Assembly (NCBI GenBank): GCA_964399485.1
Contig: CAYNQS010000006.1
Span: 27,656-91,655 of the forward strand
Origin: an uncultured Candidatus Bathyarchaeia archaeon
Lineage (GTDB): Archaea; Thermoproteota; Bathyarchaeia; Bathyarchaeales; Bathyarchaeaceae
Reading direction: 5' to 3'
Length of the DNA stretch: 64,000 bases
The notes under the pieces were generated by a model, which saw only the letters and a program-made list of their open reading frames with translations, was not told where the DNA came from and made no database searches. Of the stretch, positions 1 to 64,000 are shown piece by piece (within the stretch, counting starts at the first letter, position 1; each line of letters starts with the position of its first letter). The position numbers were made by a program, and so were the translations under genes.

Positions 1-694
1 TTCTGCGCAATATGTCTATGGAATCATGAAAAACAGTCAACGCTTTTATCGCCGTTGCTCTTAGGCGATTAACATTCAAACGCCCTCTAGTGACAAAGGC
101 TACAAAACGCAGCAAAACGTCAATTAATCTCTGCGCCAACTTTTCTTTTAAGCTGAAAAGAAATACGAAGAACAGCGAAATGGTGGTACCAACAAATATG
201 AACAAAATTAGGCCTGAAACAAGAACAGGAACCTCGATTTTCAGGACGTAAAGCCAACCGAAACTGACTATCAAACTGACCGTAGCCGTCACCATAAGCA
301 GAATTCTGTGACTCACAACTGACGCCAAAACTTTCCCCCCATTTTCAGCCGACTCCTTGGTCATCAAGTAAGCCTTGGTTGCGTCTCCGCTGATAGACTC
401 CGCTGGCACCAGAAGGTCAACAAAGAAGCCTATCCACGTGAACAAGAAATTTTTTCGAAACGAGACTTTGATGGAGAGGGGGCGGAGAAGATACTGCCAA
501 GTCAGAGAGTTTATGGCCATGTTCAAGATGAGAACCGCGACTGCAAGACCGTAATAGAAGAGGTCCACACGCTGGATTATGGCAAGGATTTCAGGGATGC
601 CGACGAAGAAATGGAGATAGGCTACGAAAATCAAAACACCCAGCAGCAGAAAAGGAACCGCTTTCCTCAGTTTCAACCCGTTTTCGGTAACCAT
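1..694 (-). CDS. Partial multi-pass membrane protein, flippase-like / UPF0104 (LPG-synthase TM-domain-like) family; C-terminal end runs off the window
   Basis: Absent from the ORF track because there is no stop in the window. Manual minus-strand translation from the ATG at 694 gives MVTENGLKLRKAVPFLLLGVLIFVAYLHFF...VVSHRILLMVTATVSL... and stays open to position 1. Several hydrophobic helices. Confidence 0.5.
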   Translation of the reverse strand, partial: MVTENGLKLRKAVPFLLLGVLIFVAYLHFFVGIPEILAIIQRVDLFYYGLAVAVLILNMAINSLTWQYLLRPLSIKVSFRKNFLFTWIGFFVDLLVPAESISGDATKAYLMTKESAENGGKVLASVVSHRILLMVTATVSLIVSFGWLYVLKIEVPVLVSGLILFIFVGTTISLFFVFLFSLKEKLAQRLIDVLLRFVAFVTRGRLNVNRLRATAIKALTVFHDSIDILRR

Positions 695-840
695 CGGCTT
701 CCGCGTCCATCATGAATACGAGCAAGTAGCCGTTGCTGCATATTATCTTTTGCTTGGTTCCATTCAATCAAGAGAACACAAGTTGCGCTCAATTTCCAGC
801 CTGTCGGAAAGACAAAATTCAGTAATTATGTGCTCTATTC

Positions 841-2472
841 TTAGAATTCTGGTTTTGTTTTCCCCAGTTTCCTGTCCAAACACGCTTTGATGAAGCCGTA
901 ATATTCTGGTTCCGGTTTAGTGGGTCTGCTCTTGAATTCGCCGTGAAACTGGGAGGCAAAGAAGAAGAATCTGCTCGGAAGCTCCAGAATCTCCTTTCGT
1001 CTGCCGTCGGGACTGTTTCCCGAGAAAACCATCCCATTTTTCTCCAGAGTGCTCCAGTAGTCTGGGTTGACTTCCCATCGGTGACGGTGACGCTCAAAAA
1101 GTTTTTCAGCACCATAAAGCGTGTGCGCTATTGTGCCTTTATGTACCCGAACTTCGTGGGCACCTAAACGCATGGTGCCACCCTTATTGTCTATGTTCCT
1201 CTGTTCAGGCATCAAATCGATCACGGGGTGAGGCGTTTCCGGGTTTATTTCCGTGCTGTTGGATCCATCCAATCCGCAAACGTGGCGTGCGAACTCGACA
1301 ACCGCCAATTGGAATCCGTAGCAGACGCCCAGAAACGGAATGTTATTTTCGCGGGCAAACTGGATGCCCCTAATTTTTCCCTCGGTTCCGCGGGGACCAA
1401 AACCGTAAGGAATAAAGACGCCGTCATGCCCCTCAAGAAGCTTCAGTCCGTCTGAGTTGTTTTCGAGGTTCTCTGCCTCAATGTAGTTTATCAGAACTTT
1501 TGTCTGGCAGGCTGCGCCGGCGTGTCTGAAAGCCTCATTCATGCTCACGTAACTGTCAACTAAGCCTGCGTATTTGCCGATCAACGCTACTTTAACTTCA
1601 TGCTTGGGGTTTTCAAGGGAGTTCACAAATTTTTTCCATTCGCTCCACTTGGGAGTCTTTTTTGGTAGTCCCAGTCTTCTGCAAACGTAATCGCCCATGC
1701 CCTGTTCATCCAAGATCAGGGGAACTTTGTAGATGGATGGGACGTTATAGGAGCAGAACACCGCTTCTTCTGGGATGGTGCCAAAGAGCGCTACTTTCCG
1801 AAGGACCTCTTTGTTAATCATTTCTCTGCATCTAGCCACTATGGTGTCCGGTTGGATGCCTATTCTGCGCAATTCGTTGACGCTGTGCTGAAGGGGTTTG
1901 GTTTTCATTTCACCCGTGACATCCAAAATCGGAACAAGAGCAAGGTGAACGTAGAGGATGTTGTCGAAGCCTTCTTCTAGGCGCATCTGACGTACCGCCT
2001 CTAGGAAGGGCAGCCCTTCTATGTCTCCGACTGTTCCTCCCAGCTCTGTGAGGACAATGGCGCCCTTTGATTGTTCTGCAACCATGCGGATGCGCCGTTT
2101 AATCTCGTTTGTGACGTGAGGAATAATCTGGACGCATCTGCCCAGAAAGTCGCCTCGCCGTTCACTGTCGATGACTGTCTGATAGATTTGCCCAGTTGTT
2201 ATGTTGTTTTCTTTTGGCAGGTTAATGTTCAGAAATCTTTCGTACCCGCCAAGGTCCAGATCTGTTTCGCCCCCGTCCTCTGTGACGAAGACCTCCCCGT
2301 GGATGTAGGGGTTCATGGTTCCGGCGTCAACGTTCACGTAAGGGTCAACCTTTATGACTGTAACGTCAAAGCCTCGAACCTGAAGCATCTTACCTATTGA
2401 TGAGGTAACGATTCCTTTGCCCACCGAGGAGAGCACCCCACCAGTTACAAAAACATACTTAACCATCCGCAT
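841..2472 (-). CDS. pyrG: CTP synthase
   Basis: 543 aa. N-terminal KYVFVTGGVLSSVGKGI synthetase motif and C-terminal glutamine amidotransferase region (GVCYGFQ, HRHRWEVN). Confidence 0.95.
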   Translation of the reverse strand: MRMVKYVFVTGGVLSSVGKGIVTSSIGKMLQVRGFDVTVIKVDPYVNVDAGTMNPYIHGEVFVTEDGGETDLDLGGYERFLNINLPKENNITTGQIYQTVIDSERRGDFLGRCVQIIPHVTNEIKRRIRMVAEQSKGAIVLTELGGTVGDIEGLPFLEAVRQMRLEEGFDNILYVHLALVPILDVTGEMKTKPLQHSVNELRRIGIQPDTIVARCREMINKEVLRKVALFGTIPEEAVFCSYNVPSIYKVPLILDEQGMGDYVCRRLGLPKKTPKWSEWKKFVNSLENPKHEVKVALIGKYAGLVDSYVSMNEAFRHAGAACQTKVLINYIEAENLENNSDGLKLLEGHDGVFIPYGFGPRGTEGKIRGIQFARENNIPFLGVCYGFQLAVVEFARHVCGLDGSNSTEINPETPHPVIDLMPEQRNIDNKGGTMRLGAHEVRVHKGTIAHTLYGAEKLFERHRHRWEVNPDYWSTLEKNGMVFSGNSPDGRRKEILELPSRFFFFASQFHGEFKSRPTKPEPEYYGFIKACLDRKLGKTKPEF

Positions 2473-2558
2473 GACCTTCTCATAACAAACCCCTAAACTG
2501 TGTTTGCCGTTAAAAATTCTTTCTACAAGATAACGTCTCTTTACAATTGATTACACTG

Positions 2559-3155
2559 TTAGCCTCTGAAGTTTGCCAATTCTTTGCATCGCTTTAAGGT
2601 AGCCAAAGCCAGTTCGCCAGCCTCTTTCATTGTTCTCCCCAGAGAAATAAAACCGTGACTTTTTAGCACAATCAGTTTGCTGTCTCCCAGAACCCTCAGC
2701 GCCTCCTTTGCCAACGCTATTGTGCCGGGTTCATGCTCCCTTTCTGTGACAGGAAACCCCAGTTTCTCAGCGTTCATTATGATTGCATCATTGTGCCCAT
2801 GAAATACTGCATTCACTTCTTTGCATGTCTTGTAGATTAAATAGTGCATTACCGCTTCTGAGGATGGCTTCTTCCTTCCCTCAACATAGATGGTGTTATT
2901 CTTTTCGTCATAATTTTTAACGTAAACAAAACAGTCGTTGCTCAGGTTTTCTTTGCTTTTCAGCCCAGACGCCGTTATCACGAATCCTTTCTTGGACCTG
3001 AAGCTCAAGTTGCCGGTATAGTTTCCCTCAAACTCCGGAGTCAAACCGTTTCTTTGGAATCTTTCACTCCATTCCTTCAGCTCTTCAATTTTGGCGTCGC
3101 TGCGAACTTGGTCAGAAACAAAACTGATGTTGAATCTAATTTTTCCTTCTTTCAT
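2559..3155 (-). CDS. Class II aldolase/adducin-domain protein
   Basis: 198 aa. HGHNDAI and KSHGFISLG motifs are typical of the fuculose-phosphate aldolase-like fold. Confidence 0.7.
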   Translation of the reverse strand: MKEGKIRFNISFVSDQVRSDAKIEELKEWSERFQRNGLTPEFEGNYTGNLSFRSKKGFVITASGLKSKENLSNDCFVYVKNYDEKNNTIYVEGRKKPSSEAVMHYLIYKTCKEVNAVFHGHNDAIIMNAEKLGFPVTEREHEPGTIALAKEALRVLGDSKLIVLKSHGFISLGRTMKEAGELALATLKRCKELANFRG

Positions 3156-3184
3156 TTAATCACTTAACATTTGGTCGGACCTAT

Positions 3185-4162
3185 CTACAGCCATTTTTTC
3201 CTTCTGAAATAAATCATCATTACTGCACCAATGGCAAGCATGATCATGTAGACCATGGGGTAACCCCAAGGCGACTCAAGTTCAGGCATGTATTTGAAGT
3301 TCATTCCGTAGATGCCTGCTATGAGGGTCAATGGAATAAATATGGTCGCAATGATTGTTAGCACTTTCATGACTTCGTTCATTCTGTTGCTGACGCTTGA
3401 AAGGTAAATGTCCAGCATTCCGGAAAGCATGTCTCGGAAGGTTTCCAGTGCGTCGATAACCTGTATTGTGTGATCGTAGACGTCCCTCAGGTAAATGTCT
3501 ATGGATTTGTCGATTAGGGGCGATTCCCATCTTTCCAGCCTGCTTATGACTTCCCGTAGAGGCCAGACAGACTTGCGGAGAAAGATCAGTTCTCTTTTCA
3601 AACTGTGAATCATATGCAGGACTTCTGGGGTCGGATTCTTAACCAGATCATCTTCTATATCCTCGATTTTTTCTCCAATCTTTTCTAGGACCATGAAGTA
3701 GTTGTCGACAATGGCGTCTATCAGGGAGTAGGCTAGATAGTCGGCTCCCATCTTTCTGATTCGTCCGCGGTCGCTTCGGATTCTTTCTCTGATGGGGTCG
3801 AAAACGTCTCCCTCGTTCTCTTGGAATGAAAGAACAAACTTTGAGCTGAGGATTAAGCTGACCTGTTCAGTTCTGGTTTCATTTTTTTCCTCATCGTAGT
3901 GAAGCATTTTCAGGACTATGAAGAGGTAGTCGCCGAAATCCTCCATTTTTGGGCGTTGCCCTGTGTTCACGACGTCCTCCAGAACAAGCGGATGTATCTT
4001 GAAGTGTTTCCCAAGTTTTTCTATGATGTCTAGCTGATGAATGCCATCCAAGTTTATCCATGTTGCCGTGGATGTGTCACTGAATTGAAAAACTTCCTCA
4101 ATCGTCTCCACATGCTTTTCTTGGAAATAGTCCCCGTAATAGTCAATGCATGTAATCTTCAC
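3185..4162 (-). CDS. corA: CorA-family Mg2+/Co2+ transporter
   Basis: 325 aa. Signature YGMNF in GIYGMNFKYMPEL, followed by two C-terminal TM helices. Confidence 0.9.
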   Translation of the reverse strand: MKITCIDYYGDYFQEKHVETIEEVFQFSDTSTATWINLDGIHQLDIIEKLGKHFKIHPLVLEDVVNTGQRPKMEDFGDYLFIVLKMLHYDEEKNETRTEQVSLILSSKFVLSFQENEGDVFDPIRERIRSDRGRIRKMGADYLAYSLIDAIVDNYFMVLEKIGEKIEDIEDDLVKNPTPEVLHMIHSLKRELIFLRKSVWPLREVISRLERWESPLIDKSIDIYLRDVYDHTIQVIDALETFRDMLSGMLDIYLSSVSNRMNEVMKVLTIIATIFIPLTLIAGIYGMNFKYMPELESPWGYPMVYMIMLAIGAVMMIYFRRKKWL

Positions 4163-4305
4163 TTTGTCAACTTTCTTTTTTCCAATGTAGATCGGGGTTC
4201 CTGGCGGAAGACCAGACTTTTTTGACCACTTCTTAAAATGCCACGTTGCAATGCACCCAATGCTCGGTTTAACTATGGGCTATTTATAATTTTTCAAGGC
4301 TTTGA

Positions 4306-5337
4306 TTATTCGCTTCTGTTGGGTTCTATGATTACCTTCAGCGATTTTCCTGCTTCTGCTACCAGCCTGAAGCCTTCAGCAATCTCTCGGATGTCTAGTC
4401 TGTGGGTTATCATGTCCTCGACGTTTACCTGTTTTTGAGCCAGAATATGCAGGGCTTCCTTAAGGTCTCTTGGCGCTGCGCCATAGGAGGTTCGGATGGT
4501 TGTTTCGTTTCTCCAGAATTGGGTTATGGGTATCGGAATTTTGGTTGTGGGGTCTGGAACCGCGAAATAGAGGATTGTCCCTCCCCTGTCTACACAGTCT
4601 AGCGCGGTTAATGCTGCCTTCTCTGCGCCTGTGCACACTATCACCTTGTCCGCTGCTCTTCCATCGTTAAGTTCTTTCAGTTGCTGTGGCAAGTCTCCCC
4701 TAGCGTCTATCATCTGATCTGCCCCAAACTTTTCAGCCAGTTTCAGGCGGTCAGGGTTTATGTCGGCAGCAAAAATCTTCTGTGCTCCCTTCAGTTTAGC
4801 CAATTGTATGTGGAGTATTCCCGCCATTCCGCTCCCAATTATCAGAACTGTGTCGCCTTTGTTGATGTCCGCCAGCCTCTGTCCTCTGACGGCGCATGCT
4901 AACGGTTCAATGAATGTTCCCTCTTCATAGGACATGTTTGCTGGCAGCTTGTAGATTCCAGTTTCCACGTTTATTTTTGGCACCCGTATGTATTGGGAGA
5001 AGCCTCCGGGGTAGTAGTTTGTTGTGTGCAGGGTTTCGCAGGCTGTGTGTGCGTCCTTCAGGCAGTAGCGGCATTTGTTGCATGGCACGTGATGGGAGAC
5101 GAAGACGCGGTCTCCAACCTTGTATTTGGTTACGTTTTCTCCCACTTCATCTATGATTCCTGTGGCTTCGTGCCCCAGCACTCTCGGAGCCTTCGGAAGC
5201 CTGTACCATTCTACCACGTCGGTTCCGCATATTCCGCTTGCCATCACCTTCAGCAGTATCTCGTCTGGTCCAATCTCAGGTTTAGGCACTTCTTCAACTC
5301 GTACGTCTTTGTTGTTGTGGTAGACAGCTACAAGCAT
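4306..5337 (-). CDS. Zn-dependent medium-chain alcohol/threonine/sorbitol dehydrogenase family
   Basis: 343 aa. GICGTDV and GHEATGII zinc-ligand motifs, a structural-Zn Cys cluster (CNKCRYC) and a GSGMAG Rossmann motif. Confidence 0.85.
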   Translation of the reverse strand: MLVAVYHNNKDVRVEEVPKPEIGPDEILLKVMASGICGTDVVEWYRLPKAPRVLGHEATGIIDEVGENVTKYKVGDRVFVSHHVPCNKCRYCLKDAHTACETLHTTNYYPGGFSQYIRVPKINVETGIYKLPANMSYEEGTFIEPLACAVRGQRLADINKGDTVLIIGSGMAGILHIQLAKLKGAQKIFAADINPDRLKLAEKFGADQMIDARGDLPQQLKELNDGRAADKVIVCTGAEKAALTALDCVDRGGTILYFAVPDPTTKIPIPITQFWRNETTIRTSYGAAPRDLKEALHILAQKQVNVEDMITHRLDIREIAEGFRLVAEAGKSLKVIIEPNRSE

Positions 5338-5364
5338 TGGTTCACCAAAAAACGTGGAAATGGA

Positions 5365-6180
5365 TTATATCTTTCCAGCTTTCACTTGTTCGAATAGCTG
5401 TTGTGCTTCTTTGGGGTTGAGGTTTTCGTGGATTAGTCCTCGTATAGCCCGTATCATCGCCACTGGATACGGGTGCTGCCAGACGTTTCTGCCAAGATTC
5501 ACGCCTATGGATCCCTTCTGTAATCCGTCGTAAACAAACTCGAACACCTCTAATTCGGTGTCCACTTTGGGTCCGCCCGCCATTACCACCGGCACGGGAC
5601 AGCCTTCAACAACTTTGTCGAAGTCTTCTTCGCAGTAGTATGTTTTTACTACTCGGGCGCCCAGCTCAGCCGCTATTCTGCAGCATAGTGCGAGGTATCG
5701 GGCGGTGCGCTTTTCCAGTTCTCTGCCTACGGCGGTTACTGCCATGGTGGGTATGCCGTAGTCTTCGCATTGGTCAACGAGCCTTGCAAAGTTGGTTAAG
5801 GTTTGATGTTCATGTTTGCTGCCCACATACACGGACATGGAGACTGCGCTGGCGTTGAGGCGAAGAATCTCTGTGATCGATGTTATCTGTCCCTCGTTGG
5901 ACAGGTCCTCTCCCACCACGCTGTTGCCCCCAGAAACACGAAGAATTATCGGTTTTTCTATTGCTGGGTCTACGCAATTCCTGAGTACGCCTCGGGTCAT
6001 CATTATGGCGTCTGCATATGGAATCAGCGGCTTTATGGTTTCTCCGGGTTTCTCCAGTTTGCGGGTTGGACCCTGAAAGTATCCGTGGTCGACGGGCAGA
6101 AAGAGAGCTCTTCCGTCTTTCTGTATGAGCCTGCCTAATCTATTTCGTATTCCCCAATCCATCTTATTTTCCTCCCTCAT
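5365..6180 (-). CDS. Class I (DhnA/FbaB-type) aldolase: archaeal fructose-bisphosphate aldolase / ADH-synthase family
   Basis: 271 aa. DeoC/LacD-like TIM-barrel pattern (LFLPVDHG, VVKTYY with the candidate Schiff-base Lys, GVNLGRNVWQ). Confidence 0.75.
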   Translation of the reverse strand: MREENKMDWGIRNRLGRLIQKDGRALFLPVDHGYFQGPTRKLEKPGETIKPLIPYADAIMMTRGVLRNCVDPAIEKPIILRVSGGNSVVGEDLSNEGQITSITEILRLNASAVSMSVYVGSKHEHQTLTNFARLVDQCEDYGIPTMAVTAVGRELEKRTARYLALCCRIAAELGARVVKTYYCEEDFDKVVEGCPVPVVMAGGPKVDTELEVFEFVYDGLQKGSIGVNLGRNVWQHPYPVAMIRAIRGLIHENLNPKEAQQLFEQVKAGKI

Positions 6181-6388
6181 CCTTTGGTCTTACAATTAAA
6201 TAGCCTTTTTCTATGAGCCAATGATGAAACTGCCAAGTGGTGAACTTGCAGCCTGTCCTACACGTCTTTCTAATCTGCTCATACTCCTCTGACCCAGAAG
6301 CCAGCCTGTTCAATTCAACCTGCACAGGACACTCTACATCATTACAGAATTCTCTGCGCTTATAATCGATGAAACCGTCTATACTCAA
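6164..6388 (-). CDS. Small Cys-containing hypothetical protein
   Basis: 74-aa ORF overlapping the aldolase start by 17 nt (operon-like). CNDVECP...CRTGC cysteines. No family recognised. Confidence 0.35.
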   Translation of the reverse strand: MSIDGFIDYKRREFCNDVECPVQVELNRLASGSEEYEQIRKTCRTGCKFTTWQFHHWLIEKGYLIVRPKDEGGK

Positions 6389-6480
6389 ATTTATCCCTCT
6401 TGAATAGCTCTCAATTTCGTGTATTTAACCTAACTCTTAAAATTAACCTGTCCCAAGAACCATAATTTCCCATCAGCGTT

Positions 6481-6545
6481 CATATTAGGAGACTAATAAC
6501 AGAAGATTGTTGAAAACTAGCTTTTTCTGCAGAAACCAAGCAAGA
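6481..6545 (+). repeat. Copy C of a conserved ~65-nt intergenic element (candidate sRNA / upstream regulatory module)
   Basis: CATATTAGGAGACTAATAACAGAAGATTGTTGAAAACTAGCTTTTTCTGCAGAAACCAAGCAAGA. The first 37 nt are identical to the reverse complement of 12955-12991. Lies 99-163 nt upstream of the trxB ATG in sense orientation. Confidence 0.7.
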
Positions 6546-6643
6546 CAATATTGTGTTCTTTAGTGGCTGTTTCGAATAGTGAACATCACTTTGAGAGGTG
6601 AAAATATATCTCTGATTCGCCTATTCTATGATTCCGTTAGGAA

Positions 6644-7564
6644 GTGACGATGCTGTATGACGTGATAATTGTTGGTTCTGGACCCGCTGGCTTGACAGCC
6701 GCTATTTACACCAGTAGGTCGGGGCTGAAGACTGTTGTTGCCGCCGGAATGTTGTGGGGTGGTCAGCTTATGCTTACACAGGAAGTGGAGAATTTTCCGG
6801 GATTCGAAAACGGAATCCTTGGACCCAAACTTATGGAGAAGATGCGGAAGCAGGCTGAACGCTTCGGCGCAGAGCTAATCTTCGAAAACGCCACCTCTGC
6901 AGACCTCAAATCCAAACCCTTCAAAGTAACAGTAGGAAACAAAACCTACGAGGGAAAATCAGTCATCATAGCCACTGGGTCATCAGCCAAATGGTTGGGC
7001 TTAGAAAGCGAAACAAGGCTGAGGGGCAGAGGCGTTTCAGTCTGCGCCACATGTGATGCGCCCTTTTTCAGAGACAAGAAAGTTGTGGTTGTTGGGGGAG
7101 GGGACACAGCCATGGAAGAAGCATTATTCCTCTCCAAAGTTGTAAGCGAAGTCAAGGTTATCCACAGAAGGGACAAGTTGAGGGCTTGCAAGTTCCTTCA
7201 GGAAAAGGCTTTCGCGAACCCGAAGATAACGTTTGTCTGGAACAGCACAGTTCAAGAGATTTTGGGCAAGGACAGAGTAGAGGGGGTTAGGCTCAAAAAT
7301 GTTGTTGCCGGCGAAGACTCTGTTCTCTCCTGTGATGCTATTTTCTTGGCTATCGGTCACAAGCCTAATACAGATATCTTCAAAGACCAAATAGAACTGG
7401 ATCAAACAGGCTACGTGGTAGCCAGAGAGGACTCCCGAACCAACATAGAGGGAGTCTTTGTTGCAGGCGATGTTGCAGACAACCGTTACCGCCAAGCTAT
7501 CGCCGCTGCTGGTTCTGGATGCAAAGCCGCGCTGGATGCAGAGAAATATCTGATAGGAACCTGA
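6644..7564 (+). CDS. trxB: Thioredoxin-disulfide reductase
   Basis: 306 aa. GSGPAGLTAAIY FAD motif, redox-active CATCD, GGGDTAMEEA NADPH motif. Confidence 0.9.
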   Translation: MTMLYDVIIVGSGPAGLTAAIYTSRSGLKTVVAAGMLWGGQLMLTQEVENFPGFENGILGPKLMEKMRKQAERFGAELIFENATSADLKSKPFKVTVGNKTYEGKSVIIATGSSAKWLGLESETRLRGRGVSVCATCDAPFFRDKKVVVVGGGDTAMEEALFLSKVVSEVKVIHRRDKLRACKFLQEKAFANPKITFVWNSTVQEILGKDRVEGVRLKNVVAGEDSVLSCDAIFLAIGHKPNTDIFKDQIELDQTGYVVAREDSRTNIEGVFVAGDVADNRYRQAIAAAGSGCKAALDAEKYLIGT

Positions 7565-7662
7565 GGGGCACATTCAACAAAGCTTTTACACGTGATAAAA
7601 CAATAAAATGGGTTGAACGCCTCCGAAAATCGGGTAACGGAGAAACGGGAAATGAGTCAGCT

Positions 7663-8889
7663 ATGAGTGCACCATCTTACTCCAAAAAGCTGGGAATCGT
7701 CGGCAAACCAAACACTGGCAAATCCACATTTTTCTCGGCTGCAACCCTAATCCCAGTGGACATCGGAAACTACCCCTTCACCACAATCAAACCCAACCGA
7801 GGCATAGGATACCTGCGGACCCCCTGCGTCCACCCCGAATTCAAAGTTGAAGACAACCCCAAAAATTCCCTCTGTCTAGATGGAATCAGATTAATTCCAG
7901 TCGAGTTGATCGATGTGGCTGGACTGGTTCCCGGCGCTTGGAAGGGACGAGGACTAGGAAACCAATTCTTAGACGAAATCAGAAAAGCAGACGCCCTTCT
8001 CCACGTAGTCGACGCCTCAGGCTCAACAGACTGTGAAGGAAAAATCTGCAAAAAAGGGTCACATGACCCCCTAGAGGACGTTAAGTTTCTTGAGACCGAA
8101 ATAACCATGTGGATGAACCAGATACTGAAAAAGGACTGGTCTAAAATGGCTAGAACCGCCGAATCAGGTAAAGAAGACCTGATTTCGCTTCTTGAATCTC
8201 GCTTGAGTGGACTGGCTATCAAACGATTCCACATAGTTGAAAGCTTAAGAAAAACCGACCTCAACATGGATAAACCGGAACACTGGAGCGACAGTGACAT
8301 AATAAAATTTTTGGACATTCTGAGAAGCGTCTCCAAGCCAACTCTGATTGCAGCCAACAAGATCGATCTTCCAACAGCAGAAGAAAATGTTAAGCGCCTA
8401 AAAGAACGCGGATACGATGTGGTGCCTTGCAGTGCAGAAGCAGAGTTGGCCCTCAGAAGAGCAGGAGAAAAAGGTTTAATCGACTACAAGCCTGGAGACT
8501 GCAGGCTGAGAATAACAAAATCTGACAAACTTAACGAAGCCCAAAAAAGAGCACTGAACCTTATTCAGGAACAGATTCTGTATAAATTCGGGTCCACCGG
8601 CGTCCAAGAAGCCATCAACACCGCATTCTTTGAACTTCTGCAGATGGTTGCTGTCTATCCAGTAGAAGACAGTGAACACCTCAGCGACCACAAGGGCAGA
8701 GTGCTCCCCGACGTCTACCTCGTACCCTATGGCACCACTGCGCGTCAACTTGCCTACATTATCCACACCGAACTGGGAGACAGCTTCATCCACGCAATCG
8801 ACATTCGTGGGAAAAACAGAATCGGGGAAGACTATGTGCTGAAGGACAGAGACGTGGTTTCTATAGTCAGCGCCAAGAAAAGAGGGTAA
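7663..8889 (+). CDS. OBG/YchF/DRG-type GTPase with C-terminal TGS-like domain
   Basis: G1 GKPNTGKST, G3 DVAGLV, G4 ANKID. The start is moved from the ORF-track 7519 (which overlaps trxB) to the internal ATG at 7663, just before the G1 motif. Confidence 0.8.
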   Translation: MSAPSYSKKLGIVGKPNTGKSTFFSAATLIPVDIGNYPFTTIKPNRGIGYLRTPCVHPEFKVEDNPKNSLCLDGIRLIPVELIDVAGLVPGAWKGRGLGNQFLDEIRKADALLHVVDASGSTDCEGKICKKGSHDPLEDVKFLETEITMWMNQILKKDWSKMARTAESGKEDLISLLESRLSGLAIKRFHIVESLRKTDLNMDKPEHWSDSDIIKFLDILRSVSKPTLIAANKIDLPTAEENVKRLKERGYDVVPCSAEAELALRRAGEKGLIDYKPGDCRLRITKSDKLNEAQKRALNLIQEQILYKFGSTGVQEAINTAFFELLQMVAVYPVEDSEHLSDHKGRVLPDVYLVPYGTTARQLAYIIHTELGDSFIHAIDIRGKNRIGEDYVLKDRDVVSIVSAKKRG

Positions 8890-8898
8890 ACAAAAGGA

Positions 8899-9693
8899 TT
8901 ACTTGCCGAAACGGCGCTTTCGCCTCTGGTAGGTTCTAACCGCACGCAGAAGATCTATGAATCTGAAGTCTGGCCAGTTTACGTCCACAAAACATAGCTC
9001 GCTGTAGGCGGATTGCCACGACAGGAAACCGCTGAGTCTCTCTTCTCCTGAGGTTCGGATGATGAGGTCAGCGTCCTGCTTTGGCATGTGAGCTGTGTAC
9101 AGATATTTCTCGAAGAGCTTCTCGTTTATTTTCTCGGGTTTCAGTTCTCCGTTTTTTACTTTGTTAGCTATCTTTTTTGTTGCGTCAACGATTTCTGCTC
9201 TTCCACCGTAAGCTATAGCCACATTCAAGAATCGGTCATTGTACATTTTTGTTGTTTCTTCTACGCGCTGAATCACTTCTTGGGTCGATTTAGGTAAAAG
9301 GTCAACACGTCCTATGGCTTTAACTCTTATTTTGTTTTCGTGAATTCTCTCATTCTTAAGAATCGAATGTAGTTTTTCCTCAATCAACTTCATGATCTCC
9401 TCCACCTCTTTCTTGGAACGGCGAAAGTTTTCAGTTGAAAAAGCGTACAAGGTAATAAATTTTACATCCAGTTCAATGCACCAATCCATAAGGTCATCAA
9501 TCTTGTCGGCGCCGTGCTGATGCCCGATCCAAGGAATCAAAGCTTTATGGGCAGCCCATCTTCTGTTTCCGTCGAGGATGATGGCTATATGTTCCGGTTT
9601 TTTTTCCTCTTTAACTTGGAACCACAGCCACTTCTCATATAGCTTGTAGATTCCCAGAAGAGAGAGCAAACCTTCAAGCATAGTTTTTACCAC
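8899..9693 (-). CDS. uppS: Undecaprenyl/di-trans,poly-cis-prenyl diphosphate synthase (cis-prenyltransferase)
   Basis: 264 aa. HIAIILDGNRRWA, FSTENFRR and IRTSGEERLSGF motifs. Confidence 0.9.
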   Translation of the reverse strand: MVKTMLEGLLSLLGIYKLYEKWLWFQVKEEKKPEHIAIILDGNRRWAAHKALIPWIGHQHGADKIDDLMDWCIELDVKFITLYAFSTENFRRSKKEVEEIMKLIEEKLHSILKNERIHENKIRVKAIGRVDLLPKSTQEVIQRVEETTKMYNDRFLNVAIAYGGRAEIVDATKKIANKVKNGELKPEKINEKLFEKYLYTAHMPKQDADLIIRTSGEERLSGFLSWQSAYSELCFVDVNWPDFRFIDLLRAVRTYQRRKRRFGK

Positions 9694-9879
9694 AGAGACT
9701 TAATCGATTTCGGTATTACACTTTTTTGCCAAGTTATTTAGTTTTTCTAATGTATTTATGTAGATGCTGGCGGTTGTATAGACAGGATTTTCAGGTAATA
9801 AACCTTCCAATTTTCCGCAACTTTGTATGTAAACAGATCATAAACAGAAGCGCGTTAAGGCACCCAGCTTATCTGCCTG

Positions 9880-11079
9880 TCAGCTTTCCTCAAAGTCCTC
9901 CATCTCCTTCTCTGTCTCTTTGAAGTAGCCTCTGTGTCTTCTACGCAAAAATATCACAGTTAGGACTGTGAACACGATTACTGCTATCCCTCCAACGATG
10001 GCGATAAGCAAGTAGTTGTAATCGAGCGTCGGGTTGATGAGTATTTGTGAAGCCTGAACAAACATAACTGAAGAGGCGGCGACCCCAATTACTATAACAA
10101 TGGTACGCCACAACCGTAGGTCCCGCTCAAAAAACCAGCGAACCGCCCTACCTGACAATATAACGCACATACCGATAGCGATGAGATATGTCGATCCATA
10201 AAGGAACTCTCCGGAAAGTCTTGGAATATGTGAAAAGGGGTCAATCACTGTGGTGGTATTTGTAACGGGGTCAGTTACTGGCGTAACAAAATTTGCCACT
10301 GCAGTTCCTCCCAGATAGCCGCCCACAAGAATCAGCAAGATTCCTGCAAGCGCTGAAAAGCTTGCTATCTGCACAGTGAATGGAGGAGGAGAGTAGTCTC
10401 TTATCCATTTGATAACGTTATGAACTGCTTTGTCGACCCTGAACCCTCGCAGAACAAGGAAAGCACCAATGATTACGCCGAGGGCTGGTATGGCGTATGT
10501 TAATCCGCCAGGGATAAATGCTAGGGCACCTAAAACTATTAAGAGGATTCCTGGGAGACCTAGGAGCATTCGGGAGTAGCGGGGGTTCTCTACAAGAAGT
10601 TTCATGTATCGCGTAAAGAGGGCTGCTGTTTCTTCGATGGATTTGCTGTGCTGTATCACGATTCTTCGAACAGAAGTAACCGGCACTCTTGACTCAATAA
10701 GCGGCAACACCATCTCGTCTGTGTATCCGTCGGTAACGAGGATAACATCTGTCGCCGGAAACTCTTTCAGAACCTCAGTTAGTTCGGATACCAGTTGCCT
10801 GTCAGCCTCCACTCCCTCCAAATCGGAGCCTGCTATGGTTGCAACCTCATGTTCTTCTTTTCCCTTGGTGCTCTTCTTCAGGTTGTCGTAGATGCGGACA
10901 GCCTCAAACATGGCATTGGCGTCAGCTTCCTCAGGGTCTCGGAGAGCTAGACTCGCAGCAGCATTCACGTTCTCTTTTCTTCCAAGAACAGGCGTGTTTA
11001 TTCCCGCTTTCATGCCGAGGTCATCGTCCCTGTCGACGCATAAAACAAGAATGCGCTCCGGCTTAGCTGCTGTCGGCAT
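9880..11079 (-). CDS. DUF373-family archaeal membrane protein
   Basis: 399 aa. N-terminal soluble domain with ILVLCVDRDDDLG, followed by multiple TM helices. Confidence 0.6.
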   Translation of the reverse strand: MPTAAKPERILVLCVDRDDDLGMKAGINTPVLGRKENVNAAASLALRDPEEADANAMFEAVRIYDNLKKSTKGKEEHEVATIAGSDLEGVEADRQLVSELTEVLKEFPATDVILVTDGYTDEMVLPLIESRVPVTSVRRIVIQHSKSIEETAALFTRYMKLLVENPRYSRMLLGLPGILLIVLGALAFIPGGLTYAIPALGVIIGAFLVLRGFRVDKAVHNVIKWIRDYSPPPFTVQIASFSALAGILLILVGGYLGGTAVANFVTPVTDPVTNTTTVIDPFSHIPRLSGEFLYGSTYLIAIGMCVILSGRAVRWFFERDLRLWRTIVIVIGVAASSVMFVQASQILINPTLDYNYLLIAIVGGIAVIVFTVLTVIFLRRRHRGYFKETEKEMEDFEES

Positions 11080-11186
11080 GTTTGCTCTCCTACCTTATTC
11101 TTTTATTCGGAGGCACACTTTAATCTTATCTTTCTTTTTTCTATTCAAGAATCCGTGAAAAAGTTTTGCCTGTGAATGTGCCAAAA

Positions 11187-12059
11187 TTAGAGCAGCCCTT
11201 TCTCCGCCAGAATCTGAAATTCTTCCCACAACAGCTTCTCGCCGCGCTTCAGCTTCGCTAATGCCCTCTTCTCCAGCTCTTTCTGGATTTCACTCTGGCG
11301 TTCAGCCTGTTTTTTATCCGCTTTTTCCTTCAAGTCTCGTTCGATGGTTCTGATTTTTTCTGCAAGTTCGACGCATTTTTGATGTGGGTTCTGGGCTTGC
11401 TGCTTGCTTTCCACATATTTTTGGTGGGCATCATCAGCTTCAACTTGGAGTTTGCGGGCTTTGTCTAAGGTTTCAAGCATCTTTTCATGGAATTTTTGGC
11501 TCTGTTCAGCCAGTTCAGAAAGTTTTCCGTGAAGGGTTTCTGCTTCAACTCTAAAGTTTCTCTCTTCGGTTCGCAGCTCAACGAGTTTTTGTTTCAGTTT
11601 TTTTATTTGCTTCTGAACTACGAGTTGTGCTTCAAGTTGTCTCACCCTGTTAACGAGAGTCTGCTCTTCCTTTACTGGGAGGGATGTTGTTTGAATCTTC
11701 CAGTCAATCTCCTCAATCTCCCTCTCTACCTGCCGCAGATTTCCTTTCGGCTTCTCTTCATTCAACACCCGAATTTTCTCTTGTAACTCCAAAATCTGTT
11801 CACGCTTCTCCCCGCGTCTAACCTTCACCTGATCACGCAGGTTTTTCAGTTCCTGAACCTTCTCGTTTAAGGCGTCTCTCTCTTCTTTGATGCTGCTTGC
11901 CTCTTTTCGCAGATTTCTGATTTTTTCGTGGATGGCATTTCTCTTTTCAGCCCACTTTTCTGCTTCCCTGCTCAGTTTGTTTCGTTCTTCCTTAAGCGGG
12001 GCCAACTCTTGGTTCAGTTTTTCGATTTCGTGTGCAGGGGAATCAGACATTTCTTTCAC
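11187..12059 (-). CDS. Archaeal coiled-coil protein (COG1340-like)
   Basis: 290 aa, almost entirely heptad-like K/E/L/Q-rich sequence. Confidence 0.6.
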   Translation of the reverse strand: MKEMSDSPAHEIEKLNQELAPLKEERNKLSREAEKWAEKRNAIHEKIRNLRKEASSIKEERDALNEKVQELKNLRDQVKVRRGEKREQILELQEKIRVLNEEKPKGNLRQVEREIEEIDWKIQTTSLPVKEEQTLVNRVRQLEAQLVVQKQIKKLKQKLVELRTEERNFRVEAETLHGKLSELAEQSQKFHEKMLETLDKARKLQVEADDAHQKYVESKQQAQNPHQKCVELAEKIRTIERDLKEKADKKQAERQSEIQKELEKRALAKLKRGEKLLWEEFQILAEKGLL

Positions 12060-12123
12060 ATCCTACGCTGGGCTTCTGCGCTAATCTTCTTCCGAGATGA
12101 AAAAGACTTCGTGATTGTGATGG

Positions 12124-12840
12124 TTAAGGGTTTTGTTCCAGTATGATTCTCGCATCGACCGTTTTTGCTCCCTTCTCGTAAACCATTACAGGATTCAGGT
12201 CAAGTTCTTTTATGTCTTGGTGGTCCATCACCAGCCTCGATGTGTTCACTAGGATTTTTGCTATGGTGTCTATGTCGGCTGGTGGTTGACCGCGGTAGCC
12301 TCGGAGGATGGGGTAAGCCTTTATTTCTGTAATCATCTCTTGGGCGTCCTCTTCAGTTATTGGGGCAATTCTGAACGCCACGTCTTTCATCACTTCCACG
12401 AAGATTCCGCCGACGCCGAACATCAAAGTTGGACCAAACTGCTGGTCTTTGATTGCCCCTACTATAACTTCTGTTGATTGGGGAGCCATTTCCTGAACTA
12501 GTATGCCGTTGATTTTTGCGTCTGGTTTATGTTTCTTTACGTTTTCTATGATTTTGTTGTAGGCGTTTATTGCGTCCTCTCGACTGTTGACGTTAAGGAT
12601 TACCCCGCCAACATCAAATTTGTGGAGTACGTCCGGAGAAACGATTTTGAGAACTGTGGGGTACCCGATTTCCTCGGAGAACTTTGCTGCTTCCTCGGCA
12701 GTTTTCGCTATCTTCAATTTTGTAACTGGGATTCCATATTCGCTGCAAACAGTTTTGGCTTCATGCTCAAGGAGGAAGTTTCTTCCCTCAGCTCTAGCTT
12801 CCTCAAAGATTTCGGTAACTTTTCTCGACAACGTCAACAA
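12124..12840 (-). CDS. acdB: Acetyl-CoA synthetase (ADP-forming), beta (ATP-grasp) subunit
   Basis: 238 aa. ATP-grasp_5-like pattern (EHEAKTVCSEYGIPV, VLKIVSPDVLHKFDVGGV, ELDLNPV). TTG start. Confidence 0.8.
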   Translation of the reverse strand: MLTLSRKVTEIFEEARAEGRNFLLEHEAKTVCSEYGIPVTKLKIAKTAEEAAKFSEEIGYPTVLKIVSPDVLHKFDVGGVILNVNSREDAINAYNKIIENVKKHKPDAKINGILVQEMAPQSTEVIVGAIKDQQFGPTLMFGVGGIFVEVMKDVAFRIAPITEEDAQEMITEIKAYPILRGYRGQPPADIDTIAKILVNTSRLVMDHQDIKELDLNPVMVYEKGAKTVDARIILEQNP

Positions 12841-12926
12841 CCTTTTTTCTTGGCTGCAGAGAGGTAGGTAAGTTTTTCCCCTTTCTAACTCTTTCGCATG
12901 TCTTTTCCGTAAACCCTTTAATCTTT

Positions 12927-12991
12927 TGTTGCTTGGTTTTCCAGAAAAAAATTAGTTTTCAACAATCTTCTGTTATTAGTCTCCTAATATG
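12927..12991 (-). repeat. Copy B of the conserved ~65-nt intergenic element
   Basis: Minus-strand sense: CATATTAGGAGACTAATAACAGAAGATTGTTGAAAACTAATTTTTTTCTGGAAAACCAAGCAACA. Lies 87-151 nt upstream of the acdB start in sense orientation. Confidence 0.7.
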
Positions 12992-13018
12992 CTCGGGGAT
13001 GTGGACAGCAAATCATAT

Positions 13019-13083
13019 TCTTGCTTGGAAAAACAGAAAAAATACTGTTTTCAACAATGAACCTCTATTAGTCTCCTAATATG
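13019..13083 (-). repeat. Copy A (diverged) of the conserved ~65-nt intergenic element, in tandem with copy B (92-nt period)
   Basis: Minus-strand sense: CATATTAGGAGACTAATAGAGGTTCATTGTTGAAAACAGTATTTTTTCTGTTTTTCCAAGCAAGA. Seven adjacent substitutions sit inside otherwise conserved blocks. Confidence 0.65.
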
Positions 13084-13121
13084 ATTGCAGAAACGTGTTT
13101 TTAACCTCTCAAAACCTTCGA

Positions 13122-13239
13122 TGGTGCGGGGGACGGGATTCGAACCCGTGGAGGCCTGCGCCAGAGGATCTTAAGTCCTCCCCCTTCTCCTAGGGGATCT
13201 GTTTGACCCGCTACTTAGACCTGGCTCGGGTACCCCCGC
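13122..13239 (-). tRNA. tRNA-Leu(UAA), type II with long variable arm, encoded CCA, ~25-29-nt non-canonical intron between D-arm and anticodon stem
   Basis: Minus strand reads GCGGGGGTA...GAGGA-CTTAAGA-TCCTC-TGGCGCAGGCCTCC-ACGGG-TTCGAAT-CCCGT-CCCCCGC-A-CCA. Acceptor, anticodon and T arms pair perfectly. Extra sequence containing a CCCC-TAGGAGAA-GGGG hairpin lies 5' of the anticodon stem. Confidence 0.8.
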
Positions 13240-13366
13240 CACCAAATATTCACAACGCACCTTCGACATAAATGTTGCTTGATTAACGTGGTGGCGTGTG
13301 CTGTGTTTTGTGGCGTTACGGTTATAACAGTCAAAATGTAAAAGATGTTTTGGCGGGAAAAAATCT

Positions 13367-13512
13367 GGGCGGGTATAGAAAGCTTTGTCGGCTTTCTACC
13401 GAAGCCTAGCTTGGATAGGGCACGAACAGCAGAATATGCTGGTGTAAGCCTCCTATCAGGGAAACTGGGATAGAGCTCGGGGTCACGGGTTCAAGTCCCG
13501 TCCCGCCCGCCA
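13367..13512 (+). tRNA. tRNA-Arg(CCU) candidate interrupted by three introns (about 28, 22 and 18 nt), encoded CCA
   Basis: GGGCGGG...ACGGG-TTCAAGT-CCCGT-CCCGCCC-G-CCA spans 146 nt. Removing 13376-13403, 13426-13447 and 13456-13473 gives a 78-nt cloverleaf with anticodon stem CGAGC/GCTCG and loop CTCCTAA. Confidence 0.7.
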
Positions 13513-13594
13513 ACCACAGAAACCACAAAATTTCGAATCTTTGAATGTTAGAATTTGCAGTTCGACGGGAACTAATCAGAAAGCGGAAAAGAGA

Positions 13595-13987
13595 TTACCG
13601 CATTTTGGCGTGTAGCCAGCCTCTTCCGCCCTTCTTTTGTTGTTGATCCTTTTTTGGTGTTGGTTTGGGCGGAGCAAATCTTCTGGTTGGCTTTTTCTGT
13701 TTACGTATGTTGTTTCGGACGAATTTGCCCCATCCACCTATCGTCGAATTTGGAGGAACTGCTTTTTCTGCGTCAAACTTCAGATATTCTTGCACTATGT
13801 CGAAGAAGTCTAGAAGCTTGAAGTCTCTTGTTGCCATGATCACGGTTCCCCGCTCAACAAACAGCCTCGAATAATCTTTTTTAGCTATACCCTCTGCCCT
13901 CACCTTGTCATCTAACCGATTTCGCCACAGATGTCTCCAATCGGTCCTCAACTCGTCAACAAACTCTCTCATGTCACTTTTTTCCAT
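13595..13987 (-). CDS. Hypothetical protein with highly basic C-terminal tail
   Basis: 130-aa ORF. K/R/P-rich tail (RKQKKPTRRFAPPKPTPKKDQQQKKGGRG). No family recognised. Confidence 0.4.
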   Translation of the reverse strand: MEKSDMREFVDELRTDWRHLWRNRLDDKVRAEGIAKKDYSRLFVERGTVIMATRDFKLLDFFDIVQEYLKFDAEKAVPPNSTIGGWGKFVRNNIRKQKKPTRRFAPPKPTPKKDQQQKKGGRGWLHAKMR

Positions 13988-14250
13988 TGCATCTTTCCTC
14001 CCTGCACCTGCGGAGCCAGATTCTTTGGTTTTCTTGCGGTGCTTGGATTTGTTGACTGGACTTAGTTATCCATTAATATAAACCCCTAAGAAAGGAACTT
14101 CCCTACCAGTTTTCTGTAGTTATCTTCTATAACTAAAATCTAGAAAATGCGCATCACTCTTCTGTAAGATTTTGAGGAATAATATGAAAATCAGATTCAC
14201 AAGATATTTATGCGCTGCAACAAACTCTCACTCTCTCCAGAGGATAACAA

Positions 14251-14487
14251 ATGTCATCCATCGACGAAATTCTATGGTTTCTCAAGGACGGAAAGTGGCA
14301 TGAACTGGAAGAAATCACAGAAAAACTTGCGCTACCAAAAATTAAGGCAGAACTAGCTGTCAGCTTCTTAAGCGAATACGACTTCATTCAACTAAACAAA
14401 ACCAGTGGAAGAGCTAAACTTCAACCCTCAACACTTGAATTCGTGAAGGAAATTCAACATCTTGAAAAAGAGGCTTCAAGTCATTAG
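14251..14487 (+). CDS. Small winged-helix-like protein (paralog of 56758-56988)
   Basis: 78 aa. MSSIDEILWFLKDGKWHELEEITEKL aligns with MPAETILRLLENGKWHHLKDIEKEA of the 76-aa ORF at 56758-56988, and the two share a similar C-terminal ...FVKEIQHLE / ...FLKRLRQLE. Confidence 0.5.
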   Translation: MSSIDEILWFLKDGKWHELEEITEKLALPKIKAELAVSFLSEYDFIQLNKTSGRAKLQPSTLEFVKEIQHLEKEASSH

Positions 14488-14802
14488 GCTTTTAAGGGCG
14501 CCGTAGGCGTCAAGAAATTTGAATCCCTTTTGTGTAGTTTTGAAATAGTTCAGTTTTGCGCCCTCTTTCTTTGAGTAGGAAGCCAAGAATCCCATCTCAC
14601 GAAGGATTTGCAGGTAAACTTGTAATTGGTTGTGACTCAGGTTACACCCATACATTATGCGCGTCTTCTTTGTGCCCCTCTTAGCCGCACTCAAAATATT
14701 AGCCATAATGTCTATGTCGCTTCTTTTTCGAACCAAACGGTGAGGTTCTGAGCTAATTCGAATTTTGCTTGCCATCAAATAAACTCCAAAAAAGGCTTCC
14801 AT
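14476..14802 (-). CDS. Winged helix-turn-helix protein (archaeal HTH_45-like)
   Basis: 108 aa. IMANILSAAKRGTKKTRIMYGCNLSHNQLQVYLQILREMGFL pattern. Confidence 0.55.
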   Translation of the reverse strand: MEAFFGVYLMASKIRISSEPHRLVRKRSDIDIMANILSAAKRGTKKTRIMYGCNLSHNQLQVYLQILREMGFLASYSKKEGAKLNYFKTTQKGFKFLDAYGALKSLMT

Positions 14803-15143
14803 CTAAGATGGTGATAGGGTAAGATATCTCTGTATATTTAAAATTTGTGCACCATTTTCAACGTCAAGTTCCAAACATGAGCTATGACAAAAACTTCAGA
14901 GTCACCGAAGAACCACTAAACAAGGAGACCAACACTCGGACAGGAACCGAGCAGACCCCCATCAATTCAGGTTTTGTGCAAATTGCAATGGTTACTCATG
15001 TTCTCGGGAGCTCCTCCTTAAACTATGTTGCCATAAAACCATGAAAACGGCTTCGAACAGAGCCTCCACAGAAGATTGGTTAGAAGCTGCTTGAAATAAG
15101 TTAATTACACTTTAGCTGTTTAATATACGAGAGGAGTAGACAC

Positions 15144-16229
15144 ATGATTTCCGATGCTTTGAAACTGTTTGCTAAAATGTTTCTCGTCATTACAGTGCTC
15201 ATCACAGTTTTCTTATACATCCTCGCCATCGTCTTAGGACCAACATTATTCTATTTCACGCCTGAAGGATTGGTCGCCAGCACAGTTCACTGGTCACCTC
15301 TGAAAGTATGGGTCCTCAACCTACCCGTCTCTGTTCCCATAGGACTTGACGTAGGCATACTCTTCTTTGGTCTCTGGAGCATATTCGCTTTAAGCTTCGC
15401 TGCAGCTTGGAAATTCAGAGAAAATTTCCACCAAACAATCAAAGAAAGCGCTGTTCAATCCCCAAGAAAACTTTTCAGCAGCTGCCTATTCGCCATGCCC
15501 ATCCTAAACAGCATGACCCTAATCGCTGTCATGGCAATCAACAGCTTTCAGGAAGCAGGAGGGATTCCAACAGGGACGCCCCCTCTGCAGGGAGAGCCTT
15601 TCTTAGATTTTTTTGATTTCTCCTATTCTGCCGTGGTTGAAGAAGTGGGGTTCCGGTTGATTCCAATCGGCGCTTTCCTCGTCATCTACTTATTCACAAC
15701 GAAAAATGGAACAGTGACGTTTTCTTTGAGCCGAAAAATCAAGCTTTTCTTTACGGCATTTCTGTTTCCTGATAGCGCCAAGAGAATGGTTGGCGCGAAA
15801 ACAGTGAACGAATATGGAGTTAGGGGCGGAATCAGTTTAGGCGAGTGGGGCATGGTTATCTTTACTTCACTGGTTTTCGGTTTGTCTCACTTTGACCCGG
15901 GGGTCAGCTGGGAGATTGGAAAGGTCAGCTCTGCTGCGTTTGCAGGTCTAGTTTTAGGCTTAAGTTATCTTCTCTATGGCATTCAGGCATCCATAATTAT
16001 GCATTGGTTCTTCAACGCTTATACCAACAGTTTCCTTCTCCTTTCAGAATTGCAACCTGCCGCAGCATCGTTTGCCAATGCAACAGTCATCTTCAGTTTC
16101 ATTCTTGGAATTCTCGGATGGTCGGCAGCCGCAATTCTAGGGGTCCGTAAGCTGGTTAGAGGCGCTGAAAAAAGAGGTGAAAACAGGCAGAGCCAAGCTA
16201 CTTCAAGCCTGCAAATATCGCCTCAGTGA
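15144..16229 (+). CDS. CPBP (CAAX/Abi) family intramembrane glutamic endopeptidase
   Basis: 361 aa, multi-TM. Motif 1 EEVGFRL, motif 2 FGLSHF, motif 3 HWFFN. Confidence 0.8.
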   Translation: MISDALKLFAKMFLVITVLITVFLYILAIVLGPTLFYFTPEGLVASTVHWSPLKVWVLNLPVSVPIGLDVGILFFGLWSIFALSFAAAWKFRENFHQTIKESAVQSPRKLFSSCLFAMPILNSMTLIAVMAINSFQEAGGIPTGTPPLQGEPFLDFFDFSYSAVVEEVGFRLIPIGAFLVIYLFTTKNGTVTFSLSRKIKLFFTAFLFPDSAKRMVGAKTVNEYGVRGGISLGEWGMVIFTSLVFGLSHFDPGVSWEIGKVSSAAFAGLVLGLSYLLYGIQASIIMHWFFNAYTNSFLLLSELQPAAASFANATVIFSFILGILGWSAAAILGVRKLVRGAEKRGENRQSQATSSLQISPQ

Positions 16230-17490
16230 GACTGCTGATAGGAACCGTTGTCTGTTCGCTTTTGTTCATGTCCTTTAGAACCACTTTCTTTTCCTCTAGT
16301 TCTTTTGGACCAACAATCACAGCGTAGGCGACGCCTCTTCTGTCCGCATCCGCCAGAGCCCTGGAGACGGAGCGACCCATAACCGCGACTTCCACAGCCA
16401 ACCCCGACTTCCTCAACGCGTCTGACAGCTCCAGAGTCTTTCCCATTGACTCGTCTTTCACCGCGATGACCACGACACTTTTCTCCTTTCCAGTTTTTGG
16501 GGAGACCCTTTGTTTCTTGAGGGCTAGAACAATTCTGTCAATCCCTTGGGCAACCCCAACCGCCGGAATCGGTTCTCCTCCGAAGAGTTGAATCAGCTTG
16601 TCGTAGCGTCCTCCACCACCCAATGCAACGTCGAGTCTAGGAACATAGGACTCAAAAATCATTCCAGTGTAATATTCGAGACCCCTAGCGAAGCCCGCCT
16701 CCACCGTAACCTCAAGCCTCACTCCGCTGTCTTTCACCAGCTCAAGGATTTCCCAAAGATTTTCTGCAGCAGCAACAGCACCGTCGTAGCCCTGAACAGT
16801 TTCCTTCACGGTTTCGAGAACCTTAAAGGTGTCCTCACCCCTTGTTTCGAAGAGACTTTCCAGAGCCGCTAAACATTTCTGCGAAACATCTGCGCCGCGG
16901 GCTATTGCAAGAGCCTCTTCCCAGCTTTTCTTGTCCAGCAGCTGCCTGACACTGTTCTGCTCTGCTTCATCCACCCCCTCCTGCTCCAGTATCCCCCTGA
17001 GGATTCCTGTGTGCCCAATCTTGAAACGGTAGTTGTTTAGTCCCAGCCTCTTGAGGAGGTCGTTGGTCAGCATGAGGATTTCTGCGTCTGCTTCCGGTCG
17101 GGGGGTGCCAAAAAGCTCATAGTTTGACTGCCAAAACTCCCGGAACCTGCCATACTGCGGCTCATCGTAGCGGTACAGGCTGCCTACGCTGAAGAGCCTC
17201 ATGGGCTTCGGTTCGTTCCTCAGTTTAGATGCCACCAGCCGAGCAACAGAGGCTGTGAACTCTGGGCGCAAAGCCACTTTTCTGCCTCCCAAGTCCTTGA
17301 AGGTATACATTCTTTCACGGATTTCCTCGCTGGTCTTAGCTGCCAACAGGTCGTAGGATTCTAGGACGGGAGTGATGATTTCTTCGTAGCCGTAGAGTTT
17401 AGAAACTTCTCTGGAAACCTGCTCCACACGACGCATTTTCTCGGCGTCTATGGGCAGCAGGTCTCTCATTCCGCGAACAGTCTTGAACAT
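16198..17490 (-). CDS. hisS: Histidine--tRNA ligase
   Basis: 430 aa. N-terminal VRGMRDLLP, class II motifs (ALRPEFT, YRYDEPQYGRFREFWQ, GGGGRYD) and a C-terminal anticodon-binding domain. Confidence 0.9.
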   Translation of the reverse strand: MFKTVRGMRDLLPIDAEKMRRVEQVSREVSKLYGYEEIITPVLESYDLLAAKTSEEIRERMYTFKDLGGRKVALRPEFTASVARLVASKLRNEPKPMRLFSVGSLYRYDEPQYGRFREFWQSNYELFGTPRPEADAEILMLTNDLLKRLGLNNYRFKIGHTGILRGILEQEGVDEAEQNSVRQLLDKKSWEEALAIARGADVSQKCLAALESLFETRGEDTFKVLETVKETVQGYDGAVAAAENLWEILELVKDSGVRLEVTVEAGFARGLEYYTGMIFESYVPRLDVALGGGGRYDKLIQLFGGEPIPAVGVAQGIDRIVLALKKQRVSPKTGKEKSVVVIAVKDESMGKTLELSDALRKSGLAVEVAVMGRSVSRALADADRRGVAYAVIVGPKELEEKKVVLKDMNKSEQTTVPISSLTEAIFAGLK

Positions 17491-17507
17491 TCCATCTCAC
17501 CAACATT

Positions 17508-18092
17508 CTATTTTAGGTTAAGTTCTGAAAGAGAATAGTAAACGATTTCCCCTCTCCGGTTTATAACCGCAAGAACCAAGTTTTTCTTCAAGTTCTGAAC
17601 GTACCGCTGCGTTCTCGCCAGCTTTTCAACGGAAACGGGCTGCCCCTCCTGTATGCCAAATATGAGGTGCTTGGCTGTTCCTTTGCCGTAATCGCCTCGT
17701 TCGTAGACTCGGAAATCGATTCCCAACCCGAAGCCTTCTCGCGCCACGTAGCCGCGACCCCTCAGGTCCCGGTAAATGAGGTATCTGACCCAAGCGTTTT
17801 TGTCAACTTGCTGGAAACGTTTGAGCAAGTCCTGAAAAGCCATATTCTTTTTTGTTTCTTTATTTGTAACCGTTATTGCTCCTTTGCCTAACAGTAACAG
17901 GGCTTCATAGAGGGTGAGACGCAGCTTTCCGTCTTCATCTACGCCGTAGCCTTTAGACGAAAATTCTTCGATTCCCTCCGGTGAAGAGACGGTTACAACT
18001 GTTCCTTTCACGGAAGCCTTAACAGGCACCACAACAGCATCTTTGGGCTTCTCAGCCTCAACCTCCGATTTCTCCAACACCAAAACCTTCAA
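17508..18092 (-). CDS. endA: tRNA-splicing (intron) endonuclease, catalytic-type subunit
   Basis: 194 aa. YLIYRDLRGRGYVAREGFGLGIDFRVYERG...KHLIFG matches the EndA catalytic domain pattern (Y...H...K). Confidence 0.85.
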   Translation of the reverse strand: MKVLVLEKSEVEAEKPKDAVVVPVKASVKGTVVTVSSPEGIEEFSSKGYGVDEDGKLRLTLYEALLLLGKGAITVTNKETKKNMAFQDLLKRFQQVDKNAWVRYLIYRDLRGRGYVAREGFGLGIDFRVYERGDYGKGTAKHLIFGIQEGQPVSVEKLARTQRYVQNLKKNLVLAVINRRGEIVYYSLSELNLK

Positions 18093-18336
18093 TCATCTAC
18101 CTAACCAGCCTATCATAATGTCTTAAGATTTTAATCTTTAGCCAACTGATAGTTTGAAACCCATTTTTTAGGGGAAAAAAGATTCTTTTCAAAGAAACCC
18201 TTAATCTGGTCTAGATGAAGTTGCTGCCAAAAATGTCTCCCGAATAGTTTTCATTTTTAGAATTGTCTACATTTTAGACCGTAAATCCCCAAAGCACACA
18301 TCTTAAATACAATAACGGCTGTAACGTTGAAGACAA

Positions 18337-19431
18337 GTGGAGGAATGCCGCTTGTATACAAGTTTTCACTCTTATAGAAAATTTTTGGTGGTTAGTTTAA
18401 TTTCGCTGATTTTATTATCAACATTTAGTGTTCCAGTTTTCGGTCTCATTTCCGACCTTCCTGACCCTCCTGCAAGACCTAACACCGTAGGTGCAGTAAG
18501 TGGAGTAGGCAATACTTATGGTGGAGGCATCCTTGTAATTGCTGATCCACAACCCAACGTGATAGCTGACAGGAACAAGGAACTTGGCAGAATCGAGCAA
18601 ACAAATGAAAAGAAAACAGCAAATGTTAAAGAAAAATCAGATTGGGGGCTAAGCATGACTGGCCCAGTATCGAACAGTGAAATGGAGGGAATATTGGCTG
18701 CCATACGTGATCTAAGACCGGACCGCGAAATAACCCTAAAATATGAAATGCAAGGAAAAGATGATGAGAGAAGAAAATGGACTCAAACAGGTACCGTGTA
18801 TGAAATTGTTAACTATAAAATTTACATTGTTAGACAGGCTGTTCCTGCCCAAAATGAACTGGTCGGAATATTGGTCGTTGAAAAACCTGTTAGCCTTCAA
18901 GTGAAAATGGATTCGGAAGATTGCCCCGACCCCAAACCTGTAGTTGAGGTCCCACAAACGGATGGAGGATTCTTTGAGGCCATCAGTGACTTTTTCCACT
19001 GGCTTTGCGTAGATTTGCCAAGCGATTTGGGAATATATGTTTTTGGCACCGTCAAAGTCTATTCTGGAAGTGGCATCGCTGGAGTGATGCATCTTAGGTC
19101 TGGAGAGAGCAAAACGATTCGATTACCTCCAGGTTCGTATACTGCCAAGGCGGTAGTTCGGATTTTTGGGATATCTTTCGAATCTGATGTAGGCGAAGTT
19201 TCAGCAGATGTCCCAATATTATTGACAGTCACACTCACAACCATTGAATATGGAGCAATCATCCTCGTCATAGTCCTCATAATCATTGTGGTCATTGTCC
19301 TCTATCTGATCTTGAAAAGAATCTTTAGACGTTACCATGTCAGGGAAAGAATTTTCAGAAGAAAATCAGTTCCACAACCTGAATCTCCCGCCGGAGAGTC
19401 GCCTGGACCAGCTATGCCACCTAGTGAATAA
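18337..19431 (+). CDS. Secreted/membrane-anchored hypothetical protein
   Basis: 364 aa. N-terminal hydrophobic signal/anchor, a C-terminal TM helix (IILVIVLIIIVVIVLYLIL) and a basic, Pro-rich tail. Confidence 0.5.
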   Translation: MEECRLYTSFHSYRKFLVVSLISLILLSTFSVPVFGLISDLPDPPARPNTVGAVSGVGNTYGGGILVIADPQPNVIADRNKELGRIEQTNEKKTANVKEKSDWGLSMTGPVSNSEMEGILAAIRDLRPDREITLKYEMQGKDDERRKWTQTGTVYEIVNYKIYIVRQAVPAQNELVGILVVEKPVSLQVKMDSEDCPDPKPVVEVPQTDGGFFEAISDFFHWLCVDLPSDLGIYVFGTVKVYSGSGIAGVMHLRSGESKTIRLPPGSYTAKAVVRIFGISFESDVGEVSADVPILLTVTLTTIEYGAIILVIVLIIIVVIVLYLILKRIFRRYHVRERIFRRKSVPQPESPAGESPGPAMPPSE

Positions 19432-19734
19432 GTAGGAGCGAGTCCACAAACTTCCAAAACCAAACTTGGGAAAAATAGGCAGATAGAGTAGTTTTAAGGC
19501 TTTGAACGCTTAGGTTAATCCTAAAACTTTTTAAGATAGAATAGTGTTGGCCTGTTAGAGGTTGTGAAATTGAGGGATCGTTTCCTCTTCCGATAAAGCA
19601 GTTCATTCAGTTACTCCAAATTTTGTTAGCACAGCCTCTTGCGAAACAGTTTTCAGCTTACCAGAATATGAGACATCAGCCTACTGTATAGCGGATAGAT
19701 TTATATGGAAACCACAGATTGAAGGTGACCTACA

Positions 19735-21000
19735 ATGAACATAATCGAAAAAATCTTAGCAGACGCCTCAGGCAAACAACAAGTCTCCCCAGGGGAGATA
19801 GTAGAAGCAAACATCGACGCGGCTATGATCCATGATTTGACGGGTCCGTTAGCCATCAAGTCGTTCCGAGAGATCGGAGCCAAAAAGGTGTGGGACAACA
19901 ACAAAGTGATCGTTATCCTAGACCATCTGGTTCCAGCCAGCTCAATAATATCCGCCAACCTACACAGAATCGTGAGAAACTTCGCTGAAGAACAGAACAT
20001 CCGAAACTTCTACGACGTAGGCAGAGGCGGAGTCTGCCATCAAGTGATGCCCGAGAAGGGTCATGTCCGACCGGGAGAGGTGATTGTTGGCGCAGATTCG
20101 CACACGTGCACGTACGGAGCCTTCGGAGCCTTCGCAACCGGAATCGGGTCAACAGAGATGGCTGCCGTATTCGTAACTGGCAAGTTATGGTTCAGGGTGC
20201 CTGAGGTCATCAAAGTCAACGTGACAGGAGAATTACCGAAGATGGTGACAGCGAAAGACGTGACGCTGAACATAGTGGGCAGGATTGGAGCTGACGGAGC
20301 CATCTACAAGGGACTGGAGTTCGGCGGCTCCACGATAAGGGACATGAGCGTTGACGGCAGAATGGTTCTCTGTAACATGGCTGTGGAGATGGGAGCCAAA
20401 GCAGGCATAATAGAGCCTGACCAAAAAACCTTAGAATACGTCAAAGCCAGAACAGACAAGCCATTCAAGTCCATAAAAAGCGACCCAGACGCAGCATACA
20501 AACAGGTTGTTGACGTGGACGTTTCCGCTCTGGAGCCTCAGGTTGCTGTTCCCCACTCAGTCGACAACGTCAAACCAGTATCCGAAGTAGACGGTGTAGA
20601 GGTAGACCAGGCGTTCATAGGCTCCTGCACCAACGGTAGACTGGAAGACCTGCGATCCGCTGCCCAAATACTGAAGGGCAAGAAAATAGCGAGGGGAGTA
20701 CGATTGGTTGTGATTCCTGCATCCCAAGAAATATACTTGAACGCCCTAAAGGAGGGGCTGATAAAAACCTTCATGGATGCCGGCGCCACCATAGGCAACC
20801 CGAACTGTGGTCCCTGCTTAGGCGGGCACATGGGTATCTTGGCTGAGGGTGAGGTTTGCATAAGCTCTTCGAACAGAAACTTTGTTGGGAGAATGGGAAG
20901 CAGCAAATCTTTCGTGTATCTGGCTTCTCCAGCCACAGTTGCGGCTTCAGCCGTTAAAGGCAAAATCATAGACCCGAGAACAGTGAAGGAGGAGGCATAG
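19735..21000 (+). CDS. leuC: 3-isopropylmalate / homoaconitate dehydratase large subunit (aconitase family)
   Basis: 421 aa. Aconitase Fe-S ligand region (GSCTNGR, NCGPCLG). Substrate specificity (Leu pathway versus homoaconitase) cannot be decided from sequence alone. Confidence 0.9.
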   Translation: MNIIEKILADASGKQQVSPGEIVEANIDAAMIHDLTGPLAIKSFREIGAKKVWDNNKVIVILDHLVPASSIISANLHRIVRNFAEEQNIRNFYDVGRGGVCHQVMPEKGHVRPGEVIVGADSHTCTYGAFGAFATGIGSTEMAAVFVTGKLWFRVPEVIKVNVTGELPKMVTAKDVTLNIVGRIGADGAIYKGLEFGGSTIRDMSVDGRMVLCNMAVEMGAKAGIIEPDQKTLEYVKARTDKPFKSIKSDPDAAYKQVVDVDVSALEPQVAVPHSVDNVKPVSEVDGVEVDQAFIGSCTNGRLEDLRSAAQILKGKKIARGVRLVVIPASQEIYLNALKEGLIKTFMDAGATIGNPNCGPCLGGHMGILAEGEVCISSSNRNFVGRMGSSKSFVYLASPATVAASAVKGKIIDPRTVKEEA

Positions 21001-21003
21001 GAG

Positions 21004-21504
21004 TTGACGATTAAAGGTAAGGCTGTAAAGTTTGGGGACAACGTAGACACCGACGTGATTCTGCCGGGACCATACCTAGTCCACACTGACCCCAACGAAC
21101 TGGCAAAACACGCCATGGAGGGCTTGGACCCAAAATTCCCGGAAAAGGCAGCAGATGGAGTGATTGTTGTTGGGGGCAAAAATTTTGGTTGCGGCTCCAG
21201 CAGAGAACAGGCGCCCATCGCACTGAAGTATTCGGGAGTCAAATGTGTGCTGGCTGAGTCCTTTGCGCGTATATTCTACAGGAACTCCATAACCATCGGC
21301 TTGCCTGTTCTGGCATGCCCGGGAGTTTCAGGCAAGGTGGAAGAAGGAGACATGATGGTTGTTGATCTGCAGAGCGGCAAAGTTGAGGATAAAACAAACG
21401 GTTCTGTGTTGGAGGCAACACGGCTTCCAGAGTTCATTATGGAGATTCTTGATGATGGAGGATTAATAGAACATCTGAAAAGGAGAATTGAAACAAATGA
21501 GTGA
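21004..21504 (+). CDS. leuD: 3-isopropylmalate / homoaconitate dehydratase small subunit
   Basis: 166 aa. Swivel-domain pattern (GDNVDTDVILPG, GKNFGCGSSREQAP). Immediately follows leuC. Confidence 0.85.
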   Translation: MTIKGKAVKFGDNVDTDVILPGPYLVHTDPNELAKHAMEGLDPKFPEKAADGVIVVGGKNFGCGSSREQAPIALKYSGVKCVLAESFARIFYRNSITIGLPVLACPGVSGKVEEGDMMVVDLQSGKVEDKTNGSVLEATRLPEFIMEILDDGGLIEHLKRRIETNE

Positions 21505-22525
21505 ATACAAAATATCTCTGATCCCCGGCGACGGGATAGGACCCGAACTGACAGAGGCAACCTTGAAGATTTTGGACGCTGTTCAGCAGAGGTTCAACAT
21601 AGGCTTGAACATAACCCAAGTTGAGGCTGGTGACGCATGCTTCGAAAAGAGGGGAGTAGCTCTTCCAGAAGAAACCATCGAAACTATCAGAAACTCTCAC
21701 GCGTGCATGAAGGGACCAGTAGGAGAAACAGCCGCTGACGTCATAGTCAAATTAAGAATCATGTTCGACCTTTACGCCAACATCCGCCCCATCAAAGCAT
21801 ACCCTCCGATTCCCAGCTTGAAACCCGACATAGACATGATTTTCGTTCGGGAAAACACCGAAGACGTTTACAGAGGCATAGAATTCGAAATGGAAGACAC
21901 AGCCATCTGTATAAGGGTCATAACCAAGAAAAACAGCGAAAGGATAGCCAAGAAAGCCTTTGAGACAGCCAGAAGAAGAAACAAAAAGAAGCAGGTTACA
22001 GCCATCCACAAAGCAAACGTTATGAAAAAGACCTGCGGACTCTTCGCGAGAACCTGCCGAGAAGTAGCCAAGCAGTATCCGGATATTGCCTTTAACGAGC
22101 TGTATGTTGACGCTGCGTCCATGCGGCTGATCAAGGAGCCGGAAACGTTTGATGTTTTTGTTACCCCAAACATGTTCGGCGACATACTGTCTGATGAGGC
22201 AGCGCAGCTTATCGGAGGTTTGGGGATGGCTCCGGGGGCAAACATTGGAGACGACTTTGCGTTGTTTGAGCCTATTCACGGTTCAGCGCCTAACAGGGCG
22301 GGAAAGCAGACAGCCAATCCTTGTTCCATGATATTGTCTGCGAAGATGATGTTTGATTGGCTGGGCGAACAGCATAACGACCCAGAATGTTTGAGGGCAG
22401 CCCAAGCCATCGAAGATGCTGTTTCTGAAACGTTGCGTAAGGGGATAACTATTCCCGATTTTGGCGGAGATGCCAAGACCATAGTGATGGCGGAAGCCAT
22501 GGCTAAGGAGATTATTGAAGGTTAG
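21488..22525 (+). CDS. leuB: 3-isopropylmalate / homoisocitrate dehydrogenase family
   Basis: 345 aa. IPGDGIGPE, RENTEDVY, NMFGDILSDEAA, HGSAP motifs. Overlaps leuD by 17 nt. Confidence 0.85.
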   Translation: MKQMSEYKISLIPGDGIGPELTEATLKILDAVQQRFNIGLNITQVEAGDACFEKRGVALPEETIETIRNSHACMKGPVGETAADVIVKLRIMFDLYANIRPIKAYPPIPSLKPDIDMIFVRENTEDVYRGIEFEMEDTAICIRVITKKNSERIAKKAFETARRRNKKKQVTAIHKANVMKKTCGLFARTCREVAKQYPDIAFNELYVDAASMRLIKEPETFDVFVTPNMFGDILSDEAAQLIGGLGMAPGANIGDDFALFEPIHGSAPNRAGKQTANPCSMILSAKMMFDWLGEQHNDPECLRAAQAIEDAVSETLRKGITIPDFGGDAKTIVMAEAMAKEIIEG

Positions 22526-24056
22526 GAAGGAAGAAAACATGAGAAAAGAAAACGTCGATTATGTGCGCATCTTGGATACCACGTTGAGAGATGGGGAGCA
22601 GACTCCAGGAGTCTCTTTAACCACTGAAGAGAAGCTGGAGATAGCACGGCAACTTGACAAGCTGGGCGTAGACACTATAGAGGCGGGTACTCCCATAAGT
22701 TCGGAGGGAGAAAAGAGAGCGGTTAAGGAGATAGCGACGGCGGGATTAAATGCTGAGGTTTGCGGTTTAGCCCGCACCACAAGAAAGGATATTGATGTTG
22801 CAATCGGCTGTGATGTGGATGCGGTTCACACTTTCATTTCCACTTCAGATGTTCAGATGAAGTATGCGGTGAACATGACTCCGGAGCAGGTTCTAGCGAG
22901 TTCCATAGATTCGATAGAGTACATCAAAAGTCACGGTTTAGTCTGCGAGTATTCTCCCATGGACGCCTCGAGAACGGACAGGGAGTTTCTGAAGCGGATA
23001 TGCAAGGCGGCTGAGGAGGCGGGAGCAGACCGAATAAACATTCCTGACACCGTTGGGATTATGATTCCCACAACCATGCAGCAGTTGATCAGAGACGTCA
23101 CGAGCGTGGTTAAGGTTCCAATAAGCGTACATTGCCACAACGATTTCGGGATGGCTGTCGCCAACTCTTTGGCTGGAGTTGAGGCTGGGGCTTCTCAGAT
23201 TCATGTTGCGGTTAACGGTTTGGGGGAGAGGGCAGGAAACGCGGCGCTTGAGGAAGTCGCTGTTGCCCTAGATTTGATTTACAAAAAGAAGACGGGAATA
23301 AATCATCAGCATCTTTACGAAACCTCAAGGCTGGTGGCAAAACTGACTGGGATGATGATACAGGCAAACAAAGCCATTGTAGGCGAGAACGCTTTCTCTC
23401 ACGAGTCAGGCATACATACGCGGGGAGTTACGGTGGCGCCCTCAACATTTGAGCCTATTAAACCCGAGTTTGTTGGAAGAAAACGGAAGCTGGTTGCTGG
23501 AAAACTGGCTGGCACCAGCGGAATCAGGGCGGAGCTGGAAGAGTCTGGTTTGTATCCCACCAACGGGCAGCTTGCAGAGATCGTTAAAACAGTTAAGGAG
23601 CTGGGGGACAAGGGCAAGAAAGTGACTGACGCTGACTTGTTTGCTATTGCCCGCGCGGTTATGGGGAAGGTCGTCAAGGAAAAGCGGATTGTTGACCTCG
23701 CTGGCTTTTCAGTTGTAACTGGAATTGGAGTTATCCCCACAGCCTCGGTTCGGCTTGTGCTAGACGGCAAAGAGTATGTGGCTTCAGAGACGGGTTTTGG
23801 TCCCGTGGACGCCGCAATCAAGGCTGTTCAGAAACTGACAGCGCCCCTAGTGAATGTCCGCCTGAAAGAATACCGCATAGAAGCTGCGACTGGAGGCTCA
23901 GACGCCATGGGAGAAGTCATCATAAAAGTCGAAGACAAAGACGGAAACGTGGTCTCCTCACGGGCAGTCAACGAGGACATAGTTATGGCAAGCGTAGAAG
24001 CCATGATAGACAGCATCAACAAAAGTCTACTGAAAAGCAGAAATAGAAAAAAGTAG
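22515..24056 (+). CDS. leuA: 2-isopropylmalate / (R)-citramalate synthase
   Basis: 513 aa. ILDTTLRDGEQ, HCHNDFGMAVANSLA and a C-terminal LeuA dimerisation/regulatory domain. The real start may be the ATG at 22539. Confidence 0.85.
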   Translation: MKVRKEENMRKENVDYVRILDTTLRDGEQTPGVSLTTEEKLEIARQLDKLGVDTIEAGTPISSEGEKRAVKEIATAGLNAEVCGLARTTRKDIDVAIGCDVDAVHTFISTSDVQMKYAVNMTPEQVLASSIDSIEYIKSHGLVCEYSPMDASRTDREFLKRICKAAEEAGADRINIPDTVGIMIPTTMQQLIRDVTSVVKVPISVHCHNDFGMAVANSLAGVEAGASQIHVAVNGLGERAGNAALEEVAVALDLIYKKKTGINHQHLYETSRLVAKLTGMMIQANKAIVGENAFSHESGIHTRGVTVAPSTFEPIKPEFVGRKRKLVAGKLAGTSGIRAELEESGLYPTNGQLAEIVKTVKELGDKGKKVTDADLFAIARAVMGKVVKEKRIVDLAGFSVVTGIGVIPTASVRLVLDGKEYVASETGFGPVDAAIKAVQKLTAPLVNVRLKEYRIEAATGGSDAMGEVIIKVEDKDGNVVSSRAVNEDIVMASVEAMIDSINKSLLKSRNRKK

Positions 24057-24346
24057 CCGCGGATTGCTCCATTAACCATTTTTAGGTGTTCAATTTCCTC
24101 CGCAGCTGGACGCCTTCAACAAAAAAGAGAACCATAGCCACCGCAGTCATTCCTGTCAGAAAGAGGAAGCTTGTTTCGATAACCAGCCATGGAACCAGCC
24201 AGCTCAGCAGAATGATTGCGATTTCTGCTCCGAATGCACCGATAAAAAAGAAGGAATAAAACAACAGTTAATTGCCAAAATTTCATGTTTTGCTTAACCA
24301 CAACAACAAATAATACTGAGCCAACATGTAGTAGAAGCAGGAAGAG

Positions 24347-25609
24347 ATGCCAATGACAGAATTCAAAGTTAAAGATCGGAATTTGGCTCCACAGGGAGCA
24401 CTGCTCGTTGAATGGGCAACAAAACGCATGCCCGTGCTAGCCCAAATCAGAAGCCGGTTCGAAAAAGAACAACCCCTAAAAAACGTCACTGTAGGTGCGT
24501 GCCTTCACGTCACCAAGGAGACAGCTGTTCTTGCAGAGACACTCAAGGCTGGAGGAGCAAAAGTTGCCCTGTGCGGCTCCAACCCGCTTTCTACCCAAGA
24601 TGAAGTGGCAGCGTACCTCGCCACTAAGGGAATACACGTTTTTGCTTGGCGCGACCAAAAAACCGACGAGTACTTCTGGTGCATAAACCGGGTACTCGAC
24701 TATAAGCCCCAAGCTACGTTAGATGATGGCGCTGACTTGGTGGGCACCCTACACAAGGAAAGAACAGAACTGCTAAAAAATGTAACCGGGGGAACAGAAG
24801 AAACCACCACAGGCGTCATCCGTTTGAGGGCTATGGAAAAGGATGGGGCACTAAAGTATCCAATCATAGCCGTGAACGATGCATACACAAAATACCTGTT
24901 TGATAACCGATACGGCACCGGACAGAGCACAATAGACGGGATTCTCCGCTCCACCAGTCTTTTGCTGGCGGGAAAAAACTTTGTTGTAGCCGGTTATGGA
25001 TGGTGCGGCAGAGGCTTAGCCATGCGAGCCAAGGGCATGGGCGCCCAAGTAATAGTTACAGAAGTTGACCCAACAAAGGCTCTTGAAGCCATTATGGACG
25101 GTTTCCGTGTGATGCCCATGAATGAAGCAGCAAAGATCGGAGATGTTTTCGTAACCCTCACCGGAGATGTCAACGTTATCCGGAAGGAGCACATGCAAAA
25201 AATGAAGGATGGCGCCGTAATCGCCAACAGTGGCCACTTCAACGTTGAAATCAACATACCCGACCTGCAGAGTATATCTGATTCAAGGAGAGCTGTGCGA
25301 CCAAATATGGAAGAGTATAGTCTGAAGGATGGAAGAAAACTCTACTTGTTGGCTGAGGGGAGGCTGGTGAACCTTGCCGCTGCGGAGGGTCATCCGTCAG
25401 AGGTTATGGATATGTCATTCTCGAACCAAGCTTTGTCTGTTGAGTATCTGGTGAAGAATAAAGGGCTAGAAACTAGAGTCTACGGCGTGCCGAAAGAGAT
25501 AGATGAGTTTGTGGCGAGCCTGAAACTGAAGGCTTTAGATGTAGAGATTGATGAGCTCACTGAAGAACAGAAAAAGTATTTATCTACTTGGGAAGAGGGA
25601 ACTATCTGA
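24347..25609 (+). CDS. ahcY: Adenosylhomocysteinase
   Basis: 420 aa. [38 protein letters not shown] motif. Confidence 0.95.
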
Positions 25610-25671
25610 TTTGACAATAAAGCTTATAATAGGGTTTTAGATAGAATTGGCTACATTGTGGTGAATAAGAG

Positions 25672-25950
25672 ATGGTTAGTAAAGATCAAGCTATCGGATG
25701 GTTAATCTTTATTGTCTGTGCAGTAGTCATCGTGGGATACATCGTTGCGCTCTTCGGCTATGAACAAGTAATTCAACCAATTGTTGATTTGGGACCGGCA
25801 GACGCTATTCAATTCTGGCTGGTTGCAGTTCCAGTACTGGTAGCTTTTGTCGCAGTCTTGGCGATAGGAGCTTGGATTGGCTGGACAATGGGCACTACTC
25901 CACCTCCGAGACCAATCGAAGAGATTGAATCCGAGAGCACAACAGAATAG
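25672..25950 (+). CDS. Small two-TM membrane protein
   Basis: 92-aa ORF with two clear hydrophobic helices. No family recognised. Confidence 0.4.
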   Translation: MVSKDQAIGWLIFIVCAVVIVGYIVALFGYEQVIQPIVDLGPADAIQFWLVAVPVLVAFVAVLAIGAWIGWTMGTTPPPRPIEEIESESTTE

Positions 25951-26002
25951 AAAAATAAAACCCATTTTCTCCCTTTTCCTTTATATTTTGGTAGTGTTTA
26001 GA

Positions 26003-26755
26003 ATGAGTGAAGTCAAAGGAATAGTTCTTTGTGGCGGAAAAGGCACTCGACTTCGACCTCTTACCCATTATATTCAAAAAACGATGGTTCCTGTTGGAGT
26101 GAAACAGAAGCCGCTTCTAGAGTATGTGGTTCAACTATTCAAGTTTCATGGAATCAAAGACTTGGTTTTTCTGGTTAACTATAAGGCAGAGCAGATTGTG
26201 AATTACTTTGAGGATGGCTCCAGATTTGATGTGAACATCTCCTACGTGGAGGATGACCCCTCCTCAAAGGGGACTGGCGGCGCCGTTTTAACTGCCTACA
26301 ATAAGGGTGCAGTGAGCAGCGAGGACACTTTGTTCGTGTATTATGGAGACATAATAACAAACATGAACCTCACAGACCTGTTAAGTTATCACAGAGCCAA
26401 AAAGGCGTGGGGAACTGTTGCCTTGTCCTCTGGCTTCAAAGTTAGGGTTGGTCTGGCAAATCTGGACAGCGAAGGAAAGATTATTGGATTTGAGGAGAAG
26501 CCTACATTGGAGAAGCCGGTGAGTGTAGGGATTTCTGTTTTGAGAGGAGAGACACTTGAGTATATGAAAGGTTTGAAGGGAGAGAAGCAGGAATTAGATC
26601 TGATGGGAGAGGTTTTTCCTCATCTCCTAAAAGTTGGAAAGCCAGTTTACGGCTATGTTTCCAAGGCTTTCTGGTATGATGTTCTCAGCACCGAAGCCCT
26701 CGAGAAACTGGATCCAAAACTTGTCGACGACGTGTTTAGGGAAATTTTGGGCTAA
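26003..26755 (+). CDS. Sugar-phosphate nucleotidyltransferase (glucose-1-P thymidylyl/uridylyltransferase-like)
   Basis: The start is moved to the ATG at 26003, giving MSEVKGIVLCGGKGTRLRPLT (the G-x-G-T-R-x signature at the N-terminus). The ORF-track start at 25877 overlaps the upstream gene. Confidence 0.8.
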   Translation: MSEVKGIVLCGGKGTRLRPLTHYIQKTMVPVGVKQKPLLEYVVQLFKFHGIKDLVFLVNYKAEQIVNYFEDGSRFDVNISYVEDDPSSKGTGGAVLTAYNKGAVSSEDTLFVYYGDIITNMNLTDLLSYHRAKKAWGTVALSSGFKVRVGLANLDSEGKIIGFEEKPTLEKPVSVGISVLRGETLEYMKGLKGEKQELDLMGEVFPHLLKVGKPVYGYVSKAFWYDVLSTEALEKLDPKLVDDVFREILG

Positions 26756-26866
26756 GTTACCCCATTTCATGTCCCTTTACATTCTTCTATAGGTTAAAGT
26801 GTCCGGGCGGGCGGTTCTTTTTATTGTTTGCTCATAACTTTTATAAACCGTGGCTATTGTTAGTAG

Positions 26867-27127
26867 TTGGTTGCTGGTGATTCGTTGGAGCCAAGTAGAA
26901 AACCTTTGAATGCTTTAACAAAACAGCTGAACAGCTACGTCGCCATTGTCCTGAAAAACGGAGTTGAATACAGAGGCACCATGGTTCGCTGCGACAGCCA
27001 CATGAACGTGCTGCTTGAAAAGGCTACCGAACGGGTTAATGACCGATTGACCGCCAACTACGGAAGCATCCTCCTGAGAGGAAACAACATCCTGTACATC
27101 TGCGTGGATGTGCCTCACGAAAAATAA
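26867..27127 (+). CDS. Sm-like (LSm/SmAP) RNA-binding protein
   Basis: Sm1/Sm2 pattern: VAIVLKNGVEYRGTMVRCDSHMNVLL...ILLRGNNILYI. Confidence 0.8.
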   Translation: MVAGDSLEPSRKPLNALTKQLNSYVAIVLKNGVEYRGTMVRCDSHMNVLLEKATERVNDRLTANYGSILLRGNNILYICVDVPHEK

Positions 27128-27167
27128 ACTAAGCATTCAACTTTCCAGTTCAGTATCTTGCGTCAAC

Positions 27168-28073
27168 CTAGTTTTTGGAATTCTCTCGGACGTAGATTAA
27201 GGCGTCTTTCAGTCTGCTTTTTAATCCGTATTTGCGTTTGAAAAAGGTTAGAACGTTTCGCAGGTCTCTTTCCAGAAGTTGCTCTGCGTTTGGGTGTTTT
27301 GTGGACACGTTTTGTGGCCAGTCTATCATGAGGATGTGCTGGTTTGGCTGGAGGATGATGTTGAAGGGGCTGAGGTCCCCGTGGATAATGTGGGCGTCTC
27401 TGTAAGCTCTTTTTACGTTAACCAGTATCTCGTCATATACAGCTTGGACGTCTGGCAGTTCTGGGTAGTGATAAAGCTCTGCGCCTTCTATCATGCCCAT
27501 AACTAACACGTGGCGGGTCTGTTTGATGGGCTCTGGAACTGCTACGCCTTTGGGATGGAGGAGTTTCAGGGCTTTGTATTCTTTTTTGGCTGCGATTCTG
27601 GATTGGTGGTGCCAGTTGGGCGTGTAGCTGTATTTGATTGTGTAGCCTCGTTTGCGTTTGGTTTTTTTGAAGCTGGTTCTGCCTAGGCGATGAAACTTCA
27701 GTGCCACTCGCTGTTCATCTGGTGTGAGAGCGTCGTAAACGTCTGATTCCTTTCCTACCCCTAAGGATTTGCCGAAAGCCTCGATTATGTTCTCTTTTAC
27801 GAGTGCATTTATGGCTAAGGTGTCATATCCTGCTGTTGTGAGGCTGTAGCCGGTGTATTGTCCTCGCCAGCCCTGCAACAACCCCTTCTTTATGAGAATT
27901 GGCAGCCGATACTCTATCTCTTGGGGTGGAAGCTCTGCCTGATTGCTGATTGCGTCTGCTGGTGAATACTCATAATTTTTCATCTGCTGCTCGATGGCTT
28001 GCAGTATCTTGAGGTCTTCAGGTTCAAGTTCGCGAAACTCGCGCACAGCAATATCAACGGCTGACATAAGCAA
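27168..28073 (-). CDS. rio2: RIO-type serine/threonine kinase (Rio2-like: N-terminal wHTH plus RIO domain)
   Basis: 301 aa. wHTH N-terminus, VALKFHRLGRTSF, IIHGDLSPFNIIL catalytic loop, MIDWPQ. Confidence 0.8.
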   Translation of the reverse strand: MLMSAVDIAVREFRELEPEDLKILQAIEQQMKNYEYSPADAISNQAELPPQEIEYRLPILIKKGLLQGWRGQYTGYSLTTAGYDTLAINALVKENIIEAFGKSLGVGKESDVYDALTPDEQRVALKFHRLGRTSFKKTKRKRGYTIKYSYTPNWHHQSRIAAKKEYKALKLLHPKGVAVPEPIKQTRHVLVMGMIEGAELYHYPELPDVQAVYDEILVNVKRAYRDAHIIHGDLSPFNIILQPNQHILMIDWPQNVSTKHPNAEQLLERDLRNVLTFFKRKYGLKSRLKDALIYVRENSKN

Positions 28074-28119
28074 ACAACTAATAGCGAAAGAATACTTAAA
28101 GCAGTTTACCGCCTTGTGG

Positions 28120-28668
28120 TCATAGAAAAAGCGCCATTCTGTACTCGTCTCTGTATTTGCCGTTGATGTAGCTTTCTTTGCAAAGTTTTCCCTCTATCTT
28201 AAAGCCTACCTTTTTGTACAGGTTGATGGCTCGGTCATTAGCCGTGCTAACTTGGAGGTAAATTTTGTTCAGTTTTTTCATCCTCGCAATGCTGATCAAG
28301 TGCTTTAGTAATGCTGTGCCTATGCCCATGTTCTGATAGTTGTCATGCACTGTGATTCCCAGTTCCGCCTTATGCTTGAGCGCCTCCTGCTGGTGGAACT
28401 TCAGTGATGCTGACCCAATGATTCGCTGCTCGCTTTTTTCCTCTACCACAGCAACAATTGCCAACACTTCATCGTAGTTTATGTTGCGGGTCCAGCTTTC
28501 CACCCGTTCTCTGGTGAAGGGAGGAATCAGGTTTGACGCGCTCTCTTCTGACAGTGTCGAAAACATTTCCCACAGCATTTCCGTGTCGCCAGACTGTTCT
28601 GGACGAAAAAACACTTTCTCGCCATTTTTAGCCGTGAACACAGTTTCCCATTCGCTGGGGTAATCCAC
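28120..28668 (-). CDS. GNAT-family N-acetyltransferase
   Basis: 182 aa. QNMGIGTALLKHLI acetyl-CoA binding motif (Q/R-x-x-G-x-G/A). Confidence 0.8.
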   Translation of the reverse strand: MDYPSEWETVFTAKNGEKVFFRPEQSGDTEMLWEMFSTLSEESASNLIPPFTRERVESWTRNINYDEVLAIVAVVEEKSEQRIIGSASLKFHQQEALKHKAELGITVHDNYQNMGIGTALLKHLISIARMKKLNKIYLQVSTANDRAINLYKKVGFKIEGKLCKESYINGKYRDEYRMALFL

Positions 28669-28953
28669 CCTTGTTCCTCCAAATGTTATCTGCGCTAAAC
28701 ATGTCTAACTGTTCTCTGGATAAAACTTTACATTGCTGACCAAAATTCAAGGTTCAACTTCTCTCTACAAACTCTATTTAAATAAGTCAATTTTGGTTGC
28801 TTGCTGTTGCGGATGTGATGTAGCGTTTTCGAAGAATGTCTATAGTCTATATAGATTACTGGGTATATGTCTATATTATCCGCTCAGTTATTGAACCCCA
28901 TGCAGGAAGATAACAACAGAAGGTTAGACAAGACAGTTGGAGGTGAGCGTGGA

Positions 28954-29076
28954 ATGAGATGCCCTAACTGTAACTCGGAAATGGAAATAGACAAAGAATC
29001 AGGTTACATGAAACAATACAGATGCGATGTCTGCAGAAGAGTGGAAACATTGTGGACCGTCTGCGTAACCGCATAA
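28954..29076 (+). CDS. Small Zn-ribbon protein
   Basis: 40 aa from the ATG at 28954, preceded by the SD-like GGAGGTGA (28939-28946). CPNC...CDVC pairs. The ORF-track start at 28867 is probably too far upstream. Confidence 0.45.
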   Translation: MRCPNCNSEMEIDKESGYMKQYRCDVCRRVETLWTVCVTA

Positions 29077-29128
29077 ACTCCCAAATAGAAAACAGTTTTT
29101 ATTAACATACAAACCATATTCCTCCACA

Positions 29129-29524
29129 GTGCTTTTCTGTGTAGAACAACCGATGTGTATTAATGAGATGGGTGAAAGTATGGTGAACAAAAATTTGGCA
29201 GCGGTGTGCGGGCTATTCTGTGGAACCTGTGAACATTTAGGTGAAAAATGCGGGGGATGTGGACAACAGAAAGGAAAGCCATTCTGGACAGCTATGATGA
29301 ACGTTGAATCTTGCCCATTATACAACTGCTGCGTTAACACGAAACAGCTAGAACATTGCGGTTTGTGCAGTGAACTTCCATGCGAAACATTCTTGGCGTT
29401 ACGTGACCCAGCTTTAAGCGACGAAGAGGCAGAGAAAGCTCTTATTGCAAGACAAAACGACCTCATCAAAAGAAAGGAAATCGGAACAGAACAATGGCTT
29501 AAAGAAAAAGAGGCGACAGCTTAA
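29129..29524 (+). CDS. DUF3795-like Cys-rich protein
   Basis: CGLFCGTCEHLGEKCGGCG...CPLYNCC...CGLCSELPCE pattern. The likely true start is the ATG at 29168 or 29180 (GGTGA just upstream). Confidence 0.55.
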   Translation: MLFCVEQPMCINEMGESMVNKNLAAVCGLFCGTCEHLGEKCGGCGQQKGKPFWTAMMNVESCPLYNCCVNTKQLEHCGLCSELPCETFLALRDPALSDEEAEKALIARQNDLIKRKEIGTEQWLKEKEATA

Positions 29525-29526
29525 TT

Positions 29527-30720
29527 CTATAGTTCAAAGATTTTGATGGACTCCAGCGACCTTTCAACCATCGCTTCTATGTCAAGTTTCTCCTCAGCCT
29601 TAATCACGTCCTCTAGCTTTGCCTTCGTGGACGGCTGGTAAGGAACAGCGCCGCAAGCTGCCGCCTTAGTGCTTGAAACTTCGTAGGTTCCAATCTTTCT
29701 TGCTAAGGCCTCAGTTTCTGCCTTGTCAAAACCCAGCAGAGGTCTATGGACAGGATACTCTTTGACCGCAGCACTGAGCACCCGCAGGTTGGTTAAGGTT
29801 TGGCTAGCCTGCTCGCCGATAGCTTCTCCAGTGACGATTCCCTCAGCCCTAAACTGTTCTGCCAGCCGCTCAGCAACACGATACATCATACGTTTACACA
29901 GCAGACACGAGTATTTCCTGTGGGTTTCCATGATTTGCTTCAGGTTTTCGCCGTGCTGAACCACGTAAACCTTTCTGGGGAACCCGATTGCCCAACTGAA
30001 CAGCACCTCAGCAACCTTCAAGGCTCGCTCTGTTGTTTTTTTATCCGCGAAAGGCAAAATATCAAAATAAACTGGCACAATCGGGCTGCCCCGCTTCATA
30101 ACCAGCCACAACCCCACCGGCGAATCGATTCCTCCACTAAACAAGCCAACAAGCTTCGCTTGAGTGCCAAGAGGCATGCCACCAACACCATCAATCACCT
30201 GCGAGTAAACGAAGGCTTGGTCATTCCTGACTTCAACGCCCAAAGTCACGTTGGGGTCACCCAAATCAACGCTTAAGCCAAGCTTCTCACCGAACTCATC
30301 GAGAACCCTCTGACCCAGCAACTTGCGGACATCAGAGCTTGAGTAGTCTTGTTTGCCAACGCGTTTACATTTAACAGCGAAACTGTCGCCATTCTTTAGC
30401 ACTGTGCCCGCCAAGAACAGGCTCTTGCCGATTACGTCGTCAAGTTTGGAGGAGGTTTCAATTGCAGGCGAGACCGACGAGATTCCGAAGACCCTTGCCA
30501 GCTTATGCGCCGCATCCACAGCTGAACTGGTTTTCAGGTAGAATCTGGCGTGTTTGCGAACAAGTTCTGTGTAGGAGACTTCGTAATGTTTCAAAGTTTT
30601 TTTCAGGTTTCTGGCCAACTGGCGCTCATACCGTTTTCTGGTCCAATGTTTTTTGAGTCCCAGCTCTCCGCTGAATCGGATAATAACAGAGTCGTAGACA
30701 TTGTTTAGGGCAGTTTCCAC
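29527..30720 (-). CDS. thiI: tRNA 4-thiouridine synthase ThiI (THUMP plus PP-loop)
   Basis: 397 aa. PP-loop LFSGGIDSPV with an N-terminal ferredoxin-like/THUMP region. Confidence 0.85.
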   Translation of the reverse strand: METALNNVYDSVIIRFSGELGLKKHWTRKRYERQLARNLKKTLKHYEVSYTELVRKHARFYLKTSSAVDAAHKLARVFGISSVSPAIETSSKLDDVIGKSLFLAGTVLKNGDSFAVKCKRVGKQDYSSSDVRKLLGQRVLDEFGEKLGLSVDLGDPNVTLGVEVRNDQAFVYSQVIDGVGGMPLGTQAKLVGLFSGGIDSPVGLWLVMKRGSPIVPVYFDILPFADKKTTERALKVAEVLFSWAIGFPRKVYVVQHGENLKQIMETHRKYSCLLCKRMMYRVAERLAEQFRAEGIVTGEAIGEQASQTLTNLRVLSAAVKEYPVHRPLLGFDKAETEALARKIGTYEVSSTKAAACGAVPYQPSTKAKLEDVIKAEEKLDIEAMVERSLESIKIFEL

Positions 30721-32180
30721 TTGGGTCCCTCAGCGGTGTCCTCTATAACCAAACCTAACTTCTTCATTTTTGCTCTGATTTCATCCGACAAGTCGTATTC
30801 TCCTTTCTTGCGCAGCTCCTCTCTCACAGCAAACAGAAGCTGCACCAAATCATCCACTATCTTCTCGCCGATCTGCCTAGTTTTCTCTTTCTGGAAGAGA
30901 CCCAAAGCCTTTCCTAGCTCCGAAAAGTAGGCATAAACCTTCTCCAGAAGCTCACCGCTCACCTCTTTCTGTTCGTCCAGAAACCTGTTAATCTCCTTCG
31001 ACATGTCAAAGAGGGCAGCCAAAGCTCGTGGAGTGTTAAAATCTTCATCCATAGCCTCTATGAATTTACCTCTAAGCTTCTCTACATTTTTACTGAGCCT
31101 CTGTTCTACCTCATTCAGTTCTCGTTTCTCTGAAACTTTCTTGGCATCCTCCAAAGACTCCAAGGTGTTATAGAGTCTTCTCAAGCTGGCTTCAGCGCCC
31201 TTGAGCTTCTTGTCAGTGAAATCTATCTCGCTGCGGTAATGGGTGGACAAGACGAAGAGTCTGATAGCCTCAGCATCATACTTCTTCAACGCCTCCCGGA
31301 CAGTGATGTAATTCCCTAACGATTTAGACATCTTCTCTCCGTTAATGGAAAGAAAACCTGTGTGCAGCCAATACTTGACAAAGGGCTTCTTTCCAGTCAT
31401 AGCCTCGCTCTGGGCAATCTCGTTTTCGTGATGGGGAAAAATCAGGTCGCGAGCCCCGCCGTGGATTTCAAACTGGCTTCCCAGATACTTCAAACCCATG
31501 ATTGCACATTCGATGTGCCAGCCCGGGAAACCGGTGCCCCATGGGCTCCACCACTTCAGAACCGTGTCCGGCTCAGCCCGTTTCCAAAGCGCAAAGTCTC
31601 TGGGGTTCCTCTTGTCTGGGTGAACCTCGAATCTGGAGCCCTCAAGCATTTCGTCAAGCTTGATTTTGGAGAGTTTCCCGTAATCGTCCAGTTTGGACAC
31701 GTCAAAGAACACGTTTCCGTTAACCTCGTAGGCGTACCCCTTCTTTATCAGAGTCTGGATTGCCTCAATCATTTCGATGAGGTGCCCTGTGGCTCTGGGA
31801 GAAACGTCGGGGCGTTTAACCCCCAACGAGTCAAGGTCTCTGAAGTATTCGCGCATAAAAAATTCAACCAGCTGCATGGGCTCAACTTTCCTCTCTTTCG
31901 CCCGTTTCCCAATCTTGTCCTCAGCCGTGTCCGGCGTCAGATGACCCACATCCGTGATGTTCTGGACGTAGAAGACCGAGTAGCCCTTAAACTCCAGCCA
32001 CCGAACGATAACGTCAAAGGCGATGTAGGTTCTGGCATGACCCAGATGAGCCCAATCATAAACTGTGGGTCCACAAACATATACTCCAACATGCTTATCC
32101 CTCCATGGCTTAAACTCCTCCATCTGTCCGCTCATCGTGTTGAAAACCCGTAAAACCATCCCATTTTCACCCATAAACAA
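30705..32180 (-). CDS. cysS: Cysteine--tRNA ligase
   Basis: 491 aa. HLGHARTY (HIGH) and KMSKSLGN (KMSKS). 16-nt overlap with thiI. Confidence 0.95.
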   Translation of the reverse strand: MFMGENGMVLRVFNTMSGQMEEFKPWRDKHVGVYVCGPTVYDWAHLGHARTYIAFDVIVRWLEFKGYSVFYVQNITDVGHLTPDTAEDKIGKRAKERKVEPMQLVEFFMREYFRDLDSLGVKRPDVSPRATGHLIEMIEAIQTLIKKGYAYEVNGNVFFDVSKLDDYGKLSKIKLDEMLEGSRFEVHPDKRNPRDFALWKRAEPDTVLKWWSPWGTGFPGWHIECAIMGLKYLGSQFEIHGGARDLIFPHHENEIAQSEAMTGKKPFVKYWLHTGFLSINGEKMSKSLGNYITVREALKKYDAEAIRLFVLSTHYRSEIDFTDKKLKGAEASLRRLYNTLESLEDAKKVSEKRELNEVEQRLSKNVEKLRGKFIEAMDEDFNTPRALAALFDMSKEINRFLDEQKEVSGELLEKVYAYFSELGKALGLFQKEKTRQIGEKIVDDLVQLLFAVREELRKKGEYDLSDEIRAKMKKLGLVIEDTAEGPKWKLP

Positions 32181-32414
32181 ACATTTTCAGTTCTGACTGA
32201 TGACCAAGCCCTCAAACACAAACTAGAGGATACCCATGATTTAAAGTTAATCAGAGATTAGCATGTTTCTTATGGTTAGAGTTAATGTTGGGCATGGGGA
32301 AAATCCTGTTTGTGTCATGTGAAAATAAGCCTTGAAAACGGCTTTAAAACAGAAAAGAATGAATTCTACGAGAGATTGTGTGTCTAGATTTCGGATTCAT
32401 TAAACCTATATACC

Positions 32415-33056
32415 GTGAACAGAGGAAATGATATCAAAGAAAGCCGAGATGCAGCAAGATTGTCGGAAGAATCCATAGTTGTTATTTGTCCAAACCCAAA
32501 ATGCCGAAGAGAAATCGATGAGCCCATCCTCTTGACCGTACGGTCTGAAACGCCGACAAAAGAGTACGAAGCTTGCCCCTACTGCTTCACCAAACTGGAG
32601 CCAGAACCCCCAATGGAACAAGAGGAGGTTCCGGAGCCCGCGGTTGAACAGGAAGAAGTTATGGAGGAGGAAGGTGAATCCAGCCGAGCCAGCGACTCGG
32701 TTTTAGAAAAAGTTAAGACTGGTCCTCGATTCTTGCAGCGATTCAAAGCTTTAATTCCCCGTTCTGACGAGTCTCAAAAGGAGAAAATAGAGAAACCTGA
32801 GGAGCCTCAAGCCGAACCTGCTATCAAAGAAGAGGAAAAACTAGCACAAGAGGAACCTGAAACCGAACCCGTTGCCAAAGAAGAACCAAAAGAAGAGCCT
32901 CAGATTGAGCCGTCTGCTCAAAAAGAAAGTGAGTCGTCAGGTTGCCCTGAACATTTCGGGTATCTGGCTAACCGACCCCCAGACACGCCCATCCCTTCAC
33001 AGTGCTTGGTCTGCCCAAAAATGGTTGACTGCATGCTAAGCCCAAGAGAAAGCTAA
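32415..33056 (+). CDS. Acidic Glu/Pro-rich protein with terminal Cys motifs
   Basis: 213 aa. N-terminal CPNPKC...CPYC Zn-ribbon, long low-complexity E/P/K middle region, C-terminal CPEHFGYL...CLVCPKMVDC. Confidence 0.45.
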   Translation: MNRGNDIKESRDAARLSEESIVVICPNPKCRREIDEPILLTVRSETPTKEYEACPYCFTKLEPEPPMEQEEVPEPAVEQEEVMEEEGESSRASDSVLEKVKTGPRFLQRFKALIPRSDESQKEKIEKPEEPQAEPAIKEEEKLAQEEPETEPVAKEEPKEEPQIEPSAQKESESSGCPEHFGYLANRPPDTPIPSQCLVCPKMVDCMLSPRES

Positions 33057-33210
33057 ACAGACTAAATTTCTGGCAATCCACGTTTTTGTTAACAAAAAGG
33101 CAAAGAACAGTCTATAGAAACGGAAAAATGGCAGATTTAGGCAGGAACATTTCAAGAACTGTTTAATAGCTTCTACAGGAAACAGTTTCAGTTAATATGA
33201 GAAACTGAAC

Positions 33211-34230
33211 TTGTGGGAGGCATCGCGCATAAAGTCAAAGGCTGATGTAACAAAGTCTGGTGCAGTTCTTTTGGGGAATCACGTTGCATGCGACGCCTAC
33301 GATGACTCCCGTCCAATAAGAGTGGTTACTCACGCCCACGCTGACCACATGATCGGGTTGGGAAAGAGCCTGAAGAACTGTGAAGTAACTGTGATGACTC
33401 CGGCTACACGGGACATGATAGACGCGCTGAAGGGGCCCCACTTTCTGTCAAAAGGAACAGTGAAAACTCTCGATTACGGCGAAGCCTTCACGCATGGGGA
33501 TGAAACCTTGACTTTGCATTATGCGGATCACATCTTGGGAACGGCTCAGGCTCTGGTGGAGGATAAGGAGCAAACGCGGATACTATACACCAGCGACTTC
33601 AGATATTCTCGAACTCCCTTGGTTGAAGCGGACATACTGGTTATGGAGGCTACCTACGGGGACCCGGTTCGGGTTAGGCCCTTCGGGATGATGGCTGAGG
33701 GCATACTCGTTTCTCTGGTGGAGCAGGGTTTGAAACGGGGACCTGTCTACGTTTTTGGGTATCACGGCAAGCTTCAGAAGATGATGCGGATACTGTACGA
33801 GGCAAAAATAAAGACGCCATTTATTGTCCCAGAAAGGATTCATCGGGTTTCAAAGGTTTGCGAACAGCACGGAATGAAGCTGGGCAAACAGCTCCTCCCA
33901 TTTGACGGCGAAGAGGCTCAATCAATACTGACACAAAATGAGCCTTGCATTGTCTTCTATCACTCCTATTCACGGAAGAAAGTTGAGGGTGAAGCCTTGC
34001 GTATTTGCGCGAGTGGCTGGCAGTTTGGGAAGCCATACCGAAGAATGCAAGAAAACGAGTATGTGGTTGCTTTAAGTGACCACTCTGACTTTAACGAATT
34101 GCTTCAGTATGTGGAAAGATGCAATCCAAGAATGGTTATAACCGATAGGTACAGGTCTGAGGCTGCCAGAATCTTCGCTAGAGAAATCGAAAAACGACTG
34201 AAAATACCCGCGAAAGCAGCCCCAACATAA
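33211..34230 (+). CDS. Metallo-beta-lactamase-fold hydrolase (RNA-processing exonuclease-like)
   Basis: 339 aa. VTHAHADHMIG (HxHxDH) motif. Non-ATG start in the ORF track. Confidence 0.6.
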   Translation: MWEASRIKSKADVTKSGAVLLGNHVACDAYDDSRPIRVVTHAHADHMIGLGKSLKNCEVTVMTPATRDMIDALKGPHFLSKGTVKTLDYGEAFTHGDETLTLHYADHILGTAQALVEDKEQTRILYTSDFRYSRTPLVEADILVMEATYGDPVRVRPFGMMAEGILVSLVEQGLKRGPVYVFGYHGKLQKMMRILYEAKIKTPFIVPERIHRVSKVCEQHGMKLGKQLLPFDGEEAQSILTQNEPCIVFYHSYSRKKVEGEALRICASGWQFGKPYRRMQENEYVVALSDHSDFNELLQYVERCNPRMVITDRYRSEAARIFAREIEKRLKIPAKAAPT

Positions 34231-34353
34231 AAAACATTAACAATTTCATGTATTTGCTTTCAAATTCTTTAATTGATTGCAGAATCAACCATAAATTAGG
34301 GAAGAAGGCTTATACCCAAATTCTTATTATCTTGTCTAACTAGAATCTGGTTT

Positions 34354-34731
34354 GTGGAAGTATTAGCTATGGAAGGTCCAACGATTAAGGGTGAATCCTT
34401 CAAAGAAATCGTTATACTGGAGCATACTCGCTTCAAAACTGTCGATGATCTGGCACGCTTCGCAAACATTGCAGTGGGAGGAAAAACAACCGGGGTCTAC
34501 TGGGCAAAGGGGGTCGTCTTTATCTACTACCCATTACCCACCTCAACCGAGGTTGCCGCAAAGGCTCTCATCGAAGAAAAGAAAGTTTACTGGGCATTCG
34601 TAAGTTACGCGCTCATGCCCCAATACAAGCCAATAATAGAAACAAAAGAGCGAATCATGGTACCAGTTATTGACATGTCCACCAGCAAACTGTTTAACAA
34701 GGTCGCTGAATGGCTAAAGCAACAGCCTTAA
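34354..34731 (+). CDS. Hypothetical protein
   Basis: 125-aa ORF in a gap between flanking genes. No family recognised. Confidence 0.4.
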   Translation: MEVLAMEGPTIKGESFKEIVILEHTRFKTVDDLARFANIAVGGKTTGVYWAKGVVFIYYPLPTSTEVAAKALIEEKKVYWAFVSYALMPQYKPIIETKERIMVPVIDMSTSKLFNKVAEWLKQQP

Positions 34732-34767
34732 ACCCTTTTTTCAGCCCACTTTTTGTTCACAACAGGG

Positions 34768-36273
34768 CTATTCAGAGAATCGATTGTTTGATCTTTCCAT
34801 GAACGACTGCAAGTACTGATCGAACTTCCCGCACTTCTTCAAGTAGAGACCATAGTCTACAAGGGCAGCCATGCCACGAGCAGCATCCTCAGGCGAGAAA
34901 TAGGCGGGAATGCCCAGCTTATCAAATCTTGAACGGATATGAAGAGCCATCTCAGTTTCTCCCACATCACAAGCAACAACAGGTTTGACGCAATTTTTTG
35001 TCAGCTCTGCCACCCGGTCAACAAAGTCCTCCTGCAGGGCTGGAAGGTGATGAAGACCCAAAACTATTAGACCATCGACTTCAGGGTCTTCGAGAAGAAT
35101 TCGGGTGCCACGCTCAAACATTTCAGAAGTCACCGATCCGGTTAGATCCACAGGATTGAAGTTAGTTGCGAAACGGGGAATCTTTCCCTCTCTTTTAAGG
35201 GCCTCAAACTTCCCGATTGTCTCATCAGAAAGCCTCTTCACGTTCAGCCCCTGAGCCACACACTCGTCAACAGCCATGATTCCCGGTCCGCCAGCATCAG
35301 TTATTATCGCAACATTGTTCCCAGCAACCGGAGGCTGAAAAGCCAAAGCTTTGCCCATATCAAAAAACTCCTCAAAATCACCTGCCCTTAGAACCCCAAC
35401 CTGCTTGAAGGCGCTAGCGTAAATGTTGTCAGAACCGGCAATGGCTCCTGTGTGGGATGCAGCCGCACGGGCTCCCGCCTCTGACCGTCCCACCTTCAAG
35501 GCAACAATAGGCTTCTTGCAGGTAACTTTCCTCGCAACTTTCATGAATTCTCTTCCATTGTCGATGCTCTCAGAGTAGAAGAGAATAACCTGCGTTTGGG
35601 AGTCATGCAGAAGGTAATTAAGCATCTCCGATGCGGTGACATCCGCCTTGTTTCCGAAGCTTACAAACTTGCTTATGCCCATCTGTTTGCCCGTCAGATA
35701 GTCCAAGGCTGCAGCGCCGAAGGCACCGCTCTGGGTCACTATGGCTGTGGGACCCGCCATGGGACGGGGTGTGGCAACCACCTCATCTCCCGTAGATAGA
35801 GTTTTGGTTTCGGGAAGAAACAGCATGTCCACGCCAGTTTCCGAGTCGAAGACGCCTAGACAGTTTGGACCGAGAACCCGGATTCCCGCATTTTTAGCGA
35901 TTTCGGTTACTTCATCCTCCAGTTCGTGGTTTCCAACTTCGCTGAATCCGGCGGTGATTATTACAGCTGCTTTCACTCCCCTTTCTGCGCATTCCCGCAT
36001 AACTTGAGGCACCACCTTGGCGGGAACAACTATGACCGCCAAATCAACATCGTCTTCTATGTCCAGAACTGAGGGGTAACAGGGGAAGCCTAGGATGGTT
36101 TTTTCGCCGGGGTTAACTGGATACAGTTTTGCCTTGAACAGGTTTCTTTGCTTGTTGATAACAAAGTTTTTGAAAATAACGTGCCCTGCCTTCATGGTTC
36201 TGCGGGAGGCGCCTATCACTGCAACTCCTCGTGGCTCAAAGAAGGTACGCATCTGCTCTGCTGTCGATTCCAT
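34768..36273 (-). CDS. acdA: Acetyl-CoA synthetase (ADP-forming), alpha subunit (CoA-binding plus ligase-CoA domains)
   Basis: 501 aa. FFEPRGVAVIGASRR CoA-binding N-terminus and ASHTGAIAG phospho-His loop. The partner beta subunit is at 12124-12840. Confidence 0.85.
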   Translation of the reverse strand: MESTAEQMRTFFEPRGVAVIGASRRTMKAGHVIFKNFVINKQRNLFKAKLYPVNPGEKTILGFPCYPSVLDIEDDVDLAVIVVPAKVVPQVMRECAERGVKAAVIITAGFSEVGNHELEDEVTEIAKNAGIRVLGPNCLGVFDSETGVDMLFLPETKTLSTGDEVVATPRPMAGPTAIVTQSGAFGAAALDYLTGKQMGISKFVSFGNKADVTASEMLNYLLHDSQTQVILFYSESIDNGREFMKVARKVTCKKPIVALKVGRSEAGARAAASHTGAIAGSDNIYASAFKQVGVLRAGDFEEFFDMGKALAFQPPVAGNNVAIITDAGGPGIMAVDECVAQGLNVKRLSDETIGKFEALKREGKIPRFATNFNPVDLTGSVTSEMFERGTRILLEDPEVDGLIVLGLHHLPALQEDFVDRVAELTKNCVKPVVACDVGETEMALHIRSRFDKLGIPAYFSPEDAARGMAALVDYGLYLKKCGKFDQYLQSFMERSNNRFSE

Positions 36274-36305
36274 TTTTCTCTTCTCCCTAACAAGTAAATT
36301 TCAGG

Positions 36306-37163
36306 TTACTGTTTCATTTGCGTTTTGGGTCTTATAATTACTATGGGGCAATGCTTCACGCTGCTGAGCATTTCCCAAGTTACGTCATTTAATCCAACTT
36401 TGAAGTTTTGGGTCATGTCCCAGACTGTTTTGCCTGCGCCGCTTCCCCGTGTTCGGTTAGCTAATTTGGCGATTTCGATGGCTTCTTCGGCTGATATCTG
36501 GGGTCCAGCAACCGCCAAGGGAGTGGCTCTTTTCTTTAATTTGAGAGATCTGCCAGCCACGTAGGCTAAGACGCCTCCGAGAGAATGGATTCCTCTGAGA
36601 GGTTTGGGGCGAGGAGTGAAATGGAATCCCTTAAGGGAGTAAGTTTTGTCGGTGTCCACGATAACAATTGTCACGTTTTTTTGAAGTTCAGATCTGATTC
36701 TCTCCCTCAGTTCCTGAGCAACCGCTTGGGCGTTTTCTAATGGAAGGCTCACGTAGGAGTAGGGGAGGTTGCTTCCGTCGATGGCGCCCTCTGAGCCGTG
36801 CATCAGGGCTTGCAGAAAACCGCTCTGCTCTAGGGCTAGCTGCTTGTGATGGCTCCCCTCCTCAGCGGGGTACGACCTGAGAAACTCTATGGTTTTCGGT
36901 CTAAGGTGACATACTGGTCCTAGAATGTATGGCCAGACAATCCGCATCCAGTATTTGGCTATAAAACGTGCAAGCCTGCTGGGTTCCACATTTTTTTCGT
37001 CAATCAGGTTGCCCAGCGCTGTGGAGACCGCTTTTTCGGAGACGGTTACGAAGTCTCCGTCAGCCACTCTATTTTTTGTGGCTTCAATTATGCCTTTGAT
37101 GTAATTGTCTCCCGGCTTCCAGTATCTGGATTCAACCGCAAGAGCGTTGTATCTGCCAGCCAC
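36306..37163 (-). CDS. CofE-like (F420-0:gamma-glutamyl ligase family) protein
   Basis: 285 aa. GDFVTVSEKAVSTALGN and VTIVIVDTDKTY resemble CofE motifs. Assignment is tentative. Confidence 0.45.
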   Translation of the reverse strand: MAGRYNALAVESRYWKPGDNYIKGIIEATKNRVADGDFVTVSEKAVSTALGNLIDEKNVEPSRLARFIAKYWMRIVWPYILGPVCHLRPKTIEFLRSYPAEEGSHHKQLALEQSGFLQALMHGSEGAIDGSNLPYSYVSLPLENAQAVAQELRERIRSELQKNVTIVIVDTDKTYSLKGFHFTPRPKPLRGIHSLGGVLAYVAGRSLKLKKRATPLAVAGPQISAEEAIEIAKLANRTRGSGAGKTVWDMTQNFKVGLNDVTWEMLSSVKHCPIVIIRPKTQMKQ

Positions 37164-37641
37164 TTTACATCACGGCTAATGTCGTGTTCTGTTTTCTATG
37201 GGGTTACCCGAAATAAATAGGTGATAGGCTGGTTAACGTCTTTATTTACATTCATTGCGTAATTGTTTGATAGTAGTTTCTGTCGTCACCGAACGCATAG
37301 AAGTGCCCGTTACTGAAACTAACATCCACTCCGCCACAGTCTACACCATCAAGCGTGTACCTCCAATCAAGGCAGGACGAAAACGAGTTAACAGACACCG
37401 TAAACTTCAGGTTACCCACCGTTTTTGTAGAATCTTCCGTAACATCAACCACATCTAACAGGCTCCCCATTGTCTCCAACTCTGAATCTCCAGAGTATGC
37501 CTGATATCTTTGAAGAAAACCGCTTATCTGCGCGGATTAACAGCTCTTGTCCTCGGTCAAATTTTCTTTGTTACTAAACAAAGTTTTATTTCTTAATTCC
37601 CCAGTTCTCTAGTTACCATCCAGTTAAATCTATTTGGAGTA

Positions 37642-39012
37642 GTGACCGTTATGGAGCCTGCACAATTTTCGGGTAAACTGAATCTGCTATACTTGAAAAT
37701 TGTTTTGCGGAACAATCTGCCTTTGCTTGGGATTCTGTTCGGTTTCATCTTGATGTCGGTGGCTACAGGACAATTCAGCAACTACGATTCACAGTTGGAA
37801 TACACTGCCGCGTTGGGTGTGAACGAGTGGGGTTTGCCTTACATCGAGTTCGGTCACTTCATAAATCAGCCGCCGCTGGGTTTCTACATTGGAGCACTGT
37901 TTCTCAGATTGTTCGGTTCATCCTACAGTATAGCTGTAGTCGTGCCGACGTTGTTTGGTGCCGGATGCATATTCCTGCTTTACGAGATTGGCAAAGTCCT
38001 TTATGGAAAGCAGACAGGCTTGTTCGCGGCAGCAATTTTCGCATCTACTCCGTGGCACATTGTGCTCTCCAGAAGCTTCCTCATCGATGCGCAGTGTCTT
38101 TTCTTCAGTTTGCTCTACCTGCTGGTGGGCATCTACGCAACAAAAAAGAATTCAGCGAAGTTCATTTTGTTGTCAGGGGTATTTTTCGGTGTTGCCTTTC
38201 TGACTAAAGCGTTTGCCGTTTTTATGCTGGTTCCGCTCGCGATATACTACTTTTATGCTGGACCAAAAAATCTCTGGCGCACATTTATGGGGGTAATGTT
38301 TTTTGTGCCCGCATTAATCTTCACCTACTTGTGGTATGAAATCATATCGACTAGAGGATTCTTCGCTGCCTTCACCCATGACGACTTCAACTTCTTCATT
38401 ACTGGCGCTGCCCCCTCACCCTTTTTTGTTGTCAACTATCTTCTAGGCGCGTTGGGGATATTCGTCTTGGCTGCAGGCGCCGTGTCTCTGCTGATCTCTT
38501 TTGCGCGCAAAAAAGCTCTTGGAAAACTTTTCGTTTCTGACATGATCTGCTTGGTAACCGTTGCAGCAGTTTTAGGCGTGAACATGTTCTTGGTGATCGG
38601 AAAGAATCTGATAACCCCTTACAACAATCCCATCAAGTATGAGTACCAGTTTCTGCCGCTGTTCTGCCTACTTGCCGCTTCGCTGCTAAACAAACTCTAT
38701 TCACTCGACTTAGCCGATTTAAGGGGCAAACAGAGCAAACTGGTTTTTCTTGTCACGCTTTTTGGGTTGGTTTTGATAGTTCTGTCGATGATCCAAAACG
38801 TTTATGTTCTGAACGGCTACGTCACGCAAACTGGAATCCGATTTAATGTGGAGGGAGAAATGGGCTACTCCTTTGATCATGCCGCGCTTATTGGGGCACC
38901 TTACATTTCTTGGGCGTTTCAGTGGTTAGGCTTCGCTATTGTGGCTTTAAGTCTTCTTTGGGCAAACAGAGACAGGCTGAAAACGTTAGGTGCCACGTTT
39001 CGACAATTGTGA
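37642..39012 (+). CDS. Multi-TM glycosyltransferase, GT39/ArnT-like (lipid-carrier-dependent)
   Basis: 456 aa with more than 10 predicted TM helices. The N-terminal loop and helix arrangement is typical of ArnT/PMT-like enzymes. Confidence 0.55.
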   Translation: MTVMEPAQFSGKLNLLYLKIVLRNNLPLLGILFGFILMSVATGQFSNYDSQLEYTAALGVNEWGLPYIEFGHFINQPPLGFYIGALFLRLFGSSYSIAVVVPTLFGAGCIFLLYEIGKVLYGKQTGLFAAAIFASTPWHIVLSRSFLIDAQCLFFSLLYLLVGIYATKKNSAKFILLSGVFFGVAFLTKAFAVFMLVPLAIYYFYAGPKNLWRTFMGVMFFVPALIFTYLWYEIISTRGFFAAFTHDDFNFFITGAAPSPFFVVNYLLGALGIFVLAAGAVSLLISFARKKALGKLFVSDMICLVTVAAVLGVNMFLVIGKNLITPYNNPIKYEYQFLPLFCLLAASLLNKLYSLDLADLRGKQSKLVFLVTLFGLVLIVLSMIQNVYVLNGYVTQTGIRFNVEGEMGYSFDHAALIGAPYISWAFQWLGFAIVALSLLWANRDRLKTLGATFRQL

Positions 39013-39030
39013 CCAGTCAATATTTAGTCA

Positions 39031-39699
39031 TCAAAGAACGGATTGAAGTTTCCTTTTTTCTTCACCCGCTGTTATGTGGGCTCTTCGAATGGGTTCAGGC
39101 AGCCGATATTTTCCCGTACATTCTAATACGATTTCTGCGGCTCTCTTCAACGAAACTCTGTGACCAACGCTGACGTAAACAGGCTTCGTTCCCTGTTTCG
39201 TGACAACCTCAGCGCCTATAACCTTCCCCTTGTACTTAAGCGGCGCCCACCCCCCCTCAGCACTCTGTTCCACGCTGCCGCACAGCAGACTCTTCGCCAC
39301 CCCAACAGTCGGCTTATCCAGAATCAAGCCCAGATGCGAAGCAAACCCCAGACCATATGGATGAGCGAACCCTTGACCATCAACCATGAAAACGTCCGGT
39401 TTACTGTGAAGCTTCTTTATCGCCGAGTAAGCGGGCGGGATTTCTCTGAAGGACAGGAGGGTGGGAATGTAAGGAAAACAGGTTTTAACGTGGGCAACCT
39501 GAACTTCAACCTGAGACAGAGTGCTAGCATCAAGGACAGCCACTGCAGCAACAGATGTTCCCCCCAGATATGCAACGTCCACCCCAGCCACATAATCAAC
39601 AGTTTCAGGCAACGTATCCTCGAAGAGGAGCCTCTTGGACATGCGCAGCTGCATTTCATGGGCTTTTTTGACAGAAAACTTTGGATTAAGCCTCGGCAA
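39031..39699 (-). CDS. nfi: Endonuclease V
   Basis: 222 aa. VAGVDVAY, FMVDGQGFAHPYGLGFASHLG motifs. Confidence 0.85.
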   Translation of the reverse strand: MPRLNPKFSVKKAHEMQLRMSKRLLFEDTLPETVDYVAGVDVAYLGGTSVAAVAVLDASTLSQVEVQVAHVKTCFPYIPTLLSFREIPPAYSAIKKLHSKPDVFMVDGQGFAHPYGLGFASHLGLILDKPTVGVAKSLLCGSVEQSAEGGWAPLKYKGKVIGAEVVTKQGTKPVYVSVGHRVSLKRAAEIVLECTGKYRLPEPIRRAHITAGEEKRKLQSVL

Positions 39700-39741
39700 C
39701 TCTCACTTGAACCCTCAAACTGCTAAAGGTTTCAGGCTTTT

Positions 39742-40404
39742 TCAGTCTCGACTTTCCTTTTCAATTGTCTTCTCTAGCTTTGAGATGGAGCGTTCTAGGG
39801 CACTTCTTCGAACCTCGATAGTGATGTCGCCTCTGGTGATTTCGATGAGGTGCCGGGCAACGTCGCCTTTTCTTCTCAGACCCTTAATGATTATGTAGGC
39901 GTCATCCAGAGCCGTCAATTCAGAATAGATGTGCTCCATCCTTTCCAGAGTCTTCTCAGCTGCCTCCACGTTTCCCCTCCGAATCAAATCGAGTGCTCTA
40001 CGTCTGAGCTCCCCAATGACGTCCCCTAAAGACAGCACATAAGGAGTCACGGGAACATCAATTTCTTTAGGACTTACAAATCGGTCTTCCTGAATCAACG
40101 TAAGCAATATGCGGGCTTCAGCATGCTCCTCAAAAGCGGCTCCAACAGAACCGCTGTAAAGCAGGTAGGGGTGATCTTTTGCTGTCTCCTGAAGCTTGGC
40201 GAAGAGGTTCTTCGCTTCTTTCAGCATGGCTTTAGCGTCATCAAATCTTTCTTGGTGAGCAAGCTGTATTGCCTGTTTAGAGAGACGCGATGCCTTTCGC
40301 ATGTCCCTCTGAACCTCTTCCCGAACTGTCTCTCTTCCATTCAGCTTTTCCTGAATCTTTTCCAGAATCTCCTTCAACGACATAAAGTTCACAGCCGGAA
40401 ACAC
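39742..40404 (-). CDS. Translin-family predicted RNA-binding protein (COG2178-like)
   Basis: 220 aa, all-helical. LSLGDVIGELRRRALD pattern. Confidence 0.6.
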   Translation of the reverse strand: MFPAVNFMSLKEILEKIQEKLNGRETVREEVQRDMRKASRLSKQAIQLAHQERFDDAKAMLKEAKNLFAKLQETAKDHPYLLYSGSVGAAFEEHAEARILLTLIQEDRFVSPKEIDVPVTPYVLSLGDVIGELRRRALDLIRRGNVEAAEKTLERMEHIYSELTALDDAYIIIKGLRRKGDVARHLIEITRGDITIEVRRSALERSISKLEKTIEKESRD

Positions 40405-40417
40405 TTCAAAAAGAAGC

Positions 40418-41374
40418 TTAGGCTAACTTAATAGGCTTTTCTAAGCGGCTAAGCAGAACCACCCTGCTATCCGCTGACTCATCCAGTGTATTGTAGCCCA
40501 TTTCATCAGCTAGCTGAGATGCGAACTCTCTGATTTCCCTGTGAGAGGGCATGTTGCTGCCGTCCAATCTTAGCCTCGAAAAGCCCACATGCATGTACGC
40601 TTTCGGCTCCACGTAGGTAGGGTTAGCCTTTCTGATTAGCTGAGCGTAAACTTCGGGGTTTTCCAGATTCACGTGCCGCGCCAGAGTCAACCTGATTACC
40701 GTGGGGCACTTGAAGCTAGGAAGCAACTCTAAGGTTTCGTTAAGTTTATTCCACGCGTCGGGAACATGGGGACGGCACACCTGAGTGAACGTTTTCTTGT
40801 CAAAGGCTGAAACCGAGATGTACAGTTGGGTGGGTTCCTCGCTTAAACTGGAGAGAGTCTCTGGAACGGTTCCGTTGGAGACCAAGAAGGTGGTGAAGCC
40901 TCGTCTGTGAAAGCCTTTGATTAAACCGTCCAGATTTGGGTAGAGGGTGGGTTCCCCTGCCAAGCTGATGGCTGCATGTTTGGGCGTGGCTGCCTCTAAG
41001 CGTTTAGTTTGGTCCGCGTTGGGGGTTGCTTTGTATCCTGTTAATATCCGTTTCTGCTCTCGGATGCACCCCTCGATTATGTCCTCAGGGTCATCCCATT
41101 CTGGCAGCCGGGTTTCGTCCCATCGTAAGTTGTGGTCTCCGCTCTGGGCGCGCCAACAAAAAACGCAGCTTAGGGTACAATGAAAAACTGATGGCGTCAT
41201 CTGGAGGCACTGGTGACTCTTTATTCCATAAAACTTCTGTTTGTAGCAGCTTCTGTCCTGAACTATGCTGTTGTAGAGCCACCTGCACCGTTTCACAGCC
41301 GAGTGATTACCCACCAGATGATACTTCTGCCGCCGTAGCATGGCAATTATCTCGTCAGGAACCAAAGATTGCAA
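40418..41374 (-). CDS. taw1: 4-demethylwyosine synthase (radical SAM, TYW1/Taw1)
   Basis: 318 aa. YHLVGNHSAVKRCRWL, FYGIKSHQCLQMTP, CVFCWR cluster. Confidence 0.8.
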   Translation of the reverse strand: MQSLVPDEIIAMLRRQKYHLVGNHSAVKRCRWLYNSIVQDRSCYKQKFYGIKSHQCLQMTPSVFHCTLSCVFCWRAQSGDHNLRWDETRLPEWDDPEDIIEGCIREQKRILTGYKATPNADQTKRLEAATPKHAAISLAGEPTLYPNLDGLIKGFHRRGFTTFLVSNGTVPETLSSLSEEPTQLYISVSAFDKKTFTQVCRPHVPDAWNKLNETLELLPSFKCPTVIRLTLARHVNLENPEVYAQLIRKANPTYVEPKAYMHVGFSRLRLDGSNMPSHREIREFASQLADEMGYNTLDESADSRVVLLSRLEKPIKLA

Positions 41375-41459
41375 CGTTTTCAGCCAGCCAATCTGTTAGA
41401 AGGATAAAGATTAAATCGTGGTAATAAAATCTACGTGGTGCTGAAAGAGGTGTAAAGGC

Positions 41460-41747
41460 GTGAGTTACAAGAAAATTGTTAAAATGATTCCCGTTGAAAA
41501 ACGAGAACAACTTTCAGACAAACTCCTGAACTATCTGCTAAAAACCAAAAATGAAAAAAATATGCCCAGCAGCATGGCAAACTGTTTCCTCAGCCAATGG
41601 CAAACAGGCACATTCGAAGACGAAACTGGTCTTTCAGTCCTCCTTGAGGCAACTGCGCTGGTTGAACTTGAAAAAACCACAGCGTTTCTGGAGCAGGAAC
41701 TGCAGTTGGCTGACGTAGCCAAAGCTGTTAAAGAGGCTGCAACATAA
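41460..41747 (+). CDS. Hypothetical protein
   Basis: 95-aa ORF (GTG start) in the gap before the LLM oxidoreductase. No family recognised. Confidence 0.35.
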   Translation: MSYKKIVKMIPVEKREQLSDKLLNYLLKTKNEKNMPSSMANCFLSQWQTGTFEDETGLSVLLEATALVELEKTTAFLEQELQLADVAKAVKEAAT

Positions 41748-41761
41748 GGAGTTGTTTTAAT

Positions 41762-42757
41762 ATGGTAAAGTTTGGAATAGAATTTGTTCCCAAAGAAGCT
41801 TACTGGAAAACAGTCTATTACGCTATCCAGTCTGAGAAGAGAGGCTTCGACAACCTATGGATAACAGACCACTACAACAACCGCAACGTATACACTACTT
41901 TGGCGGCAACGGCAATATACACCAAAAAAATCGTGTTTGGTCCAGGAGTAACCAACCCCTTCCTTGTCAACCCACTCATGACTACCCAGTCTCTAGCTTC
42001 GCTGGATGAAATGGCTCCGGGACGAGTGGTGTTAGGCATGGGCGCAGGAGACAAAACCACCCTCGCATCCACAGGAATAGAAGCAAAGAAGCAACTGTCA
42101 GCAGTTGTGGACGCCATCGCAATCTTCAAGGCGATGCTGGAAGGAAAAAGCGTCACCTACGAAGGCAACGTTTTTCAAGTGAAGGGCACCAGATTCAACT
42201 TTAAACCCAGAGGACAGATTCCAGTTTACATCGGAGCGCAGGGACCCAAGATGCTTGCGACCGCTGGTAAAATCGGCGACGGCGTATTGATAAACGCTTC
42301 CCACCCCAAGGACATAGATTACGCTGTTGGGCAGATAAAAATGGGAGTCAAGGAAGCGGGAAAGAAGATATCCGACGTAGATGTCACAGCCTACACGTCT
42401 TTCTCGGTGGACAAGAAGCCTGAGAAAGCGATGCAGGCGGCTTCTCCAGTGGTTGCATTCATAGTTGCTGGCAGCCCAAACGTGATTCTTGAGAGGCATG
42501 GAATAGACTTGGCTAAGGCAGACAAGATTCGGTCAGCCCTGGCGAAAGGAGACTTCGGCGGAGCTTTCGGTTCAGTTTCTCCAAAGATGATGGAAGCCTT
42601 TTGTATAGCCGGCACCCCTGACATGTGCAACGAAAAGATCAATAGACTGCTTAAGGCAGGAATAACCCAGTTCGTTGTAGGGTCACCAGTAGGTCCAAAC
42701 GTGCGAAAATCAATTGACCTCATAAGCGAACAGGTAATACCCCACTTCAAAGAGTAA
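41762..42757 (+). CDS. Luciferase-like (LLM) F420-dependent oxidoreductase, Mer-like
   Basis: 331 aa. MVKFGIEFVP N-terminus, LWITDHYN and GAGD patterns of the LLM class. Confidence 0.7.
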   Translation: MVKFGIEFVPKEAYWKTVYYAIQSEKRGFDNLWITDHYNNRNVYTTLAATAIYTKKIVFGPGVTNPFLVNPLMTTQSLASLDEMAPGRVVLGMGAGDKTTLASTGIEAKKQLSAVVDAIAIFKAMLEGKSVTYEGNVFQVKGTRFNFKPRGQIPVYIGAQGPKMLATAGKIGDGVLINASHPKDIDYAVGQIKMGVKEAGKKISDVDVTAYTSFSVDKKPEKAMQAASPVVAFIVAGSPNVILERHGIDLAKADKIRSALAKGDFGGAFGSVSPKMMEAFCIAGTPDMCNEKINRLLKAGITQFVVGSPVGPNVRKSIDLISEQVIPHFKE

Positions 42758-42978
42758 ACAATACCAAAACATGAATCCGACTAGGCAACCCAAAGGTTAG
42801 CCCTTGTAGAAGAGGCGCTAACTTCACCTACTTCGTTCCTATGTGCTTGCCAAAATAATCCTGAGTTTAAAGGTGAAGCGGAAAAGCAAAAAATTTATAA
42901 CTTTCATTGGTTGAAGCATAGTTTGCTGATGGCTTTAACTTCAAAGAATTTTTGCTTATGTGAAGGACGTGGCACATA

Positions 42979-43266
42979 TTGGCTGAAACAAAATATTGTT
43001 CTCCCAAATGTCGTTTATTTAGATGCGTAAAAAGAGCAGTCATCTACCAAGGAAACAAAGTGTGGTGCAGATGGACCGATGAAGAATGCAACATAGCAAA
43101 CTGCAGCTACGCCACATGCGCAAGGAGACAGCTGCTGCCCGGCGGGGTATGCGGCGAATCCGTGAAACGCAAAACAGTTGAGAGGACACTTGAAGAAGAC
43201 CTGATTCCATCTGTGAAACTCAGAGGCAAAGCGTTACGAAAACTAGGAGAAAAAGAAATCTTCTAG
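42979..43266 (+). CDS. Small Cys-rich hypothetical protein
   Basis: 95-aa ORF with about eight Cys (CSPKCRLFRC...CNIANCSYATC). Non-ATG start. Confidence 0.35.
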   Translation: MAETKYCSPKCRLFRCVKRAVIYQGNKVWCRWTDEECNIANCSYATCARRQLLPGGVCGESVKRKTVERTLEEDLIPSVKLRGKALRKLGEKEIF

Positions 43267-43292
43267 GGTTTTAGTTGCTTGCCTGAAAACCG

Positions 43293-43844
43293 TTAAGGCA
43301 CAAAAACCGCTGCTGCCAGAACCGTTGTCCACTGACCAGTTTTTTCTCCCTTCGCTGACTGCGTTATGTTACTGGTTTTGATGATCATTCCGCTGGTTTT
43401 GAAGATCTGCTTCTTCTCGTCCCAAGCTTTGTCAGAATCAAAGGGAATCCCCATTGTTGTCGCCAGCATCGTTGCCGCCAAATCCTCTGCATAGTCTCCC
43501 GCTGCTTCGGCTGATTGACCGCAGGAATGATGCTCAGAGAGATACCCGTAACTGTCCTTGTTTGACGGAATCGCAACTCCGATAGAAGCTGCGATTAACC
43601 GTTGGGGCTCCTTAACAGAGTTTTTGGATAAAACCGCAAAAGTTATTTCTCCAGGTTTCAGCCGCTTCAAGCCTTGCTCTTTCGGGATCAGTTTGCATCC
43701 TGGCGGTATTATGCTTGAAACAGTCACTATGTTGCATCTGTGGATTCCTGCGCTTCGCAAGGCTAACTCAAAGGATGCCAAACACTCCTTATGGCTGCCC
43801 ACGCCCTTGGTTAGGAACATGTATTTTGGAATCATAAAGGTCAC
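43293..43844 (-). CDS. pdaD: Pyruvoyl-dependent arginine decarboxylase
   Basis: 183 aa. [11 protein letters not shown] and VTVSSIIPP (Ser-Ser self-cleavage site) pattern. Confidence 0.8.
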
Positions 43845-43895
43845 TACTCTGAAGAGAGTTTATTTAGGCTTTCTTTGTTTAGCCAAAAACCCAAG

Positions 43896-44066
43896 TTATC
43901 CTGTAGAGACCCGCTTCACTACTGGCGGTCTCTTCTTCTTGAGAACATGGTAACCGCAAAAGGTGCATTTTATTCCCCCACCGCGCAACTCAAGCTCTTC
44001 TGTTCTAACTTTGGCGCCGCATTTCACGCATTCATAAGTTAGTCCACGTGAAGCCTTCTTTGACAT
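43896..44066 (-). CDS. rpoP: DNA-directed RNA polymerase subunit P (Rpo12)
   Basis: From the internal ATG at 44066: MSKKASRGLTYECVKCGAKV...IKCTFCGYHVLKKKRPP, a Zn-ribbon with a basic tail. The 86-aa ORF-track version has an implausible N-terminal extension. Confidence 0.6.
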   Translation of the reverse strand: MSKKASRGLTYECVKCGAKVRTEELELRGGGIKCTFCGYHVLKKKRPPVVKRVSTG

Positions 44067-44180
44067 TACATATGCCTCTAAACTGGGTAACCATGTTTCA
44101 CAGGATTTAAATGTTTTCCATTTCGAAAACACAGCAACACCAAATAAAAGAAACAAGTCATCAAACGCGTAGCTGTTTTC

Positions 44181-45140
44181 TCAGAGATTTAAAATCATCT
44201 CCGCTAAGACTTTTGCGCCGTCTTTCAACGCTGGAATTTTGTTGTTCTTCGCCTCTTCTATGGCATCTACCAAACTTTCCACAGTAACGTCTGAAAGAAA
44301 TGTGGCGCCCACTTTTTTGGCGAAAATTTCAGAGTCTCTTCTTGGAAAAGTGCGTTTCAGCTCTGGGTTTGGCACTATGACTGAGGGCTTCTTGTAGACA
44401 ACAGCTTCCAACGGGGTGGAGCCTTGATGGGTTACAACAACCTCTGCGCCTGCAATAAGCTCATGAAAGTTTAAGGAAAAATCTAGGACCTTCCATTCCG
44501 GATGGCGCTTCCTGTAGGGTTCAGGGTCGACTTCTCCTGTCTGCAAAACCACATTCTTCAGGTCACTTTCGTTTAATACATCAAACAGGCGCTTGTGTCC
44601 CAGGGTTCCTCCAGTCACCAAAACGTAGCCTCCATTCCAAGGCTCGATTTCGGGTTTCGCAAAAATAGGACCAACCACAGTGCCTTTCAGGAAGTTTTTC
44701 TGTTCAGTCCACTGTAAGGCTGTGATTGCTGAGAGGGGCTGCAGAATGCGGGCTGTCTTGGATGCTCCAATGAAACGAGCCTCTCCCTCGATGTTCACTA
44801 TGGGAATTCCCTTCAAAAAGGCGACCAAGGCTGGGGGGATACAGAAGTTGCTGCCGGTGCTTACAACAGCGTCAAAGTTTCCCTTGACTTTCTTCATTGA
44901 ATTCGCGAGTGCTCTGGCTAGATTATAGGTGAACTTGTTTGTTGGAGTTTTGGCTCCCCGCGACTTCAGAAGGTAGTCCACATTGCCGAACTTGCCTAAT
45001 CTTTTGTGGCTTAATGTGTCTCCTTCTGGAATCAAAAAAAGCATGAATGCCTTATCTTCCAGCCTCTGGGCTAACGCATAAGCGAAGCCGGTGTGTCCTC
45101 CACCACCTGCCAGTATCAAGACGCGTTTCTCTTTTTCCAA
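44181..45140 (-). CDS. GT28/MurG-like (Alg14/Alg13-like) glycosyltransferase
   Basis: 319 aa. ILAGGGGHTGFAYALAQRL N-terminus and C-terminal VVTHQGSTPLEA motif. Confidence 0.5.
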   Translation of the reverse strand: MEKEKRVLILAGGGGHTGFAYALAQRLEDKAFMLFLIPEGDTLSHKRLGKFGNVDYLLKSRGAKTPTNKFTYNLARALANSMKKVKGNFDAVVSTGSNFCIPPALVAFLKGIPIVNIEGEARFIGASKTARILQPLSAITALQWTEQKNFLKGTVVGPIFAKPEIEPWNGGYVLVTGGTLGHKRLFDVLNESDLKNVVLQTGEVDPEPYRKRHPEWKVLDFSLNFHELIAGAEVVVTHQGSTPLEAVVYKKPSVIVPNPELKRTFPRRDSEIFAKKVGATFLSDVTVESLVDAIEEAKNNKIPALKDGAKVLAEMILNL

Positions 45141-45287
45141 GAACGCTCAGCCAAGCGAGTTTTTGACTCCAACAGAATATAAAGTTGTGCATGCCTCATC
45201 AAGCTTGAATTGTTGCGTTTAGGGGGAGACAAGTGCTAAATATCTGAGGGGAACATACATTTTTCCACGTTTGGAGTTGTTTTATGT

Positions 45288-45839
45288 ATGGCAAGGCGTC
45301 GAAGACCGTCCATCCCGCTTATAATCCTCTTCATTGTACTCTTGTTACTGTTTCTGTTTGCAGGTGCACTAGTTGAATTCATGAGTAAGTGGGCAGCTCA
45401 AGGAACGTTTACATTTAGCTATACGACAGGGAAAGATCCAATAGTGTCCATCGATTACACGTTGCCCCGAGATTTAGCTGACGCAATTGCTCCACAACAA
45501 GTAGAAGGATGGACTGTCAACTTAGAGGATAACATTCTCAGCTTGACGGATGGAACCTTGAATGTAGGAGAATCAGTTACGGTTGGTTATCGGCTGACGC
45601 GGTATATAAAAGGAGGCACAAGGGTTATCACAGCAACTGCCACGACAGCAAATGACGCCACATCAACTACCGAAAATTCCTTGGATGTGCCTGAAGTGTT
45701 TCTTTTAGCCCTTGCAGAGATGCTGTATCAAAATGCAATCTGGCTGCTGATACTTGCCATAATAGTGCTCGTGATCATAATTGTCCTATTCATTAGAGGC
45801 GAGAAGAAGGACGAAGAGCAGGAACAAAAAGAAGAATAA
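45288..45839 (+). CDS. Membrane-anchored hypothetical surface protein
   Basis: 183 aa. N-terminal and C-terminal TM helices, acidic/basic tail (KKDEEQEQKEE). Confidence 0.4.
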   Translation: MARRRRPSIPLIILFIVLLLLFLFAGALVEFMSKWAAQGTFTFSYTTGKDPIVSIDYTLPRDLADAIAPQQVEGWTVNLEDNILSLTDGTLNVGESVTVGYRLTRYIKGGTRVITATATTANDATSTTENSLDVPEVFLLALAEMLYQNAIWLLILAIIVLVIIIVLFIRGEKKDEEQEQKEE

Positions 45840-45979
45840 CGAGTATAATAAGCTCTCAAAAGCCAATGTGGATACAAACAGGAACATCTGCAACTCCCAT
45901 TTTTTGATTTTTATGTATAAAGAGAATGCCATAAAGGATGCAGAGGCAGTACAAACAGGCAAGAGTGTAAAATAAGGCA

Positions 45980-47524
45980 CTAGCTAATAGGAAATTTTTG
46001 CCTTTTTTTAAAGACTAAAAATCCGATAACCAGCATCAAGGCGACTATACCCAGCGCTGCTAAAAGGGGATAGAGAATAGAAGCTGTCTCTTTTGCGATA
46101 GACCATATTCTCAAATCAGGATCGCATAAACCGGACATGCCCATGCAGCCAACAGTCACTATTTCAACGGTGCCATCTTCATCCACATCACCGGTAGCGA
46201 CGTTCCAGGCGACAACGCCATCGCCGATTGTCCAATCTTTGTTTTGTTTCAATGTTAAAGTCTCGCCGTTCCAGTTCCAGACCCTAAGCTGAGCCGCATT
46301 TGGAGTAGCCTCAGTGTTGTTGAAGCTTCCGTAAACTGAGGTTAACCCGCTGGTCACGATGTCTACATGCTCATCGTCGTCAACATCATCTATTGCTATG
46401 GCTTTGATTTCCGTAATGTCTTCCGTAATCCACTCGTGGCTTTTCTCCAAAATCAAGGTGTGCCCATTCCAATTCCAGATTCTGAGTTGTGCATTAATTT
46501 TTTCGCCGTCATACGTCCATCCGCCTGTGACTATCTCTGGGGTGTCATCGTCGTCAATGTCGCCTACTTTCAAATTGTTAACCATAGTGTTTCCCATAGG
46601 GCTTCCACTAATTGTCACTCCACAAACACCCTCAACCATGCGCCACTCCTCATTCGCTTCCAAGATCAGCTCTGTTCCATTCCAATGCCAGATACGCAGT
46701 TGACCGCTACTATTCGTCAGGTCGTTATCGTAGCCTCCTGTGATGATTTCAGTTTCGCCATCATTATCCAAATCGTAGGCGTTCACTGAATACGCATATG
46801 CTTCATTCATGGTGCACCATTCTACGCTCTTCTTTAAATCGAGCCTATTGCCATCCCACTGCCATATGCATAGTTGCGCAGAAGATTTGAGTTCGCCATG
46901 TGCTATGCCAGCTGTGAGTATTTCTGGTGCACCGTCTTGGTCCACATCGTTGATGAATATTGAACTAAACGATACATCTTCACATTCGTAGCTGCCTTTC
47001 AAGACTAAGACTTCGCCGTCGTAGCTCCATACTCTAAGCGAGATGTAAATACCAGTACTGTTGGTAACGTGTCCTGCAGTGACTATTTCGTTTGATTCGT
47101 CGCCATCCAAGTCAGCAACATAAATTGAGTGAATTGAGCCTATCCAATTGTGGCTTTTTTCACACGTAATTTTTTCTCCATTCCAGTTCCAGATTCTAAG
47201 CGGAGCCTCCACGCTTATTCTTGTATCGTTTTCCACGTAATACATGATACCGCCAGTAACCATTTCTATAACTCCATCACTGTCAACGTCGCCTACGAAA
47301 AAGTTGTGTGTATTAAAATTGCAGGTGCCGCCCACGCCATAGGTTTCCCAATGTTGTTCCCACTCCAGAACTAGCCCACCAGGCTCGGCTCTCACGTTAC
47401 AATTTAGGGAAAAAACGAAAACAAGAAGCAGTAAGGTGAATACAACGTAATTGCGGGGACGATACATCATATGGTTTTTTGCTTCAAAGAGACTTATTAG
47501 ATTACCGCGCAAAAACGGGTACAA
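45980..47524 (-). CDS. FG-GAP/VCBS-type seven-repeat beta-propeller surface protein with C-terminal TM anchor
   Basis: 514 aa. Seven DxDxDG-like Ca-binding motifs (DVDSDGVIEMVTGG, DLDGDESNEIVTAG, DVDQDGAPEILTAG, ...), each followed by LR[IV]W(N/S/H)W(N/D)G. C-terminal hydrophobic helix. Confidence 0.75.
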   Translation of the reverse strand: MYPFLRGNLISLFEAKNHMMYRPRNYVVFTLLLLVFVFSLNCNVRAEPGGLVLEWEQHWETYGVGGTCNFNTHNFFVGDVDSDGVIEMVTGGIMYYVENDTRISVEAPLRIWNWNGEKITCEKSHNWIGSIHSIYVADLDGDESNEIVTAGHVTNSTGIYISLRVWSYDGEVLVLKGSYECEDVSFSSIFINDVDQDGAPEILTAGIAHGELKSSAQLCIWQWDGNRLDLKKSVEWCTMNEAYAYSVNAYDLDNDGETEIITGGYDNDLTNSSGQLRIWHWNGTELILEANEEWRMVEGVCGVTISGSPMGNTMVNNLKVGDIDDDDTPEIVTGGWTYDGEKINAQLRIWNWNGHTLILEKSHEWITEDITEIKAIAIDDVDDDEHVDIVTSGLTSVYGSFNNTEATPNAAQLRVWNWNGETLTLKQNKDWTIGDGVVAWNVATGDVDEDGTVEIVTVGCMGMSGLCDPDLRIWSIAKETASILYPLLAALGIVALMLVIGFLVFKKRQKFPIS

Positions 47525-47613
47525 AGGTGCAATGGTAGCGCAAAAGAGTGAGATTTCAACTCATGATATAGGAATATTTCTTCCGCAACTCCCAAGTTTT
47601 TAAATGAAAACAG

Positions 47614-48048
47614 TTATGCTGTGTCGTCGGTTACGAAGTTGTTTCCTCTGGCTGAAAGGAAGTTGAATTGATATTTGCATCCCGAAATCCAGCCAACATC
47701 GTTGAGCGTTACTGTTTGGCTTTCTCCAGCCCTAATGGTGACATCCAAATTGTCAACTAGTTGATCAACGTTGTTGCCAGTCACTTTTACTGCACGAATT
47801 GTGACAGCATAACTTCCAGGGTTCGCTATAGTTAATACTATTTGGTTGTCTGAAGCACCTGACGTTCCTTGATAGAAGATGTCGGAAACCCACAAAGCTT
47901 CTGTTTCCATAGAGTTAGCAGACAATATGGTGATCCAACCGCTTACTGCTAAGCCTAAAGCAACGGTAACAGACAGCAAAATCACGGAGGCAATTGCCAC
48001 GCTCATTCCTTTACTATCCAATTTTTTTTCTTTTTGTTTAGAGGGCAA
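47614..48048 (-). CDS. Archaeal type IV pilin-like protein (class III signal peptide)
   Basis: 144 aa. Basic N-terminus then KG|MSVAIASVILLSVTVALGLAV hydrophobic stretch, typical of prepilin peptidase substrates. Confidence 0.6.
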   Translation of the reverse strand: MPSKQKEKKLDSKGMSVAIASVILLSVTVALGLAVSGWITILSANSMETEALWVSDIFYQGTSGASDNQIVLTIANPGSYAVTIRAVKVTGNNVDQLVDNLDVTIRAGESQTVTLNDVGWISGCKYQFNFLSARGNNFVTDDTA

Positions 48049-48226
48049 GGTAATTACCTTCCATCATAAGACCGAATTCATATAATATATCGTGATATAT
48101 AATATATCATAAACCGATATAAAAAACTAATTGTGAATTTCACCCCTAGAGACCTCTACGCACGTCTCCACTTGCGAAGATAACTGTTATTTATTCCGTC
48201 ACTTGGTGACGGTTCTAAAATCCCTC

Positions 48227-48256
48227 TTTTTTAAGGTTAAATTTTAACCAAAAAAA
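48227..48256. repeat. PAL element copy 1 (A/T-flanked variant)
   Basis: TTTTTTAAGGTTAAATTTTAACCAAAAAAA. The core GGTTAAATTTTAACC (48235-48249) is a perfect dyad around a central T. Confidence 0.6.
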
Positions 48257-48386
48257 TGAGTGCGTGTGGAAGTGGACTGGATGAAAGTGTTGAGAACTGC
48301 TACACTCAGGAATGGCGTGTCCTGAATTTTGTGGGGTGTCCTGCTACGCAGTATCAAGTCTGAGGTCAGGAGTGGATACTTGGGCT

Positions 48387-48419
48387 GGTTGGGTTAAATT
48401 TTAGCCCCCAAACCCAAAC
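48387..48419. repeat. PAL element copy 2
   Basis: GGTTGGGTTAAATTTTAGCCCCCAAACCCAAAC. Lies 84 nt downstream of the stop of the 48503-49666 ORF. Confidence 0.85.
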
Positions 48420-48502
48420 TTTCCTTGTGTGCACAATTGCCACGTTGGTTTCATAAAGCGTCGTAGCAGAACTAGCCAAGAGTCCAACTTTTCAATTGGG
48501 GA

Positions 48503-49666
48503 TTAAGATTCTGACCTTTCTCGCTTAATTATTAACTCTCCCTTTAAATATTGTTGGTTATACATTTTCTTGATCCTTAGAATATTCTTGGCCCTCTCTT
48601 CAGTTTCTTTCTCATAGATTTCAATTTCCCCATCAAAAAGACCTAATATGGCTTGTACTTGATCCGGAGAATGCATAAGCGGATTAATCAGAGCAAGAAT
48701 GGTGAATCCTTTTGATTTCAACTCAGAAACAAGTCTTCTTACCCATTTTCTAGTTATTATAGAGCCATGCTGAAGTAAAACGTCCGAAATGATATCTATA
48801 CAAATACGCTTAGCTACACTAGACGTTGATTCCAGCCTTCGAAGGGATTTGGTCAACGCAATATCAATATTTGATAGATTATTAACTCCTTCTAGATTGA
48901 ATACATTGGGTAAGCTCGTATTAGATTTATTTGCACATGGATTGGAAAGAAAAAGATAAAAATTTCCAGGATGTTCTTCGGCTAAAGACCTCCCATTTTC
49001 TGAGTCTAGAGAAAGGTAAAACGTCACTTCGCCTACATTAATTCCTGCTCTCAAAAAATTCTTAATTAGAATTTCCCGTTCATCATTGGAAGGTGAAGTT
49101 ATTATAACGGCGTATCTTTCAGGTAAGCCTCCGAACAAAAAATTGTCTAAATCTTTGTATCCAGTTGAAATACGTTTTGGAGAAATAAATTCATTTTCGT
49201 ATCGAGCTAGGTTTACTTTAATTTGGTTTTTTTCAGAAGGTTCTTCATTTTCAGTAGGTGGGATAAAGGCTGATCCGAAAATGTTAGCTTTTTTAGAAGA
49301 AATTTTACCTACAAGCTTACTCTTTAACTGTTCTATCTCATTCTCAAAAATTTCCCTGTCTCCAGAAGTGGATTCTCTTCCTAAACTATCAATAAGATAA
49401 TCGAAATGAACAGTAATCAATCTATTAGAATACGATTGTGAATTTTCCAAAGGATTAAATGAAATCTTAAGATTAATATCATAATCTTTAAACTCGGTTG
49501 AAGAGTCGTTCTGAAGGCTCATCCGTTTTTTAAATATAAGGAGTCTAGGTTTAATCGAGTCTTTTTGAGCATACTTAAGATTTAAAAAAAAATCCCTCGA
49601 AATATTATATGCTCTTGTTACATGCATGCATGCAGAGTCAATTATAAAGGAGTCAGATATTTTCAC
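48503..49666 (-). CDS. KaiC/RecA-fold ATPase-like protein with degenerate Walker A and unknown N-terminal domain
   Basis: 387 aa. RISTGYKDLDNFLFGGLPERYAVIITSPSNDERE aligns with the KaiC-type TG(I)xxLDxxLGGGxxxGxxxLIxGxxGxGKT, but GxxGxGKT is replaced by SPSNDERE. Visibly AT-rich. Confidence 0.55.
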   Translation of the reverse strand: MKISDSFIIDSACMHVTRAYNISRDFFLNLKYAQKDSIKPRLLIFKKRMSLQNDSSTEFKDYDINLKISFNPLENSQSYSNRLITVHFDYLIDSLGRESTSGDREIFENEIEQLKSKLVGKISSKKANIFGSAFIPPTENEEPSEKNQIKVNLARYENEFISPKRISTGYKDLDNFLFGGLPERYAVIITSPSNDEREILIKNFLRAGINVGEVTFYLSLDSENGRSLAEEHPGNFYLFLSNPCANKSNTSLPNVFNLEGVNNLSNIDIALTKSLRRLESTSSVAKRICIDIISDVLLQHGSIITRKWVRRLVSELKSKGFTILALINPLMHSPDQVQAILGLFDGEIEIYEKETEERAKNILRIKKMYNQQYLKGELIIKRERSES

Positions 49667-49735
49667 TGGGAATCCAACATCCTAAATTTTTAGGAACAAT
49701 AGAATATAAAACTTGTTAGAATTAGATGATTCTTT

Positions 49736-49861
49736 GTGTGCGAGTGCGCGTTTTTTTCTTTGTGGGTGAGAGAGCGGGCGAGCAAGCGGGTGGTCGGTAA
49801 AGCACACACGTACGCGTACGTACACGGATACACGTATACACGCATCCGTGTGAACACGCAT
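49736..49861 (+). repeat. PAL-associated upstream module (copy 1) with alternating purine-pyrimidine tracts
   Basis: Shares the ordered blocks GAGAGAGC, GGT..AAA.GCAC, CACA.TACG..GTACG and ACG...GGGTTTGGG with 62627-62716. Perfect R/Y alternation at 49802-49826 (25 nt) and 49828-49845 (18 nt). Confidence 0.7.
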
Positions 49862-49890
49862 GGGTTTGGGGGTTAAATTTTAGCCCCAAA
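49862..49890. repeat. PAL element copy 3
   Basis: GGGTTTGGGGGTTAAATTTTAGCCCCAAA, between the divergent starts at 49666 (-) and 50037 (+). Confidence 0.9.
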
Positions 49891-50036
49891 TTCACACCCT
49901 TATATATGACAAGCGTATTATGTTAACAAGTAGAATTCTCTTAGTGAATGTTGACAAAAAGCCTATTGCGTTTTGTCGCTTATTTCGGGTATTCTATTAG
50001 AAAAAATATGTAAAAAGAAGGAGGGGGAGTTAGAAT

Positions 50037-50237
50037 ATGTCTATGTCTGGAATTCAATATAAAATGGAGCAAAAGCTTATTCGAAAATTTATGCAAGCAG
50101 GAGCCACTTCTAAGGAGAAAGCTGTAACATTGGAAGAGGCTAGACTTGATATGGAAGAGTATTGTTGGTTAGACTATTTTGCTGGAACTTTTCTTGGCAG
50201 CATAAAGAAGACTAGAGACCATCGATATTACCTCTAG
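50037..50237 (+). CDS. Small hypothetical protein
   Basis: 66-aa ORF preceded by a strong SD-like AAGGAGGGGGAG. No family recognised. Confidence 0.4.
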   Translation: MSMSGIQYKMEQKLIRKFMQAGATSKEKAVTLEEARLDMEEYCWLDYFAGTFLGSIKKTRDHRYYL

Positions 50238-50637
50238 GAGTGCACACATTATACAAAATATTTCAGGGCTTTTGCCGTTTAAGATAGGAAACCGTAAATA
50301 ACATTCCAGTTTCTAGGCGAATATTCTGCACACCTACTAATTCCCACCCTTACTCCCCTAACGTGTTTAATTCTTTTTGGACTTTTTCTATTGTTGGATT
50401 TTTCTCTCTATCATGTCTGCTTAAATGAACCTTTGTCTTAAGTGGAAGCACTTTGTATTCCCATTTTACCAAATTAGAGTAACATCCCCAAACACTAGTA
50501 ATGTTCAATGAAACAGTAAATATCTTTGCTTACTAAATATTTCTCTTTGTGAATGTTTTCAACTATCGCTTATGCTTTCCATTTTAATGTTCTAAATTGC
50601 AGAAGAGTGAAAAGTGAACTTGATAAAACATTGGCGA

Positions 50638-50668
50638 GGCGGGGTTAAATTTTAACCCCAACCCAACC
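50638..50668. repeat. PAL element copy 4
   Basis: GGCGGGGTTAAATTTTAACCCCAACCCAACC. The core 50641-50659 is a perfect 9+1+9 dyad. Flanked by direct repeats GAAGAGTGAAAAGTG (50602-50616) and GAAGAGTGAAAGTG (50685-50698). Confidence 0.9.
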
Positions 50669-50742
50669 ACTGATAGTTGACGCTGAAGAGTGAAAGTGGA
50701 GAATGGCGTCAGCGGCTTACCAACGAAGAGAGGTAAGAAGAC

Positions 50743-51021
50743 TCAAACTTCTGCAGATTTTAGCAATTTTTTCGATAACCCAAGCTCTTTAAATGTTTTG
50801 GTGGTCAATTGTCTAATTCTCTTTTTTAAAGCTTCATTCTCAGGATGAGGATAATATTCTACCTTCTCATTATCTATTAAAATTGCAACTGCAGTAGATT
50901 CACAGTTTCTACACATCCAAAAGCTGGTTCTGTAAGTAATCTCAGAAACCCATTCCATCATTTTGCCACAGTTTTTACATTTCAATAATCTCAGTACCTT
51001 CTCTAATTCTCTATAATCCAT
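50743..51021 (-). CDS. Small Zn-ribbon protein
   Basis: 92 aa. CKNCG...CRNCES Cys pairs. Confidence 0.45.
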   Translation of the reverse strand: MDYRELEKVLRLLKCKNCGKMMEWVSEITYRTSFWMCRNCESTAVAILIDNEKVEYYPHPENEALKKRIRQLTTKTFKELGLSKKLLKSAEV

Positions 51022-51096
51022 TTTCTTTGCCTCACTATGCGCGCACGCAACTATCCATATTTGGTCTTTTCTTAATAATGTTTTATAACGGTTATC

Positions 51097-51121
51097 TTCG
51101 TCGTCGTTCGTCGTCGTTTCG
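51097..51121. repeat. Short tandem repeat (TTCGTCGTCGT x2)
   Basis: TTCGTCGTCGTTCGTCGTCGTTTCG, 9 nt to the left of PAL copy 5. Confidence 0.6.
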
Positions 51122-51127
51122 TTTTTT

Positions 51128-51156
51128 CGTGGGGTTAAATTTTAACCTCAAGCCAA
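51128..51156. repeat. PAL element copy 5
   Basis: CGTGGGGTTAAATTTTAACCTCAAGCCAA, between the start of 50743-51021 (-) and the stop of 51243-51539 (-). Confidence 0.85.
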
Positions 51157-51242
51157 TTTTTTCATTTGAAGGTAGTGTAGGACCTGTGTTCGGGGCATAA
51201 ATACGAAATATAATGGATTGTTAAGACTCTTCAAAAAGTATC

Positions 51243-51539
51243 CTAGGTAGTTTCTAGGGCAGAAAATCCGGTAAGCAGAATTTTGTTTGAGCAATTGTTG
51301 CATCGAATCAATAGACTCTCTAATATATTGTTTCTGACTTTTGGCTCTAAAATAGAGTAAACATCTTCTGTTTCATCGTTAGGCGAAATCTTTGCCCCAC
51401 AGCAAGGACATAAAAAATCACCCTTCCCTTCTAGATCTATTAAACTAATTTTATGCACCAATACCTGCTTCACTTTTCGATCCCCTAGATATGCACCGCT
51501 AATGCCTTCGATAATTAACAAAAAAAGGTTTTTTGTCAA
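51243..51539 (-). CDS. Small Zn-ribbon protein
   Basis: 98 aa. CPCCG...CNNCS Cys pairs. Confidence 0.45.
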   Translation of the reverse strand: MTKNLFLLIIEGISGAYLGDRKVKQVLVHKISLIDLEGKGDFLCPCCGAKISPNDETEDVYSILEPKVRNNILESLLIRCNNCSNKILLTGFSALETT

Positions 51540-51561
51540 GAAAGTTTGACCAAAACTATCG

Positions 51562-51593
51562 TTTGGCTAGTCAAGAAAAATTGACTAAGCAAA
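51562..51593. promoter_or_regulatory. Imperfect inverted repeat (candidate operator) upstream of the 98-aa Zn-ribbon gene
   Basis: TTTGGCTAGTCAA-gaaaaa-TTGACTAAGCAAA (11 of 13 positions complementary), 23-54 nt upstream of the start at 51539. Confidence 0.3.
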
Positions 51594-51755
51594 ATAACAT
51601 TAACAAAATCGAATTTTGGTTAGTTAAATAATTATTTAGCTTTCTTACTGTGGGGGAAAGAAGGGCAGTTTCCTTGTCTTCTGCTCTAGGTTTATTACTT
51701 GCTGGACAAACATAAACTGTTATTTACTTGCTAGGTCAGTATGAAATGAGGGAGT

Positions 51756-52352
51756 TTGGTGAGCAAGGTTATTGTTCCTCCTACATCGGTTGTCCACAAA
51801 ACGGCGGTCATCGGAGAGGGAACACGCGTCTGGAACTTTGTACACGTTAGAGAAAACGCTGAAATAGGCAAGCAATGTGTCCTCGCCGACTACGTTTATG
51901 TGGGCAAAGGAGCAAAAATCGGAAACAACGTAAAGCTTGAGAACCGAGCAACAGTCTATCAGGGAGTAACAATCCAAGACAAAGTTTTTGTTGGTCCTCA
52001 CGTCACCTTCACAAACGACCCTTATCCAAGAAGCTTCAGCACAGACTGGAAAATCCTGCAGACACTCGTGAAAGATGGAGTCTCAATCGGCGCTGGAACA
52101 GTAATACGTTGCGGCGTCACCATAGGAGAATACGCTTTGATAGGCGCAGGCAGCGTAGTAACAGAGGACATACCGCCCCACGCTTTAGCTTACGGAAACC
52201 CAGCTAGAATCAGAGGATTCGTTTGCAGATGCAGCAGAAAACTTGAGACCGAAGAAAAAAGGGAAACCTGCGTTCTGATGAAGTGCCAGTTCTGTAACAA
52301 AGAATACAAGATAGCAGCGGAAGATTATGCCAGACAAAAAAAGGGGGAGTGA
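51756..52352 (+). CDS. Left-handed beta-helix (hexapeptide) sugar N-acetyltransferase, WbpD/WlbB-like, with C-terminal Cys motif
   Basis: 198 aa. Repeated hexapeptide pattern (IGEGTRVWNFVHV, IGKQCVLADYVYV, IGNNVKLENRATV). C-terminal CRCS...CQFC. Confidence 0.8.
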   Translation: MVSKVIVPPTSVVHKTAVIGEGTRVWNFVHVRENAEIGKQCVLADYVYVGKGAKIGNNVKLENRATVYQGVTIQDKVFVGPHVTFTNDPYPRSFSTDWKILQTLVKDGVSIGAGTVIRCGVTIGEYALIGAGSVVTEDIPPHALAYGNPARIRGFVCRCSRKLETEEKRETCVLMKCQFCNKEYKIAAEDYARQKKGE

Positions 52353-53463
52353 AAGACTGCTGAACCGGAAGATTCCGATTGCAAAACCGAACTTTGGAAA
52401 AGAAGAAGAAACTGCAGTGAAGGAGGTTCTGGAATCAGGTATCCTAGCCTCAGGACCGCGAACAAAACAGTTTGAAAAAGAGTTTGCGGAATACATCGGA
52501 GTAAAACACGCTGTTGCCGTGGCTAACGGAACCATAGCCTTAGATGTGGCGCTCAAGTCTCTTAAGTTAGGTCCCGGCGACGAGGTGATAACCTCAGCCT
52601 TTTCTTTCATATCCTCCGGCAACTGCATACTGTTTCAGAACGCAAAGCCTGTCTTCGCCGACATAGACCCCAGAACCTTCAACCTTGACCCCGCAGATGC
52701 TGCCGAGAAGATAACAGCAAAAACCAAGGCAGTAATTCCCATTCACATGTTCGGTCAACCTGCTAACATGGATGCCCTCAAGGAAATCACCGAAGACAAA
52801 GAAATCGCTTTGGTGGAGGATGCTGCCCAAGCCCACGGAACCGAATACAAGGGACAGAAAGCTGGAAGCATAGGAGAAATGGGTTGCTTCAGTTTCTACG
52901 CCACAAAGAACATGACAGCGGGCGAGGGAGGAATGATCACCACGAGCGACGCGGAACTGGCGAGGAAGGCTCGATTACTCATAAATCATGGGCAAAGCCA
53001 GAAGTATCACCATGACACCTTAGGCTACAACTACCGCATAACCGAATTATGCGCTGCCATCGGATCAGTCCAACTCAAGAAACTTGACAAATACAACACT
53101 AAAAGAAGAGAGAACGCGAAGCTTTTGACGCAGGGAATCCGCAAGTTCACGGGTTTAACTGTGCCCTACATAGATAAGGATGTGAAACCTGTCTTCCACC
53201 AGTATGTGGTAAGAGTGGAAGAGAACTACTCCAGAGACAGGGACGAGCTTGCCGATTCTCTAACTGAGAAGGGTGTCGGAGTTGCTGTTCACTACCCCAT
53301 CCCCATTTATAGGCAGCCGCTCTATCTGAAGTTAGGATACAAAGGGACAAAGTGCTCCAATACTGAGGAAGCCTGCAGACGGGTCTTAAGTCTGCCTGTT
53401 CACCCTCTAGTTGACAAAGGAGACATTGAATACATCTTGGCTGTTCTGGAAGAAATTTCTTAG
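52327..53463 (+). CDS. DegT/DnrJ/EryC1/StrS-family PLP-dependent sugar aminotransferase
   Basis: 378 aa. FSFYATKNMTAGEGGMITT (PLP-Lys region) and GDEVITSAFSF. Overlaps the acetyltransferase by 26 nt. Confidence 0.9.
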   Translation: MPDKKRGSERLLNRKIPIAKPNFGKEEETAVKEVLESGILASGPRTKQFEKEFAEYIGVKHAVAVANGTIALDVALKSLKLGPGDEVITSAFSFISSGNCILFQNAKPVFADIDPRTFNLDPADAAEKITAKTKAVIPIHMFGQPANMDALKEITEDKEIALVEDAAQAHGTEYKGQKAGSIGEMGCFSFYATKNMTAGEGGMITTSDAELARKARLLINHGQSQKYHHDTLGYNYRITELCAAIGSVQLKKLDKYNTKRRENAKLLTQGIRKFTGLTVPYIDKDVKPVFHQYVVRVEENYSRDRDELADSLTEKGVGVAVHYPIPIYRQPLYLKLGYKGTKCSNTEEACRRVLSLPVHPLVDKGDIEYILAVLEEIS

Positions 53464-53668
53464 CGACTTCAAATCTTAAAAGCTGCGCACATTTCACCGA
53501 GCAATGCGCTTGAGTAATTGTTGATCTTCTGTGAAAACTGACACTTACTGAAAACTACACGCAAATTGCATCCTTCAAGTCGCTGCTTGAAATGGTGTCT
53601 GTCTCTAAACGTTTGGTAGTAGATGCTATGTTCTATTCGTTGCTCATGTCACTATATCAGACGTCAGT

Positions 53669-54391
53669 TTAGGTCCCAACTCGATTAACGGTTTCGCTTA
53701 ACCATCCCGCCAGAAACTCCACATTGGTTCTGGTCAGATATGTTAGTGTGGTTAAACTTGTGTTAGTTAATGCAGCGTAAGGAATGAAAAGTATCTTAGA
53801 GATAAATCTTCTGAGAATCTGGTACAGGGAATAGTGACCGTAACGATTGTAAGACATTCCTAATTGGAAATGGTTTATTGGGGTACCCAAATGGACTGTT
53901 CCAATGCTGGGTATAATTTTCCAAACGTAACCAGAATCTTCAACATGCTTTTTGAGCAAGTGGTCTTCACCGAAAAAAAGTGGTGGAGGATTATGGTTTA
54001 TCAGCAGTTGTCGTTTAATCAGAACATTGTTGATGAATGGGTTCGTGTCAACTTTGTGGAGTCCAACCAAGGTTTTAACAGCCTTCTCATAAGCTGCTAT
54101 GTGCCTGTTATTTTGGACAGCTACTGTAGCTATTGCCCCAACATTAGGTTCAATATGAGAAAGGACCGTAGGTAACCAATCTTTGGGAATAGAGACATCA
54201 TCGTCAAACATTGCAACATATTCTGTAGATGCCTTCAAGCCTCCATCGACTCTAGCCTTTGAAAGAGGTTTACTATCGATTAGGAAGACTTGACCTATAT
54301 TCTCTTGAGCCTTTATTGACTCGATCAGTTTAGGTGAAACTGTTTTAGGGTCAAGAGTTAGGACAATAGCATCAACCTTCATCTTATTCAC
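53669..54391 (-). CDS. GT2-like glycosyltransferase
   Basis: 240 aa. VDAIVLTLD N-terminus and YVAMFDDDV (DxD) motif. Confidence 0.55.
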   Translation of the reverse strand: MNKMKVDAIVLTLDPKTVSPKLIESIKAQENIGQVFLIDSKPLSKARVDGGLKASTEYVAMFDDDVSIPKDWLPTVLSHIEPNVGAIATVAVQNNRHIAAYEKAVKTLVGLHKVDTNPFINNVLIKRQLLINHNPPPLFFGEDHLLKKHVEDSGYVWKIIPSIGTVHLGTPINHFQLGMSYNRYGHYSLYQILRRFISKILFIPYAALTNTSLTTLTYLTRTNVEFLAGWLSETVNRVGT

Positions 54392-54862
54392 CTTAATGTT
54401 GTTTCATGGCGATGTAATGTTTTTCTTCCACTTTACCTGTTTCTGGCATTCTGCATATGTTTCTACTACACTAGTAAATTTATCTCCAAGTATAATATTG
54501 CTCCGCTTGGTAGGGAAAAGTATGCCACAACAAAACAGTCTAAAGATTCGCTTCGTTTTCCAGCCGCAGAATTATCTTAAGGAGTCGTTCGTTAGCGACA
54601 GGTTTCACTCTTTTTGTTTTGCATAGATCACCCGTCTCCCAAAGTCTGGAACTTCAGAAGTTAAGCCTCTCTGTTACACGAGGTTCAATCTTCAAGAATT
54701 TACATGATTTTCCTATATTAACGATGCTTTTGACAAATAAATCTGAACAAAAAACAATGTAAAATCATATTTAATCCTTGACAAATGCATAATAAATGGC
54801 TAAAAAGTTGAAAGAAAAACAATTAATAGTCTGAGTGTGTTTATAAGCAGGTTGACCTAACA

Positions 54863-55663
54863 ATGAAAAAACTGATATTGGGTCTAGATGGAATGGATTT
54901 TGATATTGCTCTAGATCTAAATCTAACGAACATTCTTCAGATTCAGTTCGGAAGAATTGAAGTTCCTATAAATGAGGTGTTGGGGCAACCTACTTCTCCA
55001 GAAGTGTGGGCTTCTTTTCTTTGTGGAGAACATGTAAAAAAGATGTTCAAGGGTAGAAAGAGAGAGCGGTTGATGAAGTATCTCGTAAAATTGAAAAGAA
55101 TGTTTCCATTCATATCTATGGGGATTGGCAGAAAAATCTGCGGTCAAATAGTTAGTTTTCCAACATTGGATAGGAAAACTTGGGTAGATCTTCCAAATGT
55201 GAAAGAATTCAATTCGCCGTATTACAGTTACACAAACGAGGTTTTTGAATACACCCAGCAGTTTGGCAAAGACAAAGACTTGGACGCGTATAAAAAGAAT
55301 ATTTTAGACCTTTATGAAAGGGATTCTAAAAGAATTATTTCAGAAGTGAATTTGGAAGTGACGCATCCAAGCTGCGACATTCTCTTCTGTTATCTTCATT
55401 TTCCTGACATGTTCAATCATCTCTGGTTCCAAGAGGTGGATGCGCTCTATTCACATTACCGAAAAATGGATGCTTTCGTTAAAGGAATTCTGGATTCGGT
55501 GGGCGATACACACGTGATAATCGTATCGGATCACGGTTTCGATATGTCAAAAGGAGATCACAGCGATTTTGGCTTCATAAGCAGTAACAAGTTCATGAAT
55601 TTTCCAAAAGATATTATGGGCTTAGGTAAGTTGATGTATGAATATGCGGATGTCAACAAATGA
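54863..55663 (+). CDS. Alkaline-phosphatase-superfamily (type I phosphodiesterase/nucleotide pyrophosphatase-like) protein
   Basis: 266 aa. LILGLDGMDFD N-terminus and IIVSDHGFDMSKGDH metal-site-like motif. Confidence 0.5.
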   Translation: MKKLILGLDGMDFDIALDLNLTNILQIQFGRIEVPINEVLGQPTSPEVWASFLCGEHVKKMFKGRKRERLMKYLVKLKRMFPFISMGIGRKICGQIVSFPTLDRKTWVDLPNVKEFNSPYYSYTNEVFEYTQQFGKDKDLDAYKKNILDLYERDSKRIISEVNLEVTHPSCDILFCYLHFPDMFNHLWFQEVDALYSHYRKMDAFVKGILDSVGDTHVIIVSDHGFDMSKGDHSDFGFISSNKFMNFPKDIMGLGKLMYEYADVNK

Positions 55664-56460
55664 ATACTGAAGAATTGGTTTCGAAATCGGTTTACATGCT
55701 GCGAGAAGCAAAAGCGCACTTCAAAAATCCAGTGCTGCTTTGGTCAACGGGGAAGGATTCTACTTTATCTCTAAGTTTGTGTAGGGAAGCATTTGATGGA
55801 AAGGTCCCGTTCCCAGTTCTGTACATCGACACTGGGTTGCAATTTGAGCAAATGTATAACTTCAGAGACAAGATCGCGAAGGATTGGAATCTGGACCTAA
55901 TAGTAGAAAAAAGTGACAAGGCAGGAAAAATTAGTCCCTCGCAAGAAACTCCTAATCAAGTATGTTGTCAAACTTTGAAAACAGATACTGTGAGAGATAC
56001 TATTGAACAGCATGGGTTCGATGCGATGATTATATCAATCTGTAGGGATAAACAGCCAATTGGAAATACAGAAAGAATTTGGAAGCAAAAAAAGAAAACG
56101 GGTACACCATCTGAGAGCCTTCAGGTTGATCCTGTATTTAATCTTCAGACAGATTTTGGTGCCGATTCTAGTTGCACACGTATCAATCCGATTCTGCATT
56201 GGGATGAAATCGCCATTTGGGAGTATACCCAAAAAATGGAGATACCTGTCAACCCGATATATTTTGCCAAAGACGGAGTCAGATATCGATCTCTTGGCTG
56301 TCACCCTTGCACTAACCCTATCGAATCTTCTGCAAAGAACATCGCCGAGATTATTGAAGAACTAAAGGTCGCTAAAGGTCCAGAAAAGTCTGGAAAATCA
56401 CAGGAAGCTAAAGACAAAGAAGAAATTATGAAGAAGCTCAAGGCTATGGGGTATATGTGA
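55660..56460 (+). CDS. cysD: Sulfate adenylyltransferase subunit 2-like (CysD / PAPS-reductase fold)
   Basis: 266 aa. NPVLLWSTGKDSTLSL PP-loop, VPFPVLYIDTG, RYRSLGCHPCT, C-terminal ...KLKAMGYM. 4-nt overlap with the upstream gene. Confidence 0.7.
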   Translation: MNTEELVSKSVYMLREAKAHFKNPVLLWSTGKDSTLSLSLCREAFDGKVPFPVLYIDTGLQFEQMYNFRDKIAKDWNLDLIVEKSDKAGKISPSQETPNQVCCQTLKTDTVRDTIEQHGFDAMIISICRDKQPIGNTERIWKQKKKTGTPSESLQVDPVFNLQTDFGADSSCTRINPILHWDEIAIWEYTQKMEIPVNPIYFAKDGVRYRSLGCHPCTNPIESSAKNIAEIIEELKVAKGPEKSGKSQEAKDKEEIMKKLKAMGYM

Positions 56461-56757
56461 TTTGATTCATTTCTTGTCTCATAATTGTAAGCTTGGTTTG
56501 TGGAGCAATAGCCAAATCACTGGGCATAAGATATGGTGTATTTAGCACAAGCATATTGCTTTCGTTTGGGTTTGCTCTAGCCATTTTAAGTGCAAGTATT
56601 CATGTTGCTGAAGTTTTGTGGATATCATAAGTGGGGTTAGTCATTGGAAATTCGAAGATATAGACAAAGGTATGATTTTGATGAAATCACAAAGGAAAGA
56701 AAAACTTCGAAATAAAAGATTGCAAGAGAATCCAGAAAAACATGAGCAACGGAAGAG

Positions 56758-56988
56758 TTATTTGTTCTCCTCATTTTCCAGTTGCCGAAGTCTCTTGAGG
56801 AACCTGTTCGTGGGAGGATCAAGTTTTACTTTCTGTCTTGTTTCATCCAGTTCGATGAAGTTATAGCTTGCCAGAAATTTTGTGACATTCTCAACATTGA
56901 TGCTGTCTAGTTGAGCTTCCTTTTCTATATCCTTTAGATGATGCCATTTTCCGTTCTCCAGTAACCGCAGAATAGTCTCAGCAGGCAC
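56758..56988 (-). CDS. Small winged-helix-like protein (paralog of 14251-14487)
   Basis: 76 aa. ILRLLENGKWHHLKDIEKEA aligns with ILWFLKDGKWHELEEITEKL of the 78-aa ORF at 14251-14487. Confidence 0.5.
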   Translation of the reverse strand: MPAETILRLLENGKWHHLKDIEKEAQLDSINVENVTKFLASYNFIELDETRQKVKLDPPTNRFLKRLRQLENEENK

Positions 56989-57118
56989 TATGAATCCTCC
57001 TTCAGTTTCATCAGTTAGGTATGAAGCGCTTAAATGGCTTCTGAAGTTATTTTCCAGAAAAAAACTCTAGAAAATTGAATCTCAACTATCACAATCGAGA
57101 GAAAACTGTTATTGGCAT

Positions 57119-57137
57119 GGTTTGGGGTTGAATACTA
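57119..57137. repeat. PAL element, degenerate copy (left arm only)
   Basis: GGTTTGGGGTTGAATAC. The first 11 nt are identical to the left arm of the consensus. Overlaps the stop of the 57135-57356 ORF. Confidence 0.5.
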
Positions 57138-57356
57138 GGTCTGGTTTTCTGTTTTCTCGTGGTCTGCGTAGTAGCTGAGTCCCGCCGTTACTCCGGTGGA
57201 TACCGCGAACCACAGAATCATGGCTGTAACGTTTCCCTGAGTGACGATGTATGATAGGGCAATGGAGGCGCCGTGGACAACCGCGAGAATGGCAGAGAGT
57301 TTTGGTTTAAATTCTAATCCCATGACATCACTTCCAGTCACGGTTTGTTTTCCCAC
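57135..57356 (-). CDS. Small two-TM membrane protein (holin-like topology)
   Basis: 73 aa with two hydrophobic helices. Start overlaps the 3' end of the portal-like gene by 19 nt. Confidence 0.4.
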   Translation of the reverse strand: MGKQTVTGSDVMGLEFKPKLSAILAVVHGASIALSYIVTQGNVTAMILWFAVSTGVTAGLSYYADHEKTENQT

Positions 57357-58540
57357 AACTCGAAACCGGCTTTCATCAGGTTTTTCCGCACCTCTTCCGG
57401 TCTCACATATGGGGTTTCGGATGTGGCGCTTATCTCGGCTAGTCTGATTAGGTCTTCTAGTTTGACTTCAGGTTTTTCTGTGCCCCAGTTTAGTCTGCAG
57501 TTTGCCTTCGCTGGGTTGAGGCTTGCCTGCCGTATTAGGGGATTGAAGATTTCTCGTTCGCAGGTTCTTTTTATGAATCGTTGTAGTGCCATTACTTTTC
57601 TTTCCGCGATTTCCAGGGCTGCTCTGGCTGATGCTTCTGTGAAGCCTGGGGTGGTGAACAGTTTTGGCAGTGGGGTTTGTCCGCCCAGGTAGACTTGGTT
57701 GAGGATGTGGTCGATGTAGGCTTCGTAGCGGGCTTTGGGGTCTACGGTGACGGTTTTGATGTCTGCTTCTGGTTTGTTATACACGAATCTTGCGCCTGCT
57801 TTGGGTTTGCTTTTTATGAGTTTCTGGTATTCGGCGAGTTTTTCGTCGCTGGCGCCTGCGAAAATCCACAGTTCGTCTGGTCCAGCGTATTTTTCGAAGA
57901 TTTCGGGCATGATTTTTTCTATGCGGGCTTTCATTTCGAGAAAGCTGATTCTTGTTTCTCCGTTGAAGCTGAGTTCGGTGAGTAGTACTTGAAGGACTCC
58001 TGTTCCGTATGCTGAAAAGTTAACTGGGTTCCAGCGGAAGTGGACGATTTTTTCGGGTTTGAAGGCTGTTTTCGCGTCTCCGTAGCTGTAGTTGTAGCCT
58101 GTGACCTGACCGTACTGGTTTCGTTTTATTGCTGTTGGGTTGTCGAAGCCTGTGAGGGGCAGTATCTTCAGGTTCTGCAGGTGTTCAGGTTCTGTTTTCA
58201 GCCAGAAGCTGTTGCCTGATGCCACGATTTCTCTGGCTGCGATCTGCAGTAGCTCGTCTAGGTTGACTGTTTCGTTGAAGCTGTCTATGATCTGTTTTGC
58301 TTCTTCGGCGCGTGCGTATTCTTCGTTGATTGTGGTGTAGAATCCAGCGCCTACGGCTTGGTCTGCTAGAAAGTCGACGAAGGCTTTGCAGCTGGGGTCT
58401 CTGGTGTAGGCGGTTATTATGTCGTTGAAGGTGACTGTTCGGGTTTCTCCGTAGATTTGTCTCCATGCGGGCAGCAGGACGCCGTTGGTTTGTTGGAGTT
58501 TTCCGTAGAATTCTTTGAGTTTGTTTACGACTACGCTCAA
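57338..58540 (-). CDS. Head-tailed-virus portal-like protein (HK97/Phage_portal-like)
   Basis: 400 aa. IAAREIVASGNSFWL, EKIVHFRWNP..SAYGTGVL and LNQVYLGGQTPLPKLF resemble conserved portal blocks. Judged from recalled motifs only. Confidence 0.5.
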   Translation of the reverse strand: MSVVVNKLKEFYGKLQQTNGVLLPAWRQIYGETRTVTFNDIITAYTRDPSCKAFVDFLADQAVGAGFYTTINEEYARAEEAKQIIDSFNETVNLDELLQIAAREIVASGNSFWLKTEPEHLQNLKILPLTGFDNPTAIKRNQYGQVTGYNYSYGDAKTAFKPEKIVHFRWNPVNFSAYGTGVLQVLLTELSFNGETRISFLEMKARIEKIMPEIFEKYAGPDELWIFAGASDEKLAEYQKLIKSKPKAGARFVYNKPEADIKTVTVDPKARYEAYIDHILNQVYLGGQTPLPKLFTTPGFTEASARAALEIAERKVMALQRFIKRTCEREIFNPLIRQASLNPAKANCRLNWGTEKPEVKLEDLIRLAEISATSETPYVRPEEVRKNLMKAGFELWENKP

Positions 58541-58596
58541 GGTTGTTACGTCCAGCAGTTTTTTGGTGATTTTTGGTCTTAAGTTGGAATGAGCTT

Positions 58597-58962
58597 CTAT
58601 GCTGAGTGCTGTTTAGGTGCCAAATTTTTCTTAGATGGATCGTTGAAGAGGGCTATGATGGCTTGTCCCCTGTCTGTGAGTTTGTAGTATTTTGCGGGGA
58701 GGAACTTGTCTTCTTCGATGTGGTCGACTTCTAGGAGATTTGCTTTGAGGCAGTATCTGAGGTAGCGGTAGATTTTTTTGCTGTCGAAGTGGAGGCTGCT
58801 GTGATAAAGCTGATACACGTTGTTGGCGTTCTTTCTGAACATGTTGAGAAACTTCAGGGTCTCCAGCAAATCGCAGAATTTGGAGCCTTTTTTGGGTCCA
58901 CGCTGCAACAACAGCACCAACCAAAAAGAGGGTGGGTAGAAGGGTATCAGATTTTTTGACAT
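58597..58962 (-). CDS. Winged-helix (PadR/MarR-like) DNA-binding protein
   Basis: 121 aa. KIYRYLRYCLKANLLEVDHIEEDKFLPAKYYKLTDRGQ has a recognition-helix-plus-wing pattern. An alternative overlapping frame (58631-58975) was judged less protein-like. Confidence 0.45.
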   Translation of the reverse strand: MSKNLIPFYPPSFWLVLLLQRGPKKGSKFCDLLETLKFLNMFRKNANNVYQLYHSSLHFDSKKIYRYLRYCLKANLLEVDHIEEDKFLPAKYYKLTDRGQAIIALFNDPSKKNLAPKQHSA

Positions 58963-59156
58963 TTTCGGTCTTCACGAGGCTGCGGCAAAACGGTTATTCT
59001 GCAAGAAACGCCCTATAGGGAAACTGCTTCTTCGGGCAGATATATGACGTGGGCAGGCATGTTTATGTCAAATTTGCTGTTGGATTTGGCTTTTTGGTGT
59101 TGTTTTATTGGGGCTGAAACCGCGTTTTTCTTGGGGAAGAACTGTTTCCATGGGGG

Positions 59157-60038
59157 TTATGGGCGCTTTTTGTGCCAATCTTCGCATACTGTGCCTGAGC
59201 AGTAATCTTTGCGTTCCAGCTCGATTGTTGAGTGTTCGATGTGATGTTTCAGGAGTTTTTCTTTGATTGTCTGTTTTGTTGGTTCAGGACTTTTGAGTGT
59301 CTCATCATCCAGCACCACATGTGCCGTGAATATGTCGGTTTCTCCCTCCAGTGACCAGATGTGTATGTCGTGGACGTCAATTACCCCCTTGATTGAGGTC
59401 AGATCTTTTTTGACGGCTTCGAGGTTGATGTGCTCTGGGACGCCTTGGAGGAGGATGTTGATTGCTTCTCTGAGGTTTTTGGTTACATTGTAGAGGATGA
59501 ACGCTGTTAAACCGATGGTCATCAGTGGGTCGAGGAGATAAACTTTCCAGAAGTAGATGATTACGCCTCCAACCAGAATGCCCCCCCAGCCCAGCACGTC
59601 CTCTAGGAGGTGCCATGAGAGCACTTTCTCGTTTAGGCTCTCACCTTTTTTCAGCAGAAAGAAGCCCAAGCCGTTGAATAGGATGCCGATGACGGCTATG
59701 CCCACCATTCCAAACGCATTTACAGTTTCTGGATTGAAGAGTCTGGGTATGGCTTGGAAGATGATTACGATTGAGCCTCCGATTAGGATAGAGGCTGAGA
59801 AGAGTGCAGAAAAGAGGGAAAGCCTCTGGTAACCGAATGTTCGGCTGGTGTCTGGAGATTTGCGTGCTCCCCGTTCGAAGAGCCATGAGACCAGTAAGGC
59901 GACGCTGTCGCCGAAATCATGCAATGCATCAGAGAGGATTGCTAAACTGTTGGTCCAGAAGCCGCCGACAAGCTCTATGACTGTGAAGGCGACATTCAAG
60001 AACGCGGCGAAACGCACCCTTTTTTCTCGCTCTGGCAT
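59157..60038 (-). CDS. Cation diffusion facilitator (CzcD/ZitB-type) metal efflux transporter
   Basis: 293 aa. Six TM helices, SDALHDFGD (TM2 HD/DD site), HLLEDVLGW (TM5) and a C-terminal cytoplasmic domain. Confidence 0.9.
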   Translation of the reverse strand: MPEREKRVRFAAFLNVAFTVIELVGGFWTNSLAILSDALHDFGDSVALLVSWLFERGARKSPDTSRTFGYQRLSLFSALFSASILIGGSIVIIFQAIPRLFNPETVNAFGMVGIAVIGILFNGLGFFLLKKGESLNEKVLSWHLLEDVLGWGGILVGGVIIYFWKVYLLDPLMTIGLTAFILYNVTKNLREAINILLQGVPEHINLEAVKKDLTSIKGVIDVHDIHIWSLEGETDIFTAHVVLDDETLKSPEPTKQTIKEKLLKHHIEHSTIELERKDYCSGTVCEDWHKKRP

Positions 60039-60114
60039 GGTTTAAGGTAAGTTCTCGACTTGATAAAAACCTATCCAAAAACAGAGAAATGGGGAAATAC
60101 GTTTAGAACTAAAT

Positions 60115-60138
60115 GGGTTTGGGGCTAAATTTTGATTC
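60115..60138. repeat. PAL element copy 6 (right arm degenerate)
   Basis: GGGTTTGGGGCTAAATTTTGATTC. Overlaps the last codons and stop of the MFS gene. Lies 77 nt upstream of the CDF start. Confidence 0.8.
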
Positions 60139-61324
60139 TGTTTCTCAGGAAGAGTATAAGGGATGAGAAGAACAGTGCTGATAGTAACGGCAGTGTTTGC
60201 GACGGTAAGTATTGGATTATGAATCCTCCTGCGATTGGTGTGATGATTTGAGCTATGCTCTGCAGTGAGTTGTTGACGCCCAGTACGGTTGCGGTTTCCT
60301 TTTGTGTGACGCTGTTTGTCAGTTTGCTGGTTAAAATGGGTCTGCTGACTCCTGTGCCGTAGGCGAGGAAGATTAGGGGGATGAAAACGAACATGTAATC
60401 TGTGGAAAGTGCAAGAGTCACCATTGAAATTACCATGGCTACTATCCCCGTTCTCAGCATGCTGCCTTCACCCAAGGCTCGGAGGATGCGGGCAATCAAG
60501 AATGTTTGAATAGTGACTCGCAGTATGCCGATCCATGCCATGTAGAAGCCGACTTGGTCAGCGCCAACGTGGAATTGTGCTTCTGCCAGTAAACTGAAGT
60601 TGGAAATGAACAGGAAGAATCCGGCGTTGAAGATGAAGAACATGATTAAGCTGTTTCTGACGTTGTGGGTTTTCACGAAGCGTTTAGCGTCGTTGACGGG
60701 GATTACTTCGTTGAAGCGAAGAGATAGTTTTTCGGGTTTTTCTGTGATGGTTTCGGGGAGGAAGAGAAGAACTAGGACGATTGAGACTAGGGTTACGGCT
60801 GCGGCGAAGAACATCGGAACTGAGTAGTCGATTCTGGAGAGCACTCCGCCGATGAAGGGACCGAATATCATTCCGGCGCCGAATACGCCGCTGGAGTAGC
60901 CGTAGACTCTGGTTCGGTGGCGGGGTTCGGTGATGTCGCTGATGTATGCTTGGCTGACGGTCATGTTGCTTCCCAGCAATCCGTCGATTAACCGTGCCAC
61001 AACTAACAGGATTGGGGTGGTGGCGAAGCCGAGGAGCAGAAAGCCTGCGAATGTGCTGAGCTGGCTTAGGATGAGGAGGGGTTTTCTTCCGAAGCGGTCG
61101 CTCAGTTTGCCTGTTATTGGGCTGGCGAATAGTTGGCAGAAGCTGAACACGCTGACGATGAGGCCTATTTGTATGGGGGCTAATCCAAGCGATAAGCCTA
61201 GAAACGGTATTAGCGGCATTACCATAATGAAGCCCAGCACTTCCGTGAAGATTATCAGAAATATCACGTAGAGGCGCTTGTCAAATTTGAAGTCGTCTGC
61301 TTCGTGTGCTTCGTTGGTTTTCAA
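60125..61324 (-). CDS. MFS transporter (drug/H+ antiporter, TetA-like 12-TM)
   Basis: 399 aa. GKLSDRFGRKPLL (MFS motif A) and 12 hydrophobic segments. Confidence 0.9.
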   Translation of the reverse strand: MKTNEAHEADDFKFDKRLYVIFLIIFTEVLGFIMVMPLIPFLGLSLGLAPIQIGLIVSVFSFCQLFASPITGKLSDRFGRKPLLILSQLSTFAGFLLLGFATTPILLVVARLIDGLLGSNMTVSQAYISDITEPRHRTRVYGYSSGVFGAGMIFGPFIGGVLSRIDYSVPMFFAAAVTLVSIVLVLLFLPETITEKPEKLSLRFNEVIPVNDAKRFVKTHNVRNSLIMFFIFNAGFFLFISNFSLLAEAQFHVGADQVGFYMAWIGILRVTIQTFLIARILRALGEGSMLRTGIVAMVISMVTLALSTDYMFVFIPLIFLAYGTGVSRPILTSKLTNSVTQKETATVLGVNNSLQSIAQIITPIAGGFIIQYLPSQTLPLLSALFFSSLILFLRNRIKI

Positions 61325-61405
61325 AAAGTTCGACCTCTACATCTATTAGGTGGTTAACTCGTCAAGATTCTGTTCCACTCTCTAAGAGGCGTAAAAACGT
61401 TTCTA

Positions 61406-61419
61406 TTAACTAGTTAACC
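61406..61419. promoter_or_regulatory. Perfect palindrome TTAACTAGTTAA(CC) upstream of the MFS gene (candidate operator)
   Basis: TTAACTAGTTAACC at 61406-61419 and GGTTAAC at 61352-61358. Both share the GGTTAA/TTAACC half-site with the PAL core. Confidence 0.3.
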
Positions 61420-61598
61420 AACAAACTGGAGAATCAATGAAGAATCTCTTTTGTTGGCTAAATTTCTGAGAAATGAACGTAAAGAGTGGATTCCTCGCAT
61501 CGTAATTAAAGAATAAAAGTCATAAGTCATCATTCTCCCATGACCAGATGTTTTATAACCAATTAGTTTTAAGATGTTTTTGAGGTGAGTAAAGGCAA

Positions 61599-61760
61599 AT
61601 GCCCATGCTTTATCTTAAATGCAAAACTTGTGGAATAAAATTCGCATCAGGAATTTCAGTAGATAGAACTAGCTTCAAAACGCTAAGCTTGATTAATAAT
61701 TCGCATACCTGCCCAAAAGGACATACACACGCTTATAACAAGCAAGATTATTCCTTTTAA
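61599..61760 (+). CDS. Small Zn-ribbon protein (53 aa, below the ORF-track cutoff)
   Basis: Manual translation: MPMLYLKCKTCGIKFASGISVDRTSFKTLSLINNSHTCPKGHTHAYNKQDYSF. Preceded by SD-like GAGGTGA (61582-61588). Confidence 0.45.
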   Translation: MPMLYLKCKTCGIKFASGISVDRTSFKTLSLINNSHTCPKGHTHAYNKQDYSF

Positions 61761-61796
61761 TATCGCGACTACTCAGTATTAAAGAGGTGAAGATTT

Positions 61797-62579
61797 ATTC
61801 CTGAGCCTTCTCTAAAAACTCGGAAAGTAGTTTATGAAAGATGGAGAGGTAAATGCGCTTTCTGTGGTATTGACCTACCCTTCGAACAACACCATATTAT
61901 CGCCAAAAATGACTCCCCAGAGTTGATTGATGACCCTGATAATTTGATTTTGTTATGTGCAAATCATCATGGTTTGACACTTAAGAAAAAACCAGATGAA
62001 CGCCCAGCAATTGCAATTGAAGATATTGACGACCTGCAAAAATCTGGTTTTGCCAAAGCAGAAAAAAGAGGTTTTTATTTTTCCATTCCTCAAAATTTTT
62101 CGCTTTCTTTAGGTAGTAATCTTTGCATAGGATGTCCCTATATTCTTATTGTTAATGATAAACCGTTGATTGAGATGTGGCCTCAGAGGACTGCCTTTTA
62201 TGTTGAAGAACCCAAGGTTTACCTTTACATGCGATTCTTTGATGACGAGAATAATTTTATAGGAGGAATGTTTGCGAATCATTGGGCTTCCGTTGTTAAT
62301 GAGGAATGGAAGTTGGATATTCTGGAAAATGAAATCATTGCTAGACACGTAAAGAGACCGATTTTCGTCAAATTTGAGCGCGATAAAAACTTGGTTCGAA
62401 TAACAGGACGGTTCTATTTTGATGGAATAGAAATAACTGCCAAATATGATAGCCTTCTACTAATGACAAATGTGTTCTCAGGAAATATGGCAAGAAATTG
62501 CGAAGTAGCTTTTATTGTGAAAGGAAATCGTGAATCAGCCTCATTAGGATTCTGTGGTCGATTATCTACGAAATTTTAA
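61797..62579 (+). CDS. HNH endonuclease-domain protein with ~200-aa uncharacterised C-terminal domain
   Basis: The frame is open from 61791. Upstream of the ORF-track start it encodes ...WRGKCAFCGIDLPFEQHHIIAKNDSPELIDDPDNLILLCANHHG (C-x2-C...HH...N...H HNH motif). The only plausible initiator behind SD-like GAGGTGA (61784-61790) is an in-frame ATT at 61797. The start is uncertain. Confidence 0.6.
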   Translation: MPEPSLKTRKVVYERWRGKCAFCGIDLPFEQHHIIAKNDSPELIDDPDNLILLCANHHGLTLKKKPDERPAIAIEDIDDLQKSGFAKAEKRGFYFSIPQNFSLSLGSNLCIGCPYILIVNDKPLIEMWPQRTAFYVEEPKVYLYMRFFDDENNFIGGMFANHWASVVNEEWKLDILENEIIARHVKRPIFVKFERDKNLVRITGRFYFDGIEITAKYDSLLLMTNVFSGNMARNCEVAFIVKGNRESASLGFCGRLSTKF

Positions 62580-62626
62580 TGCTCTAATTTTGAACTATGT
62601 GTTTTCTATAATTTGTGTTTTTTCTA

Positions 62627-62716
62627 CATGTGTATTGGGGAGAGAGCAGGTGGGAGCGCGGTGTAAACGCACGGGCACACATACGTACGTGTACGGGCGT
62701 ATGGACACGAGTACGT
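62627..62716 (+). repeat. PAL-associated upstream module (copy 2) with alternating purine-pyrimidine tract
   Basis: Homologous to 49761-49861 (blocks GAGAGAGC, GGTGTAAACGCAC, CACACATACGTACGTGTACGG, ACG..GGGTTTGGG). Perfect R/Y alternation at 62675-62695 (21 nt). Confidence 0.7.
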
Positions 62717-62738
62717 GGGTTTGGGTTTAATTTTAATC
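62717..62738. repeat. PAL element copy 7 (degenerate right arm)
   Basis: GGGTTTGGGTTTAATTTTAATC, between the convergent 3' ends of the HNH gene and the Shedu-like gene. Confidence 0.75.
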
Positions 62739-62788
62739 TCTCTGGCATCGCTCAATACTAAGAATTAAAGCCGTAAATCTCAAGCAAC

Positions 62789-63892
62789 TTATTTTTGCTT
62801 TGAAATAGCATCCAAATATTCTTGATACCGTGATTTGCATTGATTTACTACAGAAAAATAAGACTTGAATTCAATTGAGGGAATCAAGTTGATTGCCTTC
62901 TTTAGATGGGGAGTAATGTTCTTTGCTATTAGGAATCCCTGTTTTTCATCATATTCCGCAAATTCATCAACAAGAACCAAGTAATCCATTAGTTGAGTTA
63001 TGTGTTCCTGTTTAACTTGCATTGAAGGCCTTTTAATCTCAACTACGACCAGTCTTTTTTCGAAATCAGCACAAATAAAGTCAGGACGTCTTTTCCTATA
63101 TTTTTTCCTGTATTCTTTTCCAAGAAAATTTGAAAGTGTTTTGTTAGAACGGAGAAGCCAATACTTATCGTCAAGAATCCAAAGCGCACCTGCAAGTTGG
63201 TTATGTACAGAGTTTTTCCCTTTAATCTCATAGGCATTTTCATTTTGAATGGATGCATCAAAAATTGTTAACTTCCGTAATCTACTGCCAATAATGCTTG
63301 CAACAGAAGTAATTTCCGGCAGAGTGTATTGCTGCATTAGTTGGTGTAGTTTTTTCATTCCTTCAGGCGATTTTTCTTTTCCTAGCTCATTAATCAGTTC
63401 TTTCAAAGTGTTAGCCATTATGTCTTGTTTACCCAATAGAGACCTAAAAGCTGTCTCTACAAAATCGCTAAGAACATCAAAATCTTCAATTTCGACTTCG
63501 CCACGATAAACTTGGTCAAAAGCTTTCAAAATGCTGATTGCCGCTTTAGGGTATTGTTCAACAATCTTCTTTACTTGTGGGTCAATTGCTTCTTCTTTTC
63601 TCAATTGTTTTTCTAAAGCTTTTAGAAGAGGTGGTAATTTTTCCCATTTCAGTTTATTTGCTAAGTAATCTAACACTGGTTTGACTTTTGCTAGTTCCTC
63701 AGGGGTTTTTATTCTAACGGATTGATAATAAAATGGGCTTTGACGGGGTCCAGTAGGGCCTCTAGTCAACCTGTATAATTGTAAAGCTCCTCTGGGATTA
63801 AAAATATCCTTATAAGCTCTCATGTAAAATTTCTGTTTGATGATTGTTTGTCTATCGATTATAGTTTTTTGAGTTGCACCTTGATTTGACAT
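62789..63892 (-). CDS. Shedu-like protein: variable N-terminal region plus C-terminal PD-(D/E)xK nuclease (DUF4263-type)
   Basis: 367 aa. C-terminal ...HNQLAGALWILDDKYWLL...RRPDFICADFEKRLVVVEIKRPSMQV...QLMDY fits the D...(E/V)xK restriction-endonuclease-fold core and the DUF4263 pattern as I recall it. AT-rich. Confidence 0.5.
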   Translation of the reverse strand: MSNQGATQKTIIDRQTIIKQKFYMRAYKDIFNPRGALQLYRLTRGPTGPRQSPFYYQSVRIKTPEELAKVKPVLDYLANKLKWEKLPPLLKALEKQLRKEEAIDPQVKKIVEQYPKAAISILKAFDQVYRGEVEIEDFDVLSDFVETAFRSLLGKQDIMANTLKELINELGKEKSPEGMKKLHQLMQQYTLPEITSVASIIGSRLRKLTIFDASIQNENAYEIKGKNSVHNQLAGALWILDDKYWLLRSNKTLSNFLGKEYRKKYRKRRPDFICADFEKRLVVVEIKRPSMQVKQEHITQLMDYLVLVDEFAEYDEKQGFLIAKNITPHLKKAINLIPSIEFKSYFSVVNQCKSRYQEYLDAISKQK

Positions 63893-63944
63893 AAATAATA
63901 GAATTGTCCGATATACTATATTTGATTTCGTATGAAATTAATTT

Positions 63945-63968
63945 GGGTTTGGGGTTAAAATTTGACCC
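63945..63968. repeat. PAL element copy 8
   Basis: GGGTTTGGGGTTAAAATTTGACCC, 53 nt upstream of the Shedu-like gene start. Confidence 0.85.
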
Positions 63969-64000
63969 TTTCCGTCACTGAACAAATTTTCATTCTTATT

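Follow-up and report, generated by a model that had tools for sequence, protein, structure and literature searches.

Positions 13367 to 13512 of the window, i.e. the whole stretch of 64,000 nucleotides analyzed here, begin and end like a tRNA gene. This raises the question of whether the locus encodes a functional tRNA and, if so, which one. ARAGORN in its default mode reported zero tRNA genes across the 64 kb window, and the same result was obtained with Rfam at the gathering score. At a permissive E-value, Rfam matched only the T arm of this gene, as a tmRNA-like fragment (13484-13501), and a neighboring tRNA-Leu gene appeared as a weak tRNA-Sec match spanning 13126-13239. The intron mode of ARAGORN (-i) called a tRNA-Asp(atc) with intron (32,55) and a span of 13367-13512. 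Furthermore, a scan of the 64 kb window for a T arm combined with a 7-bp acceptor revealed two candidates only, this gene and its divergent neighbor at 13239-13122.

The locus is, with high probability, a functional tRNA-Arg(CCU) gene of a Bathyarchaeota-type archaeon, interrupted by three short introns between tRNA positions 9/10, 29/30, and 37/38. Its predicted features are, from 5' to 3':

13367 to 13512, + strand: complete tRNA-Arg(CCU) gene, 146 nt including an encoded CCA (13510-13512); ends identical in ARAGORN -i and backed by orthologues
13367 to 13375, + strand: exon 1, tRNA positions 1-9, GGGCGGGTA; invariant in every parsed orthologue, where it also served as parsing anchor
13376 to 13403, + strand: intron 1, 28 nt, between 9/10; from presence or absence in orthologues, motif statistics, and covariation
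13404 to 13425, + strand: exon 2, positions 10-29; contains the D arm, which includes A20, then position 26 and the anticodon stem up to its third nt
13426 to 13447, + strand: intron 2, 22 nt, between 29/30; from a strict hBHBh' motif and compensatory swaps
13448 to 13455, + strand: exon 3, positions 30-37; GC from the anticodon stem, then CUCCUA, with the anticodon CCU at 13452-13454
13456 to 13473, + strand: intron 3, 18 nt, canonical site 37/38; from motif analysis
13474 to 13512, + strand: exon 4, positions 38-76; runs from the 3' anticodon stem through the variable loop and T arm to the 3' acceptor strand, G73, and CCA

The acceptor strands GGGCGGG (13367-13373) and CCCGCCC (13502-13508) form 7 bp, the T arm reads ACGGG-TTCAAGT-CCCGT, and the discriminator is G73. 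Surplus sequence amounts to 28 + 22 + 18 = 68 nt. Upon its removal, a predicted product of 78 nt is obtained which folds into a standard cloverleaf and was called tRNA-Arg(cct) by ARAGORN; its anticodon stem is CGAGC/GCTCG and its 7-nt loop is CTCCTAA. The D loop, AGCUUGGAUA, contains A20, and C35 and G73 are present as well. Typical arginine identity elements are A20, C35, and a discriminator G or A at position 73; anticodon loop, A20, C35, and G73 all fit a tRNA-Arg of the CCU isoacceptor. A sequence-only reading of this DNA had described these acceptor strands and this T arm enclosing about 68 surplus nt, hairpins within 13376-13403 and 13426-13447, and a clean 78-nt cloverleaf with the same anticodon stem and loop; each of these elements was recovered here.

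The boundaries of the introns were examined by comparison with orthologues. An exact search of species-representative genomes with 25 nt from the 3' end of the gene gave one match, a MAG of a Candidatus Bathyarchaeota archaeon (L001), where the locus is syntenic with the window and has the same divergent tRNA-Leu neighbor. All three inserts are present at the sites used in the window, and their sequence and length have diverged. A slightly degenerate 24-nt pattern was then applied to metagenome contigs and returned at least 120 stretches. The parsed set (L001-L121 plus the window) comprised at least 99 tRNA-Arg(CCU) genes, 83 of them distinct among the matches listed; the search pattern biases all these counts, which represent minimum values and not frequencies. 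Among the matches listed, 53 genes (51 distinct, from many samples) carry all three introns, 21 carry none, 13 carry intron 1 only, six carry introns 1 and 2, three carry introns 1 and 3, and three carry intron 2 only. Intron 1 is hence present in 75 and absent from 24 of the parsed orthologues among these matches. Related genomes with flanks about 85% identical differ in the presence or absence of introns.

Every insertion of this series from zero to three introns is bounded by the same three junctions among the matches listed. Intron-free genes in this set are 78 nt long and correspond to the mature sequence predicted for the window. The predicted product of the window and the nearest intron-free gene among these matches are identical at 73/75 positions without any indel; the two differences are one D-loop base and position 49. 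The previously claimed number of introns and their boundaries were thus borne out at all junctions by intron-free and partial-intron orthologues, and three introns together with a CCU anticodon are supported as exactly what the comparative sequence data require. The junctions retain an ambiguity of 1 nt, namely a slide of an "A" which would place intron 1 at 8/9 or 9/10 and intron 2 at 28/29 or 29/30. It was settled as 9/10 and 29/30 by the BHB register, in which the cut follows the second bulge nucleotide; this register is internally validated, since the junctions of intron 3 in the window cannot slide and do fall after the second bulge nucleotide. As a separate observation, one locus (L044) has an unrelated 30-nt insert at 30/31, one position off.

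Splice motifs were assigned according to the canonical archaeal rule, i.e. a 4-bp helix H flanked by two bulges of 3 nt each, with cleavage after the second nucleotide of each bulge. The junctions of all three introns were found in strict or relaxed BHB motifs with symmetric cuts, with a strict motif at intron 2 and an H helix paired at 3/4 positions in the window at intron 1 and at intron 3. Crude scoring of BHB motifs in the single precursor sequence ranked intron 2 first, and introns 1 and 3 did not stand out.

In motif 1, the exon-side helix h is formed by G1-G3 with C11-U13 and comprises 3 bp, or 5 bp when the leader is included. Helix H consists of C4-G, G5-C, and G6-C plus a G7·A mismatch, the partners being supplied by the 3' end of the intron, ACCG. 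The mismatch is invariant in 70/70 distinct intron-1 genes among the matches listed. The first base of intron 1 varies in the same 70 genes among the matches listed (T in 48, A in 11, C in six, and G in five), which is consistent with a bulge nucleotide. The intron-side helix h', a hairpin TAGAAAGC/GCTTTCTA of 7-8 bp within 13376-13403, measures 4-10 bp in 69/70 distinct genes among the matches listed, and six of its eight pairs have changed on both sides.

Motif 2 combines an h of 3 bp (A21 G22 G23 with C31 C32 U33), an H paired at 4/4 positions (G24 C25 A26 C27 with GUGU), and a 5-bp h' (CAGCA/UGCUG) in the hairpin within 13426-13447. It is perfect, with H 4/4 and h 3 bp, in 57/57 distinct genes among the matches listed, and its h' shows compensatory swaps between AU and GC. 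For motifs 1 and 2 together, 93.7% of the cells are paired, ten pairs show changes on both sides, and all five measures of covariation exceeded 500/500 shuffles; pairing dropped to only 35-49% when the partner was slid by 1-3 columns as a control. Motif 3 pairs C32-C35 with GGAU in the window, giving an H of 3/4 with a C32·U mismatch that also occurs in one other locus among the matches listed. Among the relatives in these matches, H is perfect (CUCC/GGAG, 4/4) in 35/54 and the helix is 92% paired. Its h has 5 bp and its h' 3 bp (CAG/CUG); this intron-side helix shows weak conservation and little covariation.

Two of the three motifs in the window are therefore imperfect (G7·A at intron 1, C32·U at intron 3), and this counts against a functional gene. 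A decaying pseudogene, i.e. a former tRNA-Arg which received three insertions and no longer yields a functional tRNA, would account for these mismatches and also for the blindness of default ARAGORN and of Rfam at its gathering score. Such a locus would not be expected to keep its splice-site geometry, however, and the comparative data disagree with decay in several respects. Among the 51 distinct three-intron genes in the matches listed, conservation is 96% in the exon columns not covered by the search pattern as compared to 63% in intron columns, which indicates strong purifying selection on the exons; in the same alignment exon 3 is invariant, and the column identity of exon 2 is 93.5%. (In L108, a parsed orthologue outside the 51-gene alignment, exon 3 reads GCCCCCTA.) All four exons of the window are 100% identical to those of L001, whereas nearby coding DNA of the two is only 68% identical. 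The intron helices stay paired by means of compensatory changes, the three-intron form recurs in at least 51 distinct sequences from many samples, and both the encoded CCA and a promoter-like upstream block (see below) are conserved. We therefore regard a pseudogene as very unlikely.

Still less probable is a real tRNA with another exon-intron structure and another identity, such as the tRNA-Asp(AUC) with a single 55-nt intron which ARAGORN -i places on the same span. Relaxed BHB-like segments were removed in up to three consecutive steps, and this enumeration yielded 26,883 products with lengths of 70-95 nt, 477 of which were ARAGORN-positive with about 40 different anticodons. At first sight this abundance favors another structure; with so many positives and anticodons, however, a yes/no call by ARAGORN does not discriminate between products, and neither does ranking by MFE, which favors long products resembling the unspliced form. 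The only criterion that discriminates among the enumerated products is similarity to natural intron-free genes. By this criterion, the CCU product ranked first of 477, with its own variants of 1-2 nt as runners-up, and no alternative matched the natural intron-free genes as well. Hence, an alternative intron placement with a different anticodon, which the sequence-only reading had named as the outcome that would overturn its model, did not displace the CCU product. The tRNA-Asp(atc) model with its 55-nt intron was rejected by the comparative data: its "ATC" needs the base with which intron 3 begins, an A in 42/54 relatives among the matches listed. In addition, the limits of every insertion follow separately from orthologues with partial sets of introns (1, 2, 1+2, and 1+3).

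A chance cloverleaf-like arrangement in intergenic DNA would explain the failure of the default tRNA finders and nothing more, and it can be dismissed in view of the 7-bp acceptor, the perfect T arm, the encoded CCA, and about 100 conserved loci syntenic with tRNA-Leu, comparative data by which it is already refuted. Judged by the identity of its predicted product to natural intron-free genes, the locus is real far beyond chance.

The three-intron tRNA-Arg(CCU) gene had been reported to lie next to another intron-containing tRNA gene and about 4 kb from endA. Both neighbors were identified:

13122 to 13239, - strand: interrupted tRNA-Leu(UAA) gene; from the Rfam match at permissive E-value, the scan for T arm and acceptor, and ARAGORN on the spliced product
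17508 to 18092, - strand: endA, catalytic-type splicing endonuclease subunit, 194 aa as listed; from Pfam and structural relatives

For tRNA-Leu, an intron of 30 nt (13185-13214) is predicted between positions 22/23, and the spliced form is an 88-nt class II tRNA called Leu(taa) by ARAGORN. This model is based on manual pairing, comparison with the D arm typical of class II tRNAs, and the ARAGORN call on the product. The motif at this intron is clearly relaxed, with an H of 3/4 and no exon-side helix; strict BHB candidates in the gene were spurious, as they delete the anticodon. An intron-free tRNA-Leu orthologue was not found among the loci listed. The divergent Leu-Arg pair is kept in at least 25 loci. 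Some of these loci show a tRNA-Leu with a second, canonical intron next to a tRNA-Arg without any intron.

The endA gene, about 4.0 kb from the tRNA-Arg gene, adjoins the gene for histidyl-tRNA synthetase. Its product matched the Pfam families PF01974 tRNA_int_endo (1.8e-21) and PF02778 tRNA_int_endo_N (1e-09). The best relatives of solved structure are 5X89 and 1A79 of M. jannaschii, with the catalytic Tyr/His/Lys triad of the latter aligned. The closest similarity is to the M. jannaschii enzyme, which is of the alpha4 type, and to that of M. kandleri, and the protein is colinear with the M. jannaschii alpha4 subunit; phmmer searches of all ORFs revealed no EndA paralogue or second subunit in the 64 kb window. 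Enzymes of the alpha4 type are strict for canonical motifs, whereas those of the (alpha-beta)2 and epsilon2 types are lenient (PMC4090602, PMC4033280). Non-canonical or relaxed introns usually go together with one of the two latter, broad-specificity architectures. An alpha4-like EndA beside two imperfect tRNA-Arg motifs and the relaxed tRNA-Leu motif is an observation that counts against the preferred explanation.

The following route of splicing is proposed for the tRNA-Arg transcript. In the primary transcript, each intron folds together with its exon flanks into a BHB motif, as shown by sequence and covariation, and EndA, encoded 4 kb away, would cut after the second nucleotide of each bulge. 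The exons would then be joined by an RNA ligase; in other archaea, RtcB is the exon-joining RNA ligase. The three motifs are probably alternative pairings, in competition among themselves and with the cloverleaf. For motif 1, G1-G7 of the 5' acceptor strand would be taken up together with one D-stem strand, C11-U13; motif 2 would occupy A21-C27, including the other D-stem strand, and C31-U33; and motif 3 would need C32-C35 as well as the anticodon stem, which is interrupted by intron 2. Since motifs 2 and 3 share nucleotides, they would be mutually exclusive, and the precursor would have to refold between cuts. RNAfold calculations gave a cost of 3.1 kcal/mol over the free minimum-energy fold when motif 2 was enforced and of 12.5 kcal/mol for motif 1 in a transcript starting at G1. 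Splicing and end maturation would finally give the 78-nt cloverleaf with anticodon CCU, A20, C35, and G73. Expression, splicing, and the order of these events are deduced from sequence.

The high cost of motif 1 refers to a transcript without a leader. Upstream of the gene, two further features were assigned by position:

13322 to 13327, + strand: probable TATA box TTATAA at -45 to -40, in the conserved block GCGTTAnGGTTATAACA; presumed promoter element
13351 to 13366, + strand: predicted 5' leader, with a putative role in folding

The block GCGTTAnGGTTATAACA lies upstream of nearly all intron-containing orthologues among the matches listed, and from archaeal TATA-box spacing a start at about 13352 is predicted. 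This position falls within a (T)GGCGGG tract of the leader (13351-13357), which is conserved and complementary to CCCGCCA at the 3' end of the gene; the final two leader nucleotides, CU (13365-13366), can pair with A14 G15, which would make the exon-side helix of motif 1 longer. Among the matches listed, GGCGG occurs within 26 nt upstream in 70/70 distinct genes with intron 1 as compared to 4/21 without it, these genes being phylogenetically non-independent; the four exceptions have upstream regions nearly identical to those of intron-1 relatives. With the leader included, h comprises 5-7 bp in all genes with intron 1 and 2-5 bp in those without it, again among the matches listed.

When the window sequence was folded with a 20-nt leader, the minimum-energy fold paired the leader with the 3' end, and the penalty for motif 1 decreased from 12.5 to 2.7 kcal/mol. 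Averaged over 71 genes, motif 1 cost 12.2 kcal/mol without leader; this mean was lowered to 4.8 by the native leader and to 6.3 by a shuffled one (bases -20 to -5 shuffled); the native leader outperformed the shuffled, G-rich leader in 59/71 genes. In these folding models, the effect of the leader on motif 1 is real but modest. The leader would favor the intron-1 conformation in two ways: its end would extend the exon-side helix, and the GGCGGG tract would hold the 3' acceptor strand and the CCA end. If the leader keeps the fold competent for cleavage in this manner, intron 1 would be removed before trimming by RNase P. We suggest only tentatively that the conserved leader is a dedicated helper of the 9/10 intron which co-evolved with it; this appears rather doubtful at present. 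[quoted passage not shown] The literature searched contained nothing specific on leader-assisted BHB formation.

That archaeal tRNA genes can contain as many as three BHB introns is established; such genes are most prominent in Thermoproteales, and multiple introns also occur in other Crenarchaeota, Thaumarchaeota, Korarchaeum, Nanoarchaeum, ARMAN, and a few Euryarchaeota (PMC4033280, PMC8450103); the earlier statement that triple-intron tRNAs are confined to a limited set of archaeal lineages agrees with these sources. Among the Thermoproteales, the genera Pyrobaculum, Thermofilum, and Caldivirga have multi-intron tRNA genes, according to the work of Sugahara et al. (2007, 2008) as summarized in PMC4033280 and PMC8450103. 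The present gene resembles those of Thermoproteales in having up to three short introns, at 37/38 and at non-canonical sites, with BHB or relaxed motifs and removal by EndA and a ligase, a route which is predicted here. Such precursors require alternative folds, and one intron is sometimes removed before another motif can form (PMC8450103). In contrast to Thermoproteales, the host is of the Bathyarchaeota type, as judged by synteny and similarity with the MAG L001, and its EndA is closer to the alpha4 type than to crenarchaeal catalytic subunits. Similar introns in different tRNAs are a signature of transposition in Thermoproteales, whereas no obvious similarity was seen by eye among the four introns of tRNA-Arg and tRNA-Leu, the two tRNA genes of the window.

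Thaumarchaeota, which belong to the same TACK group, likewise have many non-canonical BHB introns, and clade-specific models were needed to detect them (tRNAscan-SE 2.0, PMC8450103). Related genomes in a natural population of Caldiarchaeum subterraneum are likewise reported to differ in that a tRNA intron is either present or precisely missing at a site (PMC3293823). That case concerns a single population, whereas zero to three introns were found here in one isoacceptor across genomes with flanks about 85% identical. A description of tRNA introns in Bathyarchaeota or MCG was not found in the literature searched.

Showing every defining feature tested, the tRNA-Arg(CCU) gene belongs to the known class of multi-intron archaeal tRNA genes. 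It is a good, not unprecedented example of a known oddity; new are the lineage, the clean series from zero to three introns in one isoacceptor, and the association between leader and intron. Three-intron tRNAs are thereby extended to Bathyarchaeota-type archaea, and the 0-to-3 series represents a natural data set on gain and loss of archaeal tRNA introns and on the maintenance of splice motifs. The association of the leader with intron 1 provides a concrete idea about the order of precursor processing. Finally, as the unspliced gene is invisible to default ARAGORN and Rfam, the AGG-decoding tRNA would be counted as missing, and its apparent absence would affect annotation and completeness checks of a widespread sediment lineage.

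The 5' leader of the three-intron tRNA-Arg(CCU) gene was compared with its counterparts in orthologous loci L001-L121 (L001 from a Bathyarchaeota MAG, L002-L121 from metagenomes). The features concerned are:

13322-13327, TTATAA upstream of tRNA-Arg(CCU); counterpart region compared in L001-L121
13351-13366, predicted 5' leader of tRNA-Arg(CCU) with a conserved (T)GGCGGG tract; counterpart region compared in L001-L121
13122-13239, minus strand, tRNA-Leu(UAA) with a predicted 30-nt intron (13185-13214) at 22/23
17508-18092, minus strand, tRNA-splicing endonuclease EndA, from alignment to the M. jannaschii subunit

The conserved leader sequence (T)GGCGGG shows complementarity to the 3' end of the tRNA; furthermore, A14-G15 of tRNA-Arg(CCU) is predicted to pair with the conserved leader CU at -2/-1. 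With the leader included, the splice motif of intron 1 was predicted to cost 2.7 kcal/mol to form, against 12.5 kcal/mol when the leader was left out. Among the matches listed, upstream GGCGG was present in all 70 distinct Arg genes containing intron 1, as compared to 4 of the 21 without it.

Between L012, L018 and L064 on the one side and L008, L067 and L101 on the other, intron 1 is precisely present in one set and missing from the other; a second such contrast separates L100 and L036 from L040 and L059, with flanks about 85% identical. The GGGCGG leader tract is retained in both contrasts, a pattern consistent with recent loss or gain of the intron.

The Arg gene of L044 carries one unrelated 30-nt insert (ACCAGTAGGCTCATAGCCTACAGGCGTGTT) at 30/31, one position off the usual intron-2 site; this location suggests an independent insertion close to that site. 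Exon 3 of the L108 Arg gene reads GCCCCCTA in place of GCCTCCTA; thus U33, elsewhere universal, is C in this one metagenome copy, which may represent a sequencing error or a variant.

EndA of the window retains the catalytic triad and aligns colinearly with the alpha4-type M. jannaschii subunit. Near the C terminus, NRRGE of the window protein aligns with the acidic stretch DADGD of M. jannaschii. No EndA paralogue was found within the 64-kb window. G+C content is low (0.36-0.38) at 48001-52000, 54001-56000 and 62001-64000, and about 0.46 in the remaining window.

In at least 25 loci, the tRNA-Leu(UAA) gene and the Arg gene form a conserved divergent pair. The motif of the predicted tRNA-Leu intron is relaxed, with three of four pairs in the central helix and no exon-side helix; an intron-free tRNA-Leu orthologue that could confirm the 22/23 junctions was not present among L001-L121. 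A second, canonical 37/38 intron was observed in the tRNA-Leu adjoining the Arg gene of L043, L092, L044 and L059, where the Arg genes are intron-free (L043, L092), contain intron 1 only (L059) or harbor the different insert (L044). Since two-intron tRNA-Leu genes thus stand beside Arg genes of differing content, the neighbouring tRNA-Leu and tRNA-Arg genes vary independently in intron load.

Follow-up and report, generated by a model that had tools for sequence, protein, structure and literature searches.

What kind of element is a short palindrome that recurs between the small accessory genes of an archaeal chromosome, and what does it do there? The question is raised by a 64,000-nucleotide stretch of an uncultured Candidatus Bathyarchaeia archaeon (GCA_964399485.1, contig CAYNQS010000006.1, positions 27,656 to 91,655 of the forward strand), here called the window, in which the original prediction listed nine copies of a palindromic element within the last 16 kb and none in the 48-kb core, and proposed that the element is a recombination or boundary site for gene cassettes. 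We first asked whether the repeat is real. A search for GGTTAAATTTTAACC with up to 3 mismatches gave 15 strand-hits at 8 places, against 3.3 expected, a result reached in 0 of 100 shuffles, and all of the hits were between 48.2 and 64 kb. The oriented form GGTTTGGGG-N0-2-TAAAWTTT had 4 exact hits and the dyad GGGGYTAAAWTTTRRCCCC had 5 sites, in both cases against 0.00 expected. The repeat is therefore real, and we refer to it as PAL; its consensus is (GTT)TGGGTTTGGGG-[N0-2]-TTAAAWTTTAA-CC(CCAAACCC).

To delimit the individual copies, we built an HMM from 114 instances in other genomes. The profile found nothing credible in 1-48 kb and recovered eight of the nine listed copies, for which we keep the original numbering. 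PAL1 (48228-48256) is a core-only dyad, TTTTTTAA-GGTTAAATTTTAACC-AAAAAAA, with short arms on both sides, as in an unoccupied site; it was an exact match to the core and scored 9-11 bits over 48232-48249. The same short-armed type occurs in L029, L092 and L195 (L numbers designate the loci or contigs from other assemblies that were used for comparison). PAL2 (48388-48420, minus strand; 36 bits) reads GGGTTAAATTTTAG-CCCCCAAACCCAAAC, and its long arm faces the KaiC-like gene. PAL3 (49860-49891, plus strand; 32 bits) reads TGGGTTTGGGGG-TTAAATTTTAG-CCCCAAA, and PAL4 (50639-50666, minus strand; 23 bits), GGGGTTAAATTTTAACCCC-AACCCAACC, is a perfect 9+1+9 dyad. PAL5 (51129-51160, minus strand; 19 bits over 51129-51151) reads GGGGTTAAATTTTAACC-TCAAGCCAA. 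PAL7 (60114-60138, plus strand; 19 bits), TGGGTTTGGGG-CTAAATTTTGA, overlaps the MFS stop codon and lies 75-105 nt upstream of the CDF start. PAL8 is a decayed copy, TGGGTTTGGG-TTTAATTTTAA-TC, which matched with 3 mismatches and was recovered only weakly (62716-41; 5.7 bits); together with a GC-rich purine-pyrimidine block it occupies 62637-62741 (plus strand), between the 3' ends of the HNH gene and the nuclease gene. Finally, PAL9 (63941-63970, plus strand; 28 bits), TTTGGGTTTGGGG-TTAAAATTTGA-CCC, lies 53 nt upstream of the start of the PD-(D/E)xK nuclease gene and is also present in the independent Logan contig L001.

The remaining listed sites are not copies. The one at 57119-57137 is an arm-like GGTTTGGGG that lacks the AT core; it was not found by the HMM, and it aligns to an intergenic AACCCCTAAACC that is conserved in 12 relatives. 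Of three weaker candidates, 61448-61469 is a conserved remnant upstream of the MFS gene, and those at 56631 and 51614 were not detected. The statement that PAL marks almost every unit boundary was also too strong, since it marks 8 of about 20 gene boundaries, with none inside 51.7-57 kb or 57.1-60 kb, and the idea of one site per gene unit does not hold. Moreover, the proposed 16-kb accessory region is a mosaic. Relatives conserve 51.2/51.7-53.46, 56.7-60.08 and 60.12-61.48 kb, and only 45.9-51.15, 53.46-56.7 and 61.5-64+ kb are window-specific. The first of these window-specific segments (45866-51150), which holds PAL1-5, showed no DNA homology in any of 20 backbone relatives and has a GC content of 0.36, against 0.45-0.50; the low-GC segment at 61480-64000 holds PAL8 and PAL9. 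As to the cargo, the KaiC-like, CDF, MFS and HNH assignments were supported, whereas 'Shedu-like' and 'portal' were not supported by Pfam or PADLOC.

We then asked whether PAL is specific to this genome. It is not: a strict pattern hit 117+ loci, about 95 of them in Bathyarchaeia/Thermoproteota MAGs from about 55 assemblies, a conservation that could not be seen from the window alone. Copies cluster, with 47% of 107 seeded 8-kb loci holding two or more at 0.5-3 kb spacing, and the neighbouring genes are extremely diverse small accessory enzymes and transporters. These observations bear on the possibility that PAL is a selfish REP/MITE-like palindrome that spreads by itself into intergenic DNA and, as a fragile non-B-DNA site, merely provokes rearrangements nearby. 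In line with this view, PAL with its low-complexity tail is present or absent as a unit at orthologous places (L193 lacks it where L133 has it at 95% identity, and L125-type relatives lack it where L144-type relatives have it), there is slight within-genome homogeneity, and the flanks are Z-DNA-, triplex- and G4-prone low-complexity runs. REP and MITE families, however, are lineage-specific, whereas this core is the same in about 55 species-level assemblies. PAL has no GTAG head, no RAYT/TnpA or other Y1 family was found among its neighbours, and PAL itself shows neither a flanking duplication nor copies of uniform length, its arms and tails being variable. Nor does this model explain why the long arms stay with the cargo, or why one module is bounded by PAL on both sides in three contexts (see below). 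We consider it unlikely.

We next examined whether PAL could be a transcription signal. PAL is about 90% intergenic but showed no preference for gap type: PAL-containing gaps were convergent, tandem and divergent in 29, 65 and 31 cases out of 125, against 109, 275 and 122 in the background. The distance to the next start had a median of 125-177 nt. Importantly, CDF, Zn92 and the nuclease gene have their own TATA boxes closer to the start, that of CDF being conserved, and a separate hairpin+T6-7 terminator sits just before PAL in at least 7 loci; there was no enrichment of T or A runs at PAL. PAL is therefore neither the promoter nor the terminator, in agreement with the original prediction that it is not simply either. 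A search of the whole window against Rfam gave no hit at gathering score, and only a spurious mir-297 hit (E 0.28) in the purine-pyrimidine block. It remains possible, although we regard it as doubtful, that PAL is primarily a transcriptional boundary, a palindromic BRE/TATA-like core with G/C clamps, perhaps a protein roadblock or a bidirectional weak terminator, that travels with accessory genes and is shuffled by ordinary homologous or microhomology-mediated recombination between copies of about 30 bp, as are the PeSL motifs of T4-like phages (PMC2839356, PMC4122927). The core does resemble this organism's promoters of the form (G)AAA-N-TTTAAA; in tandem gaps PAL lies nearer the upstream stop than the next start (98 against 177 nt; 41 of 65, p=0.046); and it often overlaps stop codons and fills a 30-nt convergent gap in L064. 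By inspection, however, G arms are not a feature of the window's core-gene promoters, and, as described below, breakpoints concentrate within about 8 nt of the centre rather than anywhere in the repeat.

The decisive evidence is comparative. The KaiC-like gene (48503-49666; Pfam KaiC, E=4.5e-12) lies in a module (48391-49885, minus strand) bounded by the inverted long arms of PAL2, at its 3' boundary, and PAL3, at its 5' boundary; the two arms form a 26-nt inverted repeat, 88% matched. The module recurs at 94.2% identity over 1500 nt in L213, L214 and L215, three independent assemblies showing the same context, and at 93.7% over 1342 nt in L216. Each time PALs lie at both ends, the flanking genes are unrelated, and homology ends in the PAL cores. 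A GC-rich block of alternating purine-pyrimidine and low-complexity sequence attached to the long arm of PAL3 (49740-49860, plus strand) travels with the module in L213-215 and is shortened to about 35 nt in L216; the block beside PAL8 resembles it, and similar blocks flank PAL in many genomes. In L216, module-side homology to the window ends at 2346 and backbone-side homology to L218 (92% identity) starts at 2324, so that the two blocks overlap only in the PAL at 2318-2349. The cores at the two ends of the module are direct repeats, CTAAAATTTAA twice in the window and TTAAATTTTAA/TTAAATTTTAG in L216. This is, however, the only module actually seen in several contexts. A KaiC-like homologue at 86% identity (L217) has no PAL nearby, and neither do homologues of the 62789-63892 nuclease at 57-62% identity, of which two were looked up. 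Furthermore, module identity (92-94%) is not clearly higher than backbone identity between close relatives (up to 92%), so recent transfer is not demonstrated.

Other junctions showed a similar behavior. After the conserved 3' UTR and terminator of a glycogen-debranching (GDE) gene, an orthologous PAL is followed by three different cargoes in L216, L218 and L221, whereas there is no PAL in L222 or L219/220. Upstream of CDF, an orthologous PAL is present in 10 relatives with four or more different neighbours on the far side: the CDF-side arm and tail are conserved, and the other side is MFS, small low-GC ORFs, a surface-protein gene or another ORF, depending on the relative. L138 carries a 2.3-kb PAL-bounded insertion here, arranged as MFS-PAL-[2 ORFs]-PAL-[1 ORF]-PAL-CDF, where the window has 87 nt. 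The presence of PAL at this junction is patchy among sister lineages. Homology between the window and L129 stops at the edge of PAL5, at ...aaaaaattggctt|gaGGTTAAAATTTAACCCC, which is also the edge of the window-specific segment. Conversely, several variable junctions lack PAL, namely those at 53.46, 56.7 and 45.9 kb and the L125-type MFS-x292-CDF arrangement.

Together, these results support the original prediction that the palindrome is a recombination or boundary site for gene cassettes: the motif is absent next to core genes in the window, rearrangement breakpoints in related genomes fall on PAL copies, and PAL is not the terminal repeat of an annotated IS. We propose, with moderate confidence and on metagenome assemblies only, that PAL is the joining site at which self-contained modules, each carrying one or a few genes with their own promoter and terminator, are inserted into, removed from and exchanged between Bathyarchaeia chromosomes. 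In this view, the long, telomere-like (TTTGGG)n arms belong to the cargo and the short GG/CC arms to the recipient site, and strand exchange takes place inside the nearly symmetric AT core, such that an inserted module ends up between two hybrid PALs that share the core as a direct repeat, and successive insertions build arrays. Most PALs do have one long and one short arm, and forms with two long arms and with none also exist, as expected for cargo/context, cargo/cargo and empty sites. The most likely chemistry seems to be conservative site-specific recombination by an enzyme encoded elsewhere in the genome and acting in trans, but this enzyme, its chemistry and a circular intermediate are all inferred. 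No recombinase or transposase was found in the window or recurrently beside PAL in 107 loci, so the catalyst is hypothetical, and the same end products could come from transposition with an 11-bp target duplication or from homologous recombination between roughly 30-bp repeats.

The transposition alternative deserves mention because the G/C arms could be the terminal inverted repeats of cargo-carrying, non-autonomous transposons, with ends reading 5'-CCCCCAAACCC...GGGTTTGGGG-3', inserted into AT-rich palindromic targets by a DDE-type transposase acting in trans that duplicates the core as a target-site duplication. The inverted arms of the KaiC-like module, the identical 11-bp core at its two ends in the window, and outer arms that differ with context are all consistent with this reading, and TTAA|CCCC...GGGG|TTAA is somewhat reminiscent of piggyBac/IS1380-type ends; for whole modules, a MITE-like organization is accordingly ambiguous. 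Yet arm length varies, as (TTTGGG)n of 1-5 units, without defined termini, many units have a long arm at one end only, and no transposase was seen in 945 neighbouring ORFs. In addition, the recipient sites already carry short GG/CC arms and are thus PAL-like rather than a plain AT target. This explanation therefore seems improbable.

Whether PAL is a classical integron attC site was also tested. As in integrons, including archaeal integrons (PMC9668308), arrays of single-gene units carry varied small accessory enzymes with a shared site at the unit boundaries that often overlaps the stop codon, and GTTAAAT / ATTTAAC fits the GTTRRRY core, although this is a low-information match. PAL, however, is about 31 nt long with an unbroken dyad, and not an imperfect hairpin of 55-140 nt with extrahelical bases. 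Single-stranded folds reached only -2.8 to -7.6 kcal/mol, mostly within the shuffle range, the copies at 60114 and 62716 did not fold at all, and there was no compensation at position +-5, so that a structured (hairpin) site is not supported. The arrays have no common orientation: arm orientation of neighbouring sites was concordant in 27 and discordant in 33 cases, and that of the centre base was only weakly concordant (37:23, p=0.09). Genes lie on both strands, and cassettes have their own promoters. No IntI was found in the 64-kb window or among the families recurring in 140 PAL-adjacent ORFs, although one could be encoded elsewhere, whole genomes not having been scanned. On length, fold, orientation and promoters, membership in the attC family is not supported and appears very unlikely, as does the possibility that PAL is the operator of one regulator; a dyad could bind a homodimer, but an operator would not sit in convergent gaps at the background rate or mark synteny breakpoints.

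How, then, does PAL compare with other known systems? REP/BIME elements are likewise interspersed intergenic palindromes, often between convergent genes and accompanied by mosaic flanking motifs, but they are species-specific, tied to RAYT transposases, and do not bound exchangeable gene modules. The PeSL motifs also flank small ORFs, in hyperplastic regions, and mark indel and replacement breakpoints between close relatives; they are, however, true early promoters plus terminators that work through homologous recombination, whereas PAL adds no needed promoter or terminator and occurs in cellular chromosomes. The layout of PAL fits that of simple tyrosine-recombinase core sites of the loxP/FRT type, in which two inverted arms of about 12-13 bp surround a 7-8 bp overlap where the crossover occurs: its arms are GGGTTTGGGGTT/AACCCCAAACCC, its overlap is the 7-bp AAAWTTT, and the homology breakpoints lie within about 8 nt of the centre. 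A symmetric spacer would be expected to abolish directionality at such sites, and, because the core of PAL is almost symmetric, modules could enter in either orientation. PAL differs in that there are tens of dispersed copies per genome rather than one or two, one arm is often degenerate, and no recombinase is known. Lastly, in the pdif modules of Acinetobacter plasmids (PMC6449649, PMC13141974), many copies of a short, near-palindromic recombination site also flank discrete accessory-gene modules that occur in different contexts and in both orientations; homology ends at the sites, and no recombinase sits next to them because the host Xer enzymes act in trans. PAL has no dif sequence or 11-6-11 layout, and has TAA-N3-TTA instead of the archaeal dif hallmark TAA-N6-8-TTA (PMC11840125); it is present in 8 copies in 16 kb rather than, like dif itself, as a single copy near the replication terminus, its arms are G-runs of variable length, and it is chromosomal, archaeal and class-wide.

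The 64-kb window is a chromosomal piece of a Bathyarchaeia genome; it carries CTP synthase, HisRS, CysRS, LeuA/aconitase and other core genes, and its relatives are Bathyarchaeia MAGs. The palindrome described in the original prediction is real. A search with GGTTAAATTTTAACC, allowing up to 3 mismatches, hit 8 places, all between 48.2 and 64 kb, against 3.3 strand-hits expected, and the longer oriented and dyad forms, with expectations of 0.00 to 0.02, gave 4-6 sites. A profile built from 114 copies found in other genomes recovered the copies at 48388-48420 (PAL2), 49860-49891 (PAL3), 50639-50666 (PAL4), 51129-51151 (PAL5), 60114-60138 (PAL7) and 63941-63970 (PAL9). The core-only copy at 48232-48249 (PAL1) and the decayed copy at 62716-62741 (PAL8) were recovered more weakly, and nothing credible was found in the first 48 kb. 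The site at 57119, also listed in the original prediction, is not a copy, as it has no AT core and aligns to an intergenic AACCCCTAAACC that is conserved in twelve relatives. Of the weaker candidates proposed, that at 61448 is a conserved remnant upstream of the MFS gene, whereas those at 56631 and 51614 were not detected.

To define the element, we aligned 106 copies from other genomes. The positions that our search pattern did not fix are still conserved, namely GTT before TGGG and A-A-Y-C-C after TAAAWTTT. The element (PAL) is therefore (GTT)TGGGTTTGGGG-[0-2 nt]-TTAAAWTTTAA-[0-1 nt]-CC(CCAAACCC). Dyad symmetry is strong out to about +-8 nt and then decays. Most copies have one long (TTTGGG)n-type arm and one short arm, but copies with two long arms and with none also occur. 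As single-stranded DNA, the copies in the window fold weakly (-2.8 to -7.6 kcal/mol, mostly within the shuffle range), and two good copies do not fold at all. The inserted base at +-6 covaries (G:C or A:T; 0.60 against 0.42 expected, p<0.0005), but +-5 does not, and the covariation at +-6 looks like genome-specific subtypes, with a within-genome similarity of 0.671 against 0.618 between genomes (p<0.0005). Thus, a hairpin or single-stranded site is not supported, and what is conserved is the double-strand sequence of arm plus core. Searches against Rfam, at the gathering threshold for the whole window and at E<=1 for 47.5-64 kb, gave nothing apart from a spurious miRNA hit in a purine-pyrimidine block.

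A subset of copies carries striking low-complexity flanks, including GAGAG or CTCTC runs, (CCAA)n, (GTGACTGA)n, (CAACTACTA)n and long alternating purine-pyrimidine GC-rich blocks, all of which we infer to be prone to non-B DNA structures. The blocks expand and contract between relatives. In one MAG (MFD00032.bin.1.38), a 2.2-kb segment is duplicated at 90% identity (locus L102, 1317-3539, and locus L104, 954-3178). It lies to the left of a roughly 300-nt PAL module in one copy and to the right in the other, and the PAL modules there are built of (GTGACTGA)n, a purine-pyrimidine block, (TTTGGG)n, PAL, (CT)n and (CAACTACTA)n. The low-complexity blocks may be by-products of repeated breakage and repair at these sites, or structural helpers, but this is speculation.

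About 95 of the hits lie in contigs labelled Bathyarchaeia, Bathyarchaeota or Thermoproteota, from about 55 assemblies, the sources being peat, soil, marine and estuarine sediment, and hot springs. By inspection, most of the 16 bacterial-labelled hits look like chance; two, L046 ('Sulfotelmatobacter') and L052 ('Romboutsia'), carry canonical PALs and may be misbinned. Contigs with canonical PALs and the typical flanks also sit in MAGs labelled as other lineages (L044, L081 and L117, from JACTUC01, 'Methanomethyliaceae'; L091, 'Promethearchaeota'; L070, 'Hermod'; L105, 'Hadesarchaea'). These are probably misbinned or mislabelled Bathyarchaeia contigs, so PAL could serve as a binning check. Scans of the viral contigs in IMG/VR returned 6 and 8 hits, all chance matches or bacterial hairpin/T-run terminators, and BLAST searches of PLSDB and INPHARED with the consensus gave no real match among plasmids and phages. 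Full-text literature searches for the motif and for Bathyarchaeia palindromes found nothing relevant.

Copies cluster: the 107 seeded 8-kb loci hold 71 further copies, 47% of the loci hold two or more, and spacing is mostly 0.5-3 kb. The neighboring ORFs are extraordinarily diverse, the largest similarity cluster among 945 ORFs having 7 members. They are dominated by small accessory enzymes and transporters such as methyltransferases, nitroreductases, SnoaL-like proteins, metallo-beta-lactamase-fold proteins, GT2 and AsnC. No integrase or transposase family recurs among the PAL neighbors, and no recombinase was found in the window or recurrently next to PAL in these loci. Nor was a tRNA found in the window or beside the PALs examined.

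About 90% of copies are intergenic. Gaps containing PAL are convergent, tandem and divergent in the ratio 29:65:31, which matches the ratio for all gaps in the same loci, 109:275:122. Distances to the next start codon are long, with a median of 125-177 nt, and in tandem gaps PAL lies somewhat nearer the upstream stop (98 against 177 nt; p=0.046). PAL often overlaps a stop codon, as with MFS in the window and in the relatives L131, L138 and L144, and in Ca. Bathyarchaeum tardum it fills a 30-nt convergent gap. The neighboring genes have their own signals. In the window (60040-60080) and in all CDF relatives (L125-L168), the CDF transporter gene has a strongly conserved upstream box, GGATAGGTTTTTATCAA, at -40 to -24, which is kept down to about 75% gene identity and is probably the promoter plus an operator for a metal regulator; PAL, in contrast, sits at -75 to -105 and only in some relatives. 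A hairpin plus T6-7 terminator (GGAG...CTCCCCC-TTTTTTT) lies just before PAL in at least seven loci. This recurring terminator-like element (GGAG-loop-CTCC, then CGCAACTCCCCC-T6-7) was seen immediately before PAL in L020, L041, L042, L106, L133, L178, L138 (2266-2300) and, downstream of a glycogen-debranching gene, L216/L218/L221, and reads as a hairpin plus oligo-T on the strand of the incoming gene. There is no T-run enrichment around PAL overall. We therefore rejected the promoter reading, on the distances, the separate TATA boxes of the genes and the presence of PAL in convergent gaps, as well as the terminator reading, on the absence of T-run enrichment and the adjacent separate terminators. 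Between the start of the p144 gene and PAL1 (48060-48232) lie an AT-rich palindrome (ATATAATATATCGTGATATATAATATAT) and a 7-bp hairpin followed by T6 just before PAL1; this could be a small transcript of about 100 nt, for which Rfam finds nothing.

We next compared the window with related loci. A metagenome scan with the CDF protein returned 80 loci, about 20 of which share a backbone with the window, MFS-CDF-PadR-p400-p73-wHTH ... DegT-Hexa ... c183-c319, at 80-89% DNA identity, with variable low-GC segments between these blocks. The segments specific to the window are 45.9-51.15 kb (PAL1-5), 53.46-56.7 kb (no PAL) and 61.5-64+ kb (PAL8 and PAL9). So the 16-kb accessory region of the original prediction is a mosaic, and PAL marks some but not all variable junctions. 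The protein encoded at 62789-63892, which had been called Shedu-like, has no Shedu/DUF4263 match and only a weak C-terminal PD-(D/E)xK (Cas4/NucS-type) nuclease signal, and the supposed portal protein at 57338-58540 has only E~0.05 portal hints and belongs to the conserved backbone of relatives. The 66-aa ORF at 50037-50237 belongs to a conserved small protein family in Bathyarchaeia (45-65% identity; L011, L035, L054, L169, L181), and in two distant relatives it lies just downstream of the CDF gene. In the core part of the window, a conserved element of about 55-65 nt (TAATAACAGAAGATTGTTGAAAACTA...AAACCAAGCAA) occurs twice, upstream of two genes (~6494-6550, + strand, and ~12926-13090, - strand), and also matches a contig of a relative (L219, ~10088-10158) at 82-87% identity; it may be a small RNA or a regulatory site. 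No Orc1/Cdc6 gene was found at the GC-skew minimum near 18 kb, and a replication origin there was rejected.

Homology with the relative L129 stops at the outer edge of PAL5. Upstream of CDF, ten relatives carry the orthologous PAL, and in all of them the CDF-side arm (CCCCAAACCC-gtttaYgcc) and its T/G-rich tail are conserved, whereas the DNA on the other side is MFS, small low-GC ORFs, a surface-protein gene or another ORF, depending on the relative. L138 reads MFS-stop/PAL - two small ORFs - PAL - one ORF - PAL - CDF where the window has 87 nt; the MFS-side site keeps the short arm, and the CDF-side site gains a long G arm. On a CDF tree, the presence of PAL is patchy among sister lineages. 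The roughly 90 nt upstream of the MFS gene (window ~61330-61420) is the 3' remnant of a MarR-like gene that is intact only in L138 (231-686). Other relatives and the window keep only the tail, which shows that replacement events cut into this gene. A test for enrichment of breakpoints gave an odds ratio of 6.4, but the data are pseudo-replicated and we did not use it.

The decisive case is that of the KaiC-like gene, which lies between PAL2 and PAL3, the long arms of which form a 26-nt inverted repeat facing the gene. Close homologues of this gene lie in different places in other genomes. In L213, L214 and L215, DNA homology to the window runs for 1500 nt at 94.2% identity, and exactly from PAL to PAL (L215 138-1637, with PALs at 135-164 and 1624-1647). 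These are three independent assemblies showing the same context, so a chimera is unlikely. In L216, homology to the window runs for 1342 nt at 93.7% identity and again ends in a PAL. The flanking genes are unrelated in the three contexts: p144 and p66 in the window, a small ORF and x252/PKD proteins in L213-215, and x316 and glycogen-debranching enzyme in L216. At base level, the long arms (core-CCCCCAAACCCA ... TTTGGGTTTGGGG-core) and the GC-rich block travel with the gene, whereas the outer short arms differ with context. The switch occurs within about 8 nt of the dyad centre, and the cores at the two ends of the module are direct repeats. However, all comparisons rest on metagenome assemblies, and this was the only module caught in several contexts. 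An 86%-identical homologue in L217 has no PAL, and two looked-up homologues of the 62789-63892 nuclease, used to test a second module, also lacked PAL. Moreover, module identity (92-94%) is not clearly above backbone identity between close relatives, and we make no claim of recent transfer.

A recipient site was seen in several states. The glycogen-debranching (GDE) gene next to the module in L216 has close relatives, in all of which about 250 nt of 3' UTR plus a hairpin/T-run terminator are conserved. In L216, L218 and L221, this conserved stretch is followed by a PAL at the same place (caaGGG-CTAAAATTTAA..., caaGGG-TTAAAAATTAA... and caaGGA-TCAAAATTTAA..., respectively), beyond which lie three unrelated sequences, each starting with its own C arm. 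L222 and L219/220 have no PAL and have other neighbors; L214 and L219 are not one contig. In L216, homology to L218 (backbone, 92% identity) begins at 2324, and homology to the window (module) ends at 2346. The two blocks overlap only in the PAL at 2318-2349.

These observations fit insertion of a module at a PAL with exchange inside the AT core. A recipient site with short arms and a donor site with two long arms would yield two hybrid sites, each with one long arm facing the cargo and a shared core, and repeated insertion would give arrays. The layout is that of simple tyrosine-recombinase core sites, with inverted arms of about 12 bp around a 7-bp overlap, AAAWTTT, in which only the central base breaks the symmetry. 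Symmetric spacers in lox and FRT sites probably abolish directionality, and this would explain the mixed orientation of genes and of arms; array directionality inferred from the centre base was not significant. That PAL is the joining site of mobile modules, as the original prediction of a cassette boundary or recombination site implied, seems to us somewhat more likely than not. We favor conservative site-specific recombination by an enzyme encoded elsewhere in the genome, but this specific chemistry is only tentative; no catalyst has been identified. The same products could arise from transposition of arm-bounded elements with an 11-bp target duplication, or from homologous recombination between the repeats, as proposed for PeSL motifs in T4-like phages (PMC2839356).

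It also seems possible, although less likely than not, that Bathyarchaeia as a class possess their own gene-cassette system, a functional counterpart of integrons and pdif modules. In this view, circularisable modules of one to three genes would carry a double-armed PAL and would be inserted at short-armed PALs in the chromosome by a conserved chromosomally encoded recombinase, in either orientation because of the near-symmetric core. Bathyarchaeia are among the most abundant archaea in sediments and soils, and almost none are cultured; such a system would be a major route of accessory-gene flow in this lineage. A joining site shared across the class and bounding exchangeable gene modules would reveal a new cassette-type mechanism of horizontal gene transfer in Archaea, one that does not use integron machinery, and would point to a recombinase with a roughly 31-bp, lox-like target, of interest for genetic tools in archaea. 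It would also give a sequence handle for mapping the flexible genome of any Bathyarchaeia MAG and for flagging misbinned contigs, and would make module gain and loss directly testable in existing metagenomic read sets.

We class PAL with the sites that bound mobile gene modules; as far as the searchable literature shows, these would be the first such modules with this site and the first reported for Bathyarchaeia. In logic, the closest are the pdif modules of Acinetobacter plasmids (PMC6449649), in which many short near-palindromic sites flank modules, orientation is mixed, and the host recombinase acts in trans. Integron cassettes, including archaeal integrons (PMC9668308), are also close. 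PAL, however, is not an attC, as the length and fold are wrong, orientation is mixed and the cassettes have promoters, and no IntI was found in the window or among the families recurring beside PAL. It is not a dif site, since it lacks the TAA-N6-8-TTA hallmark (PMC11840125) and is present in many copies. It is not a REP, as there is no GTAG head and no RAYT was found among the neighbors examined, and it is class-wide. Finally, PAL itself is not a MITE, as it has no fixed ends and no target duplication.

Follow-up and report, generated by a model that had tools for sequence, protein, structure and literature searches.

Bathyarchaeia are among the most abundant uncultured archaea of sediments, and little is known of how they gain and lose genes. 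In the 64,000-nucleotide stretch of DNA analysed here (hereafter the window), which comes from an uncultured Candidatus Bathyarchaeia archaeon (contig CAYNQS010000006.1), two GT- and purine-rich modules stand directly before copies of a short palindrome, here called PAL, and both contain long perfect alternations of purines and pyrimidines. The question raised by this locus is what such modules are. The original prediction, made from the letters of the sequence alone, proposed a structured non-coding RNA, a recombination hot spot or a remnant leader. The answer bears on more than one locus. PAL and its arm provide a concrete sequence signature for mapping flexible genome regions in MAGs, which can also be used in the hunt for the responsible enzyme, and the module allows the involvement of non-B-DNA (Z-DNA, cruciform) in archaeal recombination to be tested.

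PAL copies and flagged modules in the window

PAL is a 19-bp palindrome, GGGGTTAAA-W-TTTAACCCC, usually lengthened by (GGGTTT)n or (AAACCC)n. With up to 3 mismatches and both strands counted, 14 matches were found in the window against 0.22 expected, all of them between positions 48234 and 63968. PAL is confined to the last 16 kb of the window, the part with low-GC (35-39%) stretches, and none lies before 48234 (Table 1). Five copies have an oriented extension, TGGGTTTGGGG, beside them, and copy 2 forms an inverted pair (I1) with 49861-49886. Alternative arms also adjoin PAL, namely CGTCCGT repeats with (GGTT)n (51096-51130), (AACC)n followed by GACGCTGAAGAGTGAAAGTGG (50660-50710), and T-runs beside C-runs. 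A composite unit of module, PAL and type B arm was considered and dropped, the enrichment being modest ((AACC)n at 9 of 48 module-bearing PALs and at 21 of 260 PAL sides).

Table 1. PAL copies, modules and associated features of the window (position 1 is its first letter)
Feature	Position	Strand	Remarks
PAL copy 1	48234-48250		AGGTTAAATTTTAACCA; bounds, with copy 2, a gene-less interval of 157 nt
PAL copy 2	48390-48408		centre 48399, then (AAACCC)2 arm; left junction of the KaiC-like segment
PAL-bounded (KaiC-like) segment	48399-49878	-	1479 nt, GC 0.36; one gene and module copy 1
KaiC/RAD55-like ATPase gene	48503-49666	-	inside the PAL-bounded segment
Module copy 1	49738-49868	+	subfamily A1; profile and nhmmer matches; travels with the KaiC-like segment in L176-L178
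Module copy 1, first block	49738-49750		GTGCGAGTGCGCG
Module copy 1, T7 run	49751-49757		
Module copy 1, anchor	49764-49775		GGGTGAGAGAGC, then GC-rich repeats to 49795
Module copy 1, GGTAAAG	49796-49802		
Module copy 1, R/Y tract	49802-49845		
Module copy 1, PAL-side motif	49852-49861		GAACACGCAT
Module copy 1, arm	49862-49868		GGGTTTG
PAL copy 3	49869-49887		GGGGTTAAATTTTAGCCCC, centre 49878; right junction of the KaiC-like segment
PAL copy 4	50641-50659		perfect consensus, then AACCCAACC
Type C PAL-side motif	50679-50710	+	GACGCTGAAGAGTGAAAGTGGAGAATGGCGTC; related sequence at 48281-48325 and in L102 and L136
Type B PAL arm	51096-51130	+	CGTCGT/CGTT repeats abutting copy 5; similar arm in L015, L027, L029, L030 and L085
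PAL copy 5	51131-51149		GGGGTTAAATTTTAACCTC
Hybrid or 'empty' PAL	60114-60138		overlaps the stop codon of the MFS gene; L127 and L146 carry segments exactly here
Module copy 2	62616-62722	+	A1-like, more diverged than copy 1
Module copy 2, T6 run	62618-62623		
Module copy 2, anchor	62637-62647		GGGGAGAGAGC
Module copy 2, GTAAAC	62663-62668		
Module copy 2, R/Y tract	62675-62695		
Module copy 2, PAL-side motif	62703-62716		GGACACGAGTACGT
Module copy 2, arm	62717-62725		GGGTTTGGG
PAL copy 7	62723-62739		degenerate (GGGTTTAATTTTAATCT); no hairpin fold
PAL copy 8	63944-63968		with GGGTTTGGGG arm; right junction of a 1229-nt segment with a gene at 62789-63892

Coordinates and sequence of both flagged stretches agreed with those first reported. 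The perfect alternating purine-pyrimidine (R/Y) runs of 25 nt (49802-49826), 18 nt (49828-49845) and 21 nt (62675-62695) are present, and the longest such runs in five mononucleotide shuffles of the window measured 14-19 nt. Runs of 12 nt or more are in total no commoner than in the shuffles (12 observed against 13-17), so that only the long runs stand out; the remaining long ones of the window are in coding DNA. The shorter GTGCG or (GC)n tracts reported near other PAL copies were found at 48258-48270 and 51036-51049. Similarly, the motif GAAAGTG...GAATGGCGT is indeed common to 48281-48325 and 50679-50710, and it also lies beside PAL-(AACC)n in two loci from elsewhere, L102 and L136 (such loci are given by L numbers throughout).

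As Z-DNA-prone we counted alternating runs of at least about 12-14 bp that are rich in CG or CA steps, which describes the window tracts (25, 18 and 21 nt) as well as those of all 20 aligned family members (14-29 nt). On published dinucleotide energies the predicted B-Z cost of the alternating tract would be roughly that of (CA)12, and the tract is plausibly Z-prone under negative supercoiling.

PAL centres as exchange points of single-gene segments

An exact-pattern scan of species-representative genomes for PAL returned 108 stretches, most of them Bathyarchaeia MAGs, and PAL is lineage-wide in Bathyarchaeia. In viral contigs only 3 matches were found, and PAL as a virus-borne site was rejected on this ground. 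In the PAL-selected genome loci, 129 of 151 PALs lie outside called ORFs, and the 151 favour neither convergent nor divergent nor tandem gene pairs. PAL-to-PAL intervals (n = 125) have a median length of 1149 nt, contain a single ORF in 65 cases, and mostly have a GC content of 0.32-0.44, below that of the core genome. Some of them enclose housekeeping genes (TBP in L015, eS30 in L036). An all-against-all BLASTP of the locus ORFs revealed no protein family recurring beside PAL.

Homology breakpoints coincide with PAL centres far more often than expected. Of the 107 internal breakpoints counted in the archaeal loci, 22 are no more than 30 nt away from a PAL centre, compared with 1.8 expected and a maximum of 9 in 2000 randomisations. 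Over both the MFS gene (60125-61324) and the CDF gene (59157-60038), loci L127 and L146 keep synteny with the window. At the site where the window has one PAL, L127 has two PAL-bounded segments and L146 three, and the window PAL corresponds to the left half of the first and the right half of the last PAL of these arrays. L114 and L117 have in common a 0.87-kb segment, module included, of 94.7% identity, in which homology starts and stops at the PAL centres between unrelated flanks. The KaiC-like segment of the window (48391-49885) recurs with its module in three other genomic contexts. Its protein is 90-91% identical in L176-L178, where the segment lies beside PKD-domain genes, and in L179, where it lies beside GDE/ARMT1 genes; in L176-L179 homology ends at 48391 and 49885, 3-9 nt from the PAL centres.

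Homology therefore breaks at PAL, one and the same unit is found in different contexts, and both empty and filled sites occur. These comparisons between related genomes show PAL centres to be exchange points, where single-gene segments join, enter, are lost and are swapped. The PAL-bounded segments, with a median of about 1.1 kb and less GC than the core genome, occur in both orientations and carry their own TATA boxes. The recombination hot spot proposed for the whole element thus holds for PAL itself, on which breakpoints and window segments agree.

Variant half-sites were seen in 17 of 134 PALs, with no double variant against 0.5 expected, which is too few to place the crossover. The central A/T base showed no clear bias towards any module subfamily, a comparison in which the sorting into subfamilies is unreliable. 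Neither the window ORFs nor the sampled cargo ORFs revealed a recombinase in PAL-bounded segments, and the cargo genes sampled were of ordinary kinds. A Pfam scan of ORFs in the window island showed no integrase domain, and the ORFs of the region from 1 to 45 kb, judged by eye, look like housekeeping genes. The sole integrase found lies in L146, in a separate 5.9-kb insertion and not at a PAL.

The module family and its rapid change

The two flagged segments, 49738-49868 and 62616-62722, are homologous, as had been claimed, and diverged. They match each other reciprocally but weakly (nhmmer E = 0.017 and 0.025 in 0.8 Mb), and intermediates secure the homology. Single-query nhmmer detected PAL-side copies in seven Bathyarchaeia MAG loci with E-values down to 6e-10, and a nine-sequence profile scored PAL-side MAG relatives at 4e-11 to 8e-21. 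Metagenome contigs were scanned with a pattern consisting of a 9-nt R/Y seed and PAL alone, the upstream blocks being left unspecified; about 50 of the 62 loci obtained also have the upstream blocks, in the same order. A 5'-half HMM, built from window and MAG copies only and searched against 326 kb, gave 24 matches, of which 18 were scored directly upstream of the anchored tract (40-nt cut-off) and four more, in L112, L114, L120 and L133, lie upstream of the tract past this cut-off. Because upstream blocks and 5'-half HMM recover the order next to the tract, the similarity is positional rather than merely compositional. Further copies with positional conservation thus exist at more than 50 loci, which rules out low complexity as the sole basis of the likeness.

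More than 50 distinct copies make up the family, drawn from genomes of Bathyarchaeia and metagenomes of marine sediment. A module accompanies about 9-12 of some 150 PALs in the PAL-selected genome loci and is absent from about 90% of them. The family is apparently undescribed. No publication describing PAL or the modules was found, a literature search on Bathyarchaeia cassettes and palindromes gave nothing relevant, and a search with the PAL sequence returned a single paper, on an E. coli Fis site, by coincidence.

Towards PAL, every copy follows one order of blocks. A (GC)n or GTGCG block commonly opens the module; then come a T-run, TATATA or a TTTATATA box, GGGTGAGAGAGC with GC-rich short repeats, TAAAG, the alternating tract with ACACGTACGTACACG at its centre, a stretch of variable sequence, GAACACGCAT, and (GGGTTT)n or (GT)n. 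It is 100-160 nt long, and all copies are oriented towards PAL. Module and PAL together form a conserved unit of about 120-170 nt, in line with the idea that the boundary element exceeds the palindrome. In all 20 aligned A1 copies the longest alternating run measures 14-29 nt. Four subfamilies were distinguished, which have different repeat units with architecture and polarity unchanged; both window copies belong to A1, and the other subfamilies exchange the first block for (GAGCG)n, (GTGACTGA)n or (GACCGAGAG)n. The anchor motifs GGGTGAGAGAGC, GGCGGTAAAGCACAC, ACACGTACGTACACG and GAACACGCAT persist across diverged copies from several genomes. Transitions prevail over transversions in the alternating tract (ratio 2.4 in 20 aligned copies), less so in the 5' block (1.4), and in the arm they are the minority (0.25). 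With this bias in the tract, the purine-pyrimidine pattern is better kept than the bases themselves.

The genes on the module side are co-oriented with the module in 23 cases and divergent in 22, and those beyond PAL are co-oriented in 14 and convergent in 26. Module orientation is set by PAL and is independent of the neighbouring genes, which argues against a role as promoter, UTR or terminator.

Between L114 and L117 the module is 73.5% identical with 8 gap columns, compared with 96-99% for genes and spacers, and the drop in identity starts directly after GGGTGAGAGAGC. A three-way alignment showed the third copy, that of L144, to be a mosaic of the L114 and L117 copies, and an indel of 30 nt, flanked by direct repeats of GTCCGACC, distinguishes L158 from L159. 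From these differences it follows that the interior of the module evolves through slippage of its repeats and through exchange with further copies. Such changes are confined between GGGTGAGAGAGC and PAL, within the shared homology that PAL terminates. Taken together, the alignments show the module to be a PAL-polarised, segment-internal and fast-evolving region of DNA.

In the KaiC-like segment, module copy 1 is 94.1% identical between the window and L176-L178, and the third codon positions of the gene are 94.8% identical (window vs L177). Because the module rate matches that of third codon positions, there is no sign of purifying selection on the module, and any function is putative. L179 has kept the segment with a module truncated to about 25 nt (a CA arm and a GAACGCGCAT-like motif), and in L180 (78% identity) the gene with the same promoter is found without PAL and without module. 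Judging from these two loci, the module is dispensable for the segment and its gene.

Known systems and the possible role of the module

Among known systems, REP/BIME mosaics, integron cassettes and dif modules come closest, and the kind of structure may be described as palindrome-bounded gene segments with mosaic accessory arms. Like the REP/BIME elements of enterobacteria, PAL is a short, lineage-specific intergenic palindrome with many copies in both orientations, combined in mosaic fashion with a few conserved accessory motifs and without a fixed relation to gene orientation; the 151 PALs have several recurring arm types. REPs carry a GTAG/CGTC tag (PMC3733652). PAL lacks this tag and begins with GGGG or (GGGTTT)n, no RAYT (Y1/HUH) transposase was seen beside it, its accessory parts are 100-160-nt simple-sequence arrays instead of short fixed motifs, and its centres coincide with breakpoints of gene content.

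PAL arrays resemble integron cassettes in that mostly single-gene, lower-GC units of about 1 kb lie between palindromic sites, one unit occurs in different arrays, and empty and filled sites differ exactly at the palindrome. However, PAL is a 19-bp perfect palindrome and not a 57-141-nt imperfect R''-L''...L'-R' structure with extrahelical bases. GTTAAAT fits the GTTRRRY crossover box, but its partner overlaps it, and there are no spaced R/L boxes. The PAL units also occur in both orientations with their own promoters, PAL is found singly between ordinary genes as well, and neither IntI nor attI was seen. Archaeal integrons use canonical attC sites, unlike PAL (PMC9668308). The dif modules of Acinetobacter plasmids are likewise gene modules bounded by short sites and shuffled between replicons without an adjacent recombinase gene, their recombination sites being borrowed from a housekeeping-type system. 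In the 28-bp pdif sites a 6-bp spacer separates an XerC arm from a distinct XerD arm (PMC6449649, PMC13141974). In contrast, the PAL arms are identical and have a single central A/T, and dif modules are without simple-sequence arms. PAL could be read either as 6-bp arms with a 7-bp spacer or as 9-bp arms with one central base.

As to the module, MITEs are also short, non-coding, intergenic and multi-copy. Module and PAL, however, have no terminal inverted repeats, PAL standing at one end and a T-run without inverted partner at the left edge; no target-site duplications were seen, and copies within one MAG (L004, L015, L039, L053) or within the window are highly diverged and of variable length. 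Module and PAL therefore lack defining features of an integron attC, of a tagged REP with RAYT and of a MITE. In the way it may work, the module is comparable to the arms of phage attP and to the iteron-plus-hairpin origins of HUH/Rep systems (geminivirus, circovirus, IS200/IS605 ends), which are one-sided stretches of 100-200 nt with short repeated motifs, an AT-rich patch and fixed polarity beside a core site or hairpin at which DNA is cut. They differ in that no cognate integrase or Rep was found in the PAL segments, and that the copy number of module motifs varies between near-identical segments.

The reading that we prefer, and to which we give an even chance of being right, is that the module is a DNA-level accessory arm of a composite PAL recombination element, diversified by slippage and ectopic exchange. 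The core PAL, at the centre of which segments are inserted, lost or exchanged, would be cut or strand-exchanged there, either by a site-specific enzyme encoded elsewhere or after formation of a hairpin or cruciform. The module, lying inside the segment directly against one PAL half and in fixed orientation, would act at the level of DNA as the complex accessory arm of a segment-borne site, much as do phage attP arms or the iterons beside a rolling-circle origin hairpin, and would contribute repeated short motifs for binding, AT-rich DNA for strand opening and tracts prone to form Z-DNA. It might in addition provide dispersed homology for the ectopic repair of broken PALs from other copies. Such repair would account for the presence of modules in unrelated segments as well as for their scrambling. 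Against the accessory arm stand the failure to find a recombinase, a nuclease or a PAL-side protein family among the ORFs searched, the ordinary nature of the sampled cargo, the scarcity of the module among PALs with its remnant in L179, and its evolution at the third-codon-position rate. Moreover, ordinary homologous recombination among dispersed repeats of 19-45 bp could account for the exchange at PAL. Since housekeeping genes lie in some of the PAL-to-PAL intervals, PAL may not be a dedicated cassette site but an intergenic repeat of a general, REP-like kind. Finally, the canonical TTTATATA box that abuts the module in subfamily A2 would suit a transcription unit. An extension of the accessory-arm reading, which we regard as unlikely, is that Bathyarchaeia have a cassette-exchange system of their own, unrelated to integrons, with PAL as the crossover or cleavage site, the modules as its complex arm and the enzyme encoded elsewhere. 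The arm, with iteron-like repeats, an unwinding patch and Z-prone DNA, would then permit segments to be excised and integrated, or the excised circles to replicate transiently.

A serious alternative, even if we think it rather improbable, is that the module has no role and is neutral simple-sequence DNA beside a fragile palindrome, generated by slippage and error-prone repair, with the common block order reflecting mere descent and hitch-hiking with PAL. Its absence from most PALs, its truncation in L179, a rate that is synonymous-like or faster, slippage indels and variable repeat numbers would all be expected of such DNA. The persistence of the four anchor motifs across diverged copies, the architecture and polarity kept in four subfamilies with different repeat units, and the R/Y alternation preserved through transitions are less easily reconciled with it, and a module found in many unrelated segments must spread, which needs a mechanism. 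Quite improbable, in our view, is an independent small non-coding RNA gene transcribed from the T-rich or TATA edge and ending at the PAL hairpin with TTTT. The best argument for transcription is that TTTATATA or TTATATA abuts GGGTGAG in many copies, mostly of subfamily A2 and some of A1; independence from neighbouring gene orientation is also what a separate unit would show, and the + strand of copy 1 folds better than its shuffles (z = -3.28; 0 of 200 as good), although its hairpins are not conserved and the R/Y tracts as single strands fold no better than shuffles. The structured RNA ending in the PAL hairpin that was first proposed nevertheless found no support. RNAalifold on alignments of 9 and of 20 sequences recovered no consensus structure apart from three GC pairs in the PAL stem and no compensatory change, and PAL copy 7 cannot fold. 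Rfam gave no window match at the gathering threshold (in E-value mode only mir-297, with 27.8 bits against 90, a CA-repeat artefact), and tRNA and tmRNA searches of the window found nothing. Window copy 1 has no TATA box but only a T7 run, which is terminator-like on that strand; the TATA boxes of the modules lack the A-rich BRE found at real promoters of the same loci and lie at 25 to 49 nt from the R/Y tract, and the module interior is hypervariable.

We consider it very unlikely that the module regulates the adjacent gene in cis, as promoter or UTR, terminator, or insulator between transcription units. T-runs are terminator-like signals in archaea and occur at the 5' edge of the module, and the median distance of PALs from stop codons (73-117 nt) is somewhat shorter than that from start codons (166-174 nt). 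Yet the counts of gene orientations on either side speak against this reading, and the promoter of the KaiC-like gene is kept where the module is truncated (L179) or absent (L180). Module copy 1 lies upstream of this promoter (BRE/TATA AACAAG-TTTTATAT, with an A-rich BRE) and outside the transcript; this position, together with the independence from neighbouring genes, also speaks against the remnant leader. Least credible of all, and hardly to be entertained, is that the two stretches are alike through low-complexity composition only or encode a small minus-strand protein. The weak pairwise E-values would agree with the former and minus-strand ORFs of 54-59 aa overlapping both copies with the latter, but order is preserved in the homologues of more than 50 loci and the 5' half was detected independently next to the R/Y-tract anchor. 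The ORFs for their part are open through base composition, and the indels are not multiples of three.

The minus-strand small ORFs of the two window copies (59 and 54 aa) were accordingly rejected as genes; their similarity is imposed by the DNA, and they have no conserved starts or stops. Annotators should be aware that such composition-driven ORFs across modules ('GLKFNPKPK...') are spurious.

Motifs and arrangements beside the palindrome

A second conserved motif, GACGCTGAAGAGTGAAAGTGGAGAATGGCGTC, was observed beside PAL (the 19-bp palindrome at segment junctions) at two places in the window, and also in L102 and L136 (L-numbers denote retrieved loci). Its ends are self-complementary, and it lies repeatedly, in unrelated loci, approximately 10-20 nt past PAL-(AACC)n, i.e. 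PAL with the (AACC)n repeat arm. It may be one more kind of arm or, alternatively, a small element that forms a hairpin.

The window also contains a pair of PALs 157 nt apart with no ORF between them, and comparable gene-free PAL-to-PAL intervals of 76-240 nt are present in L033, L070, L074, L078, L080, L088, L116, L120 and L133. In L171 and L119, a single PAL carries modules (simple-sequence arms) in inverted orientation on its two sides. The modules are members of subfamilies A2 and A1, and the whole arrangement is an imperfect palindrome some 300 nt long.

Coordinates of the features described (window unless a locus is named)
Feature	Coordinates	Description
Motif GACGCTGAAGAGTGAAAGTGGAGAATGGCGTC	50679-50710; 48281-48325	
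PAL pair	48234-48408	
Double-sided modules	L171:8814-8935; L119:7-128	
Small recurrent protein	50037-50237	66 aa
Small recurrent protein	51243-51539	98 aa, CxxC...CxxC zinc ribbon
Homologues of these two	L015:3961-4164; L039:2834-3064	
FG-GAP repeat protein gene	45980-47524; L004:3365-4864	
KaiC-like gene	48503-49666	minus strand
Gene whose homologue is interrupted in L146	57338-58540	400 aa
Insertion in relative	L146:5701-11593	5.9 kb
Window position matching the insertion	~58194-58204	within the 400-aa gene
TTAACTAGTTAACCAACAAAC	61410-61425	
End of synteny	61401-61426	

The palindrome core outside Bathyarchaeia

The exact PAL core was also found in Acidobacteriaceae MAGs, with one copy per locus (L002, L011, L018, L019, L025, L050, L095, L097, L103 and L105). 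There it is always accompanied by a second palindrome, GGGTTAAT-N-ATTTAACCC, and adjoined by a conserved gene, and the two palindromes look like an operator pair unrelated to the archaeal element. The core common to all copies, GGTTAAATTTTAACC, is the same as a strong Escherichia coli Fis binding-site sequence employed in PMC2018646. This identity is very probably a coincidence, but it marks the core as typical of bendable, A/T-centred palindromes to which proteins bind.

Cargo and neighbouring genes

Two small proteins of the window were found again in PAL-bounded segments of another MAG, beside modules. A PAL region comes after the gene for an FG-GAP repeat protein both in the window and in the Bathyarchaeota MAG locus L004; the segments past this region differ between the two, and in L004 a module and PAL lie immediately upstream of the gene. 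Its neighbourhood looks like a hot spot common to both.

The KaiC-like cargo gene and its counterpart in L177 are 95.7% identical at codon positions 1 and 2 and 94.8% at position 3. Since the first two positions differ about as much as the third, this codon comparison suggests that the gene is under relaxed or diversifying selection.

Insertion in a relative and synteny edge

In the related locus L146, and likewise in L147, an insertion interrupts the gene homologous to the 400-aa gene of the window. A tyrosine recombinase that has a zinc ribbon at its N-terminus is encoded on the L146 insertion (Pfam Phage_integrase, E = 4.9e-14). The junction of the insertion does not coincide with a PAL, and the insertion is therefore a separate integrated element.

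The sequence TTAACTAGTTAACCAACAAAC looks like a degraded half of a PAL that bears an (AAC)n arm, and it sits where the synteny of the window with L141 and L127 stops.
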